Source: Octopus vulgaris | Lineage: Eukaryota | Length of the DNA: 64,000 nucleotides | NCBI GenBank assembly: GCA_951406725.2 | Contig: OX597837.1 | Coordinates: 7,192,001 to 7,256,000 of the forward strand | Direction: 5' to 3' | Shown: positions 1 through 64,000 of the stretch, in pieces | How positions within the stretch are numbered: the stretch's first letter is position 1 | How the letters are laid out: every line of letters starts with the position of its first letter | Position numbers and translations under genes: made by a program | Notes under the pieces: generated by a model | What the model saw: only the letters and a program-made list of their open reading frames with translations | Database searches by the model: none | Told to the model about the DNA's origin: nothing

Positions 1-90
<90 letters not shown>
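1..90. repeat. (TA)n/(TG)n microsatellite
   Basis: Pure dinucleotide run. Confidence 0.97.
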
Positions 91-332
91 GACACTTGTG
101 AACCATGTAATTAGGAACCAAGCTTCTTACCACAAAGCTACACACATCTATATCTGTACCTTTGTGCGTGTAGTATATTTTTGGTGTGTGTGCGTGTGTG
201 TATATATATATATGGGTTTGTGTGTGTATGTATATCTCTCGCCCTTTCTCTCTGTTTCTGCATTTTATATACACACACATGTTCTGTCACTCTTTTCTCT
301 TAATCTATGTGTGTATACACACACAAATATAT

Positions 333-383
<51 letters not shown>

Positions 384-869
384 CCGACATATATATATAT
401 ATAGACAGAGAGGGACCGACATAGAGAGAGAGAGAGAGACCGACATATATATAGACAGAGAGGGACCGACATAGAGAGAGAGAGAGATTGTTTGTGTGTG
501 TATGTATGTATCGCTTGTGTATAGATGCGTCTGCATGAGAAAAACCAACGGAATCTCATCGATAAGATTTGTCTACGTTCACCCTGTTATTTTCCGCCAT
601 CTTGGTAATGATGTCACCGTAAATTGTAATCTACGGACACCATTTTGTTTGGCTGCCTACTATTTTACAGAAGAACTGTCATCTAAACATGGTCTTTAGA
701 CAGCGCTTCTATTGTTTTGGACCCACCCCTGACTAACCAGCCGACCAACCAGGAAGCCAACCTACTTCTGAAGCTAGCGCCGGAATCCCCCCTCCCCACA
801 CCACCACCTCCTTTGTGAAACTGTGTAAAAATGTTTGTGTACAGCCATGTTTGTCAATGTCTGAATGTG

Positions 870-1885
870 TGTTCATATATGTATTATATGTGTGTGTCTT
901 TATATACATATGTATGTGTGTATACATATGTGTATATATCTATGTATATATACATATGTATTTGTGTGTATATATACGTATTTGTGTGTTTATATACGTA
1001 TTTGTGTGTTTATATACGTATTTGTGTGTGTATATATATATGTATTTGTGTGTGTATATATACGTATTTGTGTGTGTATATATGTATTTGTGTGTATGTA
1101 TACATATATATATATATTTGTGTGTATATATATATATGTATATATGTGTGTACATATATGTATTTGTGAGTATGTATATATGTTGTGTGTGTACGTATAT
1201 GTATGTATATATGTATGTGTGTATATGTGTGCTTGTGTGTGTCTATATGTGCGTGTATGTGTCTATATATGCATGTATATATATATATATATATGCATAT
1301 GTGCGTGTATGTGTGTGTGTATATATATATATGTGTGTGTGCGTGTGTGCTTGCATATGAGAGAGGAGGGGGAGAGAGAATTAGATTAATAGATGTATAT
1401 ATTTGGAGAAAATGTATATAAATGGGACAATTCCATACGCATGTGTGTCTACGTGTATGTGTGTACGTTGGTACTTGTATGCATGTATATTTGTATATCT
1501 ATATATACACTGCAACTCTATGAATCGATGTCTTTGTGTATTGATGTATATGTGTGCTGCAACATGCATATGTATTTGTATACATTGATGTATATGCTTG
1601 TGTTTGTATAGACGAATGTGAAGCATGTGTATATATGTGTGCGTATATGTAAGTATACATATGTATATGTACATGTATGTATGCGCGTATATATATATAT
1701 ATATATTAGCATATATAAGCATATATAGGTATGTATGCGCGTATATATATATATATATAAGCATATATAGATATGTGTGCATATATATATATATATATAT
1801 ACACGCACACATGTATAATGTATATTTGTGCTCATATATATTGATATATTGAGAAATAAATTGATATCTTTGATTGATAGCGGTG

Positions 1886-1931
<46 letters not shown>

Positions 1932-2071
1932 CATACATATACACACACACACCGCTACATATATATATATATATATATATATATGGTGTAAAAAATAATG
2001 TATATTGATACTGTTATAAAAAATATTTTTTCCACATATGTATATGTGTATACGCATAAGTTATAAAATTA

Positions 2072-2140
<69 letters not shown>
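870..2140. repeat. Compound (TA)/(TG)/(CA) low-complexity tract
   Basis: Continuous degenerate dinucleotide repeats; source of the spurious YICV-rich ORFs. Confidence 0.95.
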
Positions 2141-2144
<4 letters not shown>

Positions 2145-2337
2145 ACATAATCACCATCCGCTAGGCAGCCTATTCTTTATAATGTCCTTTATTCCTCCCA
2201 TCGAGCAGAAATTGCAGCTTTGCCTTCCAAGAAATATCTATAAATAACTGCTTTTTTTGTTGTTGTTATTAATTTAATTTTTTTTATTTATTTGGTATTT
2301 TTGGTTCCGCATTTGTTGTTATTTATCATCATTATTA

Positions 2338-2372
<35 letters not shown>

Positions 2373-2638
2373 TTATTATTATTTTTAACCGAGAGAACAA
2401 TTGTTTTATATCTGATCGTTTCTATATGTGGAGGAAGGTATATTTATGTAAGGTACTTTGTGATTTTATATATGGATACTTTGTATGTGGCGGTATTATA
2501 AATGCAGTATTTTATGTATGTGAGAGGCGCTTGTACAGGTATTTTTGTACGAGGTATATTCGAGAAGTTTTGAGACATTGTTAGTTCAGGAAATTATGAC
2601 AGTACTAGATCACTGGAATTTTGATATACCATTCCTGT

Positions 2639-2757
2639 AAGGCAGCGAGCTGGCAGAATCGTTAGCACACCTTGGAAGATCCTTACCGACATTTCATCCA
2701 TCTTTGTATTCAGTTCAAATTCCACCGTGGTCGACTTTGCCTTTCATATACTTCGAA
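2639..2757 (+). mobile_element. SINE family A, 3'-truncated copy
   Basis: Head ggcagcgagctggcagaatcgttagcac and core gtcgactttgcctttcat shared with other copies; abuts a family B copy. Confidence 0.75.
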
Positions 2758-2758
2758 G

Positions 2759-2961
2759 TTACTCTTTTTCTCTTTTACTTGTTTCAGTCATTTGACTGCG
2801 GCCATGCTGGAGCACTGCCTTTAGTCGAAGAAATCGACCCCAGGACTTATTCTTTGCAAGCCTAGTACTTATTCTATCGGCCTCTTTTGCCGAACCGCTA
2901 AGTGACAGGGACGTAAACACACCAGCATCAGTTGTCAAGTGATGTTGGGGGACAAACATAC

Positions 2962-3028
<67 letters not shown>

Positions 3029-3342
3029 CATACAGACGACGGGCTTCTTTCAGTTTCCATCTACCAAATCTACTCACAAGGCTTTGGTCGGCCCGAGACT
3101 ATAGTAGAAGACACTTGCACAAGGTGTCACGCAGTGGGACTGAATCCGGAACCATGTGGTTGGTAAGCAAGGTACTTACCACACAGACGGGCTTCTTTCA
3201 GTTTCCATCTACAAAATCTACTCACAAGGCTTTGGTCGGCCCGAGACTATAGTAGAAGACACTTGCCCAAGGTGCCACGCAGTGGGACTGAACCCGGAAC
3301 CATGTGACTGGAAAGCAAGCTCCTTACCACACAGCCACGCAG
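2759..3342 (-). mobile_element. tRNA-derived SINE family B with ~150-bp internal tandem duplication
   Basis: Matches copies at 5661, 11136, 30333, 32535, 39636; segment 3034-3183 repeated from 3184; internal (CA)n(TA)n. Confidence 0.88.
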
Positions 3343-4053
3343 GGTGTTTTTATACACGAGGTACTGTTATGTATGGAATTTGTTTTCTTTTATGCGAGAA
3401 CATTTTGCGCGCAAGACATTAGATTAAATGAAAGCTAAGGTATTAAACTCCTGGAAGATCGACTAATCTGCCGCACTCTTCCCTAGGAGTTATGCAACAC
3501 ATTCGACTTTCAAAGTCATCTTGTAGTTTGGTACAAAAAATACACCTGTTAATAACATTACCAGGAATTCAGGAAGCGGACAATTTCCTAATAGATAAGG
3601 AAAAGACTGTTTGAGATGAATGCTTAATGGCTCTCGAGGGACCTCGAAGGGCACCACAGTAAATATCACACGACTTGTTTGAATATATGCCGATGGACTG
3701 TAGATAAAATCTACACTTGCTTCAAATCGGTGCTGGTTTCGACCAAATTTTTGCCTATAACTGTCTACAGACATAAATCAATATTTTTGGAAACCAGCTG
3801 TCTTGTCATTTTTACTAAAAAAAAGAAAAGAAAAAATCACTTGTTGAAATGAGAACATTTCCTTCCAGCAGTAATGGCGCCGTGAATCTGGTTTCCATAA
3901 GTCATTAACACAGAAAATAAACTAATATCAAAGATTATCCTTTACTTGAAACACGATTAAATACTTCGAAAGTGGTTGTACAAAACTAGTAATGTTAAGC
4001 TCGACGGCATCAAGAGATTTTCAGGCAATATTTCTTGCTACAAATCAATAGAT

Positions 4054-4371
4054 TTTTTATATTTTTATACACCCTTTTCAAGCCTAGCCAGGCTCACAGG
4101 TCCGGTTTCCCGGTTTCTAATGGCTGTGTGTCCCCCCCCCAGCTGGACGGGACGCCAGTCCATTGCAGCGTTACTCAAGAAACAAGAAGAAAGAGTGAGA
4201 GAAAGTTGGGGCGAAAGAGTACAACAGGGGTCGTCACCACTCCGTGCTGAAGCCTCGTGGAGCTTTAGGTGTTTTCGCTCAATAAACACACAACGCCCGG
4301 TCTGGGAATAGAAACTGCGATCCTCCGACCGCGAGTCCGCTGTCCTAACCACTGGGCCATTGCGCCTCCAC
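4054..4371 (-). mobile_element. tRNA-derived SINE family C with 14-bp TSD
   Basis: Minus-strand head ggaggcgcaatggcccagtggttaggacagcggactcgcgg is tRNA-like with an A box; TSD acaaatcaatagat at 4040-4053 and 4372-4385; paralog at 34240. Confidence 0.88.
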
Positions 4372-4400
4372 ACAAATCAATAGATACTATGGTGCATCAC

Positions 4401-5032
4401 CGGCGAGCTGGCAGAAACGTTAGCACACCGGGCGAAATGCTAAGCGGTATTTCGTCTGCCGTTACGTTCTGAGTTCAAATTCCGCCGAGGTCGACTTTGC
4501 CTTTCATCCTTTCGGGGTCGATTAAATAAGTACCAGTTACGCACTGGGGTCGATATAATCAACTTAATTCGTTTGTCTGTCCTTGCTTGTCCTCTCTGTG
4601 TTTAGCCCCTTGTGGGTAGTAAAGAAATAGGTACTTCGCTTGTCGCTACGTTCTGAGTTCAAATTCCTCCGAGTCGATTTTGCCTTTCACCCTTTTGGGG
4701 TCGATTAATTAAGTACCAGTTACGCAGTGGGGTCGATATAATCGACTTAATCCGTCTGTCTGTCCATGTTTGTCCCTTCTGTGTGTAGTCCCTTGTGGGC
4801 AATAAAGAAATAAGAAACGTTAGCACGCCGGGCGAAATGTTTAGCAGTATTTCGTCTGCCGCTATATTCTGAGTTCAAATTCCGCCGAGTTCGACTTTGC
4901 CTTTCATCCTCTCGGGGTCGATTAAATAAGTACCAGTTACACACTGGGGTCGATATAATCGACTTAATTCGTTTGTCTGCCCTTGTTTGTTCCCTTTGTG
5001 TGTAGCCCCTTGTGGGCAGTAAAGAAATAAGA
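4401..5032 (+). mobile_element. SINE family A, tandem trimer
   Basis: Three head-to-tail units each with gttctgagttcaaattcc (B-box-like) and a core close to gactttgcctttcatcctttcggggtcgat; core resembles the MetaSINE-type central domain (from memory). Confidence 0.88.
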
Positions 5033-5419
5033 AAGAAATACTTCAATATCCTGCCGAATTCTTTAAAAATTCACTGGAAACTTCTAGTCTAATGCCACAC
5101 ACTTAGGACATGTCTTGAGCTTCAGCTCTTGGACCCATAAACCCTCCAAAGGTTAAATGTCATATACATTCATTGCAATCCTAGAGTTCTTTTCCTAATA
5201 AATGTTTTCTACGCATAAGTATTTAGGTATTGGAGTAATCTGAACATTGACCATAATCTATAAGAATGGAGGTTTCTGGCTTGATTATAAAGAATTGTAT
5301 TTTTTGTCGTGTGTTTTATTAATTATTTTATTATTGATTTTGATTGGAGAATTTAAAAACCTATAATGTTAAACAGTCATGGAACCCTGATTTCTAAGTT
5401 GCAGCACTCCGGCGCTCTG

Positions 5420-5584
5420 TGACTAGGAGGCTAGTCTGTCGCAAGGTTGGCTGCCCGGCTATTAGTGGAACTCAGTGGATTGGAGCAGCATGAAATGAAG
5501 CGTTTTACCCGGCCTTGAAATCGAAACCACAATCTTACGATTAGGAGCACAACACACCTAACCACTTGTCCACGCGCCTTCACC
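5420..5584 (-). mobile_element. Diverged family C-like SINE
   Basis: aatcgaaaccacaatc...ctaaccacttgtccacgcgccttcac resembles the family C head in reverse. Confidence 0.55.
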
Positions 5585-5660
5585 GTCAGACAGACTTGGG
5601 CTAAATACAAAGGGGCCCAATAATGCTGTTGACTAATTCACATTTAGCGCAGTTATACAA

Positions 5661-6055
5661 TGGCGCAGGCCTGGCTGTGTGATAAGAAGCTAGCTTCCCA
5701 ACCACGTGGTTCTGAGTTCAGTCCCACTGCGTGACACCTTCGGCATGTGTCTTCCACTAAAGCCTCGGGTCGACCAATGTCTTGTGAGTGGATTTGGTAG
5801 ACGGAAATTATGTATATATTTGTGTGTGTGTGTGTGTTTGTGTCTCTGTTTGTCCCACTCTCCCCATCACCACTTAGCGACCGATTGTTGGTGTGTTTAC
5901 GTCCCCGTAACATAGCGGTTCGGCAAAAGAGCCCGATAAAATAAATACTAGATTTTAGAAAATGAAAAATCCTGGGGGTCGATTTGTTCGACTAAAAACC
6001 AGCCAAGGCGGTGCTCCAGCATGGCCACGGTCAAATGACTGAAACAAATAAAAGA
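5661..6055 (+). mobile_element. SINE family B, near full length
   Basis: Head ggcgcaggcctggctgtgtgataagaagc; tail cagcatggccacggtcaaatgactgaaacaaataaaaga. Confidence 0.88.
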
Positions 6056-6911
6056 ACTGCGCACACAAACGGTTTATTAGTGTGTGCTACATGTTATTGG
6101 CACCATTTTTCTCACCAGCTATACAAAGAAAGGCAATGCCGTTATGCCCTGTGTTTCACTCGAATCAAACCAACAGATGAGTGTTGCTTCGTTTTATGAG
6201 ACTTCGATCTCCAGAACACCTAAGCGCTTGCTACACCAATCAATAAACCATATCAGCAATATTGACATACGTATATTAATATATCGAAGATGTGGTTTTT
6301 AAATGAGGAATTTTAATAGCTTCACCGTTGTAACATATATTGTCTGTAGAATGTCGCGAAAATGTGTGTTGTGAGTAGGAGACAGACTTCATAGAAAGGA
6401 TGGAATTATTTATATATATATATAATAATAATAATATGAGGGAATATTATTCCAAACTTACAGGGAAAAATATATACGTTTTAATTATTATTTTGCACAT
6501 TACTTAATCATTGGTATATGTTTTTTATCTTATATTTAATTTTTCTATAAGATGTAATTTTTTTCTAAATGGTATAATTTAATTCTTTTATTGTTGAATT
6601 GATAAAAGGTGACTTTTTTCTAATTATATATATATATAAAGGATTTACCACTTCATTATAACTATCAGTATTTCAAAATCCCTTTTCTGAAATTCCATCC
6701 CTTTGTTTTACACCTAGGAACCACACTCCCTGGATTTTTTTTTCTTCATGCGTTATTACACAGAATTTGAAGTTTGGGATTTGTTTACAAATGCTGGTGA
6801 ATATTCGTTGTGAAATGAGAGAACTTTGAAGACAGGCAGACAAAAACACACACACATACGCTGGTGATGGTTGCCTCATCTTGTCAGATTATATATATAT
6901 ATATATATATA

Positions 6912-7170
6912 TCTTAGTCAGTCAGTTGATGGGCTCCACTACCTCAAATGTTCTTAAAATTTAAATCCACATCTTTGTCTATATATCTACCTTCTCTATA
7001 ATGTTGCCACTTGATATGAACATTTTTGTATTAATGGAAAACCTCTATAATTGGCTGGCTGATGAGTGCTCAGCATTTTAAAACTGTTGTAATACTTACA
7101 TTTAATAAAATGATGTAGTACGAAACGATCGTACCAAATTACCGGAGTCATTCTTGTTGCTTATTTTGAG

Positions 7171-7172
<2 letters not shown>
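6912..7172 (+). mobile_element. Penelope-like pLTR fragment inside (TA)n
   Basis: (TA)n on both sides; contains a hammerhead motif; 3' 130 bp homologous to both arms of 31357-31613. Confidence 0.65.
7048..7141 (+). ncRNA. Type I hammerhead ribozyme motif with extended helix II
   Basis: tgg-CTGATGA(7059-65)-gtgct...agtac-GAAA(7122-25)-cgatcg-TA-cca; palindromic helix III. Confidence 0.72.
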
Positions 7173-7202
<30 letters not shown>

Positions 7203-7385
7203 AGGAGCAAACCGTCAGTTACGAAGACAAGTGTTCCAGCTGATACGATCAACGGAACTGTGGTATTGAGCAGAATATTCGCTGTAGCCCAACTTTTTTA
7301 CCAAGACAAAACAATGTACATGATAACACTTCCAATCAGTTAAGATCAGAAGCCACGAGAGCACTGCCTGGTACTGCATCAGGGC

Positions 7386-7436
<51 letters not shown>

Positions 7437-7929
7437 AGCATTTATGCGTTCGAAGTTTAGTGTCTGCAAGTCCGGGTTCCGAGCGTGTTGTTATCCTACT
7501 CAAATCGATATCTATTTTATAGCCGTGTAGTATGTAATCTCCTGATCGGTACAGATCGATATGGAATGGCGAACCTGATGTAGAGCAAGAACACATTCCT
7601 GCTGTGCCAGGCTTAAGAAATACCTTTGCTGGAATGAGATGGAGAATAAGGGGGAGAGAGGGAGGAAAAAAGAAGCGAGAGAGGAAGAAATGCTCCAAGG
7701 ATTTGCTACAAAATTTTATTGGTAATCTAGTAAGGCAAGAATTTGTGTGTGAGTTTGAGAGTATGAAGGTGTGTGTGTTTGTGTGTCTGTGTGTGTGTGT
7801 GTGTATTATGTAGGGAATGCGTGTGGCTGTAAGTGTTGATAGGATTGGACGTGTGTGTATTTAAATATACACGTGTGTGTGTGTATTTATGTACGCACAG
7901 TTATGTTGATCTATAGGTACGCATTTGCA

Positions 7930-8311
7930 ATTATGTTTCATATATGTGCACGTGTATGTATGTATATATATATCTTTACGTGCTCTGTGTGTGCATATAT
8001 ATGTATGTGTGTGTGTGTATGTATGTGTGTGCGTGTATGTATATATATGCGTGTGTGTGTGTATGTTTATATATGTGTGTGTATGTATATATGTGTGTGT
8101 ATGTATATATGTGTGTGTGTATGTATATATATGTGTGTGTGTATATATATATGTGTGTGTGTGTGTATATGTATATATATGTGTGTATGTATGTATATAT
8201 ATGTGTGTATGTATATATGTGTGTGTGTATGTTTATATATGTGTGTGTGTATATGTATATATGTATGTGTATGCATATATGTATGCTTATATATGTCTGT
8301 ATATATATGTA

Positions 8312-8378
<67 letters not shown>
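7930..8378. repeat. (TA)/(TG) compound microsatellite
   Basis: Direct inspection. Confidence 0.95.
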
Positions 8379-8684
8379 GTATGACTTACGCAGAGGGCAA
8401 TTTTTTCCGGTCACTAACTTGATAGATATTCCGTGCAGATGTCGTTACTCAGAAGAATCAATGACGTTGACGATCGTTGCCGATGATGATGATGATGCTG
8501 GTAATGATAGCAACAATTATAGTAGCTGCAAAGGAGAGAAGGTCACTGTGTTACTACTGTCGGCGGTGGTCATGATGATGATGATGATGATGTTGATCGT
8601 CGTGCAGACATGAGGAGCGAGCAAATGCAGTATTTGAGTCTGGCGCTGCGTGTGTCGTGATAACGATTTAGAGAAATAATAGTA

Positions 8685-9272
8685 ACTGTTTCTACTAAGG
8701 GCATAAGGTCTGAAATTGGGGTGGGGGACGGGAACAGTCGATTATATCGACCCCAGTGCGTAACTGGTACTTATTTAATCGACCCCGAAGGGATGAAAGG
8801 CAAAGTTGACTTCGGCGGAATTTGAACTCAGAACGTAGCGGCAGACGAAATACCTAATTCTTCACTACCCACAAGGGGCTAAACATAGAGGTGACAAACA
8901 AGGACAGACAGACGGATTAAGTCGATTATATCGACCCCAGTGCGAAACTAGTAATTATCTAATCGACCCGGAAAGGATGAAAGGTAAAGTCGACCTCGGC
9001 GGAATTTGAACCCAGAACGTAACGGCGGACGAAATACCTATTTCTTCACTACCCACAAGGGTCTAAACACAGAAGGACAAACAAGGACAGACAAACGGAT
9101 TAAGTCGATTACATCGACCCCTGTGCGTAACTGTTACTTAATTTATCGACCCTGAAAGGATGAAAGGCAAAGTCGACCTCGGCGGAATTTGAACTCAGAA
9201 CTTAGCGGCAGACGAAATACGGCTACGCATTTCGCCCGGCGTGCTAACGTTTCTCCCTGCTCGGCACCTTAA
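8685..9272 (-). mobile_element. SINE family A, tandem trimer
   Basis: Reverse complement of the 4401-5032 units, three repeats. Confidence 0.88.
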
Positions 9273-9989
9273 TAATAATTTATAATAATAATAATAATAA
9301 TAACAACAACAAAAAAGATAGAAATAGGTATATATATAGATAGATAGATATATATTTAGTCAGATATATATAGGTAAACATATATAGATATAGATAGATT
9401 TATGTATGTATGTATATGTATGTATTTATATATATATGCGCGAGCCAAAGTCAAAATTATTGTCTGCAAAGCGATATTCTTACGTTTGCGAATAACAGGA
9501 ATGTGTAGCCTAACTACCTCCAAAGCTCCAGACCAATATTTCTTCAGCATTGGCCACCAGATATAACCGTAATGTTATGAAGGTTATCTATCGTCTGAGA
9601 GCGAATTTTCTGATTGACGTCTACAGTCAAAGACCCGACATAATCTTGGAAAAATTCTTCAACAACATTGCTTTTCTTCATCTTTGTTTCTTTTCTTCGT
9701 TAATATTTGTTTGTTTAATTTCCTTTGTGGTGGTCAAAGTCCAGACTTTTTCGTGATTGTTGTTTTTGTGTTTTCTTTTGTTTTTGGTCATGTTTTTTGT
9801 TTTGTATTTTTTTTGTTTTTCGGTATCTCATCAACTTCCGGTCAACTTTCAACAAAGAAAAACATTTCAACTGGCGATTAATTTCCGTTTCCGCCAACTC
9901 AGGACCAATCATTCGTTGACTTCGGGAGAGGCATTGGTGGTGGTGGGCATGAATTTGTTGTGTGTTGTCTATAGTTTGTGACATATATA

Positions 9990-10400
9990 TTATGTTGGTG
10001 GTGGTGTTGATGATGACGTTGATGTTGATGACTCAGTGGTGATAACGGCGGGGAAGGGGGCGATGAAGATGGTGGTGGTGATAGGGAATGTGATAACGAT
10101 GATGATGGGGTGGGGAAGGACAATGATAGGTAATGGTAGGTGAAGGGGTCGACGATGGTGATTGTGATGTTAATATTGATGGTGGTGGTGGGGGTGATGG
10201 TAATGATGGTGGCGGTGATGATGACGATAATGATGATAGTGACGGTTTTTGTGATTGTAGTTGATGTTCGTGATTTGTGGTGGTGGTGGTGGTGGTGGTG
10301 GTGGCGATGATGTTGATAGTGATGCTGATATTGACCTCACCCAAGCTGCTCTCGTGACAAAAAATTGAAATAATAATAATAATCATTATTATTATTATTG
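9990..10400. repeat. (GGT)/(GAT)/(TAA) trinucleotide low-complexity tract
   Basis: Direct inspection. Confidence 0.9.
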
Positions 10401-10583
10401 GTTTTTCTTCTTCTTTCAAATTTGCTTCCATTTCTTGCCGAGTGTCTTCCCCACTCCTAGGGCAAAGAAACTCATAGTATACATTGGTAGGCCATTAAAC
10501 TAAACTCACTAGTTCGTTCATTATTATTATTATTATTATTATTATCATTATTATTATTATTATTATCATCATCATCATTATAC

Positions 10584-10957
10584 AAGGCAGCGAACTGGCA
10601 GACTCGTTAGCACGCCGAACAAAATGTTCAGCGGTATTTCGACTGCCTTTACGTTCCAAGTTCAAATCCCACCGACGAAGTCGACTTGGCATTCCATCCA
10701 TCTGGGGTCGATAAATTAAGTACCTATTTCTTTACTACCCACAAGGGGCAAAACACAGAGAGGACAAACAATGACAGACAAACGGATTAAGTCGATTACA
10801 TCGACTCCAGTGCGTAACTGGTACTTAATTTATCGACCCCGAAAGGATGAAAGGCAAAGTTGACCTCTGCGGAATTTGAACTCAGAACGTAACGGCAGAC
10901 GAAATACGGCTACGAATTTCGCCCGGCGTGCTAACGTTTCTGCCAGCACGCCGCCTT
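10584..10957. mobile_element. Two family A SINEs tail-to-tail (+ 10584-10725, - 10722-10957)
   Basis: Both heads recognisable in opposite orientation; the + copy appears to resume at ~10960. Confidence 0.8.
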
Positions 10958-11135
10958 ATGAATTAAGTACCAGTTGAGCACTGATGGTGATTGGGGGGGT
11001 CGATGTAATCGGTTTATCCCCTTTCCTCGAAATTGTTGGACTCGTCCCAAGCCAATATTAGATCCACCTGACAGGGGATTGACAACAATGTCAATGTCAG
11101 CATCAACGAATGACTGGCACTTTATCAACCAGTCT

Positions 11136-11544
11136 CTTACTCTTTTACTTGTTTCAGTCATTTGACTGCGGCCATACTGGAGCACCGCCTTTAGTCGAGC
11201 AAATCAACCCCCAGGACCTATTCTTTGAAAGCCCAGTACTTATTCTATCGGTCTCTTTTGCCGAACCGCTAAGTGACGGGGACGTAAACACACCAGCATC
11301 AGTTGTCAAGCAATGCTAGAGGGACAAACACAGACACACAAACATATACACATACATCATATATATATATATACATATATACGACAGGCTTCTTTCAGTT
11401 TCCGTCTACCAAATCCACTCACAAGGCTTTGGTCGGCCCGAGGCTATAGTAGAAAACACATGCCCACGATGCCACGCAGTGGGACTGAACCCGGAACCAT
11501 GTGATTGGTTAACAAGCTACTTACTACACAACCACTCCTGCGCC
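11136..11544 (-). mobile_element. SINE family B, full length
   Basis: High similarity to 30333-30712 and to the reverse complement of 32535-32897. Confidence 0.9.
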
Positions 11545-12019
11545 TTTTTTTCTTTTTTTTTTTTCATCAATTCTAATGATGGCTGAATTAAAATTTTCAC
11601 AAGTGAATACATAGATGTCTGGAATAAACTGAGTTGGTTGATGGTCTGCGAGAGATTGGTGTATGGCACAGAAGAGGGGAAAAAAAAAACAAAGAAAAAA
11701 AACAGAATAGAAAAAAAAACAATTAATTCCTAATTAGTTGATAATTAAGATAGGATTGTTCAAATGAAAATAATTAAATTCAACGAATGTAATTGATAAA
11801 CAAAACTACATGAAAAAAAAATGGATATATATTTTTTTTAAATATATTTTAAAAAGTTAGAACAGTGTGGAACTATAATGGTGTAATGTCTAAAAATTAC
11901 TGAAGGAGTGGCTTAATGTTGTTGTTTACTCCACATAAAAAACGCCCCAGCTGTTACCACCCAGTCCCTTGTCTGTGTTTTTTAATCAAGCATTGCGTAT
12001 AGACTTTTAACATTTTATA

Positions 12020-12487
12020 AGTGATTATTATCATTATTCTATGTTTGACTTTTGCTTTACATTTGTACAAGTTGTCTCCAAGTCTCACCCAGAGACCTCA
12101 AGAGACAACAAGTTGGAAGTTCGTGTTGGTGTTATGCTTAGGGTACCATATATTTGGTTTTGTACTTAGTGTTGTACTAGTGAATGCCTAAAAAAACATA
12201 CGAAAATTATGTTTGTTTTAAAACTTGAGATTACAAAGAAAGTATTTTGCGTAGGATATGAGCAGTTCCCATGAGCACTATCTTTTGAATTTCTGCCATT
12301 TTGGGGTTTCCTGGTATCTGAGTTAGGTAGCAATCAGCCCCTTTTGCTATCATTCCCAGGGCACCTATGACAACAGGTATTGTTTTAGTTGTCAAGTTCC
12401 ATATCTTGCTGATTTCTATTTCAAGATCTTTATATTCGCTCAGTTTCTGGTAGGTCTTGACAGATACGTTTATATCGATTGGGACAT
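12020..12487 (-). mobile_element. 5'-truncated R4/Dong-like non-LTR retrotransposon (RLE C-terminus plus 3' UTR)
   Basis: 12487-12231 translates to VPIDINVSVKTYQKLSEYKDLEIEISKIW...IPVVIGALG...IQKIVLMGTAHILRKIL, typical of the restriction-like endonuclease C-terminus; bounded by (TAA)n-type repeats. Confidence 0.82.
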
Positions 12488-12538
12488 CATTATTATTATT
12501 ATTATCATTATTATTATTATTATTATTATTGTTATTAT

Positions 12539-12755
12539 AAAGGCGGTGAGCTGGCAGAATCGTTAACACGCCGGGCAAAATACTTGGCCGTCTTCCACCA
12601 GTCGCTACGTTTTTGAGTTCAAATTCCGCCGAGATCGATTTTGACTTTCGTCCTTTTCGGGGTCGATAAAATAAGTACCAGTTGAACACTGGAAGTCGAT
12701 GTAATCGACTCATCCCCCCACCCACCAAGCTGCCTTTGTGGCAAAAATTTGAAAT
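12539..12755 (+). mobile_element. SINE family A
   Basis: Head and core match other copies. Confidence 0.8.
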
Positions 12756-12869
12756 AAAAATAATAATAATAATAATACTTCCACCCTACCACTACCCCCA
12801 CCCATACACACTTCCCCCCAAAAAAAGTTCGAGAGCACTATAGAGTAAGAGACTACGAAGAAAGAAAAG

Positions 12870-12990
12870 TAAGGGGCCTACAAATTCGAAAGATTTCAAT
12901 TGACAAGGTTTAAAGGACTGGATATCATAAACCAGAGGAAAACAAAGCGATGGTAATGGGTTCCAGGGAGCAGAGGTTTGGGGGAAGATC
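12870..12990 (-). mobile_element. Decayed LINE 3' end (CR1/L2/Jockey group)
   Basis: Minus strand reads FPQTSAPWNPLPSLCFPLVYDIQSFK, resembling the FFPRTxxxWNxLP...FP..Y....FK ORF2 C-terminal motif. Confidence 0.5.
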
Positions 12991-13174
12991 AGCTACAACA
13001 ATACAAGGACACATGTCTAATAAGAAGATCAACCGAGTCCCGACGCCAAGAATTCTGGCTCTGCCGGTGTTTGATCTTGGTCAGTTGATGCATAACCTGC
13101 TGGTCATATCCTGAAACTGGTCAATGGATGCTCTGCTTGAAGCCGCCTCATTGTCTATACATAATTTTTTTCTG

Positions 13175-13212
<38 letters not shown>

Positions 13213-13300
13213 ATATATATATATATGTGTGTATATGATTGATTGATTCTAGTTTCAGCTCATGAGCTGTGGCCATGCTGGGGCACCGCCATTTTGCTGG

Positions 13301-13335
<35 letters not shown>

Positions 13336-13570
13336 GTGTGTGTGTATGTGTATATATGTGTGAGTATATATGTGTGTGTGTGAGTATATATATGTGTGTG
13401 TATATATATGTGTGTGTGTGTGTGTATATATGTGTATGTGTGTGTATGTATATGTGTGTGTTTATATATATATATATATATATATGTATATGTGTGTGTG
13501 TATATATATGTATATGTGTGTGTGTATATATATGTATATGTGTGTGTGTATATATATATATGTGTGTGTG

Positions 13571-13643
<73 letters not shown>

Positions 13644-13690
13644 GTGTGTGTTTGTGTGTATATATATATATGTGTGTGTATTTGTGTGTG

Positions 13691-13722
<32 letters not shown>

Positions 13723-13830
13723 GACGTGTGTGTGTGTACAGGGAGAGATATGACAGAGCTACATGTATACATTACATCACAATGTAGACAAACGCGTATA
13801 TATACACATGAATATATATATATATATATG
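13175..13830. repeat. (TA)/(TG) compound microsatellite
   Basis: Direct inspection. Confidence 0.95.
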
Positions 13831-14349
13831 TATAACAATTACATTCAAAACTCGCATGTATAGGCATACACACTCACCCACTCGAACATACACAATGTCA
13901 ACATCATCTCCATTAATCTTTCACCATCTCTCAGTCTCTCTCCTTCCCTCCCCCTCTCTCACTATATATATGTGTGTGTGTGTGTGTGTGCACGCGCGCA
14001 TGCGCTCCTACCTTTCTTCCATTTCTTCTTAATTGTTCATCGATCTTTTCGAATATTTACAACTCTACCACCACTGCCATCAATAACGCAACTCCGCTTC
14101 CACCTACTTCAACCACCCTAGTACCACCACCAGCACCATCATCAATACGCTCTCGTCTCTGTCTCTACTCTAAGTTATTACACTAATGAACCACTTCTGA
14201 CAACAGGAAATGGTAAAGAACTAACCTAGACTGACTTTAGAATTTCTAAATAGTCATGGCTCTCATTCTTTCTTTTGGTTTGTTCCAATCTGTATCTTGC
14301 TATTTATCTATATATCTGTCTGTCTATCTATCTGTTACGTTTAGTGTTT

Positions 14350-14840
14350 GTATATATACATGTGTGCGTGAGGATATACATATATATATATATATATATA
14401 TACATGTGTGCGTGAGGATATACATATATATACATATATATATATATCTGTGTGTGTGTGTGTGTGTGTGTGTACATATATACATATATATATGTATATA
14501 TATGTATATGTATATATATGTATATATATATATATGTATGTGTATATGTATATATGTATTTGTATATATATGTGTATATGTATATATGTATTTGTATATA
14601 TATGTGTATATGTATATATGTATTTGTATATATATGTGTATATGTATATATGTATTTGTATATATATGTGTATATGTATATATGTATTTGTATATATATG
14701 TGTATATGTATATGTGTATATATGTGTATATATATGTATGTATATGTATATATATATGTATATGTGTATATGTATATGTGCATATGTATGTATATATATA
14801 TATATATATATGTATGCATATGTATGTATATGTGTATATG

Positions 14841-14873
<33 letters not shown>

Positions 14874-15256
14874 GTATGTATATATATATGTATGTATGTG
14901 TGTATGTATATATATATGTATGTATGTGTATATGTATATATATATATATGTATGTATATATATATGTATGTATGTGTATATGTATATATATATATATATA
15001 TGTATGTATATATATATGTATGTATGTGTATATGTATATATATATGTATGTATGTGTATATGTATATATATATATGTATGTATGTGTATATGTATATATA
15101 TATGTATGTATGTGTATATGTATGTGTATATATATGTGTATATGTATGTATATATATATATGTGTATATATATGTGTATATGTATGTATATATATATATG
15201 TGTATATATATGTGTATATGTATGTATATATATGTATGTGTACATATGTATGTATA

Positions 15257-15282
<26 letters not shown>
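14350..15282. repeat. ~930-bp (TA)/(TATG)/(TG) tract
   Basis: Direct inspection. Confidence 0.96.
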
Positions 15283-15287
<5 letters not shown>

Positions 15288-15904
15288 CATTCTAGTGTCT
15301 CCGTGTGTATTTCTCCTAATGTGCTCGGTAGCAGACATTGTGTTTGATCGTGGGCGTTTGGCGGCTGCATCGTAATGATGCTGGTGATCTGGTAATTGTC
15401 ATCGTAATAGTTATGATAGTTAGAATAACTAGTGGATAATAATGATAACACCAGTGGTAGCGGTGGTAATGGTATATTAGTGTTGGTGGTGCGAATAGCA
15501 AGTCTTTCGTTTTACTTGTAGGCATGATATTGTAAAAGGTACGAACAAAGAATGATACTTAAACTATATGTTTGTCTTCTATCTAGAAGGTATTTTTTAG
15601 AATGGCCCTCAAGGACGGACAAAGACTGGTACTTAAAATTGCATGCGTCTGTCTGGGTTTTTTTATCTAGAAGACCAGTTGTTTGTTTAATAAAATTTTT
15701 GAGAATAGTTTGATGTTAGAGGTTTTGGTAGCGTACGTATTTTGCAGTTGGTGTTTGGTGGTATTTGAGCTAAGATGTAGGATATGTAGTAAAGTCTTTG
15801 AGTGAAATGGTGTTTAAGGTGACGTGTGACATTTGAATGTGGATGGGAGGCGTAGTTCTCTCTAAGTTTAGGAAGGAGTTGACTACTGGAATAGTTATTT
15901 GAAT

Positions 15905-16160
15905 GGTCTAACCGCCAACGAATTCAAACCGCATCATAGCCAACGCTTACACTCATTCAGAAACATTAACAAAAGTTCGCTTTCTAACTGCTTAACTACA
16001 TATTGAATATTAGAATCTACAACTTTCCTCACTCCGGTATATGAAAAATTACTGACAAAGCTAGGTCATACAAACTAACTTCCAAATTATGTTCTGTCTG
16101 TAAATCTGAGAAGAGACAACCTCTTCAGAATTCAAAACACCCGAAAACATAAAATTTACT
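15905..16160 (+). pseudogene. Penelope-like retroelement GIY-YIG endonuclease remnant
   Basis: GLTANEFKPHHSQRLHSFRNINK from 15905 and, frameshifted, *KITDKARSYKLTSKLCSVCKSEK from 16042 resemble PLE motifs YIGxTxxxFKxRxxxHxxSF and WKIxxKAxxY...CxLCxxEK. Confidence 0.68.
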
Positions 16161-16354
16161 TAATCTCATTTACCAGGTATATGAGCTCTTATCAAAAAAT
16201 TCAATTACTCATATTCGTTTCTGTTCATCCTTATCACTGCTTTTTGAACCAACAACATAAACAACCGTCCACAAAAACAGTTATACGTATAGGAAGTTAT
16301 CTGCATATATATCTGTCTGTTAGTATGTGTGAGAGCGTGTGTGCTATCGTTTAT

Positions 16355-16427
<73 letters not shown>

Positions 16428-16573
16428 TATATGCACATATAGAGCGCATGCCTGTTCACATGTATCATATGTGTACATAGTACATATATATATATATGGT
16501 AGCTGAACTTAGTGTTTGAGCATGTATATATATATATATATATATATATCGTAGTTAGTGGTTGAATATGTGC

Positions 16574-16615
<42 letters not shown>

Positions 16616-16940
16616 TAGTTGCACTTAGTGTTTCAGTGTATATATATGCATATTATATGCATGTGTGTAAAGTACTTATCTATATACTTGTGTGTGTGTT
16701 TGTATGCACATCTACGTACATGAAAGCAAGCATGTCTCTCTCTGTCTTAAATATATATATATATATATATATATACGCATATAAGATATATATAATAATG
16801 TGTTTATACACAAACACACACAAGTGTTAGTCTGTATATGTTTATAAAGTGCCCGAGATTTCATCAGCCGATTGCAAATGCCAGCACACCGCTGGCAGGA
16901 GAGAATCTAAGAGGACTTTAAAGTCATATGAACTGATCAA

Positions 16941-16945
<5 letters not shown>

Positions 16946-17019
<74 letters not shown>
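16946..17019. repeat. (CT)n microsatellite
   Basis: Direct inspection. Confidence 0.97.
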
Positions 17020-17188
17020 GTATTTATATATATATTTATTTATTTATTTCTCTGTGCGTATAAAAGTTGGCAGACCTATCGTTTCGATCTCATTTCGTCA
17101 TGAGGTGGTCCATTTCGATTGAAGCGAAATGCACAAGAAATGAGTGTCTGTGTGTGTGTAAGCAAACATACATACGATATATGAATAA

Positions 17189-17231
<43 letters not shown>

Positions 17232-17304
17232 CGGATATACACACATATATACATATATATATATATATACTTGCAGAAATATATATCTATGAATACACAC
17301 ACAT

Positions 17305-17378
<74 letters not shown>

Positions 17379-17859
17379 GGTGGGATATATCTTGCCTGAT
17401 TGTGTAAGAGGTCAGAGTATAGCTTTCTGGTGCAAGGAATTAAGTGGTGGAAATGTACGGATGTATATATATATGAGGTATGTAGTCGGCGTGGCTGATT
17501 TAATGTGTATGAGGACGCGAAACACTTTCTTCTTGTGCAGAAACGTAACTACTAAAATCTAGTAATGAAAAGATTTTGGTGACTTACGAAACAGTAAAGT
17601 GAACGAGAGAGAGAGAGTGACTCTGTGTGTGTGTATGTGTGTGTGTGTGTGTGTGTGTGTAAAGTGCGAACAAAAGGATTTGTCTAGCATGATTAAAGAT
17701 AAGAGAGGAATTAGAACAGTCGACCAGACTGAACATTTTGACGAAAGATTCGATAAAGGATCGATATACTTACATCACTGATCACAAGTTTCATTGGAAA
17801 TTGTGTGGTGCTGAGAAATGCGTACCTTTTGTAGTGTTCGTCTGTCTCGCAGTCTATTT

Positions 17860-18051
17860 GTCTCTCTACCTACCTATCCATTTACCTACCTACTATCTCT
17901 CTATTCACCTATCTATCCACCTATCTATCTATTTATCTATCTACGTATTTACTTATCCGTTTATCTATCTATCTACCTGTTTATCTATCTACCTATTTAT
18001 ATATCTACCTATTTATCCGTCTATCTATTTATCTACCGATCTATTTCCCTG

Positions 18052-18103
<52 letters not shown>

Positions 18104-18265
18104 GCTGTCTAGCTATCTATCTATCTATCTATCTGTCTAGCTATCTGTCTAGCTATCTGTCTAGCTATCTGTCTAGCTATCTATCTGGCTATCTATCTGT
18201 CTATCTATCTGTCTATCTCTATGTCTATCTGTCTATCCATCTACCTAGCTAGCTATCTATCTATC
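17860..18265. repeat. (TATC)n/(GATA)n tetranucleotide array
   Basis: ~400 bp of tatc/tgtc/tagc variants. Confidence 0.95.
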
Positions 18266-18369
18266 TGCCTAACTACTTGTCTATTTTTTCTCTCGTTTAC
18301 CCGGGTTTTCTCTAGTACAACTGAAAGTTTCGGCTTTCAGCTCATCATTCGTAATAGGCAAAAAAAAAT

Positions 18370-18712
18370 AGACATGAAACTTGTTGACTCTTCTACACAT
18401 GTTTTAAAATACACCTTGGAGAGTCTGACGTGTTATGGACCGTGTGAAGGTTATATTTGCGTGTTTTAGCTCATTAATGGTTTTCGGGCGATTCTTGTAC
18501 ATTGATCCTTTACTTGCTCCCCAGAAAAAAGTCTGGTGGTGTTAAATCAGGTGATCTTAGTGGCCAAAGTCCCTTCGAAATAATCCGTTTACTGAAAAAA
18601 GTAGGGATAACTGTCCCAAAACTTTCCTGTCGTTATGTATATCAGCAAATATATCAAAGTGTGATTTTAAGATGAAAAAATTAACTGCGGAGAAACTTTT
18701 TGAACAAGCTGT
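18370..18712 (-). mobile_element. Internally deleted mariner-like (DDxD) transposon remnant
   Basis: Minus strand SKRIISKGLWPLRSPDLTPPDFF then frameshifted KGSMYKNRPKTINELK; terminus cagcttgttcaaaaagtttctccgcagt matches the TIR of 39163-39389. Confidence 0.78.
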
Positions 18713-18731
18713 GTATAGAATGATAGACATT

Positions 18732-19122
18732 TTCATGGGACTGTCACATTAAGTTGACAGTATACAACTGCTCTATCGTACCACCACTGCTTATATCTCT
18801 TTGAGATATCTAGAAATGTAATATTTCTTTTTTGTGTGTGATCAGTGGATTTATTTCACTGGAATTATTAAATGTTTACGAGGCCTAGACAAACATCTGC
18901 AGCTAGCAGGCCATGATACTCCAGACTGATGACGAGCAAGACTCAGAAACTAGTCTCTGGCTGCAGGCTTAGCTGGGTGGGGGTGTTTGTCTCCCCCTTG
19001 TGAACATAAGGACACAGGAAATGTGTCAAGGCCGACATGAGGCGTTGATGCTTCCTAAGGCTAAATAGCGGTGGTGTGTTTCCCTTCATGGGACTGTCAC
19101 ATTAAGTTGACAGTATACAACT
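18732..19122 (+). mobile_element. 353-bp hammerhead-containing unit with 38-bp terminal direct repeat (retrozyme- or PLE-like)
   Basis: ttcatgggactgtcacattaagttgacagtatacaact at 18732-18769 and 19085-19122; hammerhead in between. Confidence 0.55.
18897..18975 (+). ncRNA. Minimal type I hammerhead ribozyme motif
   Basis: ccaga-CTGATGA(18926-32)-cGAGcaagaCTCa-GAAA(18946-49)-ctag-TC-tctgg; perfect 5-bp helix I plus distal cagcta/tagctg. Confidence 0.75.
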
Positions 19123-19592
19123 ACTCTTCATTTTCTTATGGTTCTCTATATTGAAAGTACTTTACGCGGTCTGAAGGTTGTTGCTATTGTCTCTTTAAAG
19201 AAAGCTAAAATATAAATACTTAATGTACAAACAACTTACATATTCACTTAAAAATATTTCTAAATGATTAAGATATTGTGTTTAACAAAATCGAAAATCG
19301 TACTTTTTTTAGTTGTCAACTCACTGTCCAATAGAAAGATTAGTTTCTTCCCTTTTTAGGATGAAGAATATTTTCGGAACATTTTCCTATTATTCACCGT
19401 TTTCGGTATTTATACCCCACCACCGAAAACCTTTAATATCTCGAAAACTACTTTACCGATTTACTCGAAACTTGATTCATTCCGTCCGTATTAACATTTC
19501 AGGGTATATTTAGTACACAGTATTTTCCCATTATGCGCCAGTTTGGCTGAGTAACATTGCAAGCAAACAAGATTCAATCTTACTTTTGATAT

Positions 19593-19639
<47 letters not shown>

Positions 19640-19660
19640 TATGAATTTTCTATAAATATA

Positions 19661-19700
19661 TTATTCGCGATGAATCTCTCGAGATGAAAGCGCTAAATAA
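19661..19700 (+). ncRNA. Degenerate minimal hammerhead motif
   Basis: ttatt-cgcGATGA-atctc/gagat-GAAA-gcgc-TA-aataa in an ~80-bp insert between (TA)n runs; 5' core mutated. Confidence 0.5.
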
Positions 19701-19720
19701 ATTCCTGACGACTTCCCTTA

Positions 19721-19744
<24 letters not shown>

Positions 19745-19755
<11 letters not shown>

Positions 19756-19968
19756 CATTTGTGTCCCCTACCACCGCTTGACAACCTGTGTTGGTGGGTT
19801 TACGTCCACGTATGTTAACAGATCGGTAAAAAAGATCGATAGCATCAGTGACAAGTTTTAAAAGAATTTTTAAAAATAAGTACTGAGGTCGATTTTTTTG
19901 ATAAATATTCTTCAAAGCGGTGCCCCAGCATGGCCACAGTCTAATGACTGAAACAAATAAATGATAAA
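19745..19968 (+). mobile_element. SINE family B, 3' half
   Basis: ccaccgcttgacaacc...cagcatggccacagtctaatgactgaaaca. Confidence 0.8.
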
Positions 19969-19995
19969 AATTACAATATATATATATATATATAT

Positions 19996-20120
19996 GGCCT
20001 GCTCGCTTAGCCAGCGGGGTGGCCTCGTTCGAAGGCTAAAACAATGCGAAAGCATTGTGACCAGCGATGTGTAACAACATCTGATGGTCTTGTCGGTCAA
20101 GTGACGTGATCACGTAATAA
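19996..20120 (+). repeat. Dispersed repeat fragment (probable SINE 3' part), related to 39025-39150
   Basis: Shared ttagcca...ttcgaa(g/a)gctaaaacaat...gaccagc. Confidence 0.5.
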
Positions 20121-20126
20121 TTCATT

Positions 20127-20176
<50 letters not shown>

Positions 20177-21889
20177 AATTTAATACAGCAAACTATTTAA
20201 AAGAAACTTGGTGTCATTTATTTTAGTTCATCTCCAGCTGTCAGTAAAGAAATAAGTTGGGTGGTGTCCGAATTGTGTAGTCTGTGTGTGTTAGAGAGAG
20301 AGAGGATGAGAGATAGAAAGAAAGACAGAATATCTATATATGTTTGTGCGCATGTAAGAAAATGTATCTATTTTTACTTATCGCCATTTTTCCTTCCTTT
20401 TTAAATGACGCAATAAGAATATTTAGTAATTTTCAAATTTTCTTTTTTCCTATTTTATGCACCAAGTGTTTTTTGTTTTTTTCTTTGTCTTTTCTTCCTA
20501 AAATCCAGTTTGAAAGAATTCTTGTATTTATAATTTTTCTTTGTGTGTGCGTGTGTGATGGATGAGTGAGGTGGATCTCTCCCCTCTGGGTGAATCTTTA
20601 CCGCTGTTACGTATAATTATTTCCACCAGCGCCATCTCTTTTTTCTATAACCACGTACCAAAACTAAAGCAAAATATTTCGCTGTTGTTGTTTTATTAAT
20701 CGTTAGCAAGGATTTCTTCTTCATTTCGTGTATTTATCGATTTATTTATTTATGTATTTTAAGGTAACAAATGGAGCAGCAAGGTGGAAAATCTTTGTGC
20801 AGCCTAAATAGAAAAAAAAATAATAAAAATGTGATATTTAATCCAAAATCTATTGGGGATTTCGTAAATGTATGAATGGTGTGGTGGTGGTGGTGGTGGT
20901 GGTAGGAAGAGGAGCAATGTAGTTGTTCCTCTCTTTCTCTCTCCATCCCCCCCTTCCGATATACTCTGATATCCTCCGATTTTTCCTTTCTTAAGGGTTT
21001 TTTTTTCATCACCTTCAGAAAACTTTGGAGCGTATGAAAAGAATTATTAAATCGAAATTTCTTCCAACCTTGTGATAAATATAAAAAAAACCTGCCTCTG
21101 CTTGCATGCAAATACAGGCATAAAATGCACGCTCACACACACACACAAACACATACGAAGTAAGACGCATACACTCACAGACACATTTTCTTTTCTTTTT
21201 AATCATTTTCTGTATATTTTTAAACAAGTTTTCATTTTTAAAAAAAGACTGTTATTCTTAATTTTGTTTTCTAGAATTTTCTTTTATTTAGGGACTGTTA
21301 TTTTATCTTTAATATTTTATTTATTTATTTATATATTTATTCTCAAACTCTTTGAATCGGCAAAGATTATATCTGAGCCTCTGGCAAACATCTAATTTTC
21401 AATTTTTGCTGGTTTTGTACATTTTTTAAAAGTATATTTTTAACCTTTCTGGAAGCAAACACATCCCCGAACATCACGTAAATGTTGAGCTTCGGCACGC
21501 AATAAGCCATTTTCTTCACTTCGCCTGAAAATATCCTCTAAGATACTACGAATTCTTACCCGCTCCCCACCTTTCACGATATACATATATAGATAGATAA
21601 TGTGTGTGTGTGTGTCTAAATCTTCATCTTTCTTACATACTCTATCACTTTTTCATTCTCTGCAGTAGTTTTCCATTTCAGTTTCTTTATTCTCACAAAC
21701 TAGCTTATACCTTGTCGTTAATTAGCTCCAGGTCAGTTCGGAAGAAAGGGATGCAGAACCTTCATGTTTTCAAACAGTTCTTTGACATAAACCGCACACA
21801 CACACACACACACATACACACACATATATATTTATATATGATGTGTGAGAGAGAGGGGTTGTCATTTGCCCTACACTGACATATGTATG

Positions 21890-22075
21890 ATGGGAGTGCA
21901 TGGCTTAATGGTTAGGATGTTACTCATGATCGAGAGATCGTGGTTTCAATTCTTGGACTGGGTGGAGCGTCGTGTCCTTGAGCAAAATACTCCATCAGAT
22001 TCCTCTGCAATCACTTAAACACCCGACGTGTTCTACATCATACACCAGGCGTTGTCGATTTGATGGAGGGACTGA
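21890..22075 (+). mobile_element. Diverged family C-like SINE
   Basis: gggagtgcatggcttaatggttagg...gtggtttcaattc...gtgtccttgagcaa. Confidence 0.55.
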
Positions 22076-22360
22076 ACCGAAATCCATGTACGTGGGAAAC
22101 AAACACCTTACCACACAGCCATGCTGGCACTTCTACAATTTTTTTAAAAATACGTTCGTATGTGTGTTTGCATGTGTATACAAGAATGTGTGTGTGTGAT
22201 TAGGTGTGTGTGTGTGTGTGTGATTAGGTGTGTATGCGTGTGTGTTATTAGACGTGTGTGTGTATATGCATGAGTGTGATTAGGTGTGTGTGTGTCTGTG
22301 TCTGTCTGTCTGTTTAGGTGAATGTAATTAGGTGTGCGGGCGTGTGTGTTTGTGTATGCG

Positions 22361-22400
<40 letters not shown>

Positions 22401-22438
22401 TATGTCTATATGTATGCATGTTTATGAATGTTAATGCG

Positions 22439-22685
22439 AATTGTCAACATCGTCAGCGGATCGGACGAAGTGCTTAATGGCATTTAATTGCTCTTCGTTA
22501 CGTTCTGAGTAACGAGCTTGACTTTACCTTTTATCCATTCGCGATCGATAAAAAATAAGTACCAGTTATGTACTGGGGGTGTTAAGGCAATCCACTTGCT
22601 ACCTCCTCTCTAAAATTGCTAGCCACGTGCCAAAATTAGAAACCATTATTATTATTACTATTATTATCATTATTATTATTATCAT

Positions 22686-22719
<34 letters not shown>

Positions 22720-22779
22720 ATTTTATTTATCACAAGTACTAGGGTCGATTTGTTCGACTAAAAATTCTTCAAAGCGGTG
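22439..22779 (+). repeat. Composite segment duplicated in inverted orientation at 25769-26066
   Basis: Same decayed family A + microsatellite + family B tail junctions in both copies. Confidence 0.85.
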
Positions 22780-23229
22780 CTACAGCATGGCCGCAGTCTA
22801 ATGACTGAAACAAATAAACGATAAAAGTAACAAAAAAACATAGTGGTAGTGGTGGTGATGGTAGCGGTAGTAGTAGTAGTAGTAGTAGTAGTGATGGTGG
22901 TGGTGGTGGTAGTTGTTCAAATCACTTTTTGTTTTAAGAAATGTATATTTATATAGGTGCGTTCAAAAAGTAGTTACAGCCATATTCCACTACCACCGCC
23001 ACCACTACAAACATTACTACTAGCGCCACCACTATCACTACGGCAACCACGTGATCACATTTCAAGCAATCAATCAAGATGAAAGCATTTTCAAAAGATA
23101 TTGGTTTTCTCGAATCTTCTATAACAGGAATTGAGGCGTGTGTGGGGAGTGTGTTGGTAGGTGGATGTGTATAGGAAGGAGGGTGCATAGGTAAGTGGGT
23201 GTGTGTGTGTGTGCATAGATGGGTGGGTG

Positions 23230-23275
<46 letters not shown>

Positions 23276-23484
23276 GGAGGAAAGCTGTGTAAAAGAAGGT
23301 AAGATTGTGAAGGGAAGGTCATGTGTGTGCATCTGTGTGTACGTGTAGGTGCGCGTACATATGGAATGTATATGTTGGTATGGATATAAGTTTGTGTGTG
23401 TGTGTTTATAGGTGTGACAATGTGTAGGTGAGACTTGTCAGGTATATGTGGACTTATATCTCCGAGTGTAGATAAGAGCAGAGT

Positions 23485-23576
23485 GCATTTCGTGTATAGT
23501 ATTTTGTTGGTGGGGTAGGGTATTTTCGTGGCATTTCGTGTATAGTATTTTGTTGGTGGGGTAGGGTATTTTCGTG
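23485..23576. repeat. Perfect 46-bp tandem duplication
   Basis: gcatttcgtgtatagtattttgttggtggggtagggtattttcgtg x2. Confidence 0.92.
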
Positions 23577-23915
23577 CAAAATATATATATATATATTTGT
23601 GTATCTGTGTCTTTGTATGTATGTACATATATATATACATATGCTTGTATATATATATGTATGTGTGTATATATATGCATGTGTGTATATGTGTGTTTGT
23701 ATATATACAGGTATGCATGCATGTTTGTGTATATATATGTATGCGTATTTATGTGTGTGTATGTATATACATATATATATATGTTCGTATATAGGTGTAT
23801 GTATGTGTATGTATGTATGGGTATATGTATATATATGTGTGTATGTGTATGTATATGTGTATATATGTGTATGTATGTATGTGTATATATGCGTATGTAT
23901 GTGTTTATGCATGTG

Positions 23916-23950
<35 letters not shown>

Positions 23951-24382
23951 TTTATACATGTATATACATATGTGTGTGTGTGTGTCTGTGTATGTATATG
24001 TAATAATTTCATGTTCGGGCATACACTTTGTAGTATGCTGTTTAAAACCCGTTTTCAAAGATTCTCGTGAATTCCATTTCCTTTTATATGTGTATATACG
24101 CATTTTTAAAATGTGTCTGTATGTATGCATGTGTAATATATATGTATGTATTTGTGTATGTATACATTTAGATATCTATGTCGAGAGAGGGAGAGAGAGA
24201 CATTTGTATAGATCTAAGTGTATCTACGTGTATATATATATATATATATATATAAGTTCAAATAGAGGTTACAATCCTCATTACGTGATAGTAAAATCCA
24301 ATGAAGGCACTGTTTTATACCATGTTCTTTATGCATAAATATTATCAGTTAACCGTTTGCAGCCGTTTACTCCGCATGCAGG

Positions 24383-24507
24383 AATTGAACACCTATCTGG
24401 TATATCTTTAACTACTTCTGACGAGATTCGACTTTCAAATAATTTTTAAATTTATTAATTAATTTTCTGAAGGTCAAGAATTGAAACAGCTGTAAGAGGT
24501 GTCAATT
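24383..24507 (+). ncRNA. Type I hammerhead motif with extended helix II
   Basis: CTGACGA(24418-24)-gattc gactttca...tgaaggtc aa gaatt-GAAA(24483-86)-cagctg-TA; distal helix I aattgaacacct/aggtgtcaatt; proximal helix I imperfect. Confidence 0.65.
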
Positions 24508-24597
24508 TTTTTGATTAATAAATAATAATTTATTAATTGTCCCTCTATTTTCTTATCTTATTTAAACACACACACACATATATATATACATATATTA

Positions 24598-24625
<28 letters not shown>

Positions 24626-24629
<4 letters not shown>

Positions 24630-24940
24630 TAATATTAAGGGATCAGCAAAGGAATGCATCACCACATACCGAAGTTCAGAAATAGCAGCCAAAATCTAAG
24701 CCATTTCTTCTACCCTCTGCCTGGATGAATAAGATTCAAGTATTATGGTTTCTCTAGTAGACTTTTTTAAGTAGAAGAAATGGCTTAGATTTTGGCTGCT
24801 ATTTCTGAACTTCGGTATGTGGTGATGCATTCCTTTGCTGATCCCTTAATATTAGTATTACTAGAATTTACCGTATAACGGTCCTGTTTTCATACCGAAT
24901 TCTACTTGGTGAAATTTATTGATTACTTCGTAACTAATTA

Positions 24941-24944
<4 letters not shown>
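24626..24944. mobile_element. Fold-back insert in (TA)n: perfect 88-bp inverted repeat, 57-bp spacer, ~86-bp tail
   Basis: 24626-24713 is the exact reverse complement of 24771-24858; related to 46536-46790. Confidence 0.88.
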
Positions 24945-24990
<46 letters not shown>

Positions 24991-25234
24991 TATGTAGGTG
25001 TACACATACATGTGTGTAAATTATACATAAACACGTGTATGTACACACATACGTTTGTGTGAGTCTATATATATAAATTCACGTGCATACCTATGTATAC
25101 ATACGCATATGAACTTACATTTATTACCATAAATGTATGCTTGTATTTATGTATATATGCGTGCGCATGTATAATCGTATCTTCTCACACACACCTATTT
25201 CAATATGGGTGCACGCACGCATAAAAATAATCCA

Positions 25235-25434
25235 CGGTTGTCAAGTGATGGCGAGGGAACAAACACAGACTCACACACATAAATGCATACATATATACGA
25301 CGGGCTTCTTTTAATTTCCGTCTACCAAATCCACTTACAAGGCTTTGGTCGACCCGAGGCTATAGCAGAAGACACATCTGACGAAGGTGCCACGCAGTGG
25401 AACTGAACCCGGAACCATGTGGTTTGGAAGCAAG
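25235..25434 (-). mobile_element. SINE family B, 5' half
   Basis: Matches the other minus-strand copies. Confidence 0.8.
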
Positions 25435-26336
25435 ATTGAAGGAAGATGAGATAAAACGAAGTATATTAGGTTTATACTCTAGAAGAAAAAGTCGTTTACA
25501 TTTCGAGCATATGCTCTTCTACAAAAGTAAAAGACGAGGCTACTTTAGCAGCAAAGATTGAAGAAAAATATTTTAATGCGTAAATCATGTAACATAGGCT
25601 CAACTTCGTATATAGAGCCTAAATATGCATAAAGAACATGGTATAAAACAGCGCCTTCATTGGATTTTACTATCGCGTAATGAGGTTTGTAACCTCTATT
25701 TGAACTATACATATATATATATATATATATATCACCACCACCGCTTTGAAGAATTTATATATCACCACCACCGCTTTGAAGAATTTTTGGACTAACAAAT
25801 CGACCCTAGTACTTGTGATAAATAAAATACCACCACCACTACTACTAATGATGATGATGATGATAATAATGATCTTGGCACGTGGCTAGCAATTTTAGAG
25901 AGGAGGTAGCTAGGGGATTGCATTAACACTCCAGTACAAAACTGGTACTTATTTTTATCGATCGCGTAAGGATAAAAGGTAAAGTCAAGCTCGTTACTCA
26001 GAACGTATCGAGAGCAATTAAATTCCGTTAAGCACTTCGTCCGATACGCTGACGATGTTGACAATTTGAGATTTCTGTGGGGAAAATAAAAACGTGGTAT
26101 ATGCCATCAAATACTGCATATGCATATCCATGTGTGTGTTAGTGGTTGATAATGTAGAGTATGCGTTTTCGATTTTTATGTTGGTTTACTTGTAACCTGT
26201 CGAGTTTTGCTCGATATTGACCATGGAGTGGTTTTTCTGTCCACGTTTATCCTTTTCTTTATTTTGAAATTCTGTTTTGATTTTAGTCCTTTTTTTTCTA
26301 TTTTAAAAGTTGTCTGTTGTTTTGTCAGCATCTTAA

Positions 26337-26843
26337 GCCATTGTCTGCCATGAGCCCCATTTGGGGATCTGCTGAAAACAGCCTCATTGCCGGTTGTTCA
26401 TTGTATTTAAAATAATTTGCTTATGTACAATGCATTTGCAGAGGTGTGTTTAACAATATTTAATAGTTAAAGTTTGTTATTATTAGCCCTGGCTAATTTC
26501 TAGAGGTCATAACGTCATAAATCGCAATTTCCGAACTTCAAAATATTGACTGTTTTGAAATCGTTTTTTTTTTTTATTGCATTTCCTATCTATATCATTC
26601 ATTGATATTTCATAAACATTCGCCTTTGATACTATAGTTTCAAATAAACTAAAATGTTTATTATTGCAATTGAATAGAAAAGGATAAATAAGCTTTTTCT
26701 TTCAGCGATCCCCATTTGGGACTTGCCGAAAAATTTATCATAATTTCCAAAATAATTCACAAAGAAGAAAATTTAAATACCAAATGTTATTATAATTCCT
26801 AAGACACCTAACAAAGCCAAAAGGAAATTTGGCAGTTAATGGG
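26337..26843. mobile_element. Possible piggyBac-type MITE
   Basis: TTAA on both sides (26333-36, 26844-47); termini gccattgtctgcca vs reverse-complement cccattaactgcca (11/14); internal ccccatttggg repeats. Confidence 0.5.
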
Positions 26844-26950
26844 TTAATTCTTTGCTTCGGAATCGCTACTTTCTATTTTTTACCATATTGTTTCGCTATA
26901 TTTAAAGTCAAGATTTATTCATTTTGTTTTCATGGAGAAATCACCATAAA

Positions 26951-27318
26951 TCTCTCTATATATATAAACGGCAAAATGTCTGTCTGTGTGTGTGTCCTTT
27001 ATACAAATCCACAATTTTTCAGTTAGAGTGCTCCACTTTCTATGGTCATTCAAAACCGTCCAAGGATGGTCGTGCACATCTTTACATTTCTCCAGTCACC
27101 CCACAAAGCCATTAAAAAGATCAATAGAAGTAACATTTTGTGAATTTTCTATCCAAAACCCAATCAAAATGCCCGAAACTTGATACGCCAATTGAATGCC
27201 AGCTAGCTGTATGTGATTGGTCGGAGATTTGGGCAGTACTTGCTTGTATGTGCGCACGCAGGCAGCTGTATATGCATGCACTATCACTATGACCCGGCAA
27301 CGCCGGGTCATATGCTAG
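26951..27318 (+). mobile_element. Non-autonomous Helitron
   Basis: 5' TC(tctctatatatataaa); subterminal 11-bp hairpin tatgacccggc-aac-gccgggtcata (27288-27312); 3' CTAG; inserted between A and T, no TSD. Confidence 0.87.
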
Positions 27319-27606
27319 TCATTATTATAACATTATTACACTAAACTATTCCCTATGCTTCTAATTTTCCTTTTAGTCCAGCTGTTGTTACTCGGTAATA
27401 TATTGGGCTCTGTTCTCCCTGTAAGCAGGGTAGGCATATCTTATTTATATCAGCTTTCGGTGTGTGGCTTTGAAACTCTATTATTAGAAGTATCCGGTGG
27501 GGCGGAGATTCTGTACAAACAATTCCATCTGCGGAATTTGTAGTTTATAACCGAGATATCTAATGTATTTTACCAATGAATTCTGTTTTTAATAATAAAG
27601 GTGGTT

Positions 27607-28450
27607 AAGGGCGGTGAGCTGGCAGAAACGTTAGCACGCCGGGTGAAATGCGTAGCCGTATTCCGTCTGCCGTTACGTTCTGAGTTCAAATTCCGCCGAG
27701 GTCGACTTTGCCTTTCATCCTTTCGGGGTTGATTAAATAAGTACCAGTTACCCACTGGGGTCGATATAATCGACTTAATCCGTTTGTCTGTCCTTGTTTG
27801 TCCCTTCTGTGTTTAGCCCCTTGTGGGTAGTAAAGAAATAGATATTTAATGACTCTACGTTCTGAGTTCAAATTCCGCCGAGGTCGACTTTGCCTTTTAT
27901 CCTTTCGGAGTCGATCAATTAAATACCAGTGAAACACTGGGGTTAATGTAATCGACTAGTCCTCTTCCCACAAATTTCAGGCCTTGTGCCTATAGTAGAA
28001 AGGATTATTATCATCGTTATCGTTGGTGAGCTAAGGCGGCGAGCTGGCAGAAACGTTAGCACGCCAGGCGAAATGCTTAGCAATATTTCGTTTGTCTTTA
28101 TGTTCTGAGTTCAAATTCCGCCGAGGTCGACTTCGCCTTTCATCATTTCGGGGTCGATAATTTAAGTACCAGTTACGCACTAGGGTCGATGTAATCGACT
28201 TAATCCCTTTATATGTCCTTGTTTGTCCCCTCTATGTTTAGCCCCTTGTGGGCAATAAAGAAATAAGTAACTTTAGCACGCCGGGCGAAATGCTTAGCAG
28301 CATTTCGCCTGTCTTTACGTTCTGAGTTCAAATTCCACCGAGGTCGACTTTGGCTTTCATCCTTTCGGAGTCGATAAATTAAGTACCTGTTGCGTACTGG
28401 GGTCGATATAATCGACTGGCCTCCTTCCCCAAAAATTTCGGGCCTTGTGC
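27607..28450 (+). mobile_element. Cluster of four family A SINE units (two dimers)
   Basis: Heads at ~27607 and ~28033, each followed by a second 5'-truncated unit. Confidence 0.87.
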
Positions 28451-28869
28451 TGTCACTAAGCCCCTGCAACCCCTGCGGGCATCCGTGGTTGAGGAGCCCC
28501 ATGTTAAAATCAAAGCGCGTAGATGAGGCATCAACTTACTTTGGTTATGTTGAAAAAGAACTAAACTATATTAACTTAAAATTTCAAATAAAATGGTAAT
28601 ACATTATACCTACAAAAGTTCTTGTAAAATTATTTACATCGTACCTATTCAAATAGGCTTTTTATACTCTGGTCCTTATTACTCACATATCTGGAAGTTT
28701 TACTTCCAGATATGTAACTTTTAAAGATGTTCTTTAAGATAACGTGAAATATTGAACTTCAGATAGAATAAAGTAAAATATAGCTATGAATAAAATATGC
28801 ATAGATTATGCATTTTGGTTGAAGGGATGGGGCCACAAAGCAAAAAGTTGCAGGGGGCATCTAAAAGTC

Positions 28870-29156
28870 ACGCGACGTGCCAACCTTGAGCAAATATGTT
28901 CTGCAATAAACCTCAGGCTGTCTAATGTCTTGTGAGCGAATTTGGTAGATGGAAACTGTGCGGAAGCTTGTCGTATACATATACGTGTGTGTCTTTGTGT
29001 TGTTCCTCACCATCGTTTGGTGACTTGAGTTTGTTTGTTTACGTCCACGTAACTTAACGGTTCGGCCAAACACTAATAATAAAATCGAGTGTTGGGGTTG
29101 CGTTGTTCGACGAAACCCTTCAATGAGCTGCTCCGGCATGGCCGCAGTCCTATGAA
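28870..29156 (+). mobile_element. Diverged SINE family B
   Basis: cttgtgagcgaatttggtagatggaaac...gcatggccgcagtc. Confidence 0.7.
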
Positions 29157-29316
29157 AGATAATTTCTTGTTTTAACTGGACTTTTATGTTGATGTTCTTT
29201 GTCAAATCTCACGTGATTTGATTTACTATTCGTATTGACAAAACCAAAAACTAATTATTGATCTGAAAATATTTTGTTTTTGTAATTCCTTTGCAAAGTT
29301 TCTTGGAATGAGATCG

Positions 29317-29985
29317 TGTTGAAACAAGTGTTGTATATTGGGAGGGTCAGTATGCCAAAAATAAACACACGCAAAGATTATATTTCAGTTCTTTTATTAT
29401 CATTATTATAGTTATTATTGTTCAATTGGTTAATCATTTAGCCAATTAACTGATTGATTGTTTGATTAAATCGATCCATCAAACTTTTCGTCGTCATTTG
29501 TGACCTCATTTATGTCATACTCTCTCTACTTCAGCTCTCTCTCTCTCTCTGATAGTGTTGAAACAGATTTTATTGTATTAGGGAGGGCCATTATGCCAGT
29601 AATGTACACACGCACTGGCTCTTTTTCACTTCGTTTATTGTTATTATTAAGCATATTAACCATTTAACATTTTAGTTAATCGATTGTCTGATCAATCCAT
29701 CTGTCAACCAATCAGTCAGCTGGGTTTCTTTCTCCTGGGTGTCTTAAATCTCATCGATGATTCCAATCTTGAAAACAAGGAAGAATTTTGCAAAATAACT
29801 GTCATTATTAAGCTGGGGATTAGGATATAAACTGACTCGCAATTTTGATAGAAAGCTTTAATTTGGATTTTGTATTTGGTTTGTAAGATTCTCGATTTGA
29901 AATTCTGTGTTGGAACATTATTTTTTTGTATCTTGGGAGGGTCATTAGGCCAATAATAAACACACGCACTGATTATATTTCACAC
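29317..29985 (+). repeat. Three dispersed direct copies of an ~70-bp unit (29317, 29555, 29907)
   Basis: gtgttg(a/g)aaca...gggaggg(t/c)ca.ta.gcca..aat..acacacgca. Confidence 0.75.
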
Positions 29986-30332
29986 AGAATAAGATATAAG
30001 CAACAACCACCGCCTTAACTTCATTATAAAAAACCGTACTTCAAACTTGCTATATTTTCCCATTCACCTCTATTTTCTCTTTTCTTTCTTCTTTCTCTAG
30101 TAACATTTTTTCCTCTTCCATTCCTCCTCATAGCGGGTTCCCCCTCACTTCATATTTATTTATCTATCTCATTTTTTTCTGTGATATTCATTCACCCTTA
30201 TTTTAATTTTCTAATTCTTACTTCATTCTCTTTCCTATTTTATTAACTCACAACATCTCACGTGTGGCTAAGTCTATCTTGTTCTTTGTATTTTCCTATT
30301 TGTACCTACGATTTCCACCATCCGATTTATAT

Positions 30333-30712
30333 ACTCTTTTACTCCTTTTACTTGTTTCAGTCATTTGACTGCGGCCATGCTGGAGCACCGCCTTTAGTCG
30401 AGCAAATCGACCCCAGGACTTATTCTTTGTAAGCCTAGTACTTATTCTATCGGTCTCTTTTGCCGAACCGCTAAGTTACGGGGACGTAAACACACCAGCA
30501 CCGGTTGTCAAGCGATGTTGGGCGGACAAACACAGACACACATACATACATATATACGACAGGCTTCTTCCCGTTTCCGTCTACCAAATCCACTCACAAA
30601 GCTTTGGCCGGTCCGAGGCTATAGCAGAAGACACTTGCCCAAGGTGCCACGCAGTGAGACTGAACCCGGAAACATGTGGTTGGAAAGCAAGCTATTTACC
30701 ACACAACCACTC
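30333..30712 (-). mobile_element. SINE family B, full length
   Basis: Near-consensus copy with tactcttt repeated tail. Confidence 0.9.
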
Positions 30713-31356
30713 CGACACCCATATCTAATTCTTAATCTTTATTTGACTCTCCTTAATGTTGATATAATTTTCCGTTACGGTCAATCGCTTTTACGTAACA
30801 AATTACTCTCATCTTAAAAAGTAGCTGCCCAATCAGCTTTCACCGTTTATTCCAGGATTTGGAAATCATGAATACTTATACATTATTGTACTCTTCTGAA
30901 TACTCGCGACTGCCTGATGACCGGTTATGTGAAACTCTGAGTAACAATTTTCGAAGTTTTTCCATCTTCAGTAATATCAATGTATCTCCTCTTCTGATTT
31001 TAATTATTTAAATCCTTCCTCTTAGGGAAGAAACTGGTTTCTACCAATTATACAAAGCTTCATCATGAAAATATAGATAACGAAAACAATGTCACATTTT
31101 AATCTTGAGAAAAGTCTTGCATAGTTTCACTGTTCCGCTTAAAGACTGTATTTGTAATGTGTGAGTCGGTTGATTTCTTTTACTGACAATCCAAGCTTAT
31201 CAAGAGTGTCACTTAAGCAAGCCAAGTACACCAATTGTTATTGGCTTGAAAGTAAATTTGTAATCTGGATATAGAAACTGGAGATTTCGAAGCAGTTGTC
31301 CATTGTTATCTTCTTTCTTTTTGTGTGTGTAATACTCAAATTAAGTATATATATAT

Positions 31357-31710
31357 ACTCAAAATAAGCAACAAGAATAACTTCGGTAATTTGATACGAT
31401 CGTTTCACGTTACATCATTTTATTAAATGTTGTAAGTATTACAGCAGTTTTAAAATTCTGAGCACTCATCAGCCATTAATAGAGGTTCTTATTAATGGCT
31501 GATGAGTGCTCAGCATTTTAAAACTGCTGTAATACTTACAACATTTAATAAAATGATGTAGCGTGATGACGATCGTACAAAATTACCGAAGATATTCTTG
31601 TTGCTTATTTTGATTATAACCACCCCATGGATTTATATGGATAACACCATACAACATTCTGGTGCATCTAACTTAAGTACCACATTCATTTGAATCTAAA
31701 TTTTACTGAA

Positions 31711-31712
<2 letters not shown>
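31357..31712. mobile_element. Fold-back Penelope-like pLTR insert with a hammerhead motif in each arm
   Basis: 31359-31481 is the imperfect reverse complement of 31490-31613, ~8-nt loop; ~100-bp tail then (TA)n; homologous to 7040-7172. Confidence 0.82.
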
Positions 31713-31748
<36 letters not shown>

Positions 31749-32489
31749 GATAAATTGCTAACATTTTAATTTTCTTCTCCACCCTTGAAAATAAACTTGT
31801 CATAGTGTAACGGAGCCAACTTAGAGAAGGGAGGAATCGTCCCTAGTTCTTAACAAATACTTTGCTTATCGATACTCAGATTCGAACTCAAAGCGCACTG
31901 AGGCAGATCACCACAAATCATTCTATCTGATGCTCAAACGACTCTGCTAATTCGCTGGTAAATAGATAAAGAAAATATTATCCGTATTGAAATAAGGGTA
32001 AGGTCTGATATGTCCGACAGCAAAAAGAAAAAGGAATCATACAAGATGCTGTTCTAGCATCACTGTAGTCCAATCTGTGAAACCTGTTGAAGAATATTTG
32101 CTTCATGGCCAGATAACGAACATGGGTACAGCTTCAACAAATGTGTTACATTCTGACTTTGTGTAGGATACTTATCGGGAAAGCGTCATCTATTTCTCTG
32201 CATATTGAAAAAAAAAAAGATTGAAGAGCTTTAATCGATTTTCGAAACTTAATAGGTTCTTGTCAGAGGTGCCCACATTGTTTTGTGTGTTTGTGCGTAA
32301 CAGGTTAACTTAGCTCCACGTGTTTCGTGCACGGAAAAGAAAAGCAGGCCCTCGGACATATGAAGACCATGCTTTTTCACGTCCACGAAACTTTAAGTAA
32401 CATGAGAAGCTAATTCAGCCTGTTATTCAATAAGTCCTACTCCAACTACGTGTGTCGAGTGCTACTTCCATTCATCTGTTCACTTCCTC

Positions 32490-32530
<41 letters not shown>

Positions 32531-32534
32531 CATG

Positions 32535-32897
32535 AGTGCCTGTGTTGTAAGTAGCTTGCTTACAAACCACATGGTTCCGGGTTCAGTCCCTCTGCGTGAC
32601 ACTTTGGGCTGACCAAAGCCTTGTGAGTGGATTTGGTAGACGGAAATTGAAAGAAGCCCGTCGTATATATGTATGTATATATATATATATGTGTTTGTGT
32701 TTGTCCCCACAACATCGCTTGACAACCGATGCTGGTGTGTTTACGTCCCCATCACTTAGCGGTTCGGCAAAAGAGGCCGATAGAATAAGTACTAGGCTTA
32801 CAAAGAATAAGTCCTGGGGCCGATTTGCTCGACTAAAGGTGGTGCCCCAGCATGGCCGTAGTCATATGACTGAAACAAGTAAAAGAGTGAAAAGAGT
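32535..32897 (+). mobile_element. SINE family B, full length
   Basis: Head to gtaaaaga-repeat tail recognisable. Confidence 0.9.
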
Positions 32898-33228
32898 AAT
32901 TGTTGGGGCTCAATCACTTTTTGAACCCGAGTTACTGCGAAGCGGCCCTGGCTATGTTAAAGATGCATATTTACTAGGAAATTTCTTCCTTGATAGTGAG
33001 GCGCAACATTTGGAACAATTTTGATGGTTCCAGTTAAATGGATTGTGGTGCGATGATGTCCTAGAGTTGAGGAGATTTATTACACTTACGTGTTACTTAA
33101 ACTTCACTGCAAACCCATGAGCAAAGTTGTTGCAGTACTACATTGTCTTGTGTAGCGACTTTTCACTTCTTAAGTTTTTCAATTTCTCTCTGTCTCTCAC
33201 ATTGCGTGGTGATCTCGTTGGGGAACTC

Positions 33229-33638
33229 GGATCTTTTCGGTTTGAACGGCAGTTTTTAAGGATAATTTCTCGGTAACTAAAAAATTTTAAACTTCGTATA
33301 CAGGTAGAATGTGTTTATAAAACATCTTTTTCTCTTGGCTTTATTGAGAAAATTCTATAGTTTGTAAGATAATCGGGTTTTTTTTCTTCAATTTCTGCAA
33401 TTTCAACCAATCAATGACGTCTATTGAGGTAAAAAAATTCTGTGCCGTATGAATATGTCCTTCGTTTAAGAAACAGATTGGGTTTATCTACATTTGTGAA
33501 GAAAAAAAAGATACCCTTCCCCCACCCCTAACCTTAAAAGAGATTGAAATGCAATAGATCGATTCTAGGGTCATAATTATGAGTGACAATTTCATATGAC
33601 ACCGCTAGAAAAAACTGCTGTTCAAACCGAAAAGATCC
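33229..33638. mobile_element. Non-autonomous DNA transposon (MITE), ~29-bp TIR, 8-bp TSD (Merlin- or hAT-type)
   Basis: TIR ggatcttttcggtttgaacggcagttttt / aaaaactgctgttcaaaccgaaaagatcc; TSD gggaactc at 33221-28 and 33639-46. Confidence 0.9.
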
Positions 33639-34239
33639 GGGAACTCTCACAGTATCGTTTTCTCCACGAGGGAAAATGGTTGGGCGAGAGGGGAGTAACA
33701 TCTGAAAGGAAAACTGATGTGATACTGGAACTGTCCAAAAAGTGGCCGATGTCTTCTAAAGCGCAGAACGGTTATACATAAAGTTTGACTCAGCTCCACA
33801 TAACTTATTTTCGTGTGTGCGTCTATCAAGCATCTCTCGAAATGGATGTGTCCTACGCACCTAGGAACCTTTAAGCGGAGCAATTAATAAAGATCTTACG
33901 CTCATTAGTGTTTTATCACTTTAGGGTTAATTATTTATGCAGCACGGATTTTTGTCAGTGAACAGGTCGCGGTCTTAAAGCAACGAAAATATTTTGACAA
34001 ATTAAACTTAAATGTTGAAGTGAACCGATTATTTTTTTCTCTCTGAAGACAAACAACCGAAACGTAATATTTCTCTCTCCTTGTCACAGCATGACCTCTT
34101 TCACGTCTGTAGCATCACTAGTTTCTTCAGATTGTATTATTTTACTTTACCTAGGAATGCAAATATCCTTTTTTTTTATAACAGTGGGACGTGAAATGAG
34201 GAAAATTTGGCTGTGATATCTAGCAGACCGAGTAACAAC

Positions 34240-34525
34240 TGTTGTTTGTTCCTTCTCGAGCCATGCCTGGCTCATAAGGGCCGGTTTCCCGGTTTCCTTG
34301 GCGCATAGGTTCCCCACCTGGATGGGACGCCGGTCCGTCGCAGGTGAGCTCCAAGAGGAAAGAGTGAGAGAAAGTTGTGGCGAAAGAAACAGCAGAAGTT
34401 CGCCATTACCTTCTGCCAGAGCCGTGTGGAGCTTTGGTGTTTCGCTCATAAACACACACATCACCCGGTCTGAGATTCGAACCCGCGATCCGTCGATAGC
34501 AAGTCCGCTGCACTAACCACTTGGC
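34240..34525 (-). mobile_element. SINE family C
   Basis: Colinear with 4054-4371 (ccggtttcccggtttc, aaagagtgagagaaagttg, ctaaccact). Confidence 0.85.
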
Positions 34526-34724
34526 ACAAGCAACATAGTATAGTGTAGTGTAATAGGCTATGATCTACGCTCTATCCTAAAGTAGTGAATTGGCAGAGTT
34601 ATAAGAGAGTTGGATAGAGTGTTCTGAAGTAGTAATTCCTCTGATTCATTGCGCTCGGAGTTCAATTCTTGCTAAGGTCAACTTTATCTTTCAAAGTCAG
34701 ATAAAAAAATTTTTTAATTACTGT

Positions 34725-35058
34725 AGGTGCATACATAGCTGCGTGCTTAAGAAACCTGCTTTGTAATCGTGTTTTCGGATTCTGTATCATAGCGTGGTAC
34801 CTTGGACAGGTGTCTTCTACTGTAGCGCTGGGCCAACGAATAACTTCTTGCGAGTGAATTTAATAAAGAAAAACTGTGTTTATGGATGAAAAGATGTGTG
34901 TTTCTATGTATGTATATTTGTTTGTCTCTGCCATCCGGTGTTGTTTTGCTTACGTCCCAGTAATCTTGTAGTTTTGGAGAAAAAAAAATCTAAAAGCAAT
35001 CTAGAGAATAAGTACCAGATTTTAGGAAACAAGCCCTGTGATTGATTTCTTTGACTAA
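34725..35058 (+). mobile_element. Highly diverged SINE family B
   Basis: gcgtggtaccttggacaggtgtcttctac and gtgccccagcatgac. Confidence 0.6.
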
Positions 35059-35319
35059 ACCATTCAAGATTGTGCCCCAGCATGACTATAGTTCAGTGAC
35101 TAATAAAGTAGAAAATAAAATTCAGAGGGTTAGGAAGAATTCCTTGTGATATCCGTTCCGACTATTCCCACCTAATCTGGCATCAGCGTCTGTGTCGCCA
35201 CTGGTGCCAAGCTACGTCGGTCAAAAGTCGCTGACCCGTTTCTTGGTGTGCACAGACATGTATAAATGGCACCGACAACGGTAAAAGCCAGCATCTGCTA
35301 AAGCCTATATTGAAGTGTG

Positions 35320-35539
35320 AAGGTGGTGAGCTGGCAGAAACGTTAGCACGCCGGGCGAAATGCGCAGCCGTATTTCGTCTGAGTTCACATTCCGCCGAGG
35401 TCGACTTGACCTTTCATCCTTTCGGGGTCGATAAATTAAGTACCAGTTACACACTGGGGACGAGGCAATCGACTTAATTCCTTTGTCTGTCCTTGTTTGT
35501 ACTCTCTATGTTTAGCCCTTTGTGGGCAGTAAAGAAATG
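35320..35539 (+). mobile_element. SINE family A monomer with 14-bp TSD
   Basis: TSD tatattgaagtgtg at 35306-35319 and 35540-35553. Confidence 0.9.
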
Positions 35540-35814
35540 TATATTGAAGTGTGCACCTTAGACTCTGCTGGTGAATGAAGGCGGGGGTGGGAAAACGCTG
35601 AACACAAAACACCGGATTTAGTGCTCGTTCGTTCACGCACGCCGCTATGGACGAGTGTCTCGTGGGATCGCCCATGTTAAAGGGCGACACATTGCCGCTG
35701 GGACGCGCGGAGACAGCCTTAACGAACGGAGGCCATGTCGTTGCCTTCTGCTCTGGACCAGCAGACATCATCAAAAACATTCTAGCGGTGACCCTCCTGT
35801 CTTTTAGTTATTCA

Positions 35815-36000
35815 GTGTAACTTACTCAAACCCTTTGCTTCCTATAAAAGCGTAGGCCATTAGCGACTTCCCTCTTTTGTTCTCGACTCTAGGCTGTCTT
35901 TTTCGCTTCTCTCCGGTTCGATCCCTGCTCTTTCTCAATATCCCGCCTCCATTTATTTTTAGAGCGACCTCTCTCCCGCCTCCCTAGTGGGTTCAGAAGA
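35815..36000 (-). mobile_element. RTE-clade LINE 3' remnant
   Basis: Minus strand NPLGRRERGRSKNKWRRDIEKE...AKKTA*SR...ANGL resembles the RTE motif WxPxGKRxRGRPKxTWRR...A.DR..WR. Confidence 0.68.
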
Positions 36001-36303
36001 GGAATCGGCCAAGCAGTTTCCATTTGGATCTTGCTGCGCCGAGTCATACTTGTGAGGGAAGACTTTTCTCACTTACGTATTATTGCTTTTGAATTGTCAT
36101 CGATTTTTCTGTACCCTCGCATTTTTTTTCTAGTTAGGGTTGTTGGCCCTACGGAGACCTATTTTCAGCTCTCGGAAATAGTGGTTCTTATTCGTTTCAC
36201 CTCAATCTTTTGACCTGTCCTGCATGGGAGCATCTACCTGTAGCTGGTATTCTATTGACATGGCTCAGACGGCCAATGAGGTACACAAGCCACCACACGT
36301 TGG

Positions 36304-36718
36304 ACTGGCGGAATTTGAACTCAGAACGTAGCGGCAGACGAAATAGCGCTAAGCATTTCGCCCGGCGTGCTAACGTTTCTGCCAGCTCACCGCCTTTTAT
36401 ACAGAAAATAACGAGACATAAAATGGTCAGAATGGCTTGGGCGACTTCTGAACTGTTGTCAACGGTAAGTATTTTGCTTGGCATTCAACGAGTCTTCCAG
36501 CTTGCCCCGTTGACAAGAATAATAATGGTTTCAAATTTTAGCACAAGGCCAGCAAGTTCGGAAGAGGGAGTTAACTCAGTTTGTAGTTATTTTATCGACC
36601 CCGAAAGACTAAAAGGCAGAGTCGGCCTCGATGGAATTTGAACTGAGAACGTTAAGACGGACGAAATGCCGCTTAGCATTTCGTCCGGCGTGCTAACGAT
36701 TTTGCCAGTTCACTGCCC
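36304..36718 (-). mobile_element. Two family A SINE copies (36304-36396, 36525-36718)
   Basis: Reverse-complement heads and B-box segment. Confidence 0.8.
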
Positions 36719-37242
36719 CAGTTATTAATAATAATGTCATCTATTTTGAGCGCTAATCAATTACTTCATATTTATATTGATTACTAATTTTATTGATAAT
36801 TCGTTTTTGTCCATTTCCTGCTAAATGTGCTTCTCTTAATGAACTCCAGCGGATACGAATAAAAATACATTTTTTTAATTTTTAAACTATCCACATATTA
36901 ACGAGCTGAAACCTCCCAAGTTACGAATATTTTTATGCTCGTTAAACACCGTTAAATTAGTTAATTAATCGGTATAGAAGTTCAACATCAAAGATGTAAT
37001 TGACAATGTTTGTGAATCATGGGGAGAAAGAAAAAAATAAATAAAAGATTTGCCTCGAGTCATGAATAGCCTGTTGGCAGAAACGAACCCGTGACCTGCA
37101 TGATTGACTTTGAGGAGGAGTTTCCTCCCAACACAATCCAGCTTATCGCAGACCACATTGTGAAGCGTAGCTTCCAAACAGTGTGGCGCGCACACACACA
37201 TATATATATATATATACATACATATATATATACACATATATA

Positions 37243-38857
37243 CAGTGGGGGAAAATAAATATTCGTACATGTCAAAATTCTTTATTTATTTAATTTCTAA
37301 TGAACATAAATGGGATATACCAATACTATATTTGCATACACATGTATAAATTAAGAATATGCAAAAGAAACTAATAAATTATAGTAACTAAGGAATTTAT
37401 ATTCAATTATAAATATTTAGGGGTGAAAAAAGTATTCATACAGAACATAGATAACTGATAATTCTGATTTAATACTTCGTAGCATAACCATTATTCAGTT
37501 CCACTTCAACCAAGATCTTCTTGTAGTTCTTAATCAATGACTCGCATGTTTCTATAGGAATTTTTTCCCATTCTTCTTGATTTTTCTTCAAATCTGCAAT
37601 GCACATTGGAGCTCTTGAATGAATTCTAATTTTCAAATAATGCCACACATTTTCAACGGGGTTCAAGTCAGGTGACTGGCTTGGCCATTCTGATAATTTT
37701 ATATTGTGATCGACAATCTATTTTTTGGTAGACTTTGCCATGTGCTTAGGGTTGTTATCCTGTTTTAAAACCCACCCTTCACAAAGCTGGAGCTTTTCTA
37801 CAGAGTCCCATAAATTATTGTTTAAAATATTTTGGTACATCTCTGCATTCATTCTACCATCTATCACATGTAAATTGCCAGTACCATTTGCAGAGAAACA
37901 CCCCCACACCATGATGTTGCCACCTCCAAACTTTATGGTAGGAATTGTGTTTTTCGGCGAATAGGCAGTACCATCTTTCCTCCAAACATGGCTACGCGAA
38001 TTTCTTCCAAGCAATTCAATTTTCGACTCGTCTGTCCATAGAACATTTTCCCAGAATGTATCAGGTTTATCTTTATGTTCATAAACAAATTTTAAACGGG
38101 CATCTCTATGCCTTTTAGTCAACAGCGGAGTTTTTCTAAGAGAGTGTGACTTCAGTTCATTCCTATGAAGTTCATTGCTGATTGTTCGTAGTGTAACACT
38201 AGTCCCTGAAGCTAACAAATCTTCTTGCAACTTCTTTCTGGTGATCATTGCGTTTTTTTTTTTCGATTCTTCGCTTCATTTTTCTTAAAGATCTAGGGAA
38301 AATCTTGCATGGTGCACTAGATCATATTCTGTTTTCAACAGTTCCCCGATTTTTTATATCTTTGAATAAATGAAGATATGGTAGAAAATGGAATACAAAG
38401 GGTCTCTGATATTTTCCTGTAACTTTTACCTCTTTTCTACTGTTCAATAATTAAGGTTTTCACTGAATTTGTGAGTTCTTTAGTATCGAAATAATGGTGA
38501 AAAGTACTTTAAGTTGTCTCAGTGCTGAATGAAGAAGCTAGCGTTTTGACACTTATAAATGACAACTGATATGATTATTGGAACAAACGAGAAAGTTTTA
38601 GTAAAAAAAAATATTTTAGCAGTATTTTATGGCATAGAAAATCATAAATTTATTCTGTACGAATACTTTTTTCACTCCTAAATATTTATAATTATATATA
38701 AACTCATTAGTTACTATAATTTATTAGTTTCTTTTGCATATTCTTAGTTTATGCATGTGTATACAAATATAGTATTGGTATATCCCATTTATGTTCATTA
38801 GAAATTAAATAAATTAAGAATTTTTGACAATGTACGAATATTTATTTCCCCCCACTG
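37243..38857 (-). mobile_element. Full-length Tc1-family DNA transposon, IR-DR type (1615 bp)
   Basis: TA flanks (37241-42, 38858-59); ~200-bp TIRs starting cagtggggg (37243-37445, ~38654-38857) with an inner repeat of the terminal motif (gaaaaaagtattc.tacag). Confidence 0.96.
37469..38490 (-). pseudogene. Tc1 DD34E transposase pseudogene
   Basis: N-terminal TKELT...GKSYRKIS..L.IPFST; WTDESK; VWGCFS; QDNNPKH then 34 residues to E in SPDLNPVENVW; ends GYATKY; at least three in-frame stops (one at 37718-20). Confidence 0.95.
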
Positions 38858-39162
38858 TATGTACATATACACACATACATATATATACACATACATACAT
38901 ATATATACACATACATATATATATACATATATACATATATATATACATACATATATATATACATATATACATATACATACATACATATATATATATATAT
39001 ACACACACACACTAACATACATAAACGGGTAACCCTGCGATGGACCGGTCTTCCGTTTAGGGAGAATGTTGGTCTGCCCACCTTAGCCAACATTGTTGCA
39101 TCATTCGAAAGCTAAAACAATACGTGGCTCCGCATTTGCGACCAGCCGGATCCGGTCGATTA

Positions 39163-39389
39163 CATAGTGTTCAAAAAGTCTCTCCGCAGTGAACTTTTTT
39201 TTTTTTATCATCCAAAATGTATTTCAGAACCTGTGTAAGAAGAGTCAACTTATGCATTGAAAATGAAGAAGGACAATTTAAACACCTCTTACAAAAATTT
39301 TTTTAAGTCTTGTAAGGTCTAATATATTCATTTGTAGTCTTATACCATCTTATAAATATTTACTGCGGAGAGACTTTTTGAACACCCTG
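39163..39389 (+). mobile_element. 227-bp mariner-derived MITE
   Basis: TA flanks; TIR gtgttcaaaaagtctctccgcagt; interior keeps transposase C-terminus (QNVFQNL...RVNLCIENEEGQFKHLL). Confidence 0.87.
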
Positions 39390-39466
39390 TACATATGCAA
39401 TATATATATATATATATACACACTTATTTAGTGTGTATATATATATATATACACTTATTTATTGTG

Positions 39467-39504
<38 letters not shown>

Positions 39505-39635
39505 TATTTAGTGTACTCATGTTATTTTGGCCGAAATAGTCTCTTGCTGGTCTTGGTTTCCCCTGTGGGTACACAGGATCTTCTCGCAGGTTACGATTCA
39601 ATGTAGAGAGACCAACCCTACTAAACTTACATATA

Positions 39636-39992
39636 TACTCTTTCTCTCTTTACTCTTTTACTTGTTTCAGTCATTTGACTGCGGCCATGATGGAGCACTG
39701 CCTTTAGTCGAGCAAATCTTTGTAAGCCCAGTACTTAGCATTTCGGCAAAGGAGGCCGATAGAATAAGTTACAGGGATGTAAACACACTAGCATCGGTTA
39801 TCAAGCATACACAAACATACACACACACATATATACGATGGGCTTATTACAGTCTCACTCTACCAAATCCACTCACAAGGCATTGGTCGGCCCGAGGCTA
39901 TAGTAGAAGACACTTGCCCAAGGTGCCACGCAGTGGGAGTGAACCCGGGACCATGTGGTTGGTAAGCAAACTACTTACCACAGCCACTCCTA
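39636..39992 (-). mobile_element. SINE family B with small internal rearrangement
   Basis: Matches other copies; ttcggcaaaggaggccgatagaataagt segment is inverted relative to the rest. Confidence 0.82.
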
Positions 39993-40374
39993 CACCTATA
40001 TATAAGGTAAAGACCCCTTTCGGTCATGAATGACCATGGAATTGGACCTAGAAAGTCCCCTCCAAGGCACAAGACCGGGCAGCGAAATGTTTTTCCCACG
40101 AGAGTTCCGGACCCCAGTTATGAACTCATTGCATAGTCAATCAGAGCTCAACTATCAAACTAATTTATGAATGCATAACCAGTCATGGGTGACAAGATAA
40201 GGTCACTTTAAAGGAATGACACTGCTTCTTTTCTCTTTTAATAATGCTTGTTCTTATTTCAACCATGGCTGCCTCTGCTTAGTTGTGTTGTTGCTGTTTA
40301 CTTTGTAAAACAGTAGGGGGAAGGGTCGCTAGTACATCACCCTCTACTATTTTCCCCATCTACATCTTTACCAT

Positions 40375-40522
40375 ACAAAACCCGCGGGAAAGGCCAGCAC
40401 AGCTTGGCACTAGTGACATCGCTGAGTGAAACGAAGCAACATAAAATTGTGTCTTGATCAAGAACACAGCCCGGTCCTGGAATCGAACTCATTAGCCAAT
40501 GATTGTGAGTCCGACGCTCTAA
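40375..40522 (-). mobile_element. Diverged family C-like SINE
   Basis: cccggtcctggaatcgaactc...ctctaaccactgagctatgcacct. Confidence 0.55.
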
Positions 40523-40869
40523 CCACTGAGCTATGCACCTTCTCCCCATATATAGACAAAATACGACCTTACATGGTCCATACTTAGACACACGAGTCCC
40601 TATTACGCTATACGGTATATCTCGCAAATGCCAATTACGTTCCGAGGAATCACTCTCGTTAATGTTAACAAAGGAACGCATTATAAGTAAATTCACCGAA
40701 CAATTACCCAGATGCCTATACACAACTAAACACACATTCGCATATTACAATCCAGACCATACATAACTAGATATATACATGGCGCCCATAACTCTTTATA
40801 GACATGAACTTGAGGAACCATATTTGAATAACTTATTATTTGGCATATAATCTTGCAATCTGGATCCAT

Positions 40870-41180
40870 ATATATACATACATATATGTGTGTATATATA
40901 TGCATAGACATAATATATACATCTGTATATACATATACATAATATATACATCTATATATATATATGTATATACATAATATATATCTGTATATATATATAT
41001 ATACATAATATATACATCTGTATATACATATACATAATATACACATCTGTATATACATATACATAATATACACATCTGTATATGCATATATATATATATA
41101 TATCTGTATATACTGTAACATAATATATACATCTGTATATGCATGTATATATGTATATATATATATCTGCATATACATGT
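40870..41180. repeat. ~30-bp minisatellite derived from TA repeats
   Basis: Repeated catctgtatatacatatacataatata units. Confidence 0.85.
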
Positions 41181-41459
41181 CTGTGTGTATGCGTGTATAT
41201 ATTTACGGATGTGCATACGCGAGTGTATTAACACCTCTGTGTATGAGTCAAACTTTGTACAGACGTCTGTATCTTGATATGAATGCACATATCTATATAT
41301 GCTATGTACGTATATATATATATATATATACACATACATACACACACGTGTACCTGCAGGAATTCCTATACATACATATGTATGTATTCGTCCATACGTG
41401 TGCGTATGTATATGCCCATGTACTTGGATGGGTGTGCGTGAGCACGTATGTATATGTGC

Positions 41460-41499
<40 letters not shown>

Positions 41500-41777
41500 C
41501 TATCTATGTATATGTTCGTCTAAGCACGAATACAAAAAACAGTCTCGTCTAAGTATTCTCTTCCTTTCAGCTTCTTTATCCTTTTCTTTCTCTTAACAGT
41601 TACAACAGCGAAGATTCATAACGTCATTTTCTCTAAACTAGAATGTATAAGTTTCACGTTCATTTTTGAATTTTTTGCATTTCAATAACTTTTCTCTGTT
41701 TTTTTACTCATTCTTGAATTTGATGGACATATAGCGGTACGTAAGCTAACTCAGGAAATCTCTAGTGAAACTTTTTT

Positions 41778-41832
41778 TATTGGTGTACCCGAAGAGACCC
41801 AGAACGGGTCGAAACACGTGTCGTGCCCAATA
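41778..41832 (+). ncRNA. Compact type I hammerhead motif (core variant CCGAAGA)
   Basis: tattggtgtac-CCGAAGA-gaccc agaac gggtc-GAAA-cacgtg-TC-gtgcccaata. Confidence 0.7.
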
Positions 41833-42192
41833 AAATCTTTTACTCATTCCATCTATTTTATTAATACTGTTATCCCAATCACCACTACGAAGGACTCATT
41901 ATCTATTTATATATTTTCTGTTATTTCTCCATTATATATATAAATTATTCTGGTATGGTAGGATCAGCAATAAAAGTACTCCATCCTGTGAGAAGTAAAT
42001 ATCATTTAATGTACACTATAAATGAGCTAATAGTTTCTTGCTGTGGAAGCACGTGGTCAGACATGTTTTATAACGTACCATGCGTGTGTGAATATATGTA
42101 AATTTTGTTTCCCTTGGAAGTTTTGAATTTTTTTTTTCTTTTTGTTACTGATCCAGCTATTTCAATTTTGCTCCTCTTCAAGGAACTAATAT

Positions 42193-42508
42193 TTTACTAG
42201 CTTCAGTCATTGGACTGCAGCCATTTTTGGAACACCCCCTTGGTGGAATTAGTCAAAAACATCAACCCTGGTACTTATTCTATCAGACTCTCTTGTTGAA
42301 TTGCTAAGTTACATTGCTAAGACACATAAAGAAAGCAATCCCAGTTATCAAGCAGTGGAGGACAACAAACACGATGGGATTCTCACAGTTTCCATCTGGT
42401 AGTTCGCTAATTCAGAGCCAACTCTAGAATAAAATACAAGGTGCTGCGCTTTGAGACTGAACCCAATGCTCGTTGGTTACGAAGCAAGCATTTTAACCAC
42501 TCAGCCAT
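42193..42508 (-). mobile_element. Highly diverged SINE family B
   Basis: ttcagtcattggactgcagcca, gtacttattctatc, gactgaaccc...ttaaccactcagcc. Confidence 0.6.
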
Positions 42509-43682
42509 ACTAAATTCTTCAACCTATAGTTTTTCTCTTTGTTTTTTAATTGATTTAGGGGGTTCCTCTTATTTAGTTCTGGGTCAATTTCGATCAAATG
42601 GAAATCCAACCACGACCATCTTGCTCATAGTTTTCTTTTCAAACATGTTTTTAAAAATGTAAAGTGATATTTAAAGGAAACTTGGGTACCATTTCTAGCA
42701 AAGGCAATAACCACGCAACGTTGCTGTTGTTTCACGCCAGATCAACTCCGATTAAGCAAACTGTTTAAAGACATTCTAACCATGACCGTCCCTCCTTCTC
42801 TCTTTTCTCTTTTGTTTAGGCAGTGAACCTTAGACTACATTGTCCAATATGTCCTTTGTTTAATGGTGTGACTTGAGATATTTAGCTGCTGTTTTTAGCA
42901 AATTAATCGACCACGTAGGAGTATGGTTATCATTGCAGGTGTAATGTATACAAGCTTGCTGGTTATAACGCATGCAAAGTGAGACATTTCCAAATACCGT
43001 TACCAAGTAAAAGACATACACATTACAGGACAGACGTGTGTATGTGAGAGAGAAAGAAAGGGCGAGAGAGAGAGAGAGAGAGTAGAGAAAGAGAGATGGT
43101 CAGAGATAGAGAGAAATGGTAAAAAACTAGATGCTTTGTGCATAGCAACCACAAATATTATTTCAAAAACAAAAAACAAACAAACAGCATGCACGAGCTT
43201 AGTGAATCCCGAATTGGAAAAGAAAAAAAAATTTTTATTATTAGTTAAGAGTGTGTGAAAGATACATTGCTAAACTACAGACTAATTAAGATCAATATGC
43301 ATATACATACATATATAGATATATATATATATATAGAAACATATAAATATATATGTACGTATGTTCTACATTAAGACAAAAAAATAATACTGGCAGGCAC
43401 ACACAAGAGCCAGAGAGAGACAAACACCAAAACAAACAAGAAATTAGGAAGGAATTGTCAATTCCTAGAAATGGTTAATAAACATGCAAATAGAATTTTG
43501 ACTTGTTTTGCTTCTTTTTGCTTTTTTTTTTTTGTCACATATATCTACATAAGGTTATACATACAGTTATATATACACATGCAAGAAACTCTGAGTGCAA
43601 ATCACACCTGTACATATATATAAGTGCAAATTACATATATACGCACACATATATGTATATATATATATATATACACGCACAC

Positions 43683-43714
<32 letters not shown>

Positions 43715-45230
43715 GCACACATATGTGTGTATATATATGTATATATATATATATATGCACACATATGTGTGTATATACATATATATAAGCACACATATGT
43801 GTGTGTATATATATATATAATATAATCGCACATATATGTATATACATATAAGCACACATATATGTATGTATATATATGCGCACACATATATATTGGGAAA
43901 AATTGATAAAAATTAACAAAAAGCATGACAACGAATACTTTTTTTGTTTTGTTTTTAGTCGCATAATAGTAGTAGTAGTGGTAGTAGCAGCTGTAGTAAA
44001 ATTGGTAACATAAGTGTTGGTAGTAGTAGTAGTAGTAGTAGTAGTAATTATAGTAATAATACTAATTAATAATAGTAACAACGACGATGATGACATAAAA
44101 TGCAATTACAAAAGGAAAAAATAACACCAGAAAAATTGACAAACAGTAGTGCAAAAGCCAAAGAAAAAATGTGGAGTGCATGCTTTAGTTGATCCGTAGC
44201 AATATTCGTTTTTCAGGCAGAACCGTAAACACGTAGATACCATTATGGGTTTATATATGCAATTGTGTGTAGGAGATATATATGCACACATATATATATA
44301 TATGATGAGCTCGCATATGTGTTTGTGTGTCTATGATTGTATACAAGAGAGGAAAAAAATTATATATAGAAATTAATTGCCGTTAATAAGGAATCGTTAA
44401 TTACTAAGGATTTTTGTTGATTTTTTTTTTATTTCCAGCATTTTTCTTTTGAGTGTTTGTCATTTGGTTTTGTCTAAGATTTATACAGTTTTTATGTGAA
44501 TGTGTGTATGTATGTATGTATATATATATATTTTGTTGTTTCTCCCAAGGAAGCTTCTTTGGAGTAACATCATGGTGGTATTTGTGTATGATAGTGTCTG
44601 TGTGTGTATATATATATATATATATACAGACAGACAGACACCCACACAAAAGTGTACATACATATGTATATAACATTTGAAAAAACAATGAATGGAAGTA
44701 TACAGTTTATATACATATATTTGTATGTATGCATGTATGTATGTATATATATATAATACATACATACAAGGCCTTTTCTGATGGTTTGGTGTAAGATGTA
44801 TTCATAATTAAAAAGAGGTATGATTTAATATTTGCTCATTTAATTTTGATTCTTGTTTCATTTCACGTCATCATTCTTCAAAATAAATAAATAAATAATC
44901 AAACAAAAAAAAAAAAAACAATTGTACTAACTACATACAAAGATTTAAAAATAATAATAATAATAATAATAAAAAACATCAATTTCCAAATAATAATAAT
45001 AATAATAACCATACAAGTGACATACAGCCAAGTCATGCACGTTGAGGAAATAATGGCTAGCTATTTTAGTTGTGAGTGTTAGCATGTTTATGAGAATACC
45101 TGAAGGGCTGGTTATTAGATTATTAAATACAGTGGATCAATTATTTGTAATTTAAAAATAAACAAAATTTCAAAACAAAGTTGTGACTTATACATGCTTG
45201 TAGTCAGAGGCGAGTGATGAGTGTGGATGT

Positions 45231-45258
<28 letters not shown>

Positions 45259-45265
<7 letters not shown>

Positions 45266-45570
45266 TAGTTATCACTAAGCTAATATGGCAGTCCAGAAAT
45301 ATAGGACGAATGCTGCTGTTGATTAGCTCCAAGAGGCCATCGCCTCTAGCTAGCTAAGTGACATATGAACCTGTGTCCATTATATTCTTCGAACAGGGGA
45401 GACACGGGTTCTTGTAACACATAGCTAGCTAGAGGTGATGGCCTCTTGGAGCTAATTAACAGCAGCATTCGTCCTATATTTCTGGACTACCATATTAGCT
45501 TGGTGATAACTATTAATATCCAGTACCACCGACCATAGTCTCCTTTAGAGAGACTTGGAAGTTTTAATAT
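45259..45570. mobile_element. Fold-back insert in (TA)n: ~119-bp arms, ~23-nt loop, ~50-bp tail
   Basis: 45259-45377 is the near-exact reverse complement of 45401-45519. Confidence 0.87.
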
Positions 45571-45592
45571 TTATATATGTATATATATAAAA

Positions 45593-45775
45593 TGAGGTTG
45601 TGTTTTCCAAAATGGAGTCAAACACCTTTCTCCATGTGATCGGCTGGAAAAATTGTTAAGAAACTAGGATACTTTCCACTTTTCTTAACATAAAACCAAT
45701 GGTAGCCTTAATTCACAAATAAAGAAGTTATATCCATCAATGCAGTGTTGAACACTCATTTTTATCATTTGACTA
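45593..45775 (+). mobile_element. Unfolded copy of the 60927-61195 family
   Basis: Colinear with 61063-61191 and with the reverse complement of 60942-61063; between TA runs. Confidence 0.75.
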
Positions 45776-45913
45776 TATAGATAGATAGTGTGTATAGTTA
45801 TGTGGATTTGGTGACTAGAATTTTAATGGATTTCAAATGCTATAGTTTTATACAACTAGTATTAAAAAGAAAATTGAATGTGATTTATAAATGCTCGTAT
45901 TTGAGGTATATAG

Positions 45914-45953
<40 letters not shown>

Positions 45954-46535
45954 CATGTGACTTTTCTGACTAGAATTTCAAGTTTTTAAAATCGAATATT
46001 TTTATACAATCAGCATACAAGACAACTCTAAAATGTGATTTTGCTGCAGAAGTTATATAGAAGGTTATGTTATTTTGTGTGTGAATGTTTATACCCCGTA
46101 ATTTTGCTTGGGAAAGTAGAATGCCGCAAACTGTGAATGAGGTCATCGTTCTCAGTCAATGAATTCACTCATTTAACTCTATGGTGACGTAGAAGTATGG
46201 GATAAAAGAAAAAAAAAATATTTGCTAATGGTTAGTGACAGGAAGAACATCCAGCTGTAAAAATAATGCTTCGGTAATATGTATCCCTACAAAACATGCT
46301 ATCATGGAAAAATAGACCTAAAACAAAATGAATGAACAGATATATGTGAAAAGAAAAGGGACACATACTTGAGGTTCCAAGCAGTGGTAAAGTCTAATAC
46401 CTCTGTGTGACACTTAGCTGGGTCTTCTACTGTAGCCCAATCAAACTACGGCTTGAGTGGATTTAAAAACCAAAAGACTATTCTTTCTCCTTATACACAC
46501 ACTGTGTATATACATACATACATATATATATATAT

Positions 46536-46790
46536 GGTATATTTAAACATTACTTTATATAATTAGGGTTCAGCAAAAAAAATTCACTTTACCACATACC
46601 GAACTTTTAGAAATAGTAGCCAAAGAACTTAGCATTTTCTCTCGGTATGTGGTAAAGTAAATATTTTTTGCTGAACCCTAATTATATAAAGTAATGTTTA
46701 AATATACCGTAAATGGTCCTTTTACATACTGAACACTGCTTGGTAAAATTATCAATTACTAATTAATTAATTTTACACTTATTATTATTG
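46536..46790. mobile_element. Fold-back insert in (TA)n: ~67-bp arms, ~39-bp spacer, ~80-bp tail
   Basis: 46536-46602 vs 46642-46708; shares accacataccgaa, agaaatag.agccaaa and tail motifs with 24626-24944. Confidence 0.85.
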
Positions 46791-47819
46791 TACATATATA
46801 TATGTATATATATACACATACATATATAATGTCCAATGCCATAATGGCACCAGATTAATAACCATTCCATAAAATTACTCTGGAAGATGGGAATAATAAG
46901 CGGTAGCCAGAATAAATAGCATAGGAGCTTTTTATGAATGCCCTCAAAAGCGTTTCACATAAACGAACTAATATATATATTGTGTGTGTTGAAATCACAG
47001 AAGTTATTTGCATAAACTTGGAGGGACAATACAGGTTAAACTTTCGCCTTTCTAATATTAAAATATGTTCATGCCATTAAGTGAATATTACTGCAAACAA
47101 GAATGACATAGAATTTTTATAAACCTTATATTTATGAAATCTCATAACAAAATCAGTGCTGGATATAATTTCTATGGGAAATCTGTACAGATAACCTTCG
47201 TAAGAGATGTAACAGCACTGCTAACACAGTAGAACTCAGTATTGACTTATAAAAGTGTTTAATATACTATGTAATATACTAGGGTTGTATAATGAGGTAT
47301 GGTGTCCCTACAGGTCATTTATTCTTATATTTAACATTTAATTTAGCAACCTGTATCTTTTTTCTAACATTGTTTAGTTGTTGCTGTTTTCCCCCCTTTT
47401 CTCGTCCCAATAATCTTTGCAAACCTGTAATTTTAGGTATTATTTAAACTAGAGTGAGATAGGGGAACCTATTGGTTACAGGTGAAATGTTTTCCCTGGT
47501 TCAAATCTGAACCCACAGAGTCTATAAAAAAAAAATAATTAAAATTCATATATGGAAAAAGCCAGACAAATCCTTAAGACCTATTCAGTAACCTTAATCT
47601 ATAAAAATGGATGTGTGTGTATCTATCAAGTTGTGGGCCAAATTTTGCATAGGAGCAAATCTTTTCAAGACAACAACCAGAGATTATGAAAGTTCTAAAG
47701 ACACTTTCCTCTACCTAACACCGAAAACAAATAAAAATATTTACTGAAATGCAACTGAAAATTGCCAACGTCTTTCAAAACCATTTTGAAACTGTTATTA
47801 GCTACATGATACAAACTTC

Positions 47820-48220
47820 ATGGTTTAAAGTGATCTAAACTAAAATCTCATGTCAAAATTTCAGGTTAATTTGTTTCAAATAGAAATTTAATAATGATGA
47901 AGTTATTTCGCTAAACTCATAATTATCAAAATTGAATCTAAGACAGTGTAGCTCAACATACATAACCAAGGGGCTAAAATGATCTAAATTAAAACTTCCC
48001 ATTAAAATTTTATACTAATTTATATTCCAAACACAAGCTTAATAATGAGTTGGATTTTTTTACTAAATTTTTCCATATTTTTAAAATTAATTGGAACAAG
48101 GCAGAAATATGGTAACTAAAGGGTTAATAAAGACAGTTATTTTACTGAATTCTCCCTCATTTTCAAAATTAAATGAAGTAAAAGCAGAGCATCTTTAGAA
48201 GATATATTAAGGGGCTAAAA
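47820..48220 (+). repeat. Three degenerate tandem units ending aagggttaa/aaggggctaa (possible piggyBac-like MITE ends)
   Basis: Repeated tgatctaaa.taaaa and (t)tatttt.ctaaa segments. Confidence 0.45.
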
Positions 48221-48496
48221 CAGTGATTCACTTCAACCAGGGTCCATATAAGACTTTTGGGGGATCCACAATGGTATATTAAGGGCTCCTGAAAAAGTTT
48301 TGCTATACATGTATTGCAAGTAACATTTAGGTTTTTTCCCTCTAACATTGTACAAGATAATGTATGGAAAACACAGAAATTTTGAAAGAAATCCCTATAA
48401 AACTAGTTTTTAAACACTGAAGGGCTATGGGGGTCCACAAGAATAAAATTATAATCAAAGGGGTCTACAGGTAAAAAAAATGGTTGATAACTCCTA
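48221..48496. mobile_element. Decayed hAT-like MITE
   Basis: Termini cagtgattcacttcaacc / ggttgataactcct; internal gggtcca repeats; TSD not resolved. Confidence 0.42.
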
Positions 48497-48940
48497 AATA
48501 TAGTGAATTCATGTGATGGTACTTATTTCAGTTTTAAATGAAGTCAGATAACGATCAAATTACTGCTGCTAAGTTAATCTAATAAATTAATCTAATATGT
48601 ACACATGATTCTATAAAATTCAACAATTTTTTTTAGCCTTCAATTATATATATATTTTTTTATACATTTGTAGCTCATTTATACTACTAAATATGTCTCC
48701 CCACCTCCTGATCTAGACAAAAAATTTGTAAAACATACAGGATTTTCTAGGGAAAGATATACTGGCATTCTTACTACTTAAATGCTACCTTCCTTTCTGA
48801 ACAAGCAAAATGATTAACCAGGCTTCCAGAAGATTTTATATCACTTTTTCACTACCGATAAGACAATGAGAGCATAAGAAAGAAAGAGGTTACTTTTTTA
48901 TTTATATATATATATATATATATATAAATATATATATATA

Positions 48941-49214
48941 TTTAATAGACACAACACATATTCTTATGTGTTACTAATAGTTTTCTATGCTGGTAACATG
49001 CCAAATAAGGAATTATAATATGTGTAACACCCCAACACAGTCATCAGGTACAAACCACATACTCTTGGAAATGACATTTGCATTTCAGAATATTATTTAT
49101 TAGCTATGTCTGATGACTGTGTTGCGATGTTACACATCATAATTCATTATTTGACATGTTCTCAGGATAGGAAACTACTAGTAGCACATAAAAACATGTA
49201 TTGTGTCAATTAAA
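48941..49214. mobile_element. Fold-back insert with a hammerhead motif in each arm
   Basis: 48941-49047 is the imperfect reverse complement of 49110-49214; + arm CTGATGA(49110-16)...GAAA(49171-74)-ctactag-TA; TA-rich flanks. Confidence 0.75.
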
Positions 49215-51359
49215 TAAATATATATAACCTATCCTTAAAGACTCACATACCAAATCGAAACAAGGTCAGTATCTTAAACGATCTTCCAATATACACTCAT
49301 ATGAATGAGTGTGAGTACATGCTCACATGCCATGTGCAACAATATCAACAATATACACACATAAATGCATGCATGATTTTATGTAAAATAACTGAAATAT
49401 GCAATCCTATTTACATTTAAGAAAACAGAAAACCAATCAACTAAAGAAATGACTGTGTGTGTCTTTGTGTTTATTTACCCACCACTTGAGAACCACAGTT
49501 GGTTTGTTTATGTTCACAGTGATAGAATACCAGAGTTTTAAAAAAAAGGCACTGGGTTGATTTCTTTAACTAAACTCTCAAGGTAGAGGCCCCAGTAGGG
49601 CCGTAGTCCAATGACTGAAACATATAAAAGAAGATACAACACTAGGTTTACTCACAGCCACCAACAAAGATGTTTTGCATATCTGAAATGAACATTATCA
49701 GATGATCATTTCATTGGTGGCTGCCACCTTTGGCAGTGTCTTTTTTGCCCTGCTTCTACCACGGTGTCAGAGAGACCAAAGTCATGGGAATGACAATTGC
49801 ATTTTAGAATACTGTTTGATTCCAGTTCAATTTCATTTTACCAAATTTCTGTTGCAAGGGTTCAGTTAGACCCTGAGATTAAGGGATCTCAACAATCAAA
49901 TCCATTTCAACCATTATCACCATATTTCCTTAAGTTTGTCTGCTTCTTCACTTTAACCCTCACCAAAGTCAGTTTTCAGCTCTAACCTGCCCCCTACTTC
50001 CAAAAACAAAATGGGAACTACTCAGGTTTAAGCATTTTACTATTGATGTTCTACAGCTAAAAAAAAAAGAGCCTCTACAATTTGCTAGAAACAGCAGCTA
50101 CATTCTCCCACATCACACAACACTAAAAGAAAAATGGAAGGAAACATCGGATACTGTAATTCTACTTACCCTATAAAAACAAACATAAAATATCAGATTG
50201 GTCTGTCATGGCTGGCACAGAAGACCTTTGACCATGGGTCAGCTCGATCAGGATTGACCTGGAGCTAAATAACAACAACAATTATAACAGCAAAGATAAT
50301 AATAGGAAATTTGGAAGCCCCGATTATGGAAAACCAAGACAGATCAGCAGTCGATTATATTCTTAGATAGGTACAAAAGGTCTCAGGTTAATAAGAGAAC
50401 TGAAGTGAGAGATCGTGTGATGTTCATGTACTTCCGAAATGCAGTAGGTGGTAATGATATACTGGAGGTGGTGGTGGTTGTTGGTGGAATGGGGTGCGGG
50501 GAATGAAATAGCAAAGACCCAAATTTTAGCACTATGTTACTGACTGAGAAATTACTGAATCCCTTCACTTTGAATAAACAGGGTATTAAATCATTAAATT
50601 CCACCTACCCCTTCCTGAAAAAAAAAAAAAAAAAAAATGTATGTTGGTTAGTAAAAGCTTAATGGAGTTTGGGGGTTCCCATGAGATAGTTTTGATAAGA
50701 AACTGAAAGCAAATTTGTGAGTTTTGGGGGGACTGCATGATTTTAGGGTTTGCTTGCAAATTAAAACTAATTAATCCATTTTAACCCAATGAGGAACAAA
50801 AAGAACATTCAAGATCCTTAACGAATATACATGTTTAAGTGTTTCTACTTTATAAATATATATATATCGTATGTGTGTGTGTGTGTATACTTCTGTTCAC
50901 ATGTATGTATAATTTCATGTATATAAATGCACATATAATGTATATATGATATACATCTAATGCATGTCATATATACATAGAGATTTATATATATTTTTAT
51001 ATAAATATGTGTGTATACATGTGCATGCTGCTTGTATTTATAAGGTCCCTAACATAACAATACATACAGGGGGTGTGTGTATGCATGCATGCACGTCTCA
51101 GGCAAGGGACACGTGTGTGATTTTTTTAGTCCATTATTTCCTTCAAGACTAGCTGTTCATTCAATGTACAAACATTCCAACAAACTATAAACAGGCCAAA
51201 AATAAAACAAATAAAAACAGGAGGCATTGCTCAAAAAAACCAGAAAAAATATACAATCAAGAAAAAAATGCAGTTTGTTTTTTTTTTCATTTCATTTTCA
51301 AGAGATAGCATGCTCCACATTACTACAGCACAATTACATTTCATGTCATTCATGTGTTG

Positions 51360-51406
<47 letters not shown>

Positions 51407-51659
51407 GCATTCATTTGGAAAGGAGGCTGTTTGTAAACACGGAAAGACAACAATTGTAGATTTTGCTCAAAGATTGAAAGTGTTTCAAAAAATGCTAGAG
51501 CGAAATAATAATAATAATAATCATAATAGTGATAATAATAATAATAATGATGGGAGCAGACAGAAATAGACTGCAACAGAATAAATTGCTATTCTTCATT
51601 TTCATTATAGAATTCAGTATAATTTAAATATAGAGCTTGCGTGTATGTATGTATATATA

Positions 51660-51690
<31 letters not shown>

Positions 51691-54269
51691 ACTCAGATTT
51701 TCAATTTTACAGTTGGCTCGCTGATTTTTCCTTATCACACAGACATTGTGATCTCTGAAGGTTATGGTTAACTCTCAGAAACAGCATCCTAACTGTAAGG
51801 TCACAAAATCTGAATATTACATATATATACATACATGTACAATGCAGGGACACTAAATTTTAGGAACAGAGAAATAAAAAGCTGTGACGAATATAATTTT
51901 TTTTTTTTTAATTAATTGACTAATAAGGATTTTCTTCAAAATTAAGACATTAATAATAAAATTAATTATAATTTCTATGAATATTTTAATTCATCTCATC
52001 ATTGTATTTAAATCTAATCTATTAAATTTTTCAAACTGCTTTACGGTGAAACTAGAATAAGTAAAGAGCATTCTACATTAATTTCTACATTAATTATCAT
52101 TAATTAACTAATTAAATTTGCAGCAGTAAACAACCTCCTTCTCCAAGTTTTCCACATAATTATATACAAGTTCAATTCAAGCAAAAGGTTTGATTTTTTT
52201 TGTTTTTTTTTTTCAGACCAACAAATATTACAAAATAGCAAAATCATTCATCAGCGCATGTGTGTTGGTAAGTATATATATATACTATATATATATATAT
52301 ATATATATATTGTGTGTGTGTGTACATGCAAACAATAATAATCTTGGTTTTGGTTGGGAATTTTTAAAAATTATTTTTCTATTTTTTTTCTTTCCTTGTT
52401 ATTATATTTTGTTTGTTTTCTAAATTGCAAAAAAAAAACAAAAATTAAAAACAATAAAAATGAGATTCGACTTGAAAAATAAAAATAAATAAATGATGAG
52501 TAATAATAATAATAATAATGCTGATAACATCATAGCAAGACAACTGAGCCCCACCATTCCACAGGCAACCTGTTACTTTTGGGGTTTTTTTTTAATTTTT
52601 TCAAACCAAGAACAATAAGACATTTAAAATCATAGATTAAAAAAAAAAACATGCCCCTTATTCAAGATTTTAATAAAAGAAAAACAGTAGTAAGATGATT
52701 TTTTTTTTTGTACTTTAGGTTGTTTTTGTAACTCATAATCAGACCGGCATTAATTACAATATTAGCACATACACATGCAATTTGCAAAGGGGTCACTTTT
52801 AATTATGCTGCTTGCATCTTTTTTTTTTTTTTTTGTGAAGTTTATTTGGTTTCAAGTCCTTGTTCTTAATGGGTGACCCCGAAATATACAAGTCTAATAA
52901 CAAATCATGCACCAAACACTTGTTTTCTGTTTTTTTTAAATGTTTATTATTTCTCTTTTTAAATCCATTCTCTTTATTTTTTTTCTTTGTTTATGCATCA
53001 ATGAAAAATCTTTTTTTTTTGCATGTTTTTCATTACAAAAAAATCAGTCATGCACAATGCAGAGATATATATATTGAAAACGCATATTATAGACATATAC
53101 ATACACATACATATTTATATAAGTGCTCCAGCATGACCGTAGCCGTGATGGCTAAAACAGACTAAACAACTAGAAAAACATATAAGTATATATATATATG
53201 TATATATATATTATATATATACACACATACATTATATATATATATATATAACATTCCCAAAAAGCCCATTCCGAAAAAAAAAAATGAGAAACAAGCTGTC
53301 TGCAAACACAAGACTTTCATACACATTCAAAGACAACAATAACAAAAAAAAAAAAATAATAAAATAATGGACATTAGAGATAGGAGTAGGGGGCAGGGCT
53401 ACAGAAAAAAAAAATGTCAAAATTTGAAAATCAGAAAATTACAAGACACAAACAAATACATACCAATAATTAGTTAAATGAAGAAAGTTAATGACTATTC
53501 AAGACATTTGTGTATCTTAAGTTACTATATGCATATATACATGCTGTTTCTGTATAACTTCATCAGTAGTATTTTTATGAAAGGAGAAAAGAAAAAAAAT
53601 GTCAATTGATCTTTGACCAATCAAACCAACCATAAGAATATGCCGTCATAAGTCCCTCTCCCCTCCCCATCAGTAGAAATATATAAATTGTGTGTGTGTG
53701 TGTGTGTTGATAATGCATAGATATAGAGGAAAGCAAAAATCTAAAGCTATACATATATGTGCCTGGAGCTGTTGCTGTGCTGGGCCATGCCTGGCTGTTT
53801 TAGGATTCATAGCATATATTTATTTGGGGGCTAAGGGTAGAGATTATATTATAGATAGCACTTTATTTTTTACCTGTTTATGATTTTAAATTAAGAGTAG
53901 ACAAGTACAGGTGTGTGTGTGTGTGAATAAAAGAGACAAAGGCATTTTAGCTAAAACAAGCGAAGATAAAATATAGAAGTCTACAATGACTATTATTATT
54001 ATTATTATCATTTTTGCTATCACTACTTCTATTAATTTAGTAATAATGAATAAAATGGATTTAGCATACGGGCACGAGTCTACTTAATTGAAGGGGAGGG
54101 GGTATAAAGTTGGATTATATTTATATATTGGGCCCCTAAAATTCTTGACTGACATTGTTTTATCAACCTTTGGATAAAAGAAAGATCTGAAAGGGCCTAG
54201 TTGAATTGCTGCTGCTAGAAAACCTGCAAGAAATTTCGGCACGTGCTTTGAGAATTCTTTCAATTCACC

Positions 54270-55860
54270 TAGAACTAAAAATGGCTTCAAATTTTGGCAC
54301 AAGGCCAGCAATTTCAGAGGAGAGGGTAAATCAATTTCATCTACATCGGTGATCAACTGCTACTTATTTTATCAACCTGCTCCTGAAAGGAGGAAAAGTA
54401 AAGTTGACCTCAGCAGAATTTGAACTCTGGATGCAAATGCCGATGAAATGATGCAAAACATTTTTTCCCTGTGTGTTTAATAATTCTGCAAACTCGCCGC
54501 CTAAATTATTTCCAAAATAATTAATAATAATAATAATCCTTTCTACTACTGGCACGAGGTTGGAAATCTTGAAGGAATAGGTTATATAGTCAATTACATC
54601 AACCCCAGAATTCAACTGGTACTTATTTCATCGATCCTGGAAGGATGGAAAGCAAAAATCAATTTTGGCAGCATTTTAACTTAGAACATAAAGATGAACG
54701 AAATGTCACTGAGCTTTTTGTCTAGCATGCTAACAATTCTGCTAGATTGCTGCCTTACCATAATACGAATGACAAGACACAAAACCAATTATCTAGGATC
54801 AGAGAATACAGCATTTATGTGAGCAGCCCATGATCATACTAGAAAACAGACGGACAACAGAAACCTGTGTAGGTCTGTCGAGGAAGCACTTTCTTTTTTT
54901 TTTGTATATATTACTGTGTGTATGTGTGCATATATCATTGAGTGAGAGACATGAGACTAACAAAATGCTGTTTTTTGTTTTAGGGACAAATGAATATATT
55001 TCTAGAGTTTTACACACATGCATATATATATATATATATATATATGAATGTATATACATATCGATACATGAATATACAACTATAAAGCATCTATAAATTT
55101 TAGGGACCATTTTCCTAAATATTTTTGTTGTCTGCTTTTTTATCTTCATACCCTTAACATTAAACAGGGAATACAATTCATTTGGAATGATGAAATGCCA
55201 GCTAATAATAATGATAATAATAATAATAATAATAACATTCAAGCTACGAATGAGTAAAGCCAACCTTGGAGAGATTTTGAACTTGGAAGGTCCATAAGTA
55301 AATTCCAAAAGCCATTTTCTCAAATTAAGAGTCAAGTATAAGCACATTTTAAAATATTCTCTCAGCTGTTGCAAAATGAAGTGCAAAGTCGACCTTGTTG
55401 GGCTTTGAACTCAGAATATAGCAAGATATAACTAAGCATAGCAAGACACTTTATCTAATGCCTTTGTCAATAATAATAATCCTTTACGCTATAGGCAAGG
55501 CAAAGTTGACCTCAGCAGAATTTGAACTCAGAACATAAAGACAAGTAAAATGTCACACAGCATTATGCCCAGTGTGCTAATGATTCTGCAAACTGGCCAC
55601 CTTAATAATAAATAATAACGATAATACTATTTCTACTTTAGGCACAAGGCCAGCAACTTTTAGAGGAAAGAATAAGTCAATATTCTTTGCTACTCTAGGC
55701 ACAAGGCTTAAAATTAGATCAACCCCAATACACAACTGGTACTTAATTTATTAATCTCAAAAGGATGAAAGGCGAAGTCGACCTTTGTGGAATTTGAACT
55801 CAGAACGTAAAGACATAAAATATCGCTAAGCATTTCGCCCAGCATGCTAACGTTTCTGCC
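54270..55860 (-). mobile_element. Cluster of old, diverged family A SINE fragments
   Basis: Repeated aaagt(t/c)gacct...gaatttgaactc and actggtactta motifs at ~54360-54500, 54540-54760, 55380-55860. Confidence 0.7.
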
Positions 55861-58800
55861 TTGAAGAGTATGTCGATATTATCAATCCCAGGACTTGAAT
55901 GCTACCTTATTCCCTATGTAAGGAAAACAAGACAGTCAGCCTCATTATGATTTGAAACAGGAATGTAAAATTACCAGAATAAATACCACAAGGCTTATGT
56001 GCCTGCAATCCATCTTTTAAAATAATAATTATGGTGGTCTTCAAATATATATTCAAAGTCTACAAGAGAGCACTTCAGGTTAACTAACACCTTAGTAATC
56101 TAACACCAATCTCTCTTCCACAATTACAAGGCTTGCAATCAGAGGAAATGTAGTTTGATTGCATCAGTCCCAGAGAATTACTGGTAACATTAATTAAATT
56201 TCTGTAATGAATTAAAAGATGCAAAAAGGGTCTTAAATATTTTAAACCCGACAGCTGCTACACCCTGCCCTTTTTTGCTTCTCTCAGCTACCTCACCTTT
56301 CCCTAATGGTCATGGTTAATCCACTTTAATCCCCGCTTCTAAAAATGTATCTGAAGCAAAAACCAACCTGAGTGGGGTTCAAAATCGGAATGCAATCTGA
56401 GGCGACCAAACACCACAAGGTATTTTATCTGAAGCTCTACTGATTCTGCAACTAGAACGATAATAATAATGATAATAATCAAAAGATTATGTACAGCTTA
56501 GCATATTATTTCATGGTAGGCAAAATAACACAGCAATCCTTATCCAAGTTACTAATTTTTCTCTTATTCTATTTAAAACAAATTTTTAAATGTATATATG
56601 GATATATATGTGTGTGTGTGTGTTGCATATTAATGGGGGCTAATAGGAAGGGGAAGAGAGAGCAAAGAGGCATTTCAGGAACTGATCTGATCTTTTTTAT
56701 TATTGTCGCTATAATCATTAATGTTTTTATATATATATTACACACGCACACACATGTATATACATACACAATCACACACCTATATATATATATATATATA
56801 ATTTCATATATATATGTATAGAAACACACTCAACATCATACACAAACTTATGTACAAGCTATATATATATACAGATGTATATATATATTATAGGTTATCA
56901 GCTGGTTTACCGTATAACCAACCAACCAACCATGTTTTTGTATTATTTTTTTATCTGCTGGAAGAACAAGAGAAAAATTTTTTTTTGTTTTTTTTTACAG
57001 GGATCATAAGAAATCAGCCATCTTCTAGACAGGAGGAAAGAAGAAGTCTTCAGAATCGGTAAAAACTTTTTTTTTTTTTTGGGTTGTTTGATTTATTGAT
57101 TAACTGGTTGATTGTGTTAAGTTTTTAATGTCCTTTTTTGTAGTATTTTTTTAATATTATTATTATATATTTTTAATTTTTTTTTTTTTTTTTAAGTAAC
57201 ATAAAAACTTTGTTTTCAGAAATTTAGAGTTGGTTGCAGTAATTCTGGACAACATTGTGAAGTCTTAGTCTTTCAACATAATTCCATTCACATCTAAAAT
57301 GGTTTTATAAGAATTATAAATTGACTGACATGCTAATTCTTATAACTTGCTTGGTACCGTACCTTATTCTTATCAACTCTCCACCAGAATGACACTAACA
57401 AAAAAAAAAAAAAAAAAAAAGAGGCAGACTAAATCTGACCTCATCAGGGCTTGAACTCAAACTGTAAAAGACCAAAAGACTGCAACTTAATGTCTCAGAG
57501 GCATTTTGTCCAACACCGTAATTTTTCTGCCAATTCACGTAATACTTTTAGTTCCATTTTCAGTTTGTATTTTTTAAATATAATTTTTTTTTTTTCATTC
57601 TACAGCTCAAAAGAAAGAAAAAAAAGTGAGCGAGGGTGTGTGTCAGTGTCTGTCTGTGTGTTTTCTGATTCTGTTATTGCGTGTATGTATGCGTAAGTAT
57701 GAGTGCATGTATCGTCTGTGTGTGTGTGTGTGTGTGAATATGACAGGCCAATGTATATGGATGTGATGAACATGAACAGAAATATTGCACAATTCAGGAG
57801 TTTCACCCGCACATAATTATGTATATGTAACGGTATGATAATGATGATGATGATGATGATGACCATAATGTCAAGGATCATAATAATAATAATAATAATA
57901 ATAATAATCAAAATAATAGTAATAATAATAATGATTTCTTTATTATTATGGTAATAATAATAATGACAATAATGATGATATAGGTGATGATGATGATGAT
58001 GAGGGTTTTTTTAACAGAGGCACAGGGCCACAAAACTTTGGAAGAAGGAACTTTTGACTAAATCAACCCCAGTTAAGCACGACTGGGTTTGAACTGAGAA
58101 TGTAAAGGGAAAGAACTTAAATACCACAAGGCATTTTTTGTCCGACACTCTACTAATTCTGCCATTCACCACTCTGAATGATAATAATGGTGATGTTAAT
58201 AATAATAATAATAATAATAATCATAATAATGATGATGATGATAAATTTTGATACAGGCCCAAGGCCTTATTGTATTTTGTTGGGGGAAAAAAGTAGGGGT
58301 GGTATGTCAGTTACATAGACTCACCTGTCCCCCAGTACATCACTGATACTTAATTTTTCATTTTTTTTTTTGTATCTTATTTCTCGATCCCAGAGCTATT
58401 GGGGATATTCAAAATGTAAAGAGACACATCTACAACGCGCAAAGCATATTCGTCTGTTGTTCAAACTGATTCGCCACAATCCACCACCCTCCAACCTATT
58501 ATGAATAAATAAATAATGATAATAATAATGTGAAGGAAGTTAATAATGTTCTTGTTACTTAAGGAAATTAAAGTCAGAGATAAAACCAAATTAAAACAGT
58601 GTCTCAGTCGTTCTGGGAGCATAAAACAATATGCTTACAGCAGTTAGATAGAACAGTGAGCCCTGCATGATATACATACAAACCGGGTACAGAAGAAACC
58701 TTGTAGCACCTGAATCCAGTAAGGGTCAAACGAAAGGGGATTTCAAGGATGGAACAAGAACGGGGTGGGGTGGGTGTATTTAGTTGGCTTATGGGTGGAA

Positions 58801-59567
58801 GGGGGAAGCTTCTCAATTTCATAGAATAATAATAATAATATTGATGGTGGTAATTAATGATAACATGGTATTACGATTGAAATCATGGTTTGAAGTATTT
58901 TTCGACAAAATCATTAAAAGAAAAGGAAAACATTTTTTTTTACCATTTTAAAATATCGAACATTAATTTTCTTTAAAAACAAAAAAAGAAGGAAAGAAAA
59001 ATAACAGTTAAGTTACACAAAGAATAATTTCAATTAGGACAAAAAAAAACGGACAATTCGAAGAGAGGAATTTTTTTTTTTTTTTGAAATTTTAATAAAT
59101 GAAAAAAAAAATAATAAAAAACTTTAAAAAAAATTATTTAAAGGAAAACAAATTTTTCAGTTTTTCTGAATAAATTTTTTTGCATATATATATAATTGTA
59201 TATGTTTTGTTTTGATTTTTGTTGGTTATTTTTTTTTTTAATTTATATATATATTCATACTTTGAAAGTTTTTTTTTTTAATTTTTTGGACTGCGCTTAA
59301 AATGAGCAAAACAAGGCAAGAGAATTTCATTTGGTAATAAGTATTTCAGGAAAATAAATTTTAAAAGAATAATAATAAAAAAAAAGAAAACAAAAAAATT
59401 ACACATGGATTCGCGCTGAAAAACAAAAATTGGCAGAAGTAAAGAAGTTCGGAAGAAAAAAATGAAGAGAAAAATAACATATCAATTAAAAAAATATAAC
59501 AAAATAGTAAATATGTATTTATATATAACTTAACATGTTATGTTCATATAAATATGCGTGTGAGTGA

Positions 59568-59635
<68 letters not shown>

Positions 59636-59964
59636 ATATACAAATATATGTGTAAGTTGAGGAGCCTTGAACCATAAACCTGAGTTTCAAGTTACCAATT
59701 ATTGAGACGATTATGGCAGGGATGTAGCATGACAATACCTAAGCAAAAATACTCAGAGATATAATGTTTGACAAAAAAAAAAAATTTCAACATGTATATA
59801 TTTTGCCTTGGTGCTTCTCCACTTCATTTATTCATATGCATAATTGGCAACACAAAAACTCTGAAGCATGATTCAAAAAAGCTCTAGCTTAGAGTAAAAT
59901 ATTTCCACTGTGTATTCAATATGATCTCCCATATTTGTAAATGCAAACATTAATCAACCCAGAT

Positions 59965-59975
59965 CTATACATATA

Positions 59976-60021
<46 letters not shown>

Positions 60022-60067
60022 CATATATATATAAATATTTATATATATATATGTGTACATATGTAAA

Positions 60068-60107
<40 letters not shown>

Positions 60108-60221
60108 CATACATATATAAATATTTATATATATATATATGTGTACATATGTAAATGCATATATATATATACATACATATATAATATAAATATTATATAT
60201 ATATATGTGTACATATGTAAA

Positions 60222-60257
<36 letters not shown>

Positions 60258-60340
60258 TACATATGTAAAAATGCATATATATAAACGTGTATATATATGT
60301 GTGTAAGTACATATGTAAAAATGCATATATATATGTGTGT
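59965..60340. repeat. TA tract with repeated gtacatatgtaaatgc units
   Basis: Direct inspection. Confidence 0.9.
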
Positions 60341-60858
60341 GTGAAGACATAAATTTGGTATAAGTTTTGATCTTTTTTTGTAAGCAAAACCAAATGTGAT
60401 TTCTCCATCACACTTCATTAGCTTAGATTTCTTTCCATCCTAAATTAAAAATAATTGGCCTAATAAATGTAAAATAGAGTGGGAGTGTATGTTTGTGTGT
60501 ACATATATATATGTGTGTGTGTGTGTGTATGTTTGCTCACTTATACATATCTATATTACATACGTGCGTATGTGTGTGTGTGTATCTGTGCATGTTTGTT
60601 CAGATATAGATACCTATATTATGTGTATGTGTGAGTGTGTGTGATGTACATGCTTATTCATATGTTTGAAGCTGAAGCTTTCATCCATTGCTACTCAGGA
60701 GTTTTCTGTGAAAAACGGAATTAGTAAACTCCAAGTACGAACAGACAGAAAAACAAGTTTCTACCAAATGAATAAACTTTATTACATGCACGCAGTACTT
60801 AATCGTAAATCCTAACACACAAACATATTTATATACACATAACACACACACACATGTG

Positions 60859-60898
<40 letters not shown>

Positions 60899-60926
60899 TA
60901 TATGTATATATATATATTATATATAT

Positions 60927-61195
60927 AAAAATGTCGAACAATGAAAATGAGTGCTCAACACTGCATTGGTGGATATAATTTCTTTATTTATGAATCAAGG
61001 CTACCATTGGTTTTATGTTAAGAAAAGTAGGAAGATATCTTGGTGTCTTGACAATTTTTCAAGGTGTTTTCTAAAATGGAGGCAAACAACTTTCTCCATG
61101 TGATCAGCTTGAAAAATTGTTACGCCACTAGAATATTTTTCTACTTTTCTTTACATGAAACCAACGGTAGCATTAATTCACAAATAAAGAACAGA
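60927..61195. mobile_element. Fold-back insert in (TA)n with decayed hammerhead-like geometry
   Basis: 60980-61063 vs 61108-61191 inverted; family copy at 45593. Confidence 0.72.
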
Positions 61196-62159
61196 TATAT
61201 ATATATATACATACATACATGCATATATATATAAACACACGTAATGTATGTTGAAATATGAATGATCTCTAGAACAGCAACAGGAAGAAGTTATGAGATT
61301 TTCAAAGCAAATGATAAAAATAAAAAAAAACATGATAAATTAATATTACAAAAGACTAGAAAATAAATTAGGGTTCACCAGATATAATCAGCCCAAAGTT
61401 ACACGTCTCATAAATGCTTGCACACAAATACATTCACACATATACATACATATCAGTCTAGTTTAAAAGATATTTCACTGGTTTCAGCAGGTTTCTTTGG
61501 GTGGGTGGGTGGGTGGGTCCTTATTTTATTTCAAGCTAATCCCTCTGTGACACCATACTTATATATTATTCTGTCTTAGCTGGGCCCCTAATTCTTCAAA
61601 ATCGCTAATTTCATTATATATCAATTTAATTAATTTTATTAATTATTTATAAATATCGTCAGTAAAGTTATTATAGTTTCCTTCTCTAATGCAACCCCTT
61701 GTGGCAAATAAAGAAATCACTATTATTATATTTGTTAATTACTAATTAATAATATTACTGTGATTATTACTGCAATAACAAGTTTTAAATTTTATGATTA
61801 TTATTATTATTATCATCATTATAATTATTATTACCACAATACCAATGATAGTAATTATCTTCATCATCATGTGAATCATTTAGTTATGATAGTAATACCT
61901 TTTTCAAAAATATTAATTTGCATGTGTGTGTATATATATATATATATATCCTGTTTGTGTATATACAAGTGTGTACTTCTACCCTAATGTAAATTTTAGA
62001 TATTTATATAATTGCTCTTTGCTTGCAATGCAATTTAAAGAGAAGAAAAAAAAAACTTAATCTCTTGCAAAACGGGGGTTAAAAGAAAACTAATGAAAAT
62101 AAAATTACAAATCTTAATTCAAATCTTTAAAATTTGTTGGAAATAATAAATTCTTTCTC

Positions 62160-62365
62160 TCTACTACTAGCACAGGGCCTGAAGTTTTGTGGTGGGGGGG
62201 TGGAGGGGAAAATGCTAGTTGGTTAGATTGATCCCCTCCCAAAAAAAGTATGAAAGTCAAAGTCGCTATTGTTGGTTATATTTGAACTCAGAACATAAAG
62301 ATGGACGAAATACCACTAAGCATTTTGCCCAGCATGCTAATGATTCTGCCACCTCATCACCTTCA
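62160..62365 (-). mobile_element. Diverged SINE family A
   Basis: tttgaactcagaac...gacgaaatacc.ctaagcatttt gcccagcatgctaatgattctgcca. Confidence 0.7.
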
Positions 62366-63556
62366 CTAGTAGTAGTAGTAGTAATAATAATAATAATGAT
62401 TTTAGGCACAACGCCAATAATTTTTGAGGGTAATTTTTACTAAATTCTTTGTTATATTTTAAATTAATTGAAATTAGGCAATACCATAAATCTCATTACT
62501 CTGACAGGTACTTTAAGGACCCCAAAAGAGTGAAAGGGGAAGATTTTTTCCATTACCTCTATGTATGTACACGTGTATGTGAATGTATACACATTTGAGA
62601 GAATGCGTGCACATGTATATGAATGTGAGTGTGTGACTTTTTTTTCTTTATAAGAGAAATTAGATGAGGAAAGGATGTATTTTTTTAATGTGATAAATAT
62701 AAATAATTATAATCATCATATACAGACACACAGACAGACATACATACAATCTGAAGGGGATGAAAGGGTAGAATTTAATGGAAAAAAAAAAAAATTATGA
62801 GAAATTACGAAATGAAATTCCAAGGAAGAATTAAAAATAGATTTAAAATGATGAAAAAACATTTTAAATGACTGAATAATAATGACAAAAAAATTTATGG
62901 AATAATAATATATTTTAAATATAATGTCTGAGTATTTCAAAATGTTTTATTTTGTATTTTTGTTGTCTTTTACGGTAAATCAGATCCTGGATTTTGGTAA
63001 GCATTTCTTTCTGTATGTTGTTGTTACTATTATTATTATTATTATGATTATTATTATTTATCATTTATACATGGTGTGCTGCGTGTCTCATTTCATTGAG
63101 TAAGTAGTTTTAAAAAGAAAACAAAGGTTGTTTTTAATTTATTGATTAATTAACTTCCACCAAACGAAGGGGAAAAAGTTAATTAATAATAATGATGATA
63201 ATAATAATGGTAATAATTCTGGCAAGAAAGCACATTATCTAGGATGTATGTATGAATCTTGGTGGCTTTAAATAAGGAAATGAACGCACACATACACCAC
63301 TAAATATACTCACACACACACACATACAGAGAGAGAGAAAATGCACATGCACGCACGCACACACTTACATAGAAAGACATGCTCGCCTTTGCATATACAT
63401 GCATAACAAGAATAGAGATTCAAAGAATCAAAGAGAGCTCATTGTAAAGCACTCCACCTAGTGCACGGCTATCATGAGAAAGCATGGTTAAGACTAGGAT
63501 ATAACCTCACCATCATTCTGAAAATCCCAGAATTGCAATGGTGGAGAGTATTATGA

Positions 63557-63706
63557 AAATTGATCGATGAAGGAAAGTGAAAGAATTATTTATTACATTT
63601 GTTGACACCTGTTTTGTAATCTTATGTAAGTTACATAGATTATGAAACAGCTGTCAACAAATGGAATAAACATTCCTTTATTTCATTTCTTTCATCCAAT
63701 CAATTT
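63557..63706. repeat. ~73-bp-arm hairpin containing the hammerhead 3' half GAAACAGCTGTC
   Basis: catttgttgacacctgttttgtaatct...ttacatagattatgaaacagctgtcaacaaatg; followed by (TA)n. Confidence 0.7.
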
Positions 63707-63933
63707 ATATATATACGTGTGTGTGTGTGTGTAAAGTTAGCAAAATTTTGGGTCCACGAGATTTATATATTTCTTTAATTTTTTGTGGGAAGTTTGTGGT
63801 TATGGTCATAGCTACAAGTAATAGGGTGTTAATGGATGTTAATGAATGTAATTCACAAGGAAGAACATATATAATATGAACATATAATGGAGAAGGAGTG
63901 AAAGAAAGAAGAGGCTGTGTGTATATCTATTTA

Positions 63934-63976
<43 letters not shown>

Positions 63977-64000
63977 TTATGTATATGAAAGGCTGGGAAA

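Follow-up and report, generated by a model that had tools for sequence, protein, structure and literature searches.

The window analysed here is a stretch of 64,000 nucleotides of the Octopus vulgaris genome (GCA_951406725.2, contig OX597837.1, positions 7,192,001 to 7,256,000), in which 13 inserts were recognized and assigned to ten families, here termed A to J. In window coordinates, the inserts and the hammerhead motifs within them are as follows.

6912..7170, plus strand: family A, a 5'-truncated 3' end assigned to a Hydra-clade Penelope-like element (PLE), ending at the proximal site, with TA runs on both sides
Core 7059, plus strand: family A hammerhead, intact by descriptor, with a 56-nt helix II and an 8-nt palindrome (7125-7132)
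18732..19127, plus strand: family E, retrozyme-like, a circularly permuted 353-nt non-coding unit present in 1.1 copies, with its hammerhead core at 18926 and no TA flank
19638..19720, plus strand: family F, an old fragment between TA runs, hammerhead-like layout with a broken core, no ORF link
24255..24562, plus strand: family D, a forward pLTR piece with an inverted distal tail (24255-24310) attached, likely from a Hydra PLE
Core 24418, plus strand: family D hammerhead in the forward pLTR piece, 59-nt helix II
24629..24944, plus strand: family B fold-back, a short-ended inverted arm and a long-ended forward arm, from a 564-nt non-coding tandem unit
31358..31712, plus strand: family A fold-back, minus arm running to the proximal site, plus arm with a 94-nt tail
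40554..41930, plus strand: family G copy, the end of an endonuclease ORF (40556-40835; tblastn E 1e-26) and a microsatellite-filled 3' UTR
41783-41828, plus strand: family G hammerhead with a U4C core, within the preceding copy
45263..45575, plus strand: family H fold-back, part of a 361-nt non-coding tandem unit, one arm with a 53-nt tail
45592..45773, plus strand: family I, a single 3' end
46536..46780, plus strand: fold-back of a diverged family B relative, tail of about 90 nt
48942..49220, plus strand: family C fold-back, hammerhead cores at 49110 (plus) and 49047 (minus), 54-56-nt helix II, odd palindrome
60927..61194, minus strand: family I fold-back, its minus-strand arm long-ended
63557..63706, no strand assigned: family J fold-back, turning inside a helix-II-like hairpin, with the 3' half of a hammerhead-like motif

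Repeat finding over the window was swamped by microsatellites. Self-BLAST recovers all seven of the fold-backs reported in the original prediction, at 24626-24858, 31354-31618, 45259-45519, 46530-46714, 48929-49226, 60980-61191 (tail from 60927) and 63548-63716. A script-based count returned 4 fold-backs in the 64-kb window versus 28 hairpins, some 8-10 of them with the TA signature, in a 600-kb genome sample, and fold-backs are several-fold denser in the window than in that sample. The insert at 6912..7170 matches the pLTR of a pLTR-ORF-pLTR copy (L348), while in the family B fold-back at 24629..24944 the hammerhead of the unit falls just 5' of the part present. Longer copies of family I have a Hydra-type endonuclease upstream, and no intact hammerhead core was seen in the loci of this family. 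Among the first loci examined, family J, like family F, showed no ORF link.

A strict hammerhead descriptor (core, helix II of at least 4 bp, GAAA, palindromic helix III of at least 6 nt, UH and helix I of at least 3 bp) matched the window twice in its first version, against no match in 150 block-wise dinucleotide shuffles. The descriptor was later widened to odd palindromes and the U3-A8 core, a widening tuned on these same families, and then gave three matches (7059, 41789 and 49110) against a shuffle mean of 0.01 and a maximum of 1 (n=200). When 60 evenly placed 10-kb stretches (600 kb) of the genome were sampled, 19 strict hammerheads were found in nine of them, compared with 0.17 in 30 shuffles. 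The resulting density of about 32 per Mb would correspond to some 90,000 hammerheads genome-wide if the sample is typical. Motif frequency, which had been proposed as a check on the system, thus lies far above shuffled sequence in the window and in the genome sample, and as regards its hammerheads the window is not special in kind.

The more detailed claim that a type I hammerhead layout recurs in at least six apparently unrelated contexts is confirmed, with corrections. The palindromes lie where they had been placed and strict motifs exceed shuffles, but the copies at 31570 and 19690 are broken. The motifs at 7126 and 31570 are not separate contexts, both belonging to family A, and at 31570 the GAAA box of the plus arm is mutated, the intact motif of this fold-back lying on its minus arm (core 31472). 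The 19690 motif has a broken core in its window copy, and a non-canonical one in the majority of 15 loci; the motifs at 18950 and 24487 match only relaxed criteria in the window copies, whereas relatives of both match the strict ones. Among the best 150 of 458 Rfam rows, the Hammerhead_1 match at 41783-41828 scores 33.9 bits for a cut-off of 34; across 10 loci of these families, Rfam returned no match at gathering score. By e-value, the same best 150 of 458 rows consist mostly of miRNA models on TA/CA repeats.

Ten aligned hammerheads share an invariant core and have 93.5% of their cells paired, versus 30-47% in slid controls. Across subfamilies, helices I and II present two-sided changes in 9 of 25 pairs; their covariation score was reached by none of 500 shuffles and the count of two-sided pairs by 42 of 500, the ten hammerheads being related to one another. 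The helix covariation among copies that had been sought is therefore found in helices I and II, and comparative evidence identifies the motif as a type I hammerhead with a conserved core and three helices, backed by covariation. On single-strand folding most of these hammerheads do no better than shuffles, with z below -2 in 2 of 10.

Helix II spans 54-60 nt in families A, C and D, whereas none of the 26 Hydra rows in File S2 of Craig et al. (2021, PMC8557442) exceeds a 7-bp stem and a 10-nt loop, and 6-8 bp are given for minimal PLE hammerheads and Adineta Penelopes (PMC4209133, PMC3846280). Among the supplementary entries consulted in PMC8557442, two PLE-X elements of spike moss are the only ones with a long loop II. 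In the literature searched, we found no earlier description of a 55-60-nt helix II with covarying pairs, although Lunse et al., whose small PLE hammerheads are cited here through a review (PMC6765202), or Repbase may hold one. Hammerheads with such a long helix II escape both Rfam and short-spacer descriptors, and hammerhead counts in genomes of this kind are therefore likely too low.

Families A, C, G and I are, on the evidence of their motifs and of ORF links to endonuclease or reverse transcriptase (RT), the 3' ends of Hydra-clade PLEs, and family D, with an ORF in line in 2 of 15 loci, is likely another. A canonical hammerhead is present in the pLTR of A, C, D and G. Intact pLTR-ORF-pLTR copies with an ORF of 950-1070 aa occur elsewhere in the genome, and two of them (L338 and L342) are full copies in which each pLTR has a hammerhead and an inverted 5' copy is present. 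The single ORFs of L338-L346 encode an RT with YRDD, then CxC..CP, then a C-terminal GIY-YIG-type endonuclease; RWK and DKT (replacing DKG) are both seen in L338 and most aligned homologues. By eye, L338 and the endonuclease pieces of A, G, I and C show a CxCX5C linker and CxxC and CxH flanking conserved E and N, with no CCHH. Pfam and PDB sequence searches of the ORFs gave no informative match, and the assignment rests on motifs, homologues and a visual match to rows of Fig. S7 in PMC8557442, where RWK, DKT, CxCX5C and a (TA)n target define the Hydra clade. Membership of Neptune/Nematis is ruled out by CxCX5C and DKT in place of a CX2-5CxxC linker, CCHH and DKG, and membership of Naiad, which has an N-terminal endonuclease and no canonical hammerhead, by the endonuclease abutting the 3' UTR in A, C, G and I. 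The extension to RT and GIY-YIG ORFs suggested originally thus reaches an endonuclease or RT ORF in these four families and probably in D.

As described in PMC8557442, the Hydra clade includes Hydra-1_Obim of Octopus bimaculoides and shares with the elements reported here RWK, DKT, the CxCX5C linker and the C-terminal endonuclease with CxxC and CxH, as well as (TA)n targets, a type I hammerhead with near-palindromic helix III, 5' truncation, an inverted copy and a tail; the published record thus already covers Hydra elements with their hammerheads, tail, inverted copy and preference for (TA)n. The octopus elements differ in size, with a unit of about 4.6 kb (pLTR-to-pLTR spacing of 4.6-4.7 kb in A2 and 3.5 kb in L348) and Asn-rich inserts in the ORF, against generally less than 3 kb; in tails of about 50-120 nt against 30-40; and in abundance, with about 10,000 RT candidate places in the genome against 'a small number of families'. 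The expectation that standard annotation would miss such elements holds for Rfam and Pfam but not for de novo repeat annotation, which lists 31 recently active PLE families in octopus (PMC13282606), nor for the Hydra catalogue, in which an octopus family with a hammerhead already appears (PMC8557442 supplement).

Two fixed 3' end sites were mapped in each of six families, separated by 94 nt in A, 99 in B, 60-65 in C, 53 in H, about 115-120 in G and 44-59 in I. Inverted pairs of A, A2, B and H combine one long and one short end in 43 of 46 classified cases, the remainder being three long+long and no short+short, with seven unclassified; the long+long count uses read-through references, most of ten initial long+long pairs having proved to be read-throughs. 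At all eight well-sampled end sites of these families the template letters are TAT, TATA or ATAT(AT), for which the chance per site is 0.059; the first family A reference, which contained microsatellite, contributed only its ends at 467 and 558-559. The inserts are best explained as truncated Hydra-clade PLEs together with non-coding hammerhead tandem units likely mobilized by them, and the fold-backs as the likely product of reverse transcription primed on one RNA, at two fixed sites, by the two strands of a cut (TA)n tract, a reading to which we assign a probability of about 0.8.

The best surviving alternative, which we nonetheless consider unlikely, is that the inverted arm is made by self-priming, the cDNA (or an antisense template) folding back and copying itself, with the endonuclease resolving the product at a second site and leaving a tail on one arm. 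Earlier work put forward self-priming as the origin of head-to-head PLE repeats (PMC3846280) and resolution by the endonuclease as that of the tail (PMC8557442). The arms share variants, and in 42 of 43 pairs they are closer to each other than to the median of the other copies, a similarity that could also reflect gene conversion or a single source locus, and 17 nested and 8 equal pairs fit such copying. In the other 23 of 48 pairs, however, neither arm can be a copy of the other, because the tail-less arm reaches further 5' than the tailed one, and self-priming is contradicted for these non-nested pairs unless later deletions explain them. Single copies, too, end at the proximal site: in family A, 20 are short-ended and 25 long-ended. 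The loci sampled, here and for the inverted pairs, are best matches to queries that often contained the tail, which favours long ends.

Families B, E and H consist of non-coding head-to-tail units of 564 (range 564-599), 353 and 361 nt, the longest ORF of the units measuring 42-51 aa and the longest ATG ORF 30-58 aa. Each tandem unit carries one type I hammerhead (B in L048, L385 and L387; H in L164, L171 and L175; E in the 1.1-mer of the window; and L247), with a long helix II in B and the U3-A8 core variant in H. They resemble non-LTR retrozymes (Cervera & de la Pena 2020, PMC7229834; Li et al. 2026 preprint, 10.64898/2026.07.22.740005) in this organization, E and H falling inside the 170-400-nt range given there and B, by its length and helix II, and H, by its core, departing from the published forms; the likeness is one of DNA units, while the published class is defined by self-cleaved linear and circular RNA. 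B and H also show a tail, an inverted copy and targeting of TA, features not found for retrozymes in the literature searched, although the supplements of PMC7229834 and of the preprint may show inverted copies. No DNA similarity of B, E and H to the tested Hydra pLTRs was detected, and a Hydra PLE partner is likely on their insertion signature. Family E may be moved by another PLE clade or mechanism, because it lacks TA flanks and shows mostly one end.

Somewhat less probable than self-priming is that these units are satellite-like local amplifications of solo pLTRs, as the same preprint proposes for local amplification, or pLTRs of autonomous elements beyond the reach of our searches, in which the best 40 candidates each were scored. 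Against these readings, candidates are dispersed over many contigs (1534 for B, 2909 for E and 2469 for H), and L247 combines a 5.6-mer with a 1.8-mer inverted copy, TA on both sides and a tail. Copies of B that span the unit start are preceded clearly by the unit's own end in 7 of 25 loci and in none by an ORF, and RT/endonuclease tblastn found no match in the 25 B loci.

The claim that most inserts abut (TA)n is borne out, a TA run touching one or both ends of 12 of 13 window inserts, compared with 5-6% of random points; the exception is the 18950 family (E), with 1 of 25 matches. Genome matches are followed by TA in 38 of 46 cases for A, 17 of 26 for G, 25 of 41 for C and 13 of 27 for I, totals that include non-terminal matches, against 5 of 62 in a SINE-end control that arose by accident. 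Random-sample counts for D and C were discarded, their references holding 50 nt of SINE and low-complexity DNA, respectively. That the RT adds the TA runs during insertion, by slippage or telomerase-like synthesis, appears improbable. No empty site was readable in four contig sets over 30950-32300, where contigs break at repeats, which would leave room for such addition; nevertheless, (TA)n is the published Hydra target (PMC8557442), and TA runs also occur at the 5' junctions of non-inverted copies (B 7/15, A 6/19, H 1/11; background 5%), about nine of the 19 family A alignments not having reached the true junction.

Tc1/mariner derivatives typically have inverted repeats at TA. A Tc1/mariner-type element lies at 37240-38860 and family J has two equal ends without an ORF link, yet an origin of the fold-backs as TA-inserting MITEs (DNA transposons with terminal inverted repeats), with hammerheads that are chance or incidental, is very improbable overall and refuted for A, B, C, D, G, H and I, since arm length and turning point vary in every copy, ends are unequal, many copies are one-armed, arms run on into RT/endonuclease ORFs and the motifs far exceed shuffles. 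The radiation of TA-targeting PLEs and non-autonomous derivatives originally envisaged is upheld by four ORF-linked families, probably a fifth, and three non-coding tandem units, with Hydra as its clade; E is not TA-targeted, and F and J have no link.

Under the two-site priming model, an RT-endonuclease, dimeric by analogy with the anole PLE, would nick both strands of the self-complementary TA tract, and each 3' DNA end would anneal to a 3-6-nt UAU(A) stretch at either of two RNA sites, which lie 50-120 nt apart between the hammerhead and the start codon. One cDNA would begin at the distal site, retaining the tail, and the other at the proximal site; both would stop early and be joined head to head, often through a few shared bases, while a single priming would yield a single truncated copy. 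Read-through multimers of the RNA would be cleaved into units by the hammerhead, acting as a monomer or as a dimer through the palindromic helix III; the arms of a fold-back cannot dimerize within one transcript, because they sit on opposite strands. Two window fold-backs are exceptions to the model: at 48941 (family C) both arms stop at the proximal site, and at 63557 (family J) both end alike.

There is in vitro precedent in the Poseidon element PAc of Anolis (Frangieh et al. 2024, PMC11167929), which is reported to cut and extend both strands of an AT-rich target and to use two internal start sites that define a tail, a likeness drawn here from insert ends. Its start sites lie inside the ORF and are reported not to be homologous to the cut DNA, which counts against the model, whereas the two octopus sites precede the ATG and share 3-6 nt with the TA target. 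Minimal PLE hammerheads (Cervera & de la Pena 2014, PMC4209133) and Adineta Penelopes (Arkhipova et al. 2013, PMC3846280) share the palindromic helix III, the U3-A8 core variant, opposite-strand motif pairs 100-700 bp apart, a tail on one inverted pLTR, Asn-rich ORF inserts and pLTR-driven trans-mobilization. Two fixed 3' ends overlapping the target by TAT(A), one per arm, with non-nested arms, were not found in the literature searched, although the supplements of PMC11167929, PMC7229834, PMC4209133 and the preprint may show junction microhomology.

The kind of system is therefore known, and its value is mechanistic, bearing on how tail-plus-inverted PLE insertions form (PMC11167929) and on what moves animal retrozymes (preprint), both stated there to be open. 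Many intact Hydra ORFs, exact start sites and young retrozyme arrays bearing the same signature are available in this genome, and both questions are therefore directly testable. More tentatively, and with rather more doubt than confidence, the inserts may be a record of the Penelope insertion reaction itself, one RT dimer on one RNA priming from both TA strands with one protomer per UAU(A) site, and the long covarying helix II may be a new protein-binding or cleavage-gating module common to Hydra elements and the retrozymes riding on them. The octopus lineage is known for heavy RNA editing. If this proposal is true, the reaction would yield 100-400-bp hairpins in the tens of thousands, which could enter small-RNA pathways or RNA editing, and the missing mobilizer of animal retrozymes would be named.

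The interpretation of the window's hammerhead-bearing and fold-back inserts as Penelope-like elements (PLEs) targeting TA, or non-autonomous derivatives of these, is borne out in outline by the genome searches, which identify Hydra PLEs and non-LTR retrozyme-like units. For each of the ten insert families (A to J) the best 35-40 candidates were scored and 15-30 loci were retrieved. Family A has 3352 candidate places; its copies share a fixed 3' end, are truncated to varying extents at the 5' side and often include an inverted copy. The predicted link to PLE open reading frames (ORFs) was found in several families: walking upstream from family A leads to an endonuclease and then to RT motifs, the endonuclease end passes directly into the 3' region in families G, C and I, and an in-line endonuclease is present in 2/15 far-upstream loci of family D. 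The family G remnant lies within the window:

40556-40835, endonuclease-end remnant (family G)

A search with the element protein yielded 10143 candidate places; open frames of 700-1090 aa are present at many of them, and several of the 20 loci retrieved are complete pLTR-ORF-pLTR units (pLTR, pseudo-LTR) bearing one hammerhead per pLTR and an inverted copy at the 5' side. At one genomic locus, L348, the window's own family A pLTR flanks a frameshifted ORF on both sides. Families B, H and E are non-coding head-to-tail units of 564, 361 and 353 nt, respectively; for the old families F and J, which have non-canonical cores, no ORF link was made. At another locus (L341:1-9901), two Hydra elements, both near-complete and 98-99.8% identical, lie head to head; the frame of one is intact, at 981 residues. 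The family A pLTR also conserves (L011, L028) a TATA-box-like sequence some 240 nt upstream of its hammerhead, a candidate internal promoter.

The full element protein carries RWK, DKT and CxCX5C, plus CxxC/CxH around conserved E and N, and by these motifs it matches the published definition of the Hydra clade (PMC8557442). A Neptune reading of the linker was dropped because the full-protein motifs fit the Hydra definition. Almost all Hydra-clade families are reported to target (TA)n (PMC8557442), and an octopus family with this target and a hammerhead is catalogued in the supplement to that study. The octopus elements differ from the published clade in size, abundance and Asn-rich inserts, the latter being already known in rotifer Penelopes (PMC3846280). 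In the RT-endonuclease linker, (AAT)n-type repeats have expanded in frame, and the resulting poly-Asn tracts differ greatly in length between copies (L090, L092, L108, L344, L345). The element protein's closest database relative, P0001 (75%), is named as an Octopus protein; it is a Hydra-PLE fragment publicly annotated as "probable serine/threonine kinase", probably owing to its Asn-rich stretch.

Within the window, self-BLAST recovered all seven fold-backs originally predicted, and 12/13 inserts touch TA, as had been proposed. The seven hammerheads listed in the original prediction fared unevenly: those at 7126, 41815 and 49175 are intact, those at 18950 and 24487 show slight decay in the window copies, with intact counterparts in relatives, that at 31570 has lost GAAA but has an intact mirror arm, and the core at 19690 is broken. 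A strict descriptor matched twice, against none in 150 shuffles, and a descriptor widened after the family motifs were known matched three times, against a shuffle mean of 0.01. The feature is genome-wide: in a 600-kb sample of the 2.8-Gb genome (60 stretches at round coordinates on 26 contigs), 19 motifs were observed, in 9/60 stretches, against 0.17 in shuffled sequence. (TA)4 lies at most 300 nt downstream of 11/14 outermost motifs in this sample (background, 23%). TA runs of at least six units occur at 1.8 per kb in the window versus 0.98 per kb in the sample. Other features were also noted in the window:

37240-38860, DNA transposon with 205-bp terminal inverted repeats (94%), adjoining a TA run
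37718-38275 (-), transposase remnant inside this element
12231-12785 (-), open frame
2760-3340, 4401-5034, 8676-9269, 10584-11540, 27610-28450, 30332-30712 and others, SINE-like repeats (self-BLAST of the window)

From its motifs, we take the transposon to be of Tc1/mariner type, and the open frame presumably ends much like the C-terminal part of a protein from a non-LTR retrotransposon. The SINE-like repeats belong to two very abundant families, often present as tandem or nested pieces.

In the predicted hammerheads of families A, B, C and D, 54-60 nt separate the two core boxes, whereas all 26 Hydra rows of a published table have stems of at most 7 bp and loops of at most 10 nt, long loops in that table being limited to two spike-moss elements (PMC8557442 supplement). 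Aligned at 69%, ten A-related motifs share a core that does not vary, and 93.5% of cells are paired; in helix I and in the extended helix II with its apical hairpin, pairing is preserved through two-sided changes (9/25 pairs). The covariation anticipated among copies was detected in these related rows, with a score exceeding all 500 shuffles, but 42 shuffles equal the two-sided pair count. Family H has a U3-A8 core and shows replacement of one palindromic helix III by another, and family G has a U4C core. Rfam at its cut-off returned no hammerheads in 10 loci. At L344 (oriented 9484), L353 and L189, additional hammerhead families were seen in which helix II covers 85-97 nt.

In each family, 3' ends fall preferentially at two sites separated by 50-120 nt, which in A and its sister family A2 both precede the start codon; arms stopping at the distal site, with the tail present, are termed long, and those stopping at the proximal site short. 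Read with references that extend past the insert ends, 8/8 well-sampled sites of A, A2, B and H carry element sequence that prolongs the TA pattern by 3-6 nt (chance 0.059 per site; the A and A2 sites are homologous). Inverted pairs in these families combine a long and a short arm in 43/46 classifiable cases (7 further pairs are unclassified), and families C, G and I add 13 long-short pairs and one short-short. Tail-bearing queries favour long ends, a bias that would inflate long-long rather than long-short pairs. The non-coding B and H units share this signature of two ends, inversion and TA, as does a young array of a 359-nt unit, with five forward and two inverted hammerheads and TA at both ends. 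The left flank of the 31357 insert (family A), at 31332-31368, holds a repeat of the element's initial 14 bases followed by a short TA run, a pattern reminiscent of a first priming event that was aborted. Elsewhere in the window, 25624-25706 duplicates 24255-24337 in inverted orientation (83 bp, 96%) at a distance of 1.3 kb, and it too ends in TA; it includes the D insert's chimeric junction and is read as a secondary duplication.

Arms resemble each other more than the median family member in 42/43 pairs, and in 15 pairs the match between arms equals or exceeds that to the best other copy. The inverted arm could have been made by self-priming, but in 23/48 inverted pairs neither arm is contained in the other, which fold-back copying of a single cDNA cannot produce. 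Local amplification, MITEs and addition of TA at insertion were also considered and judged unlikely. The anole PLE protein is reported to cut and extend both DNA strands, with two internal start sites defining the tail, and a dimeric form is predicted for it (PMC11167929). By our proposal, a Hydra dimer would nick a TA tract on both strands, the 3' end at each nick would pair with a short UAU(A) on one shared RNA, one per site, and the two short cDNAs would be joined head to head into a fold-back. Retrozyme-like RNAs offering the same two sites would be inserted in trans, and family E, without TA flanks, may have a different mobilising partner.

The system is mostly of a known kind, that of Hydra PLEs and non-LTR retrozymes. 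Unreported in the literature searched are the long covarying helix II, the insertion signature common to retrozymes and Hydra elements, and the rule of one site per arm.
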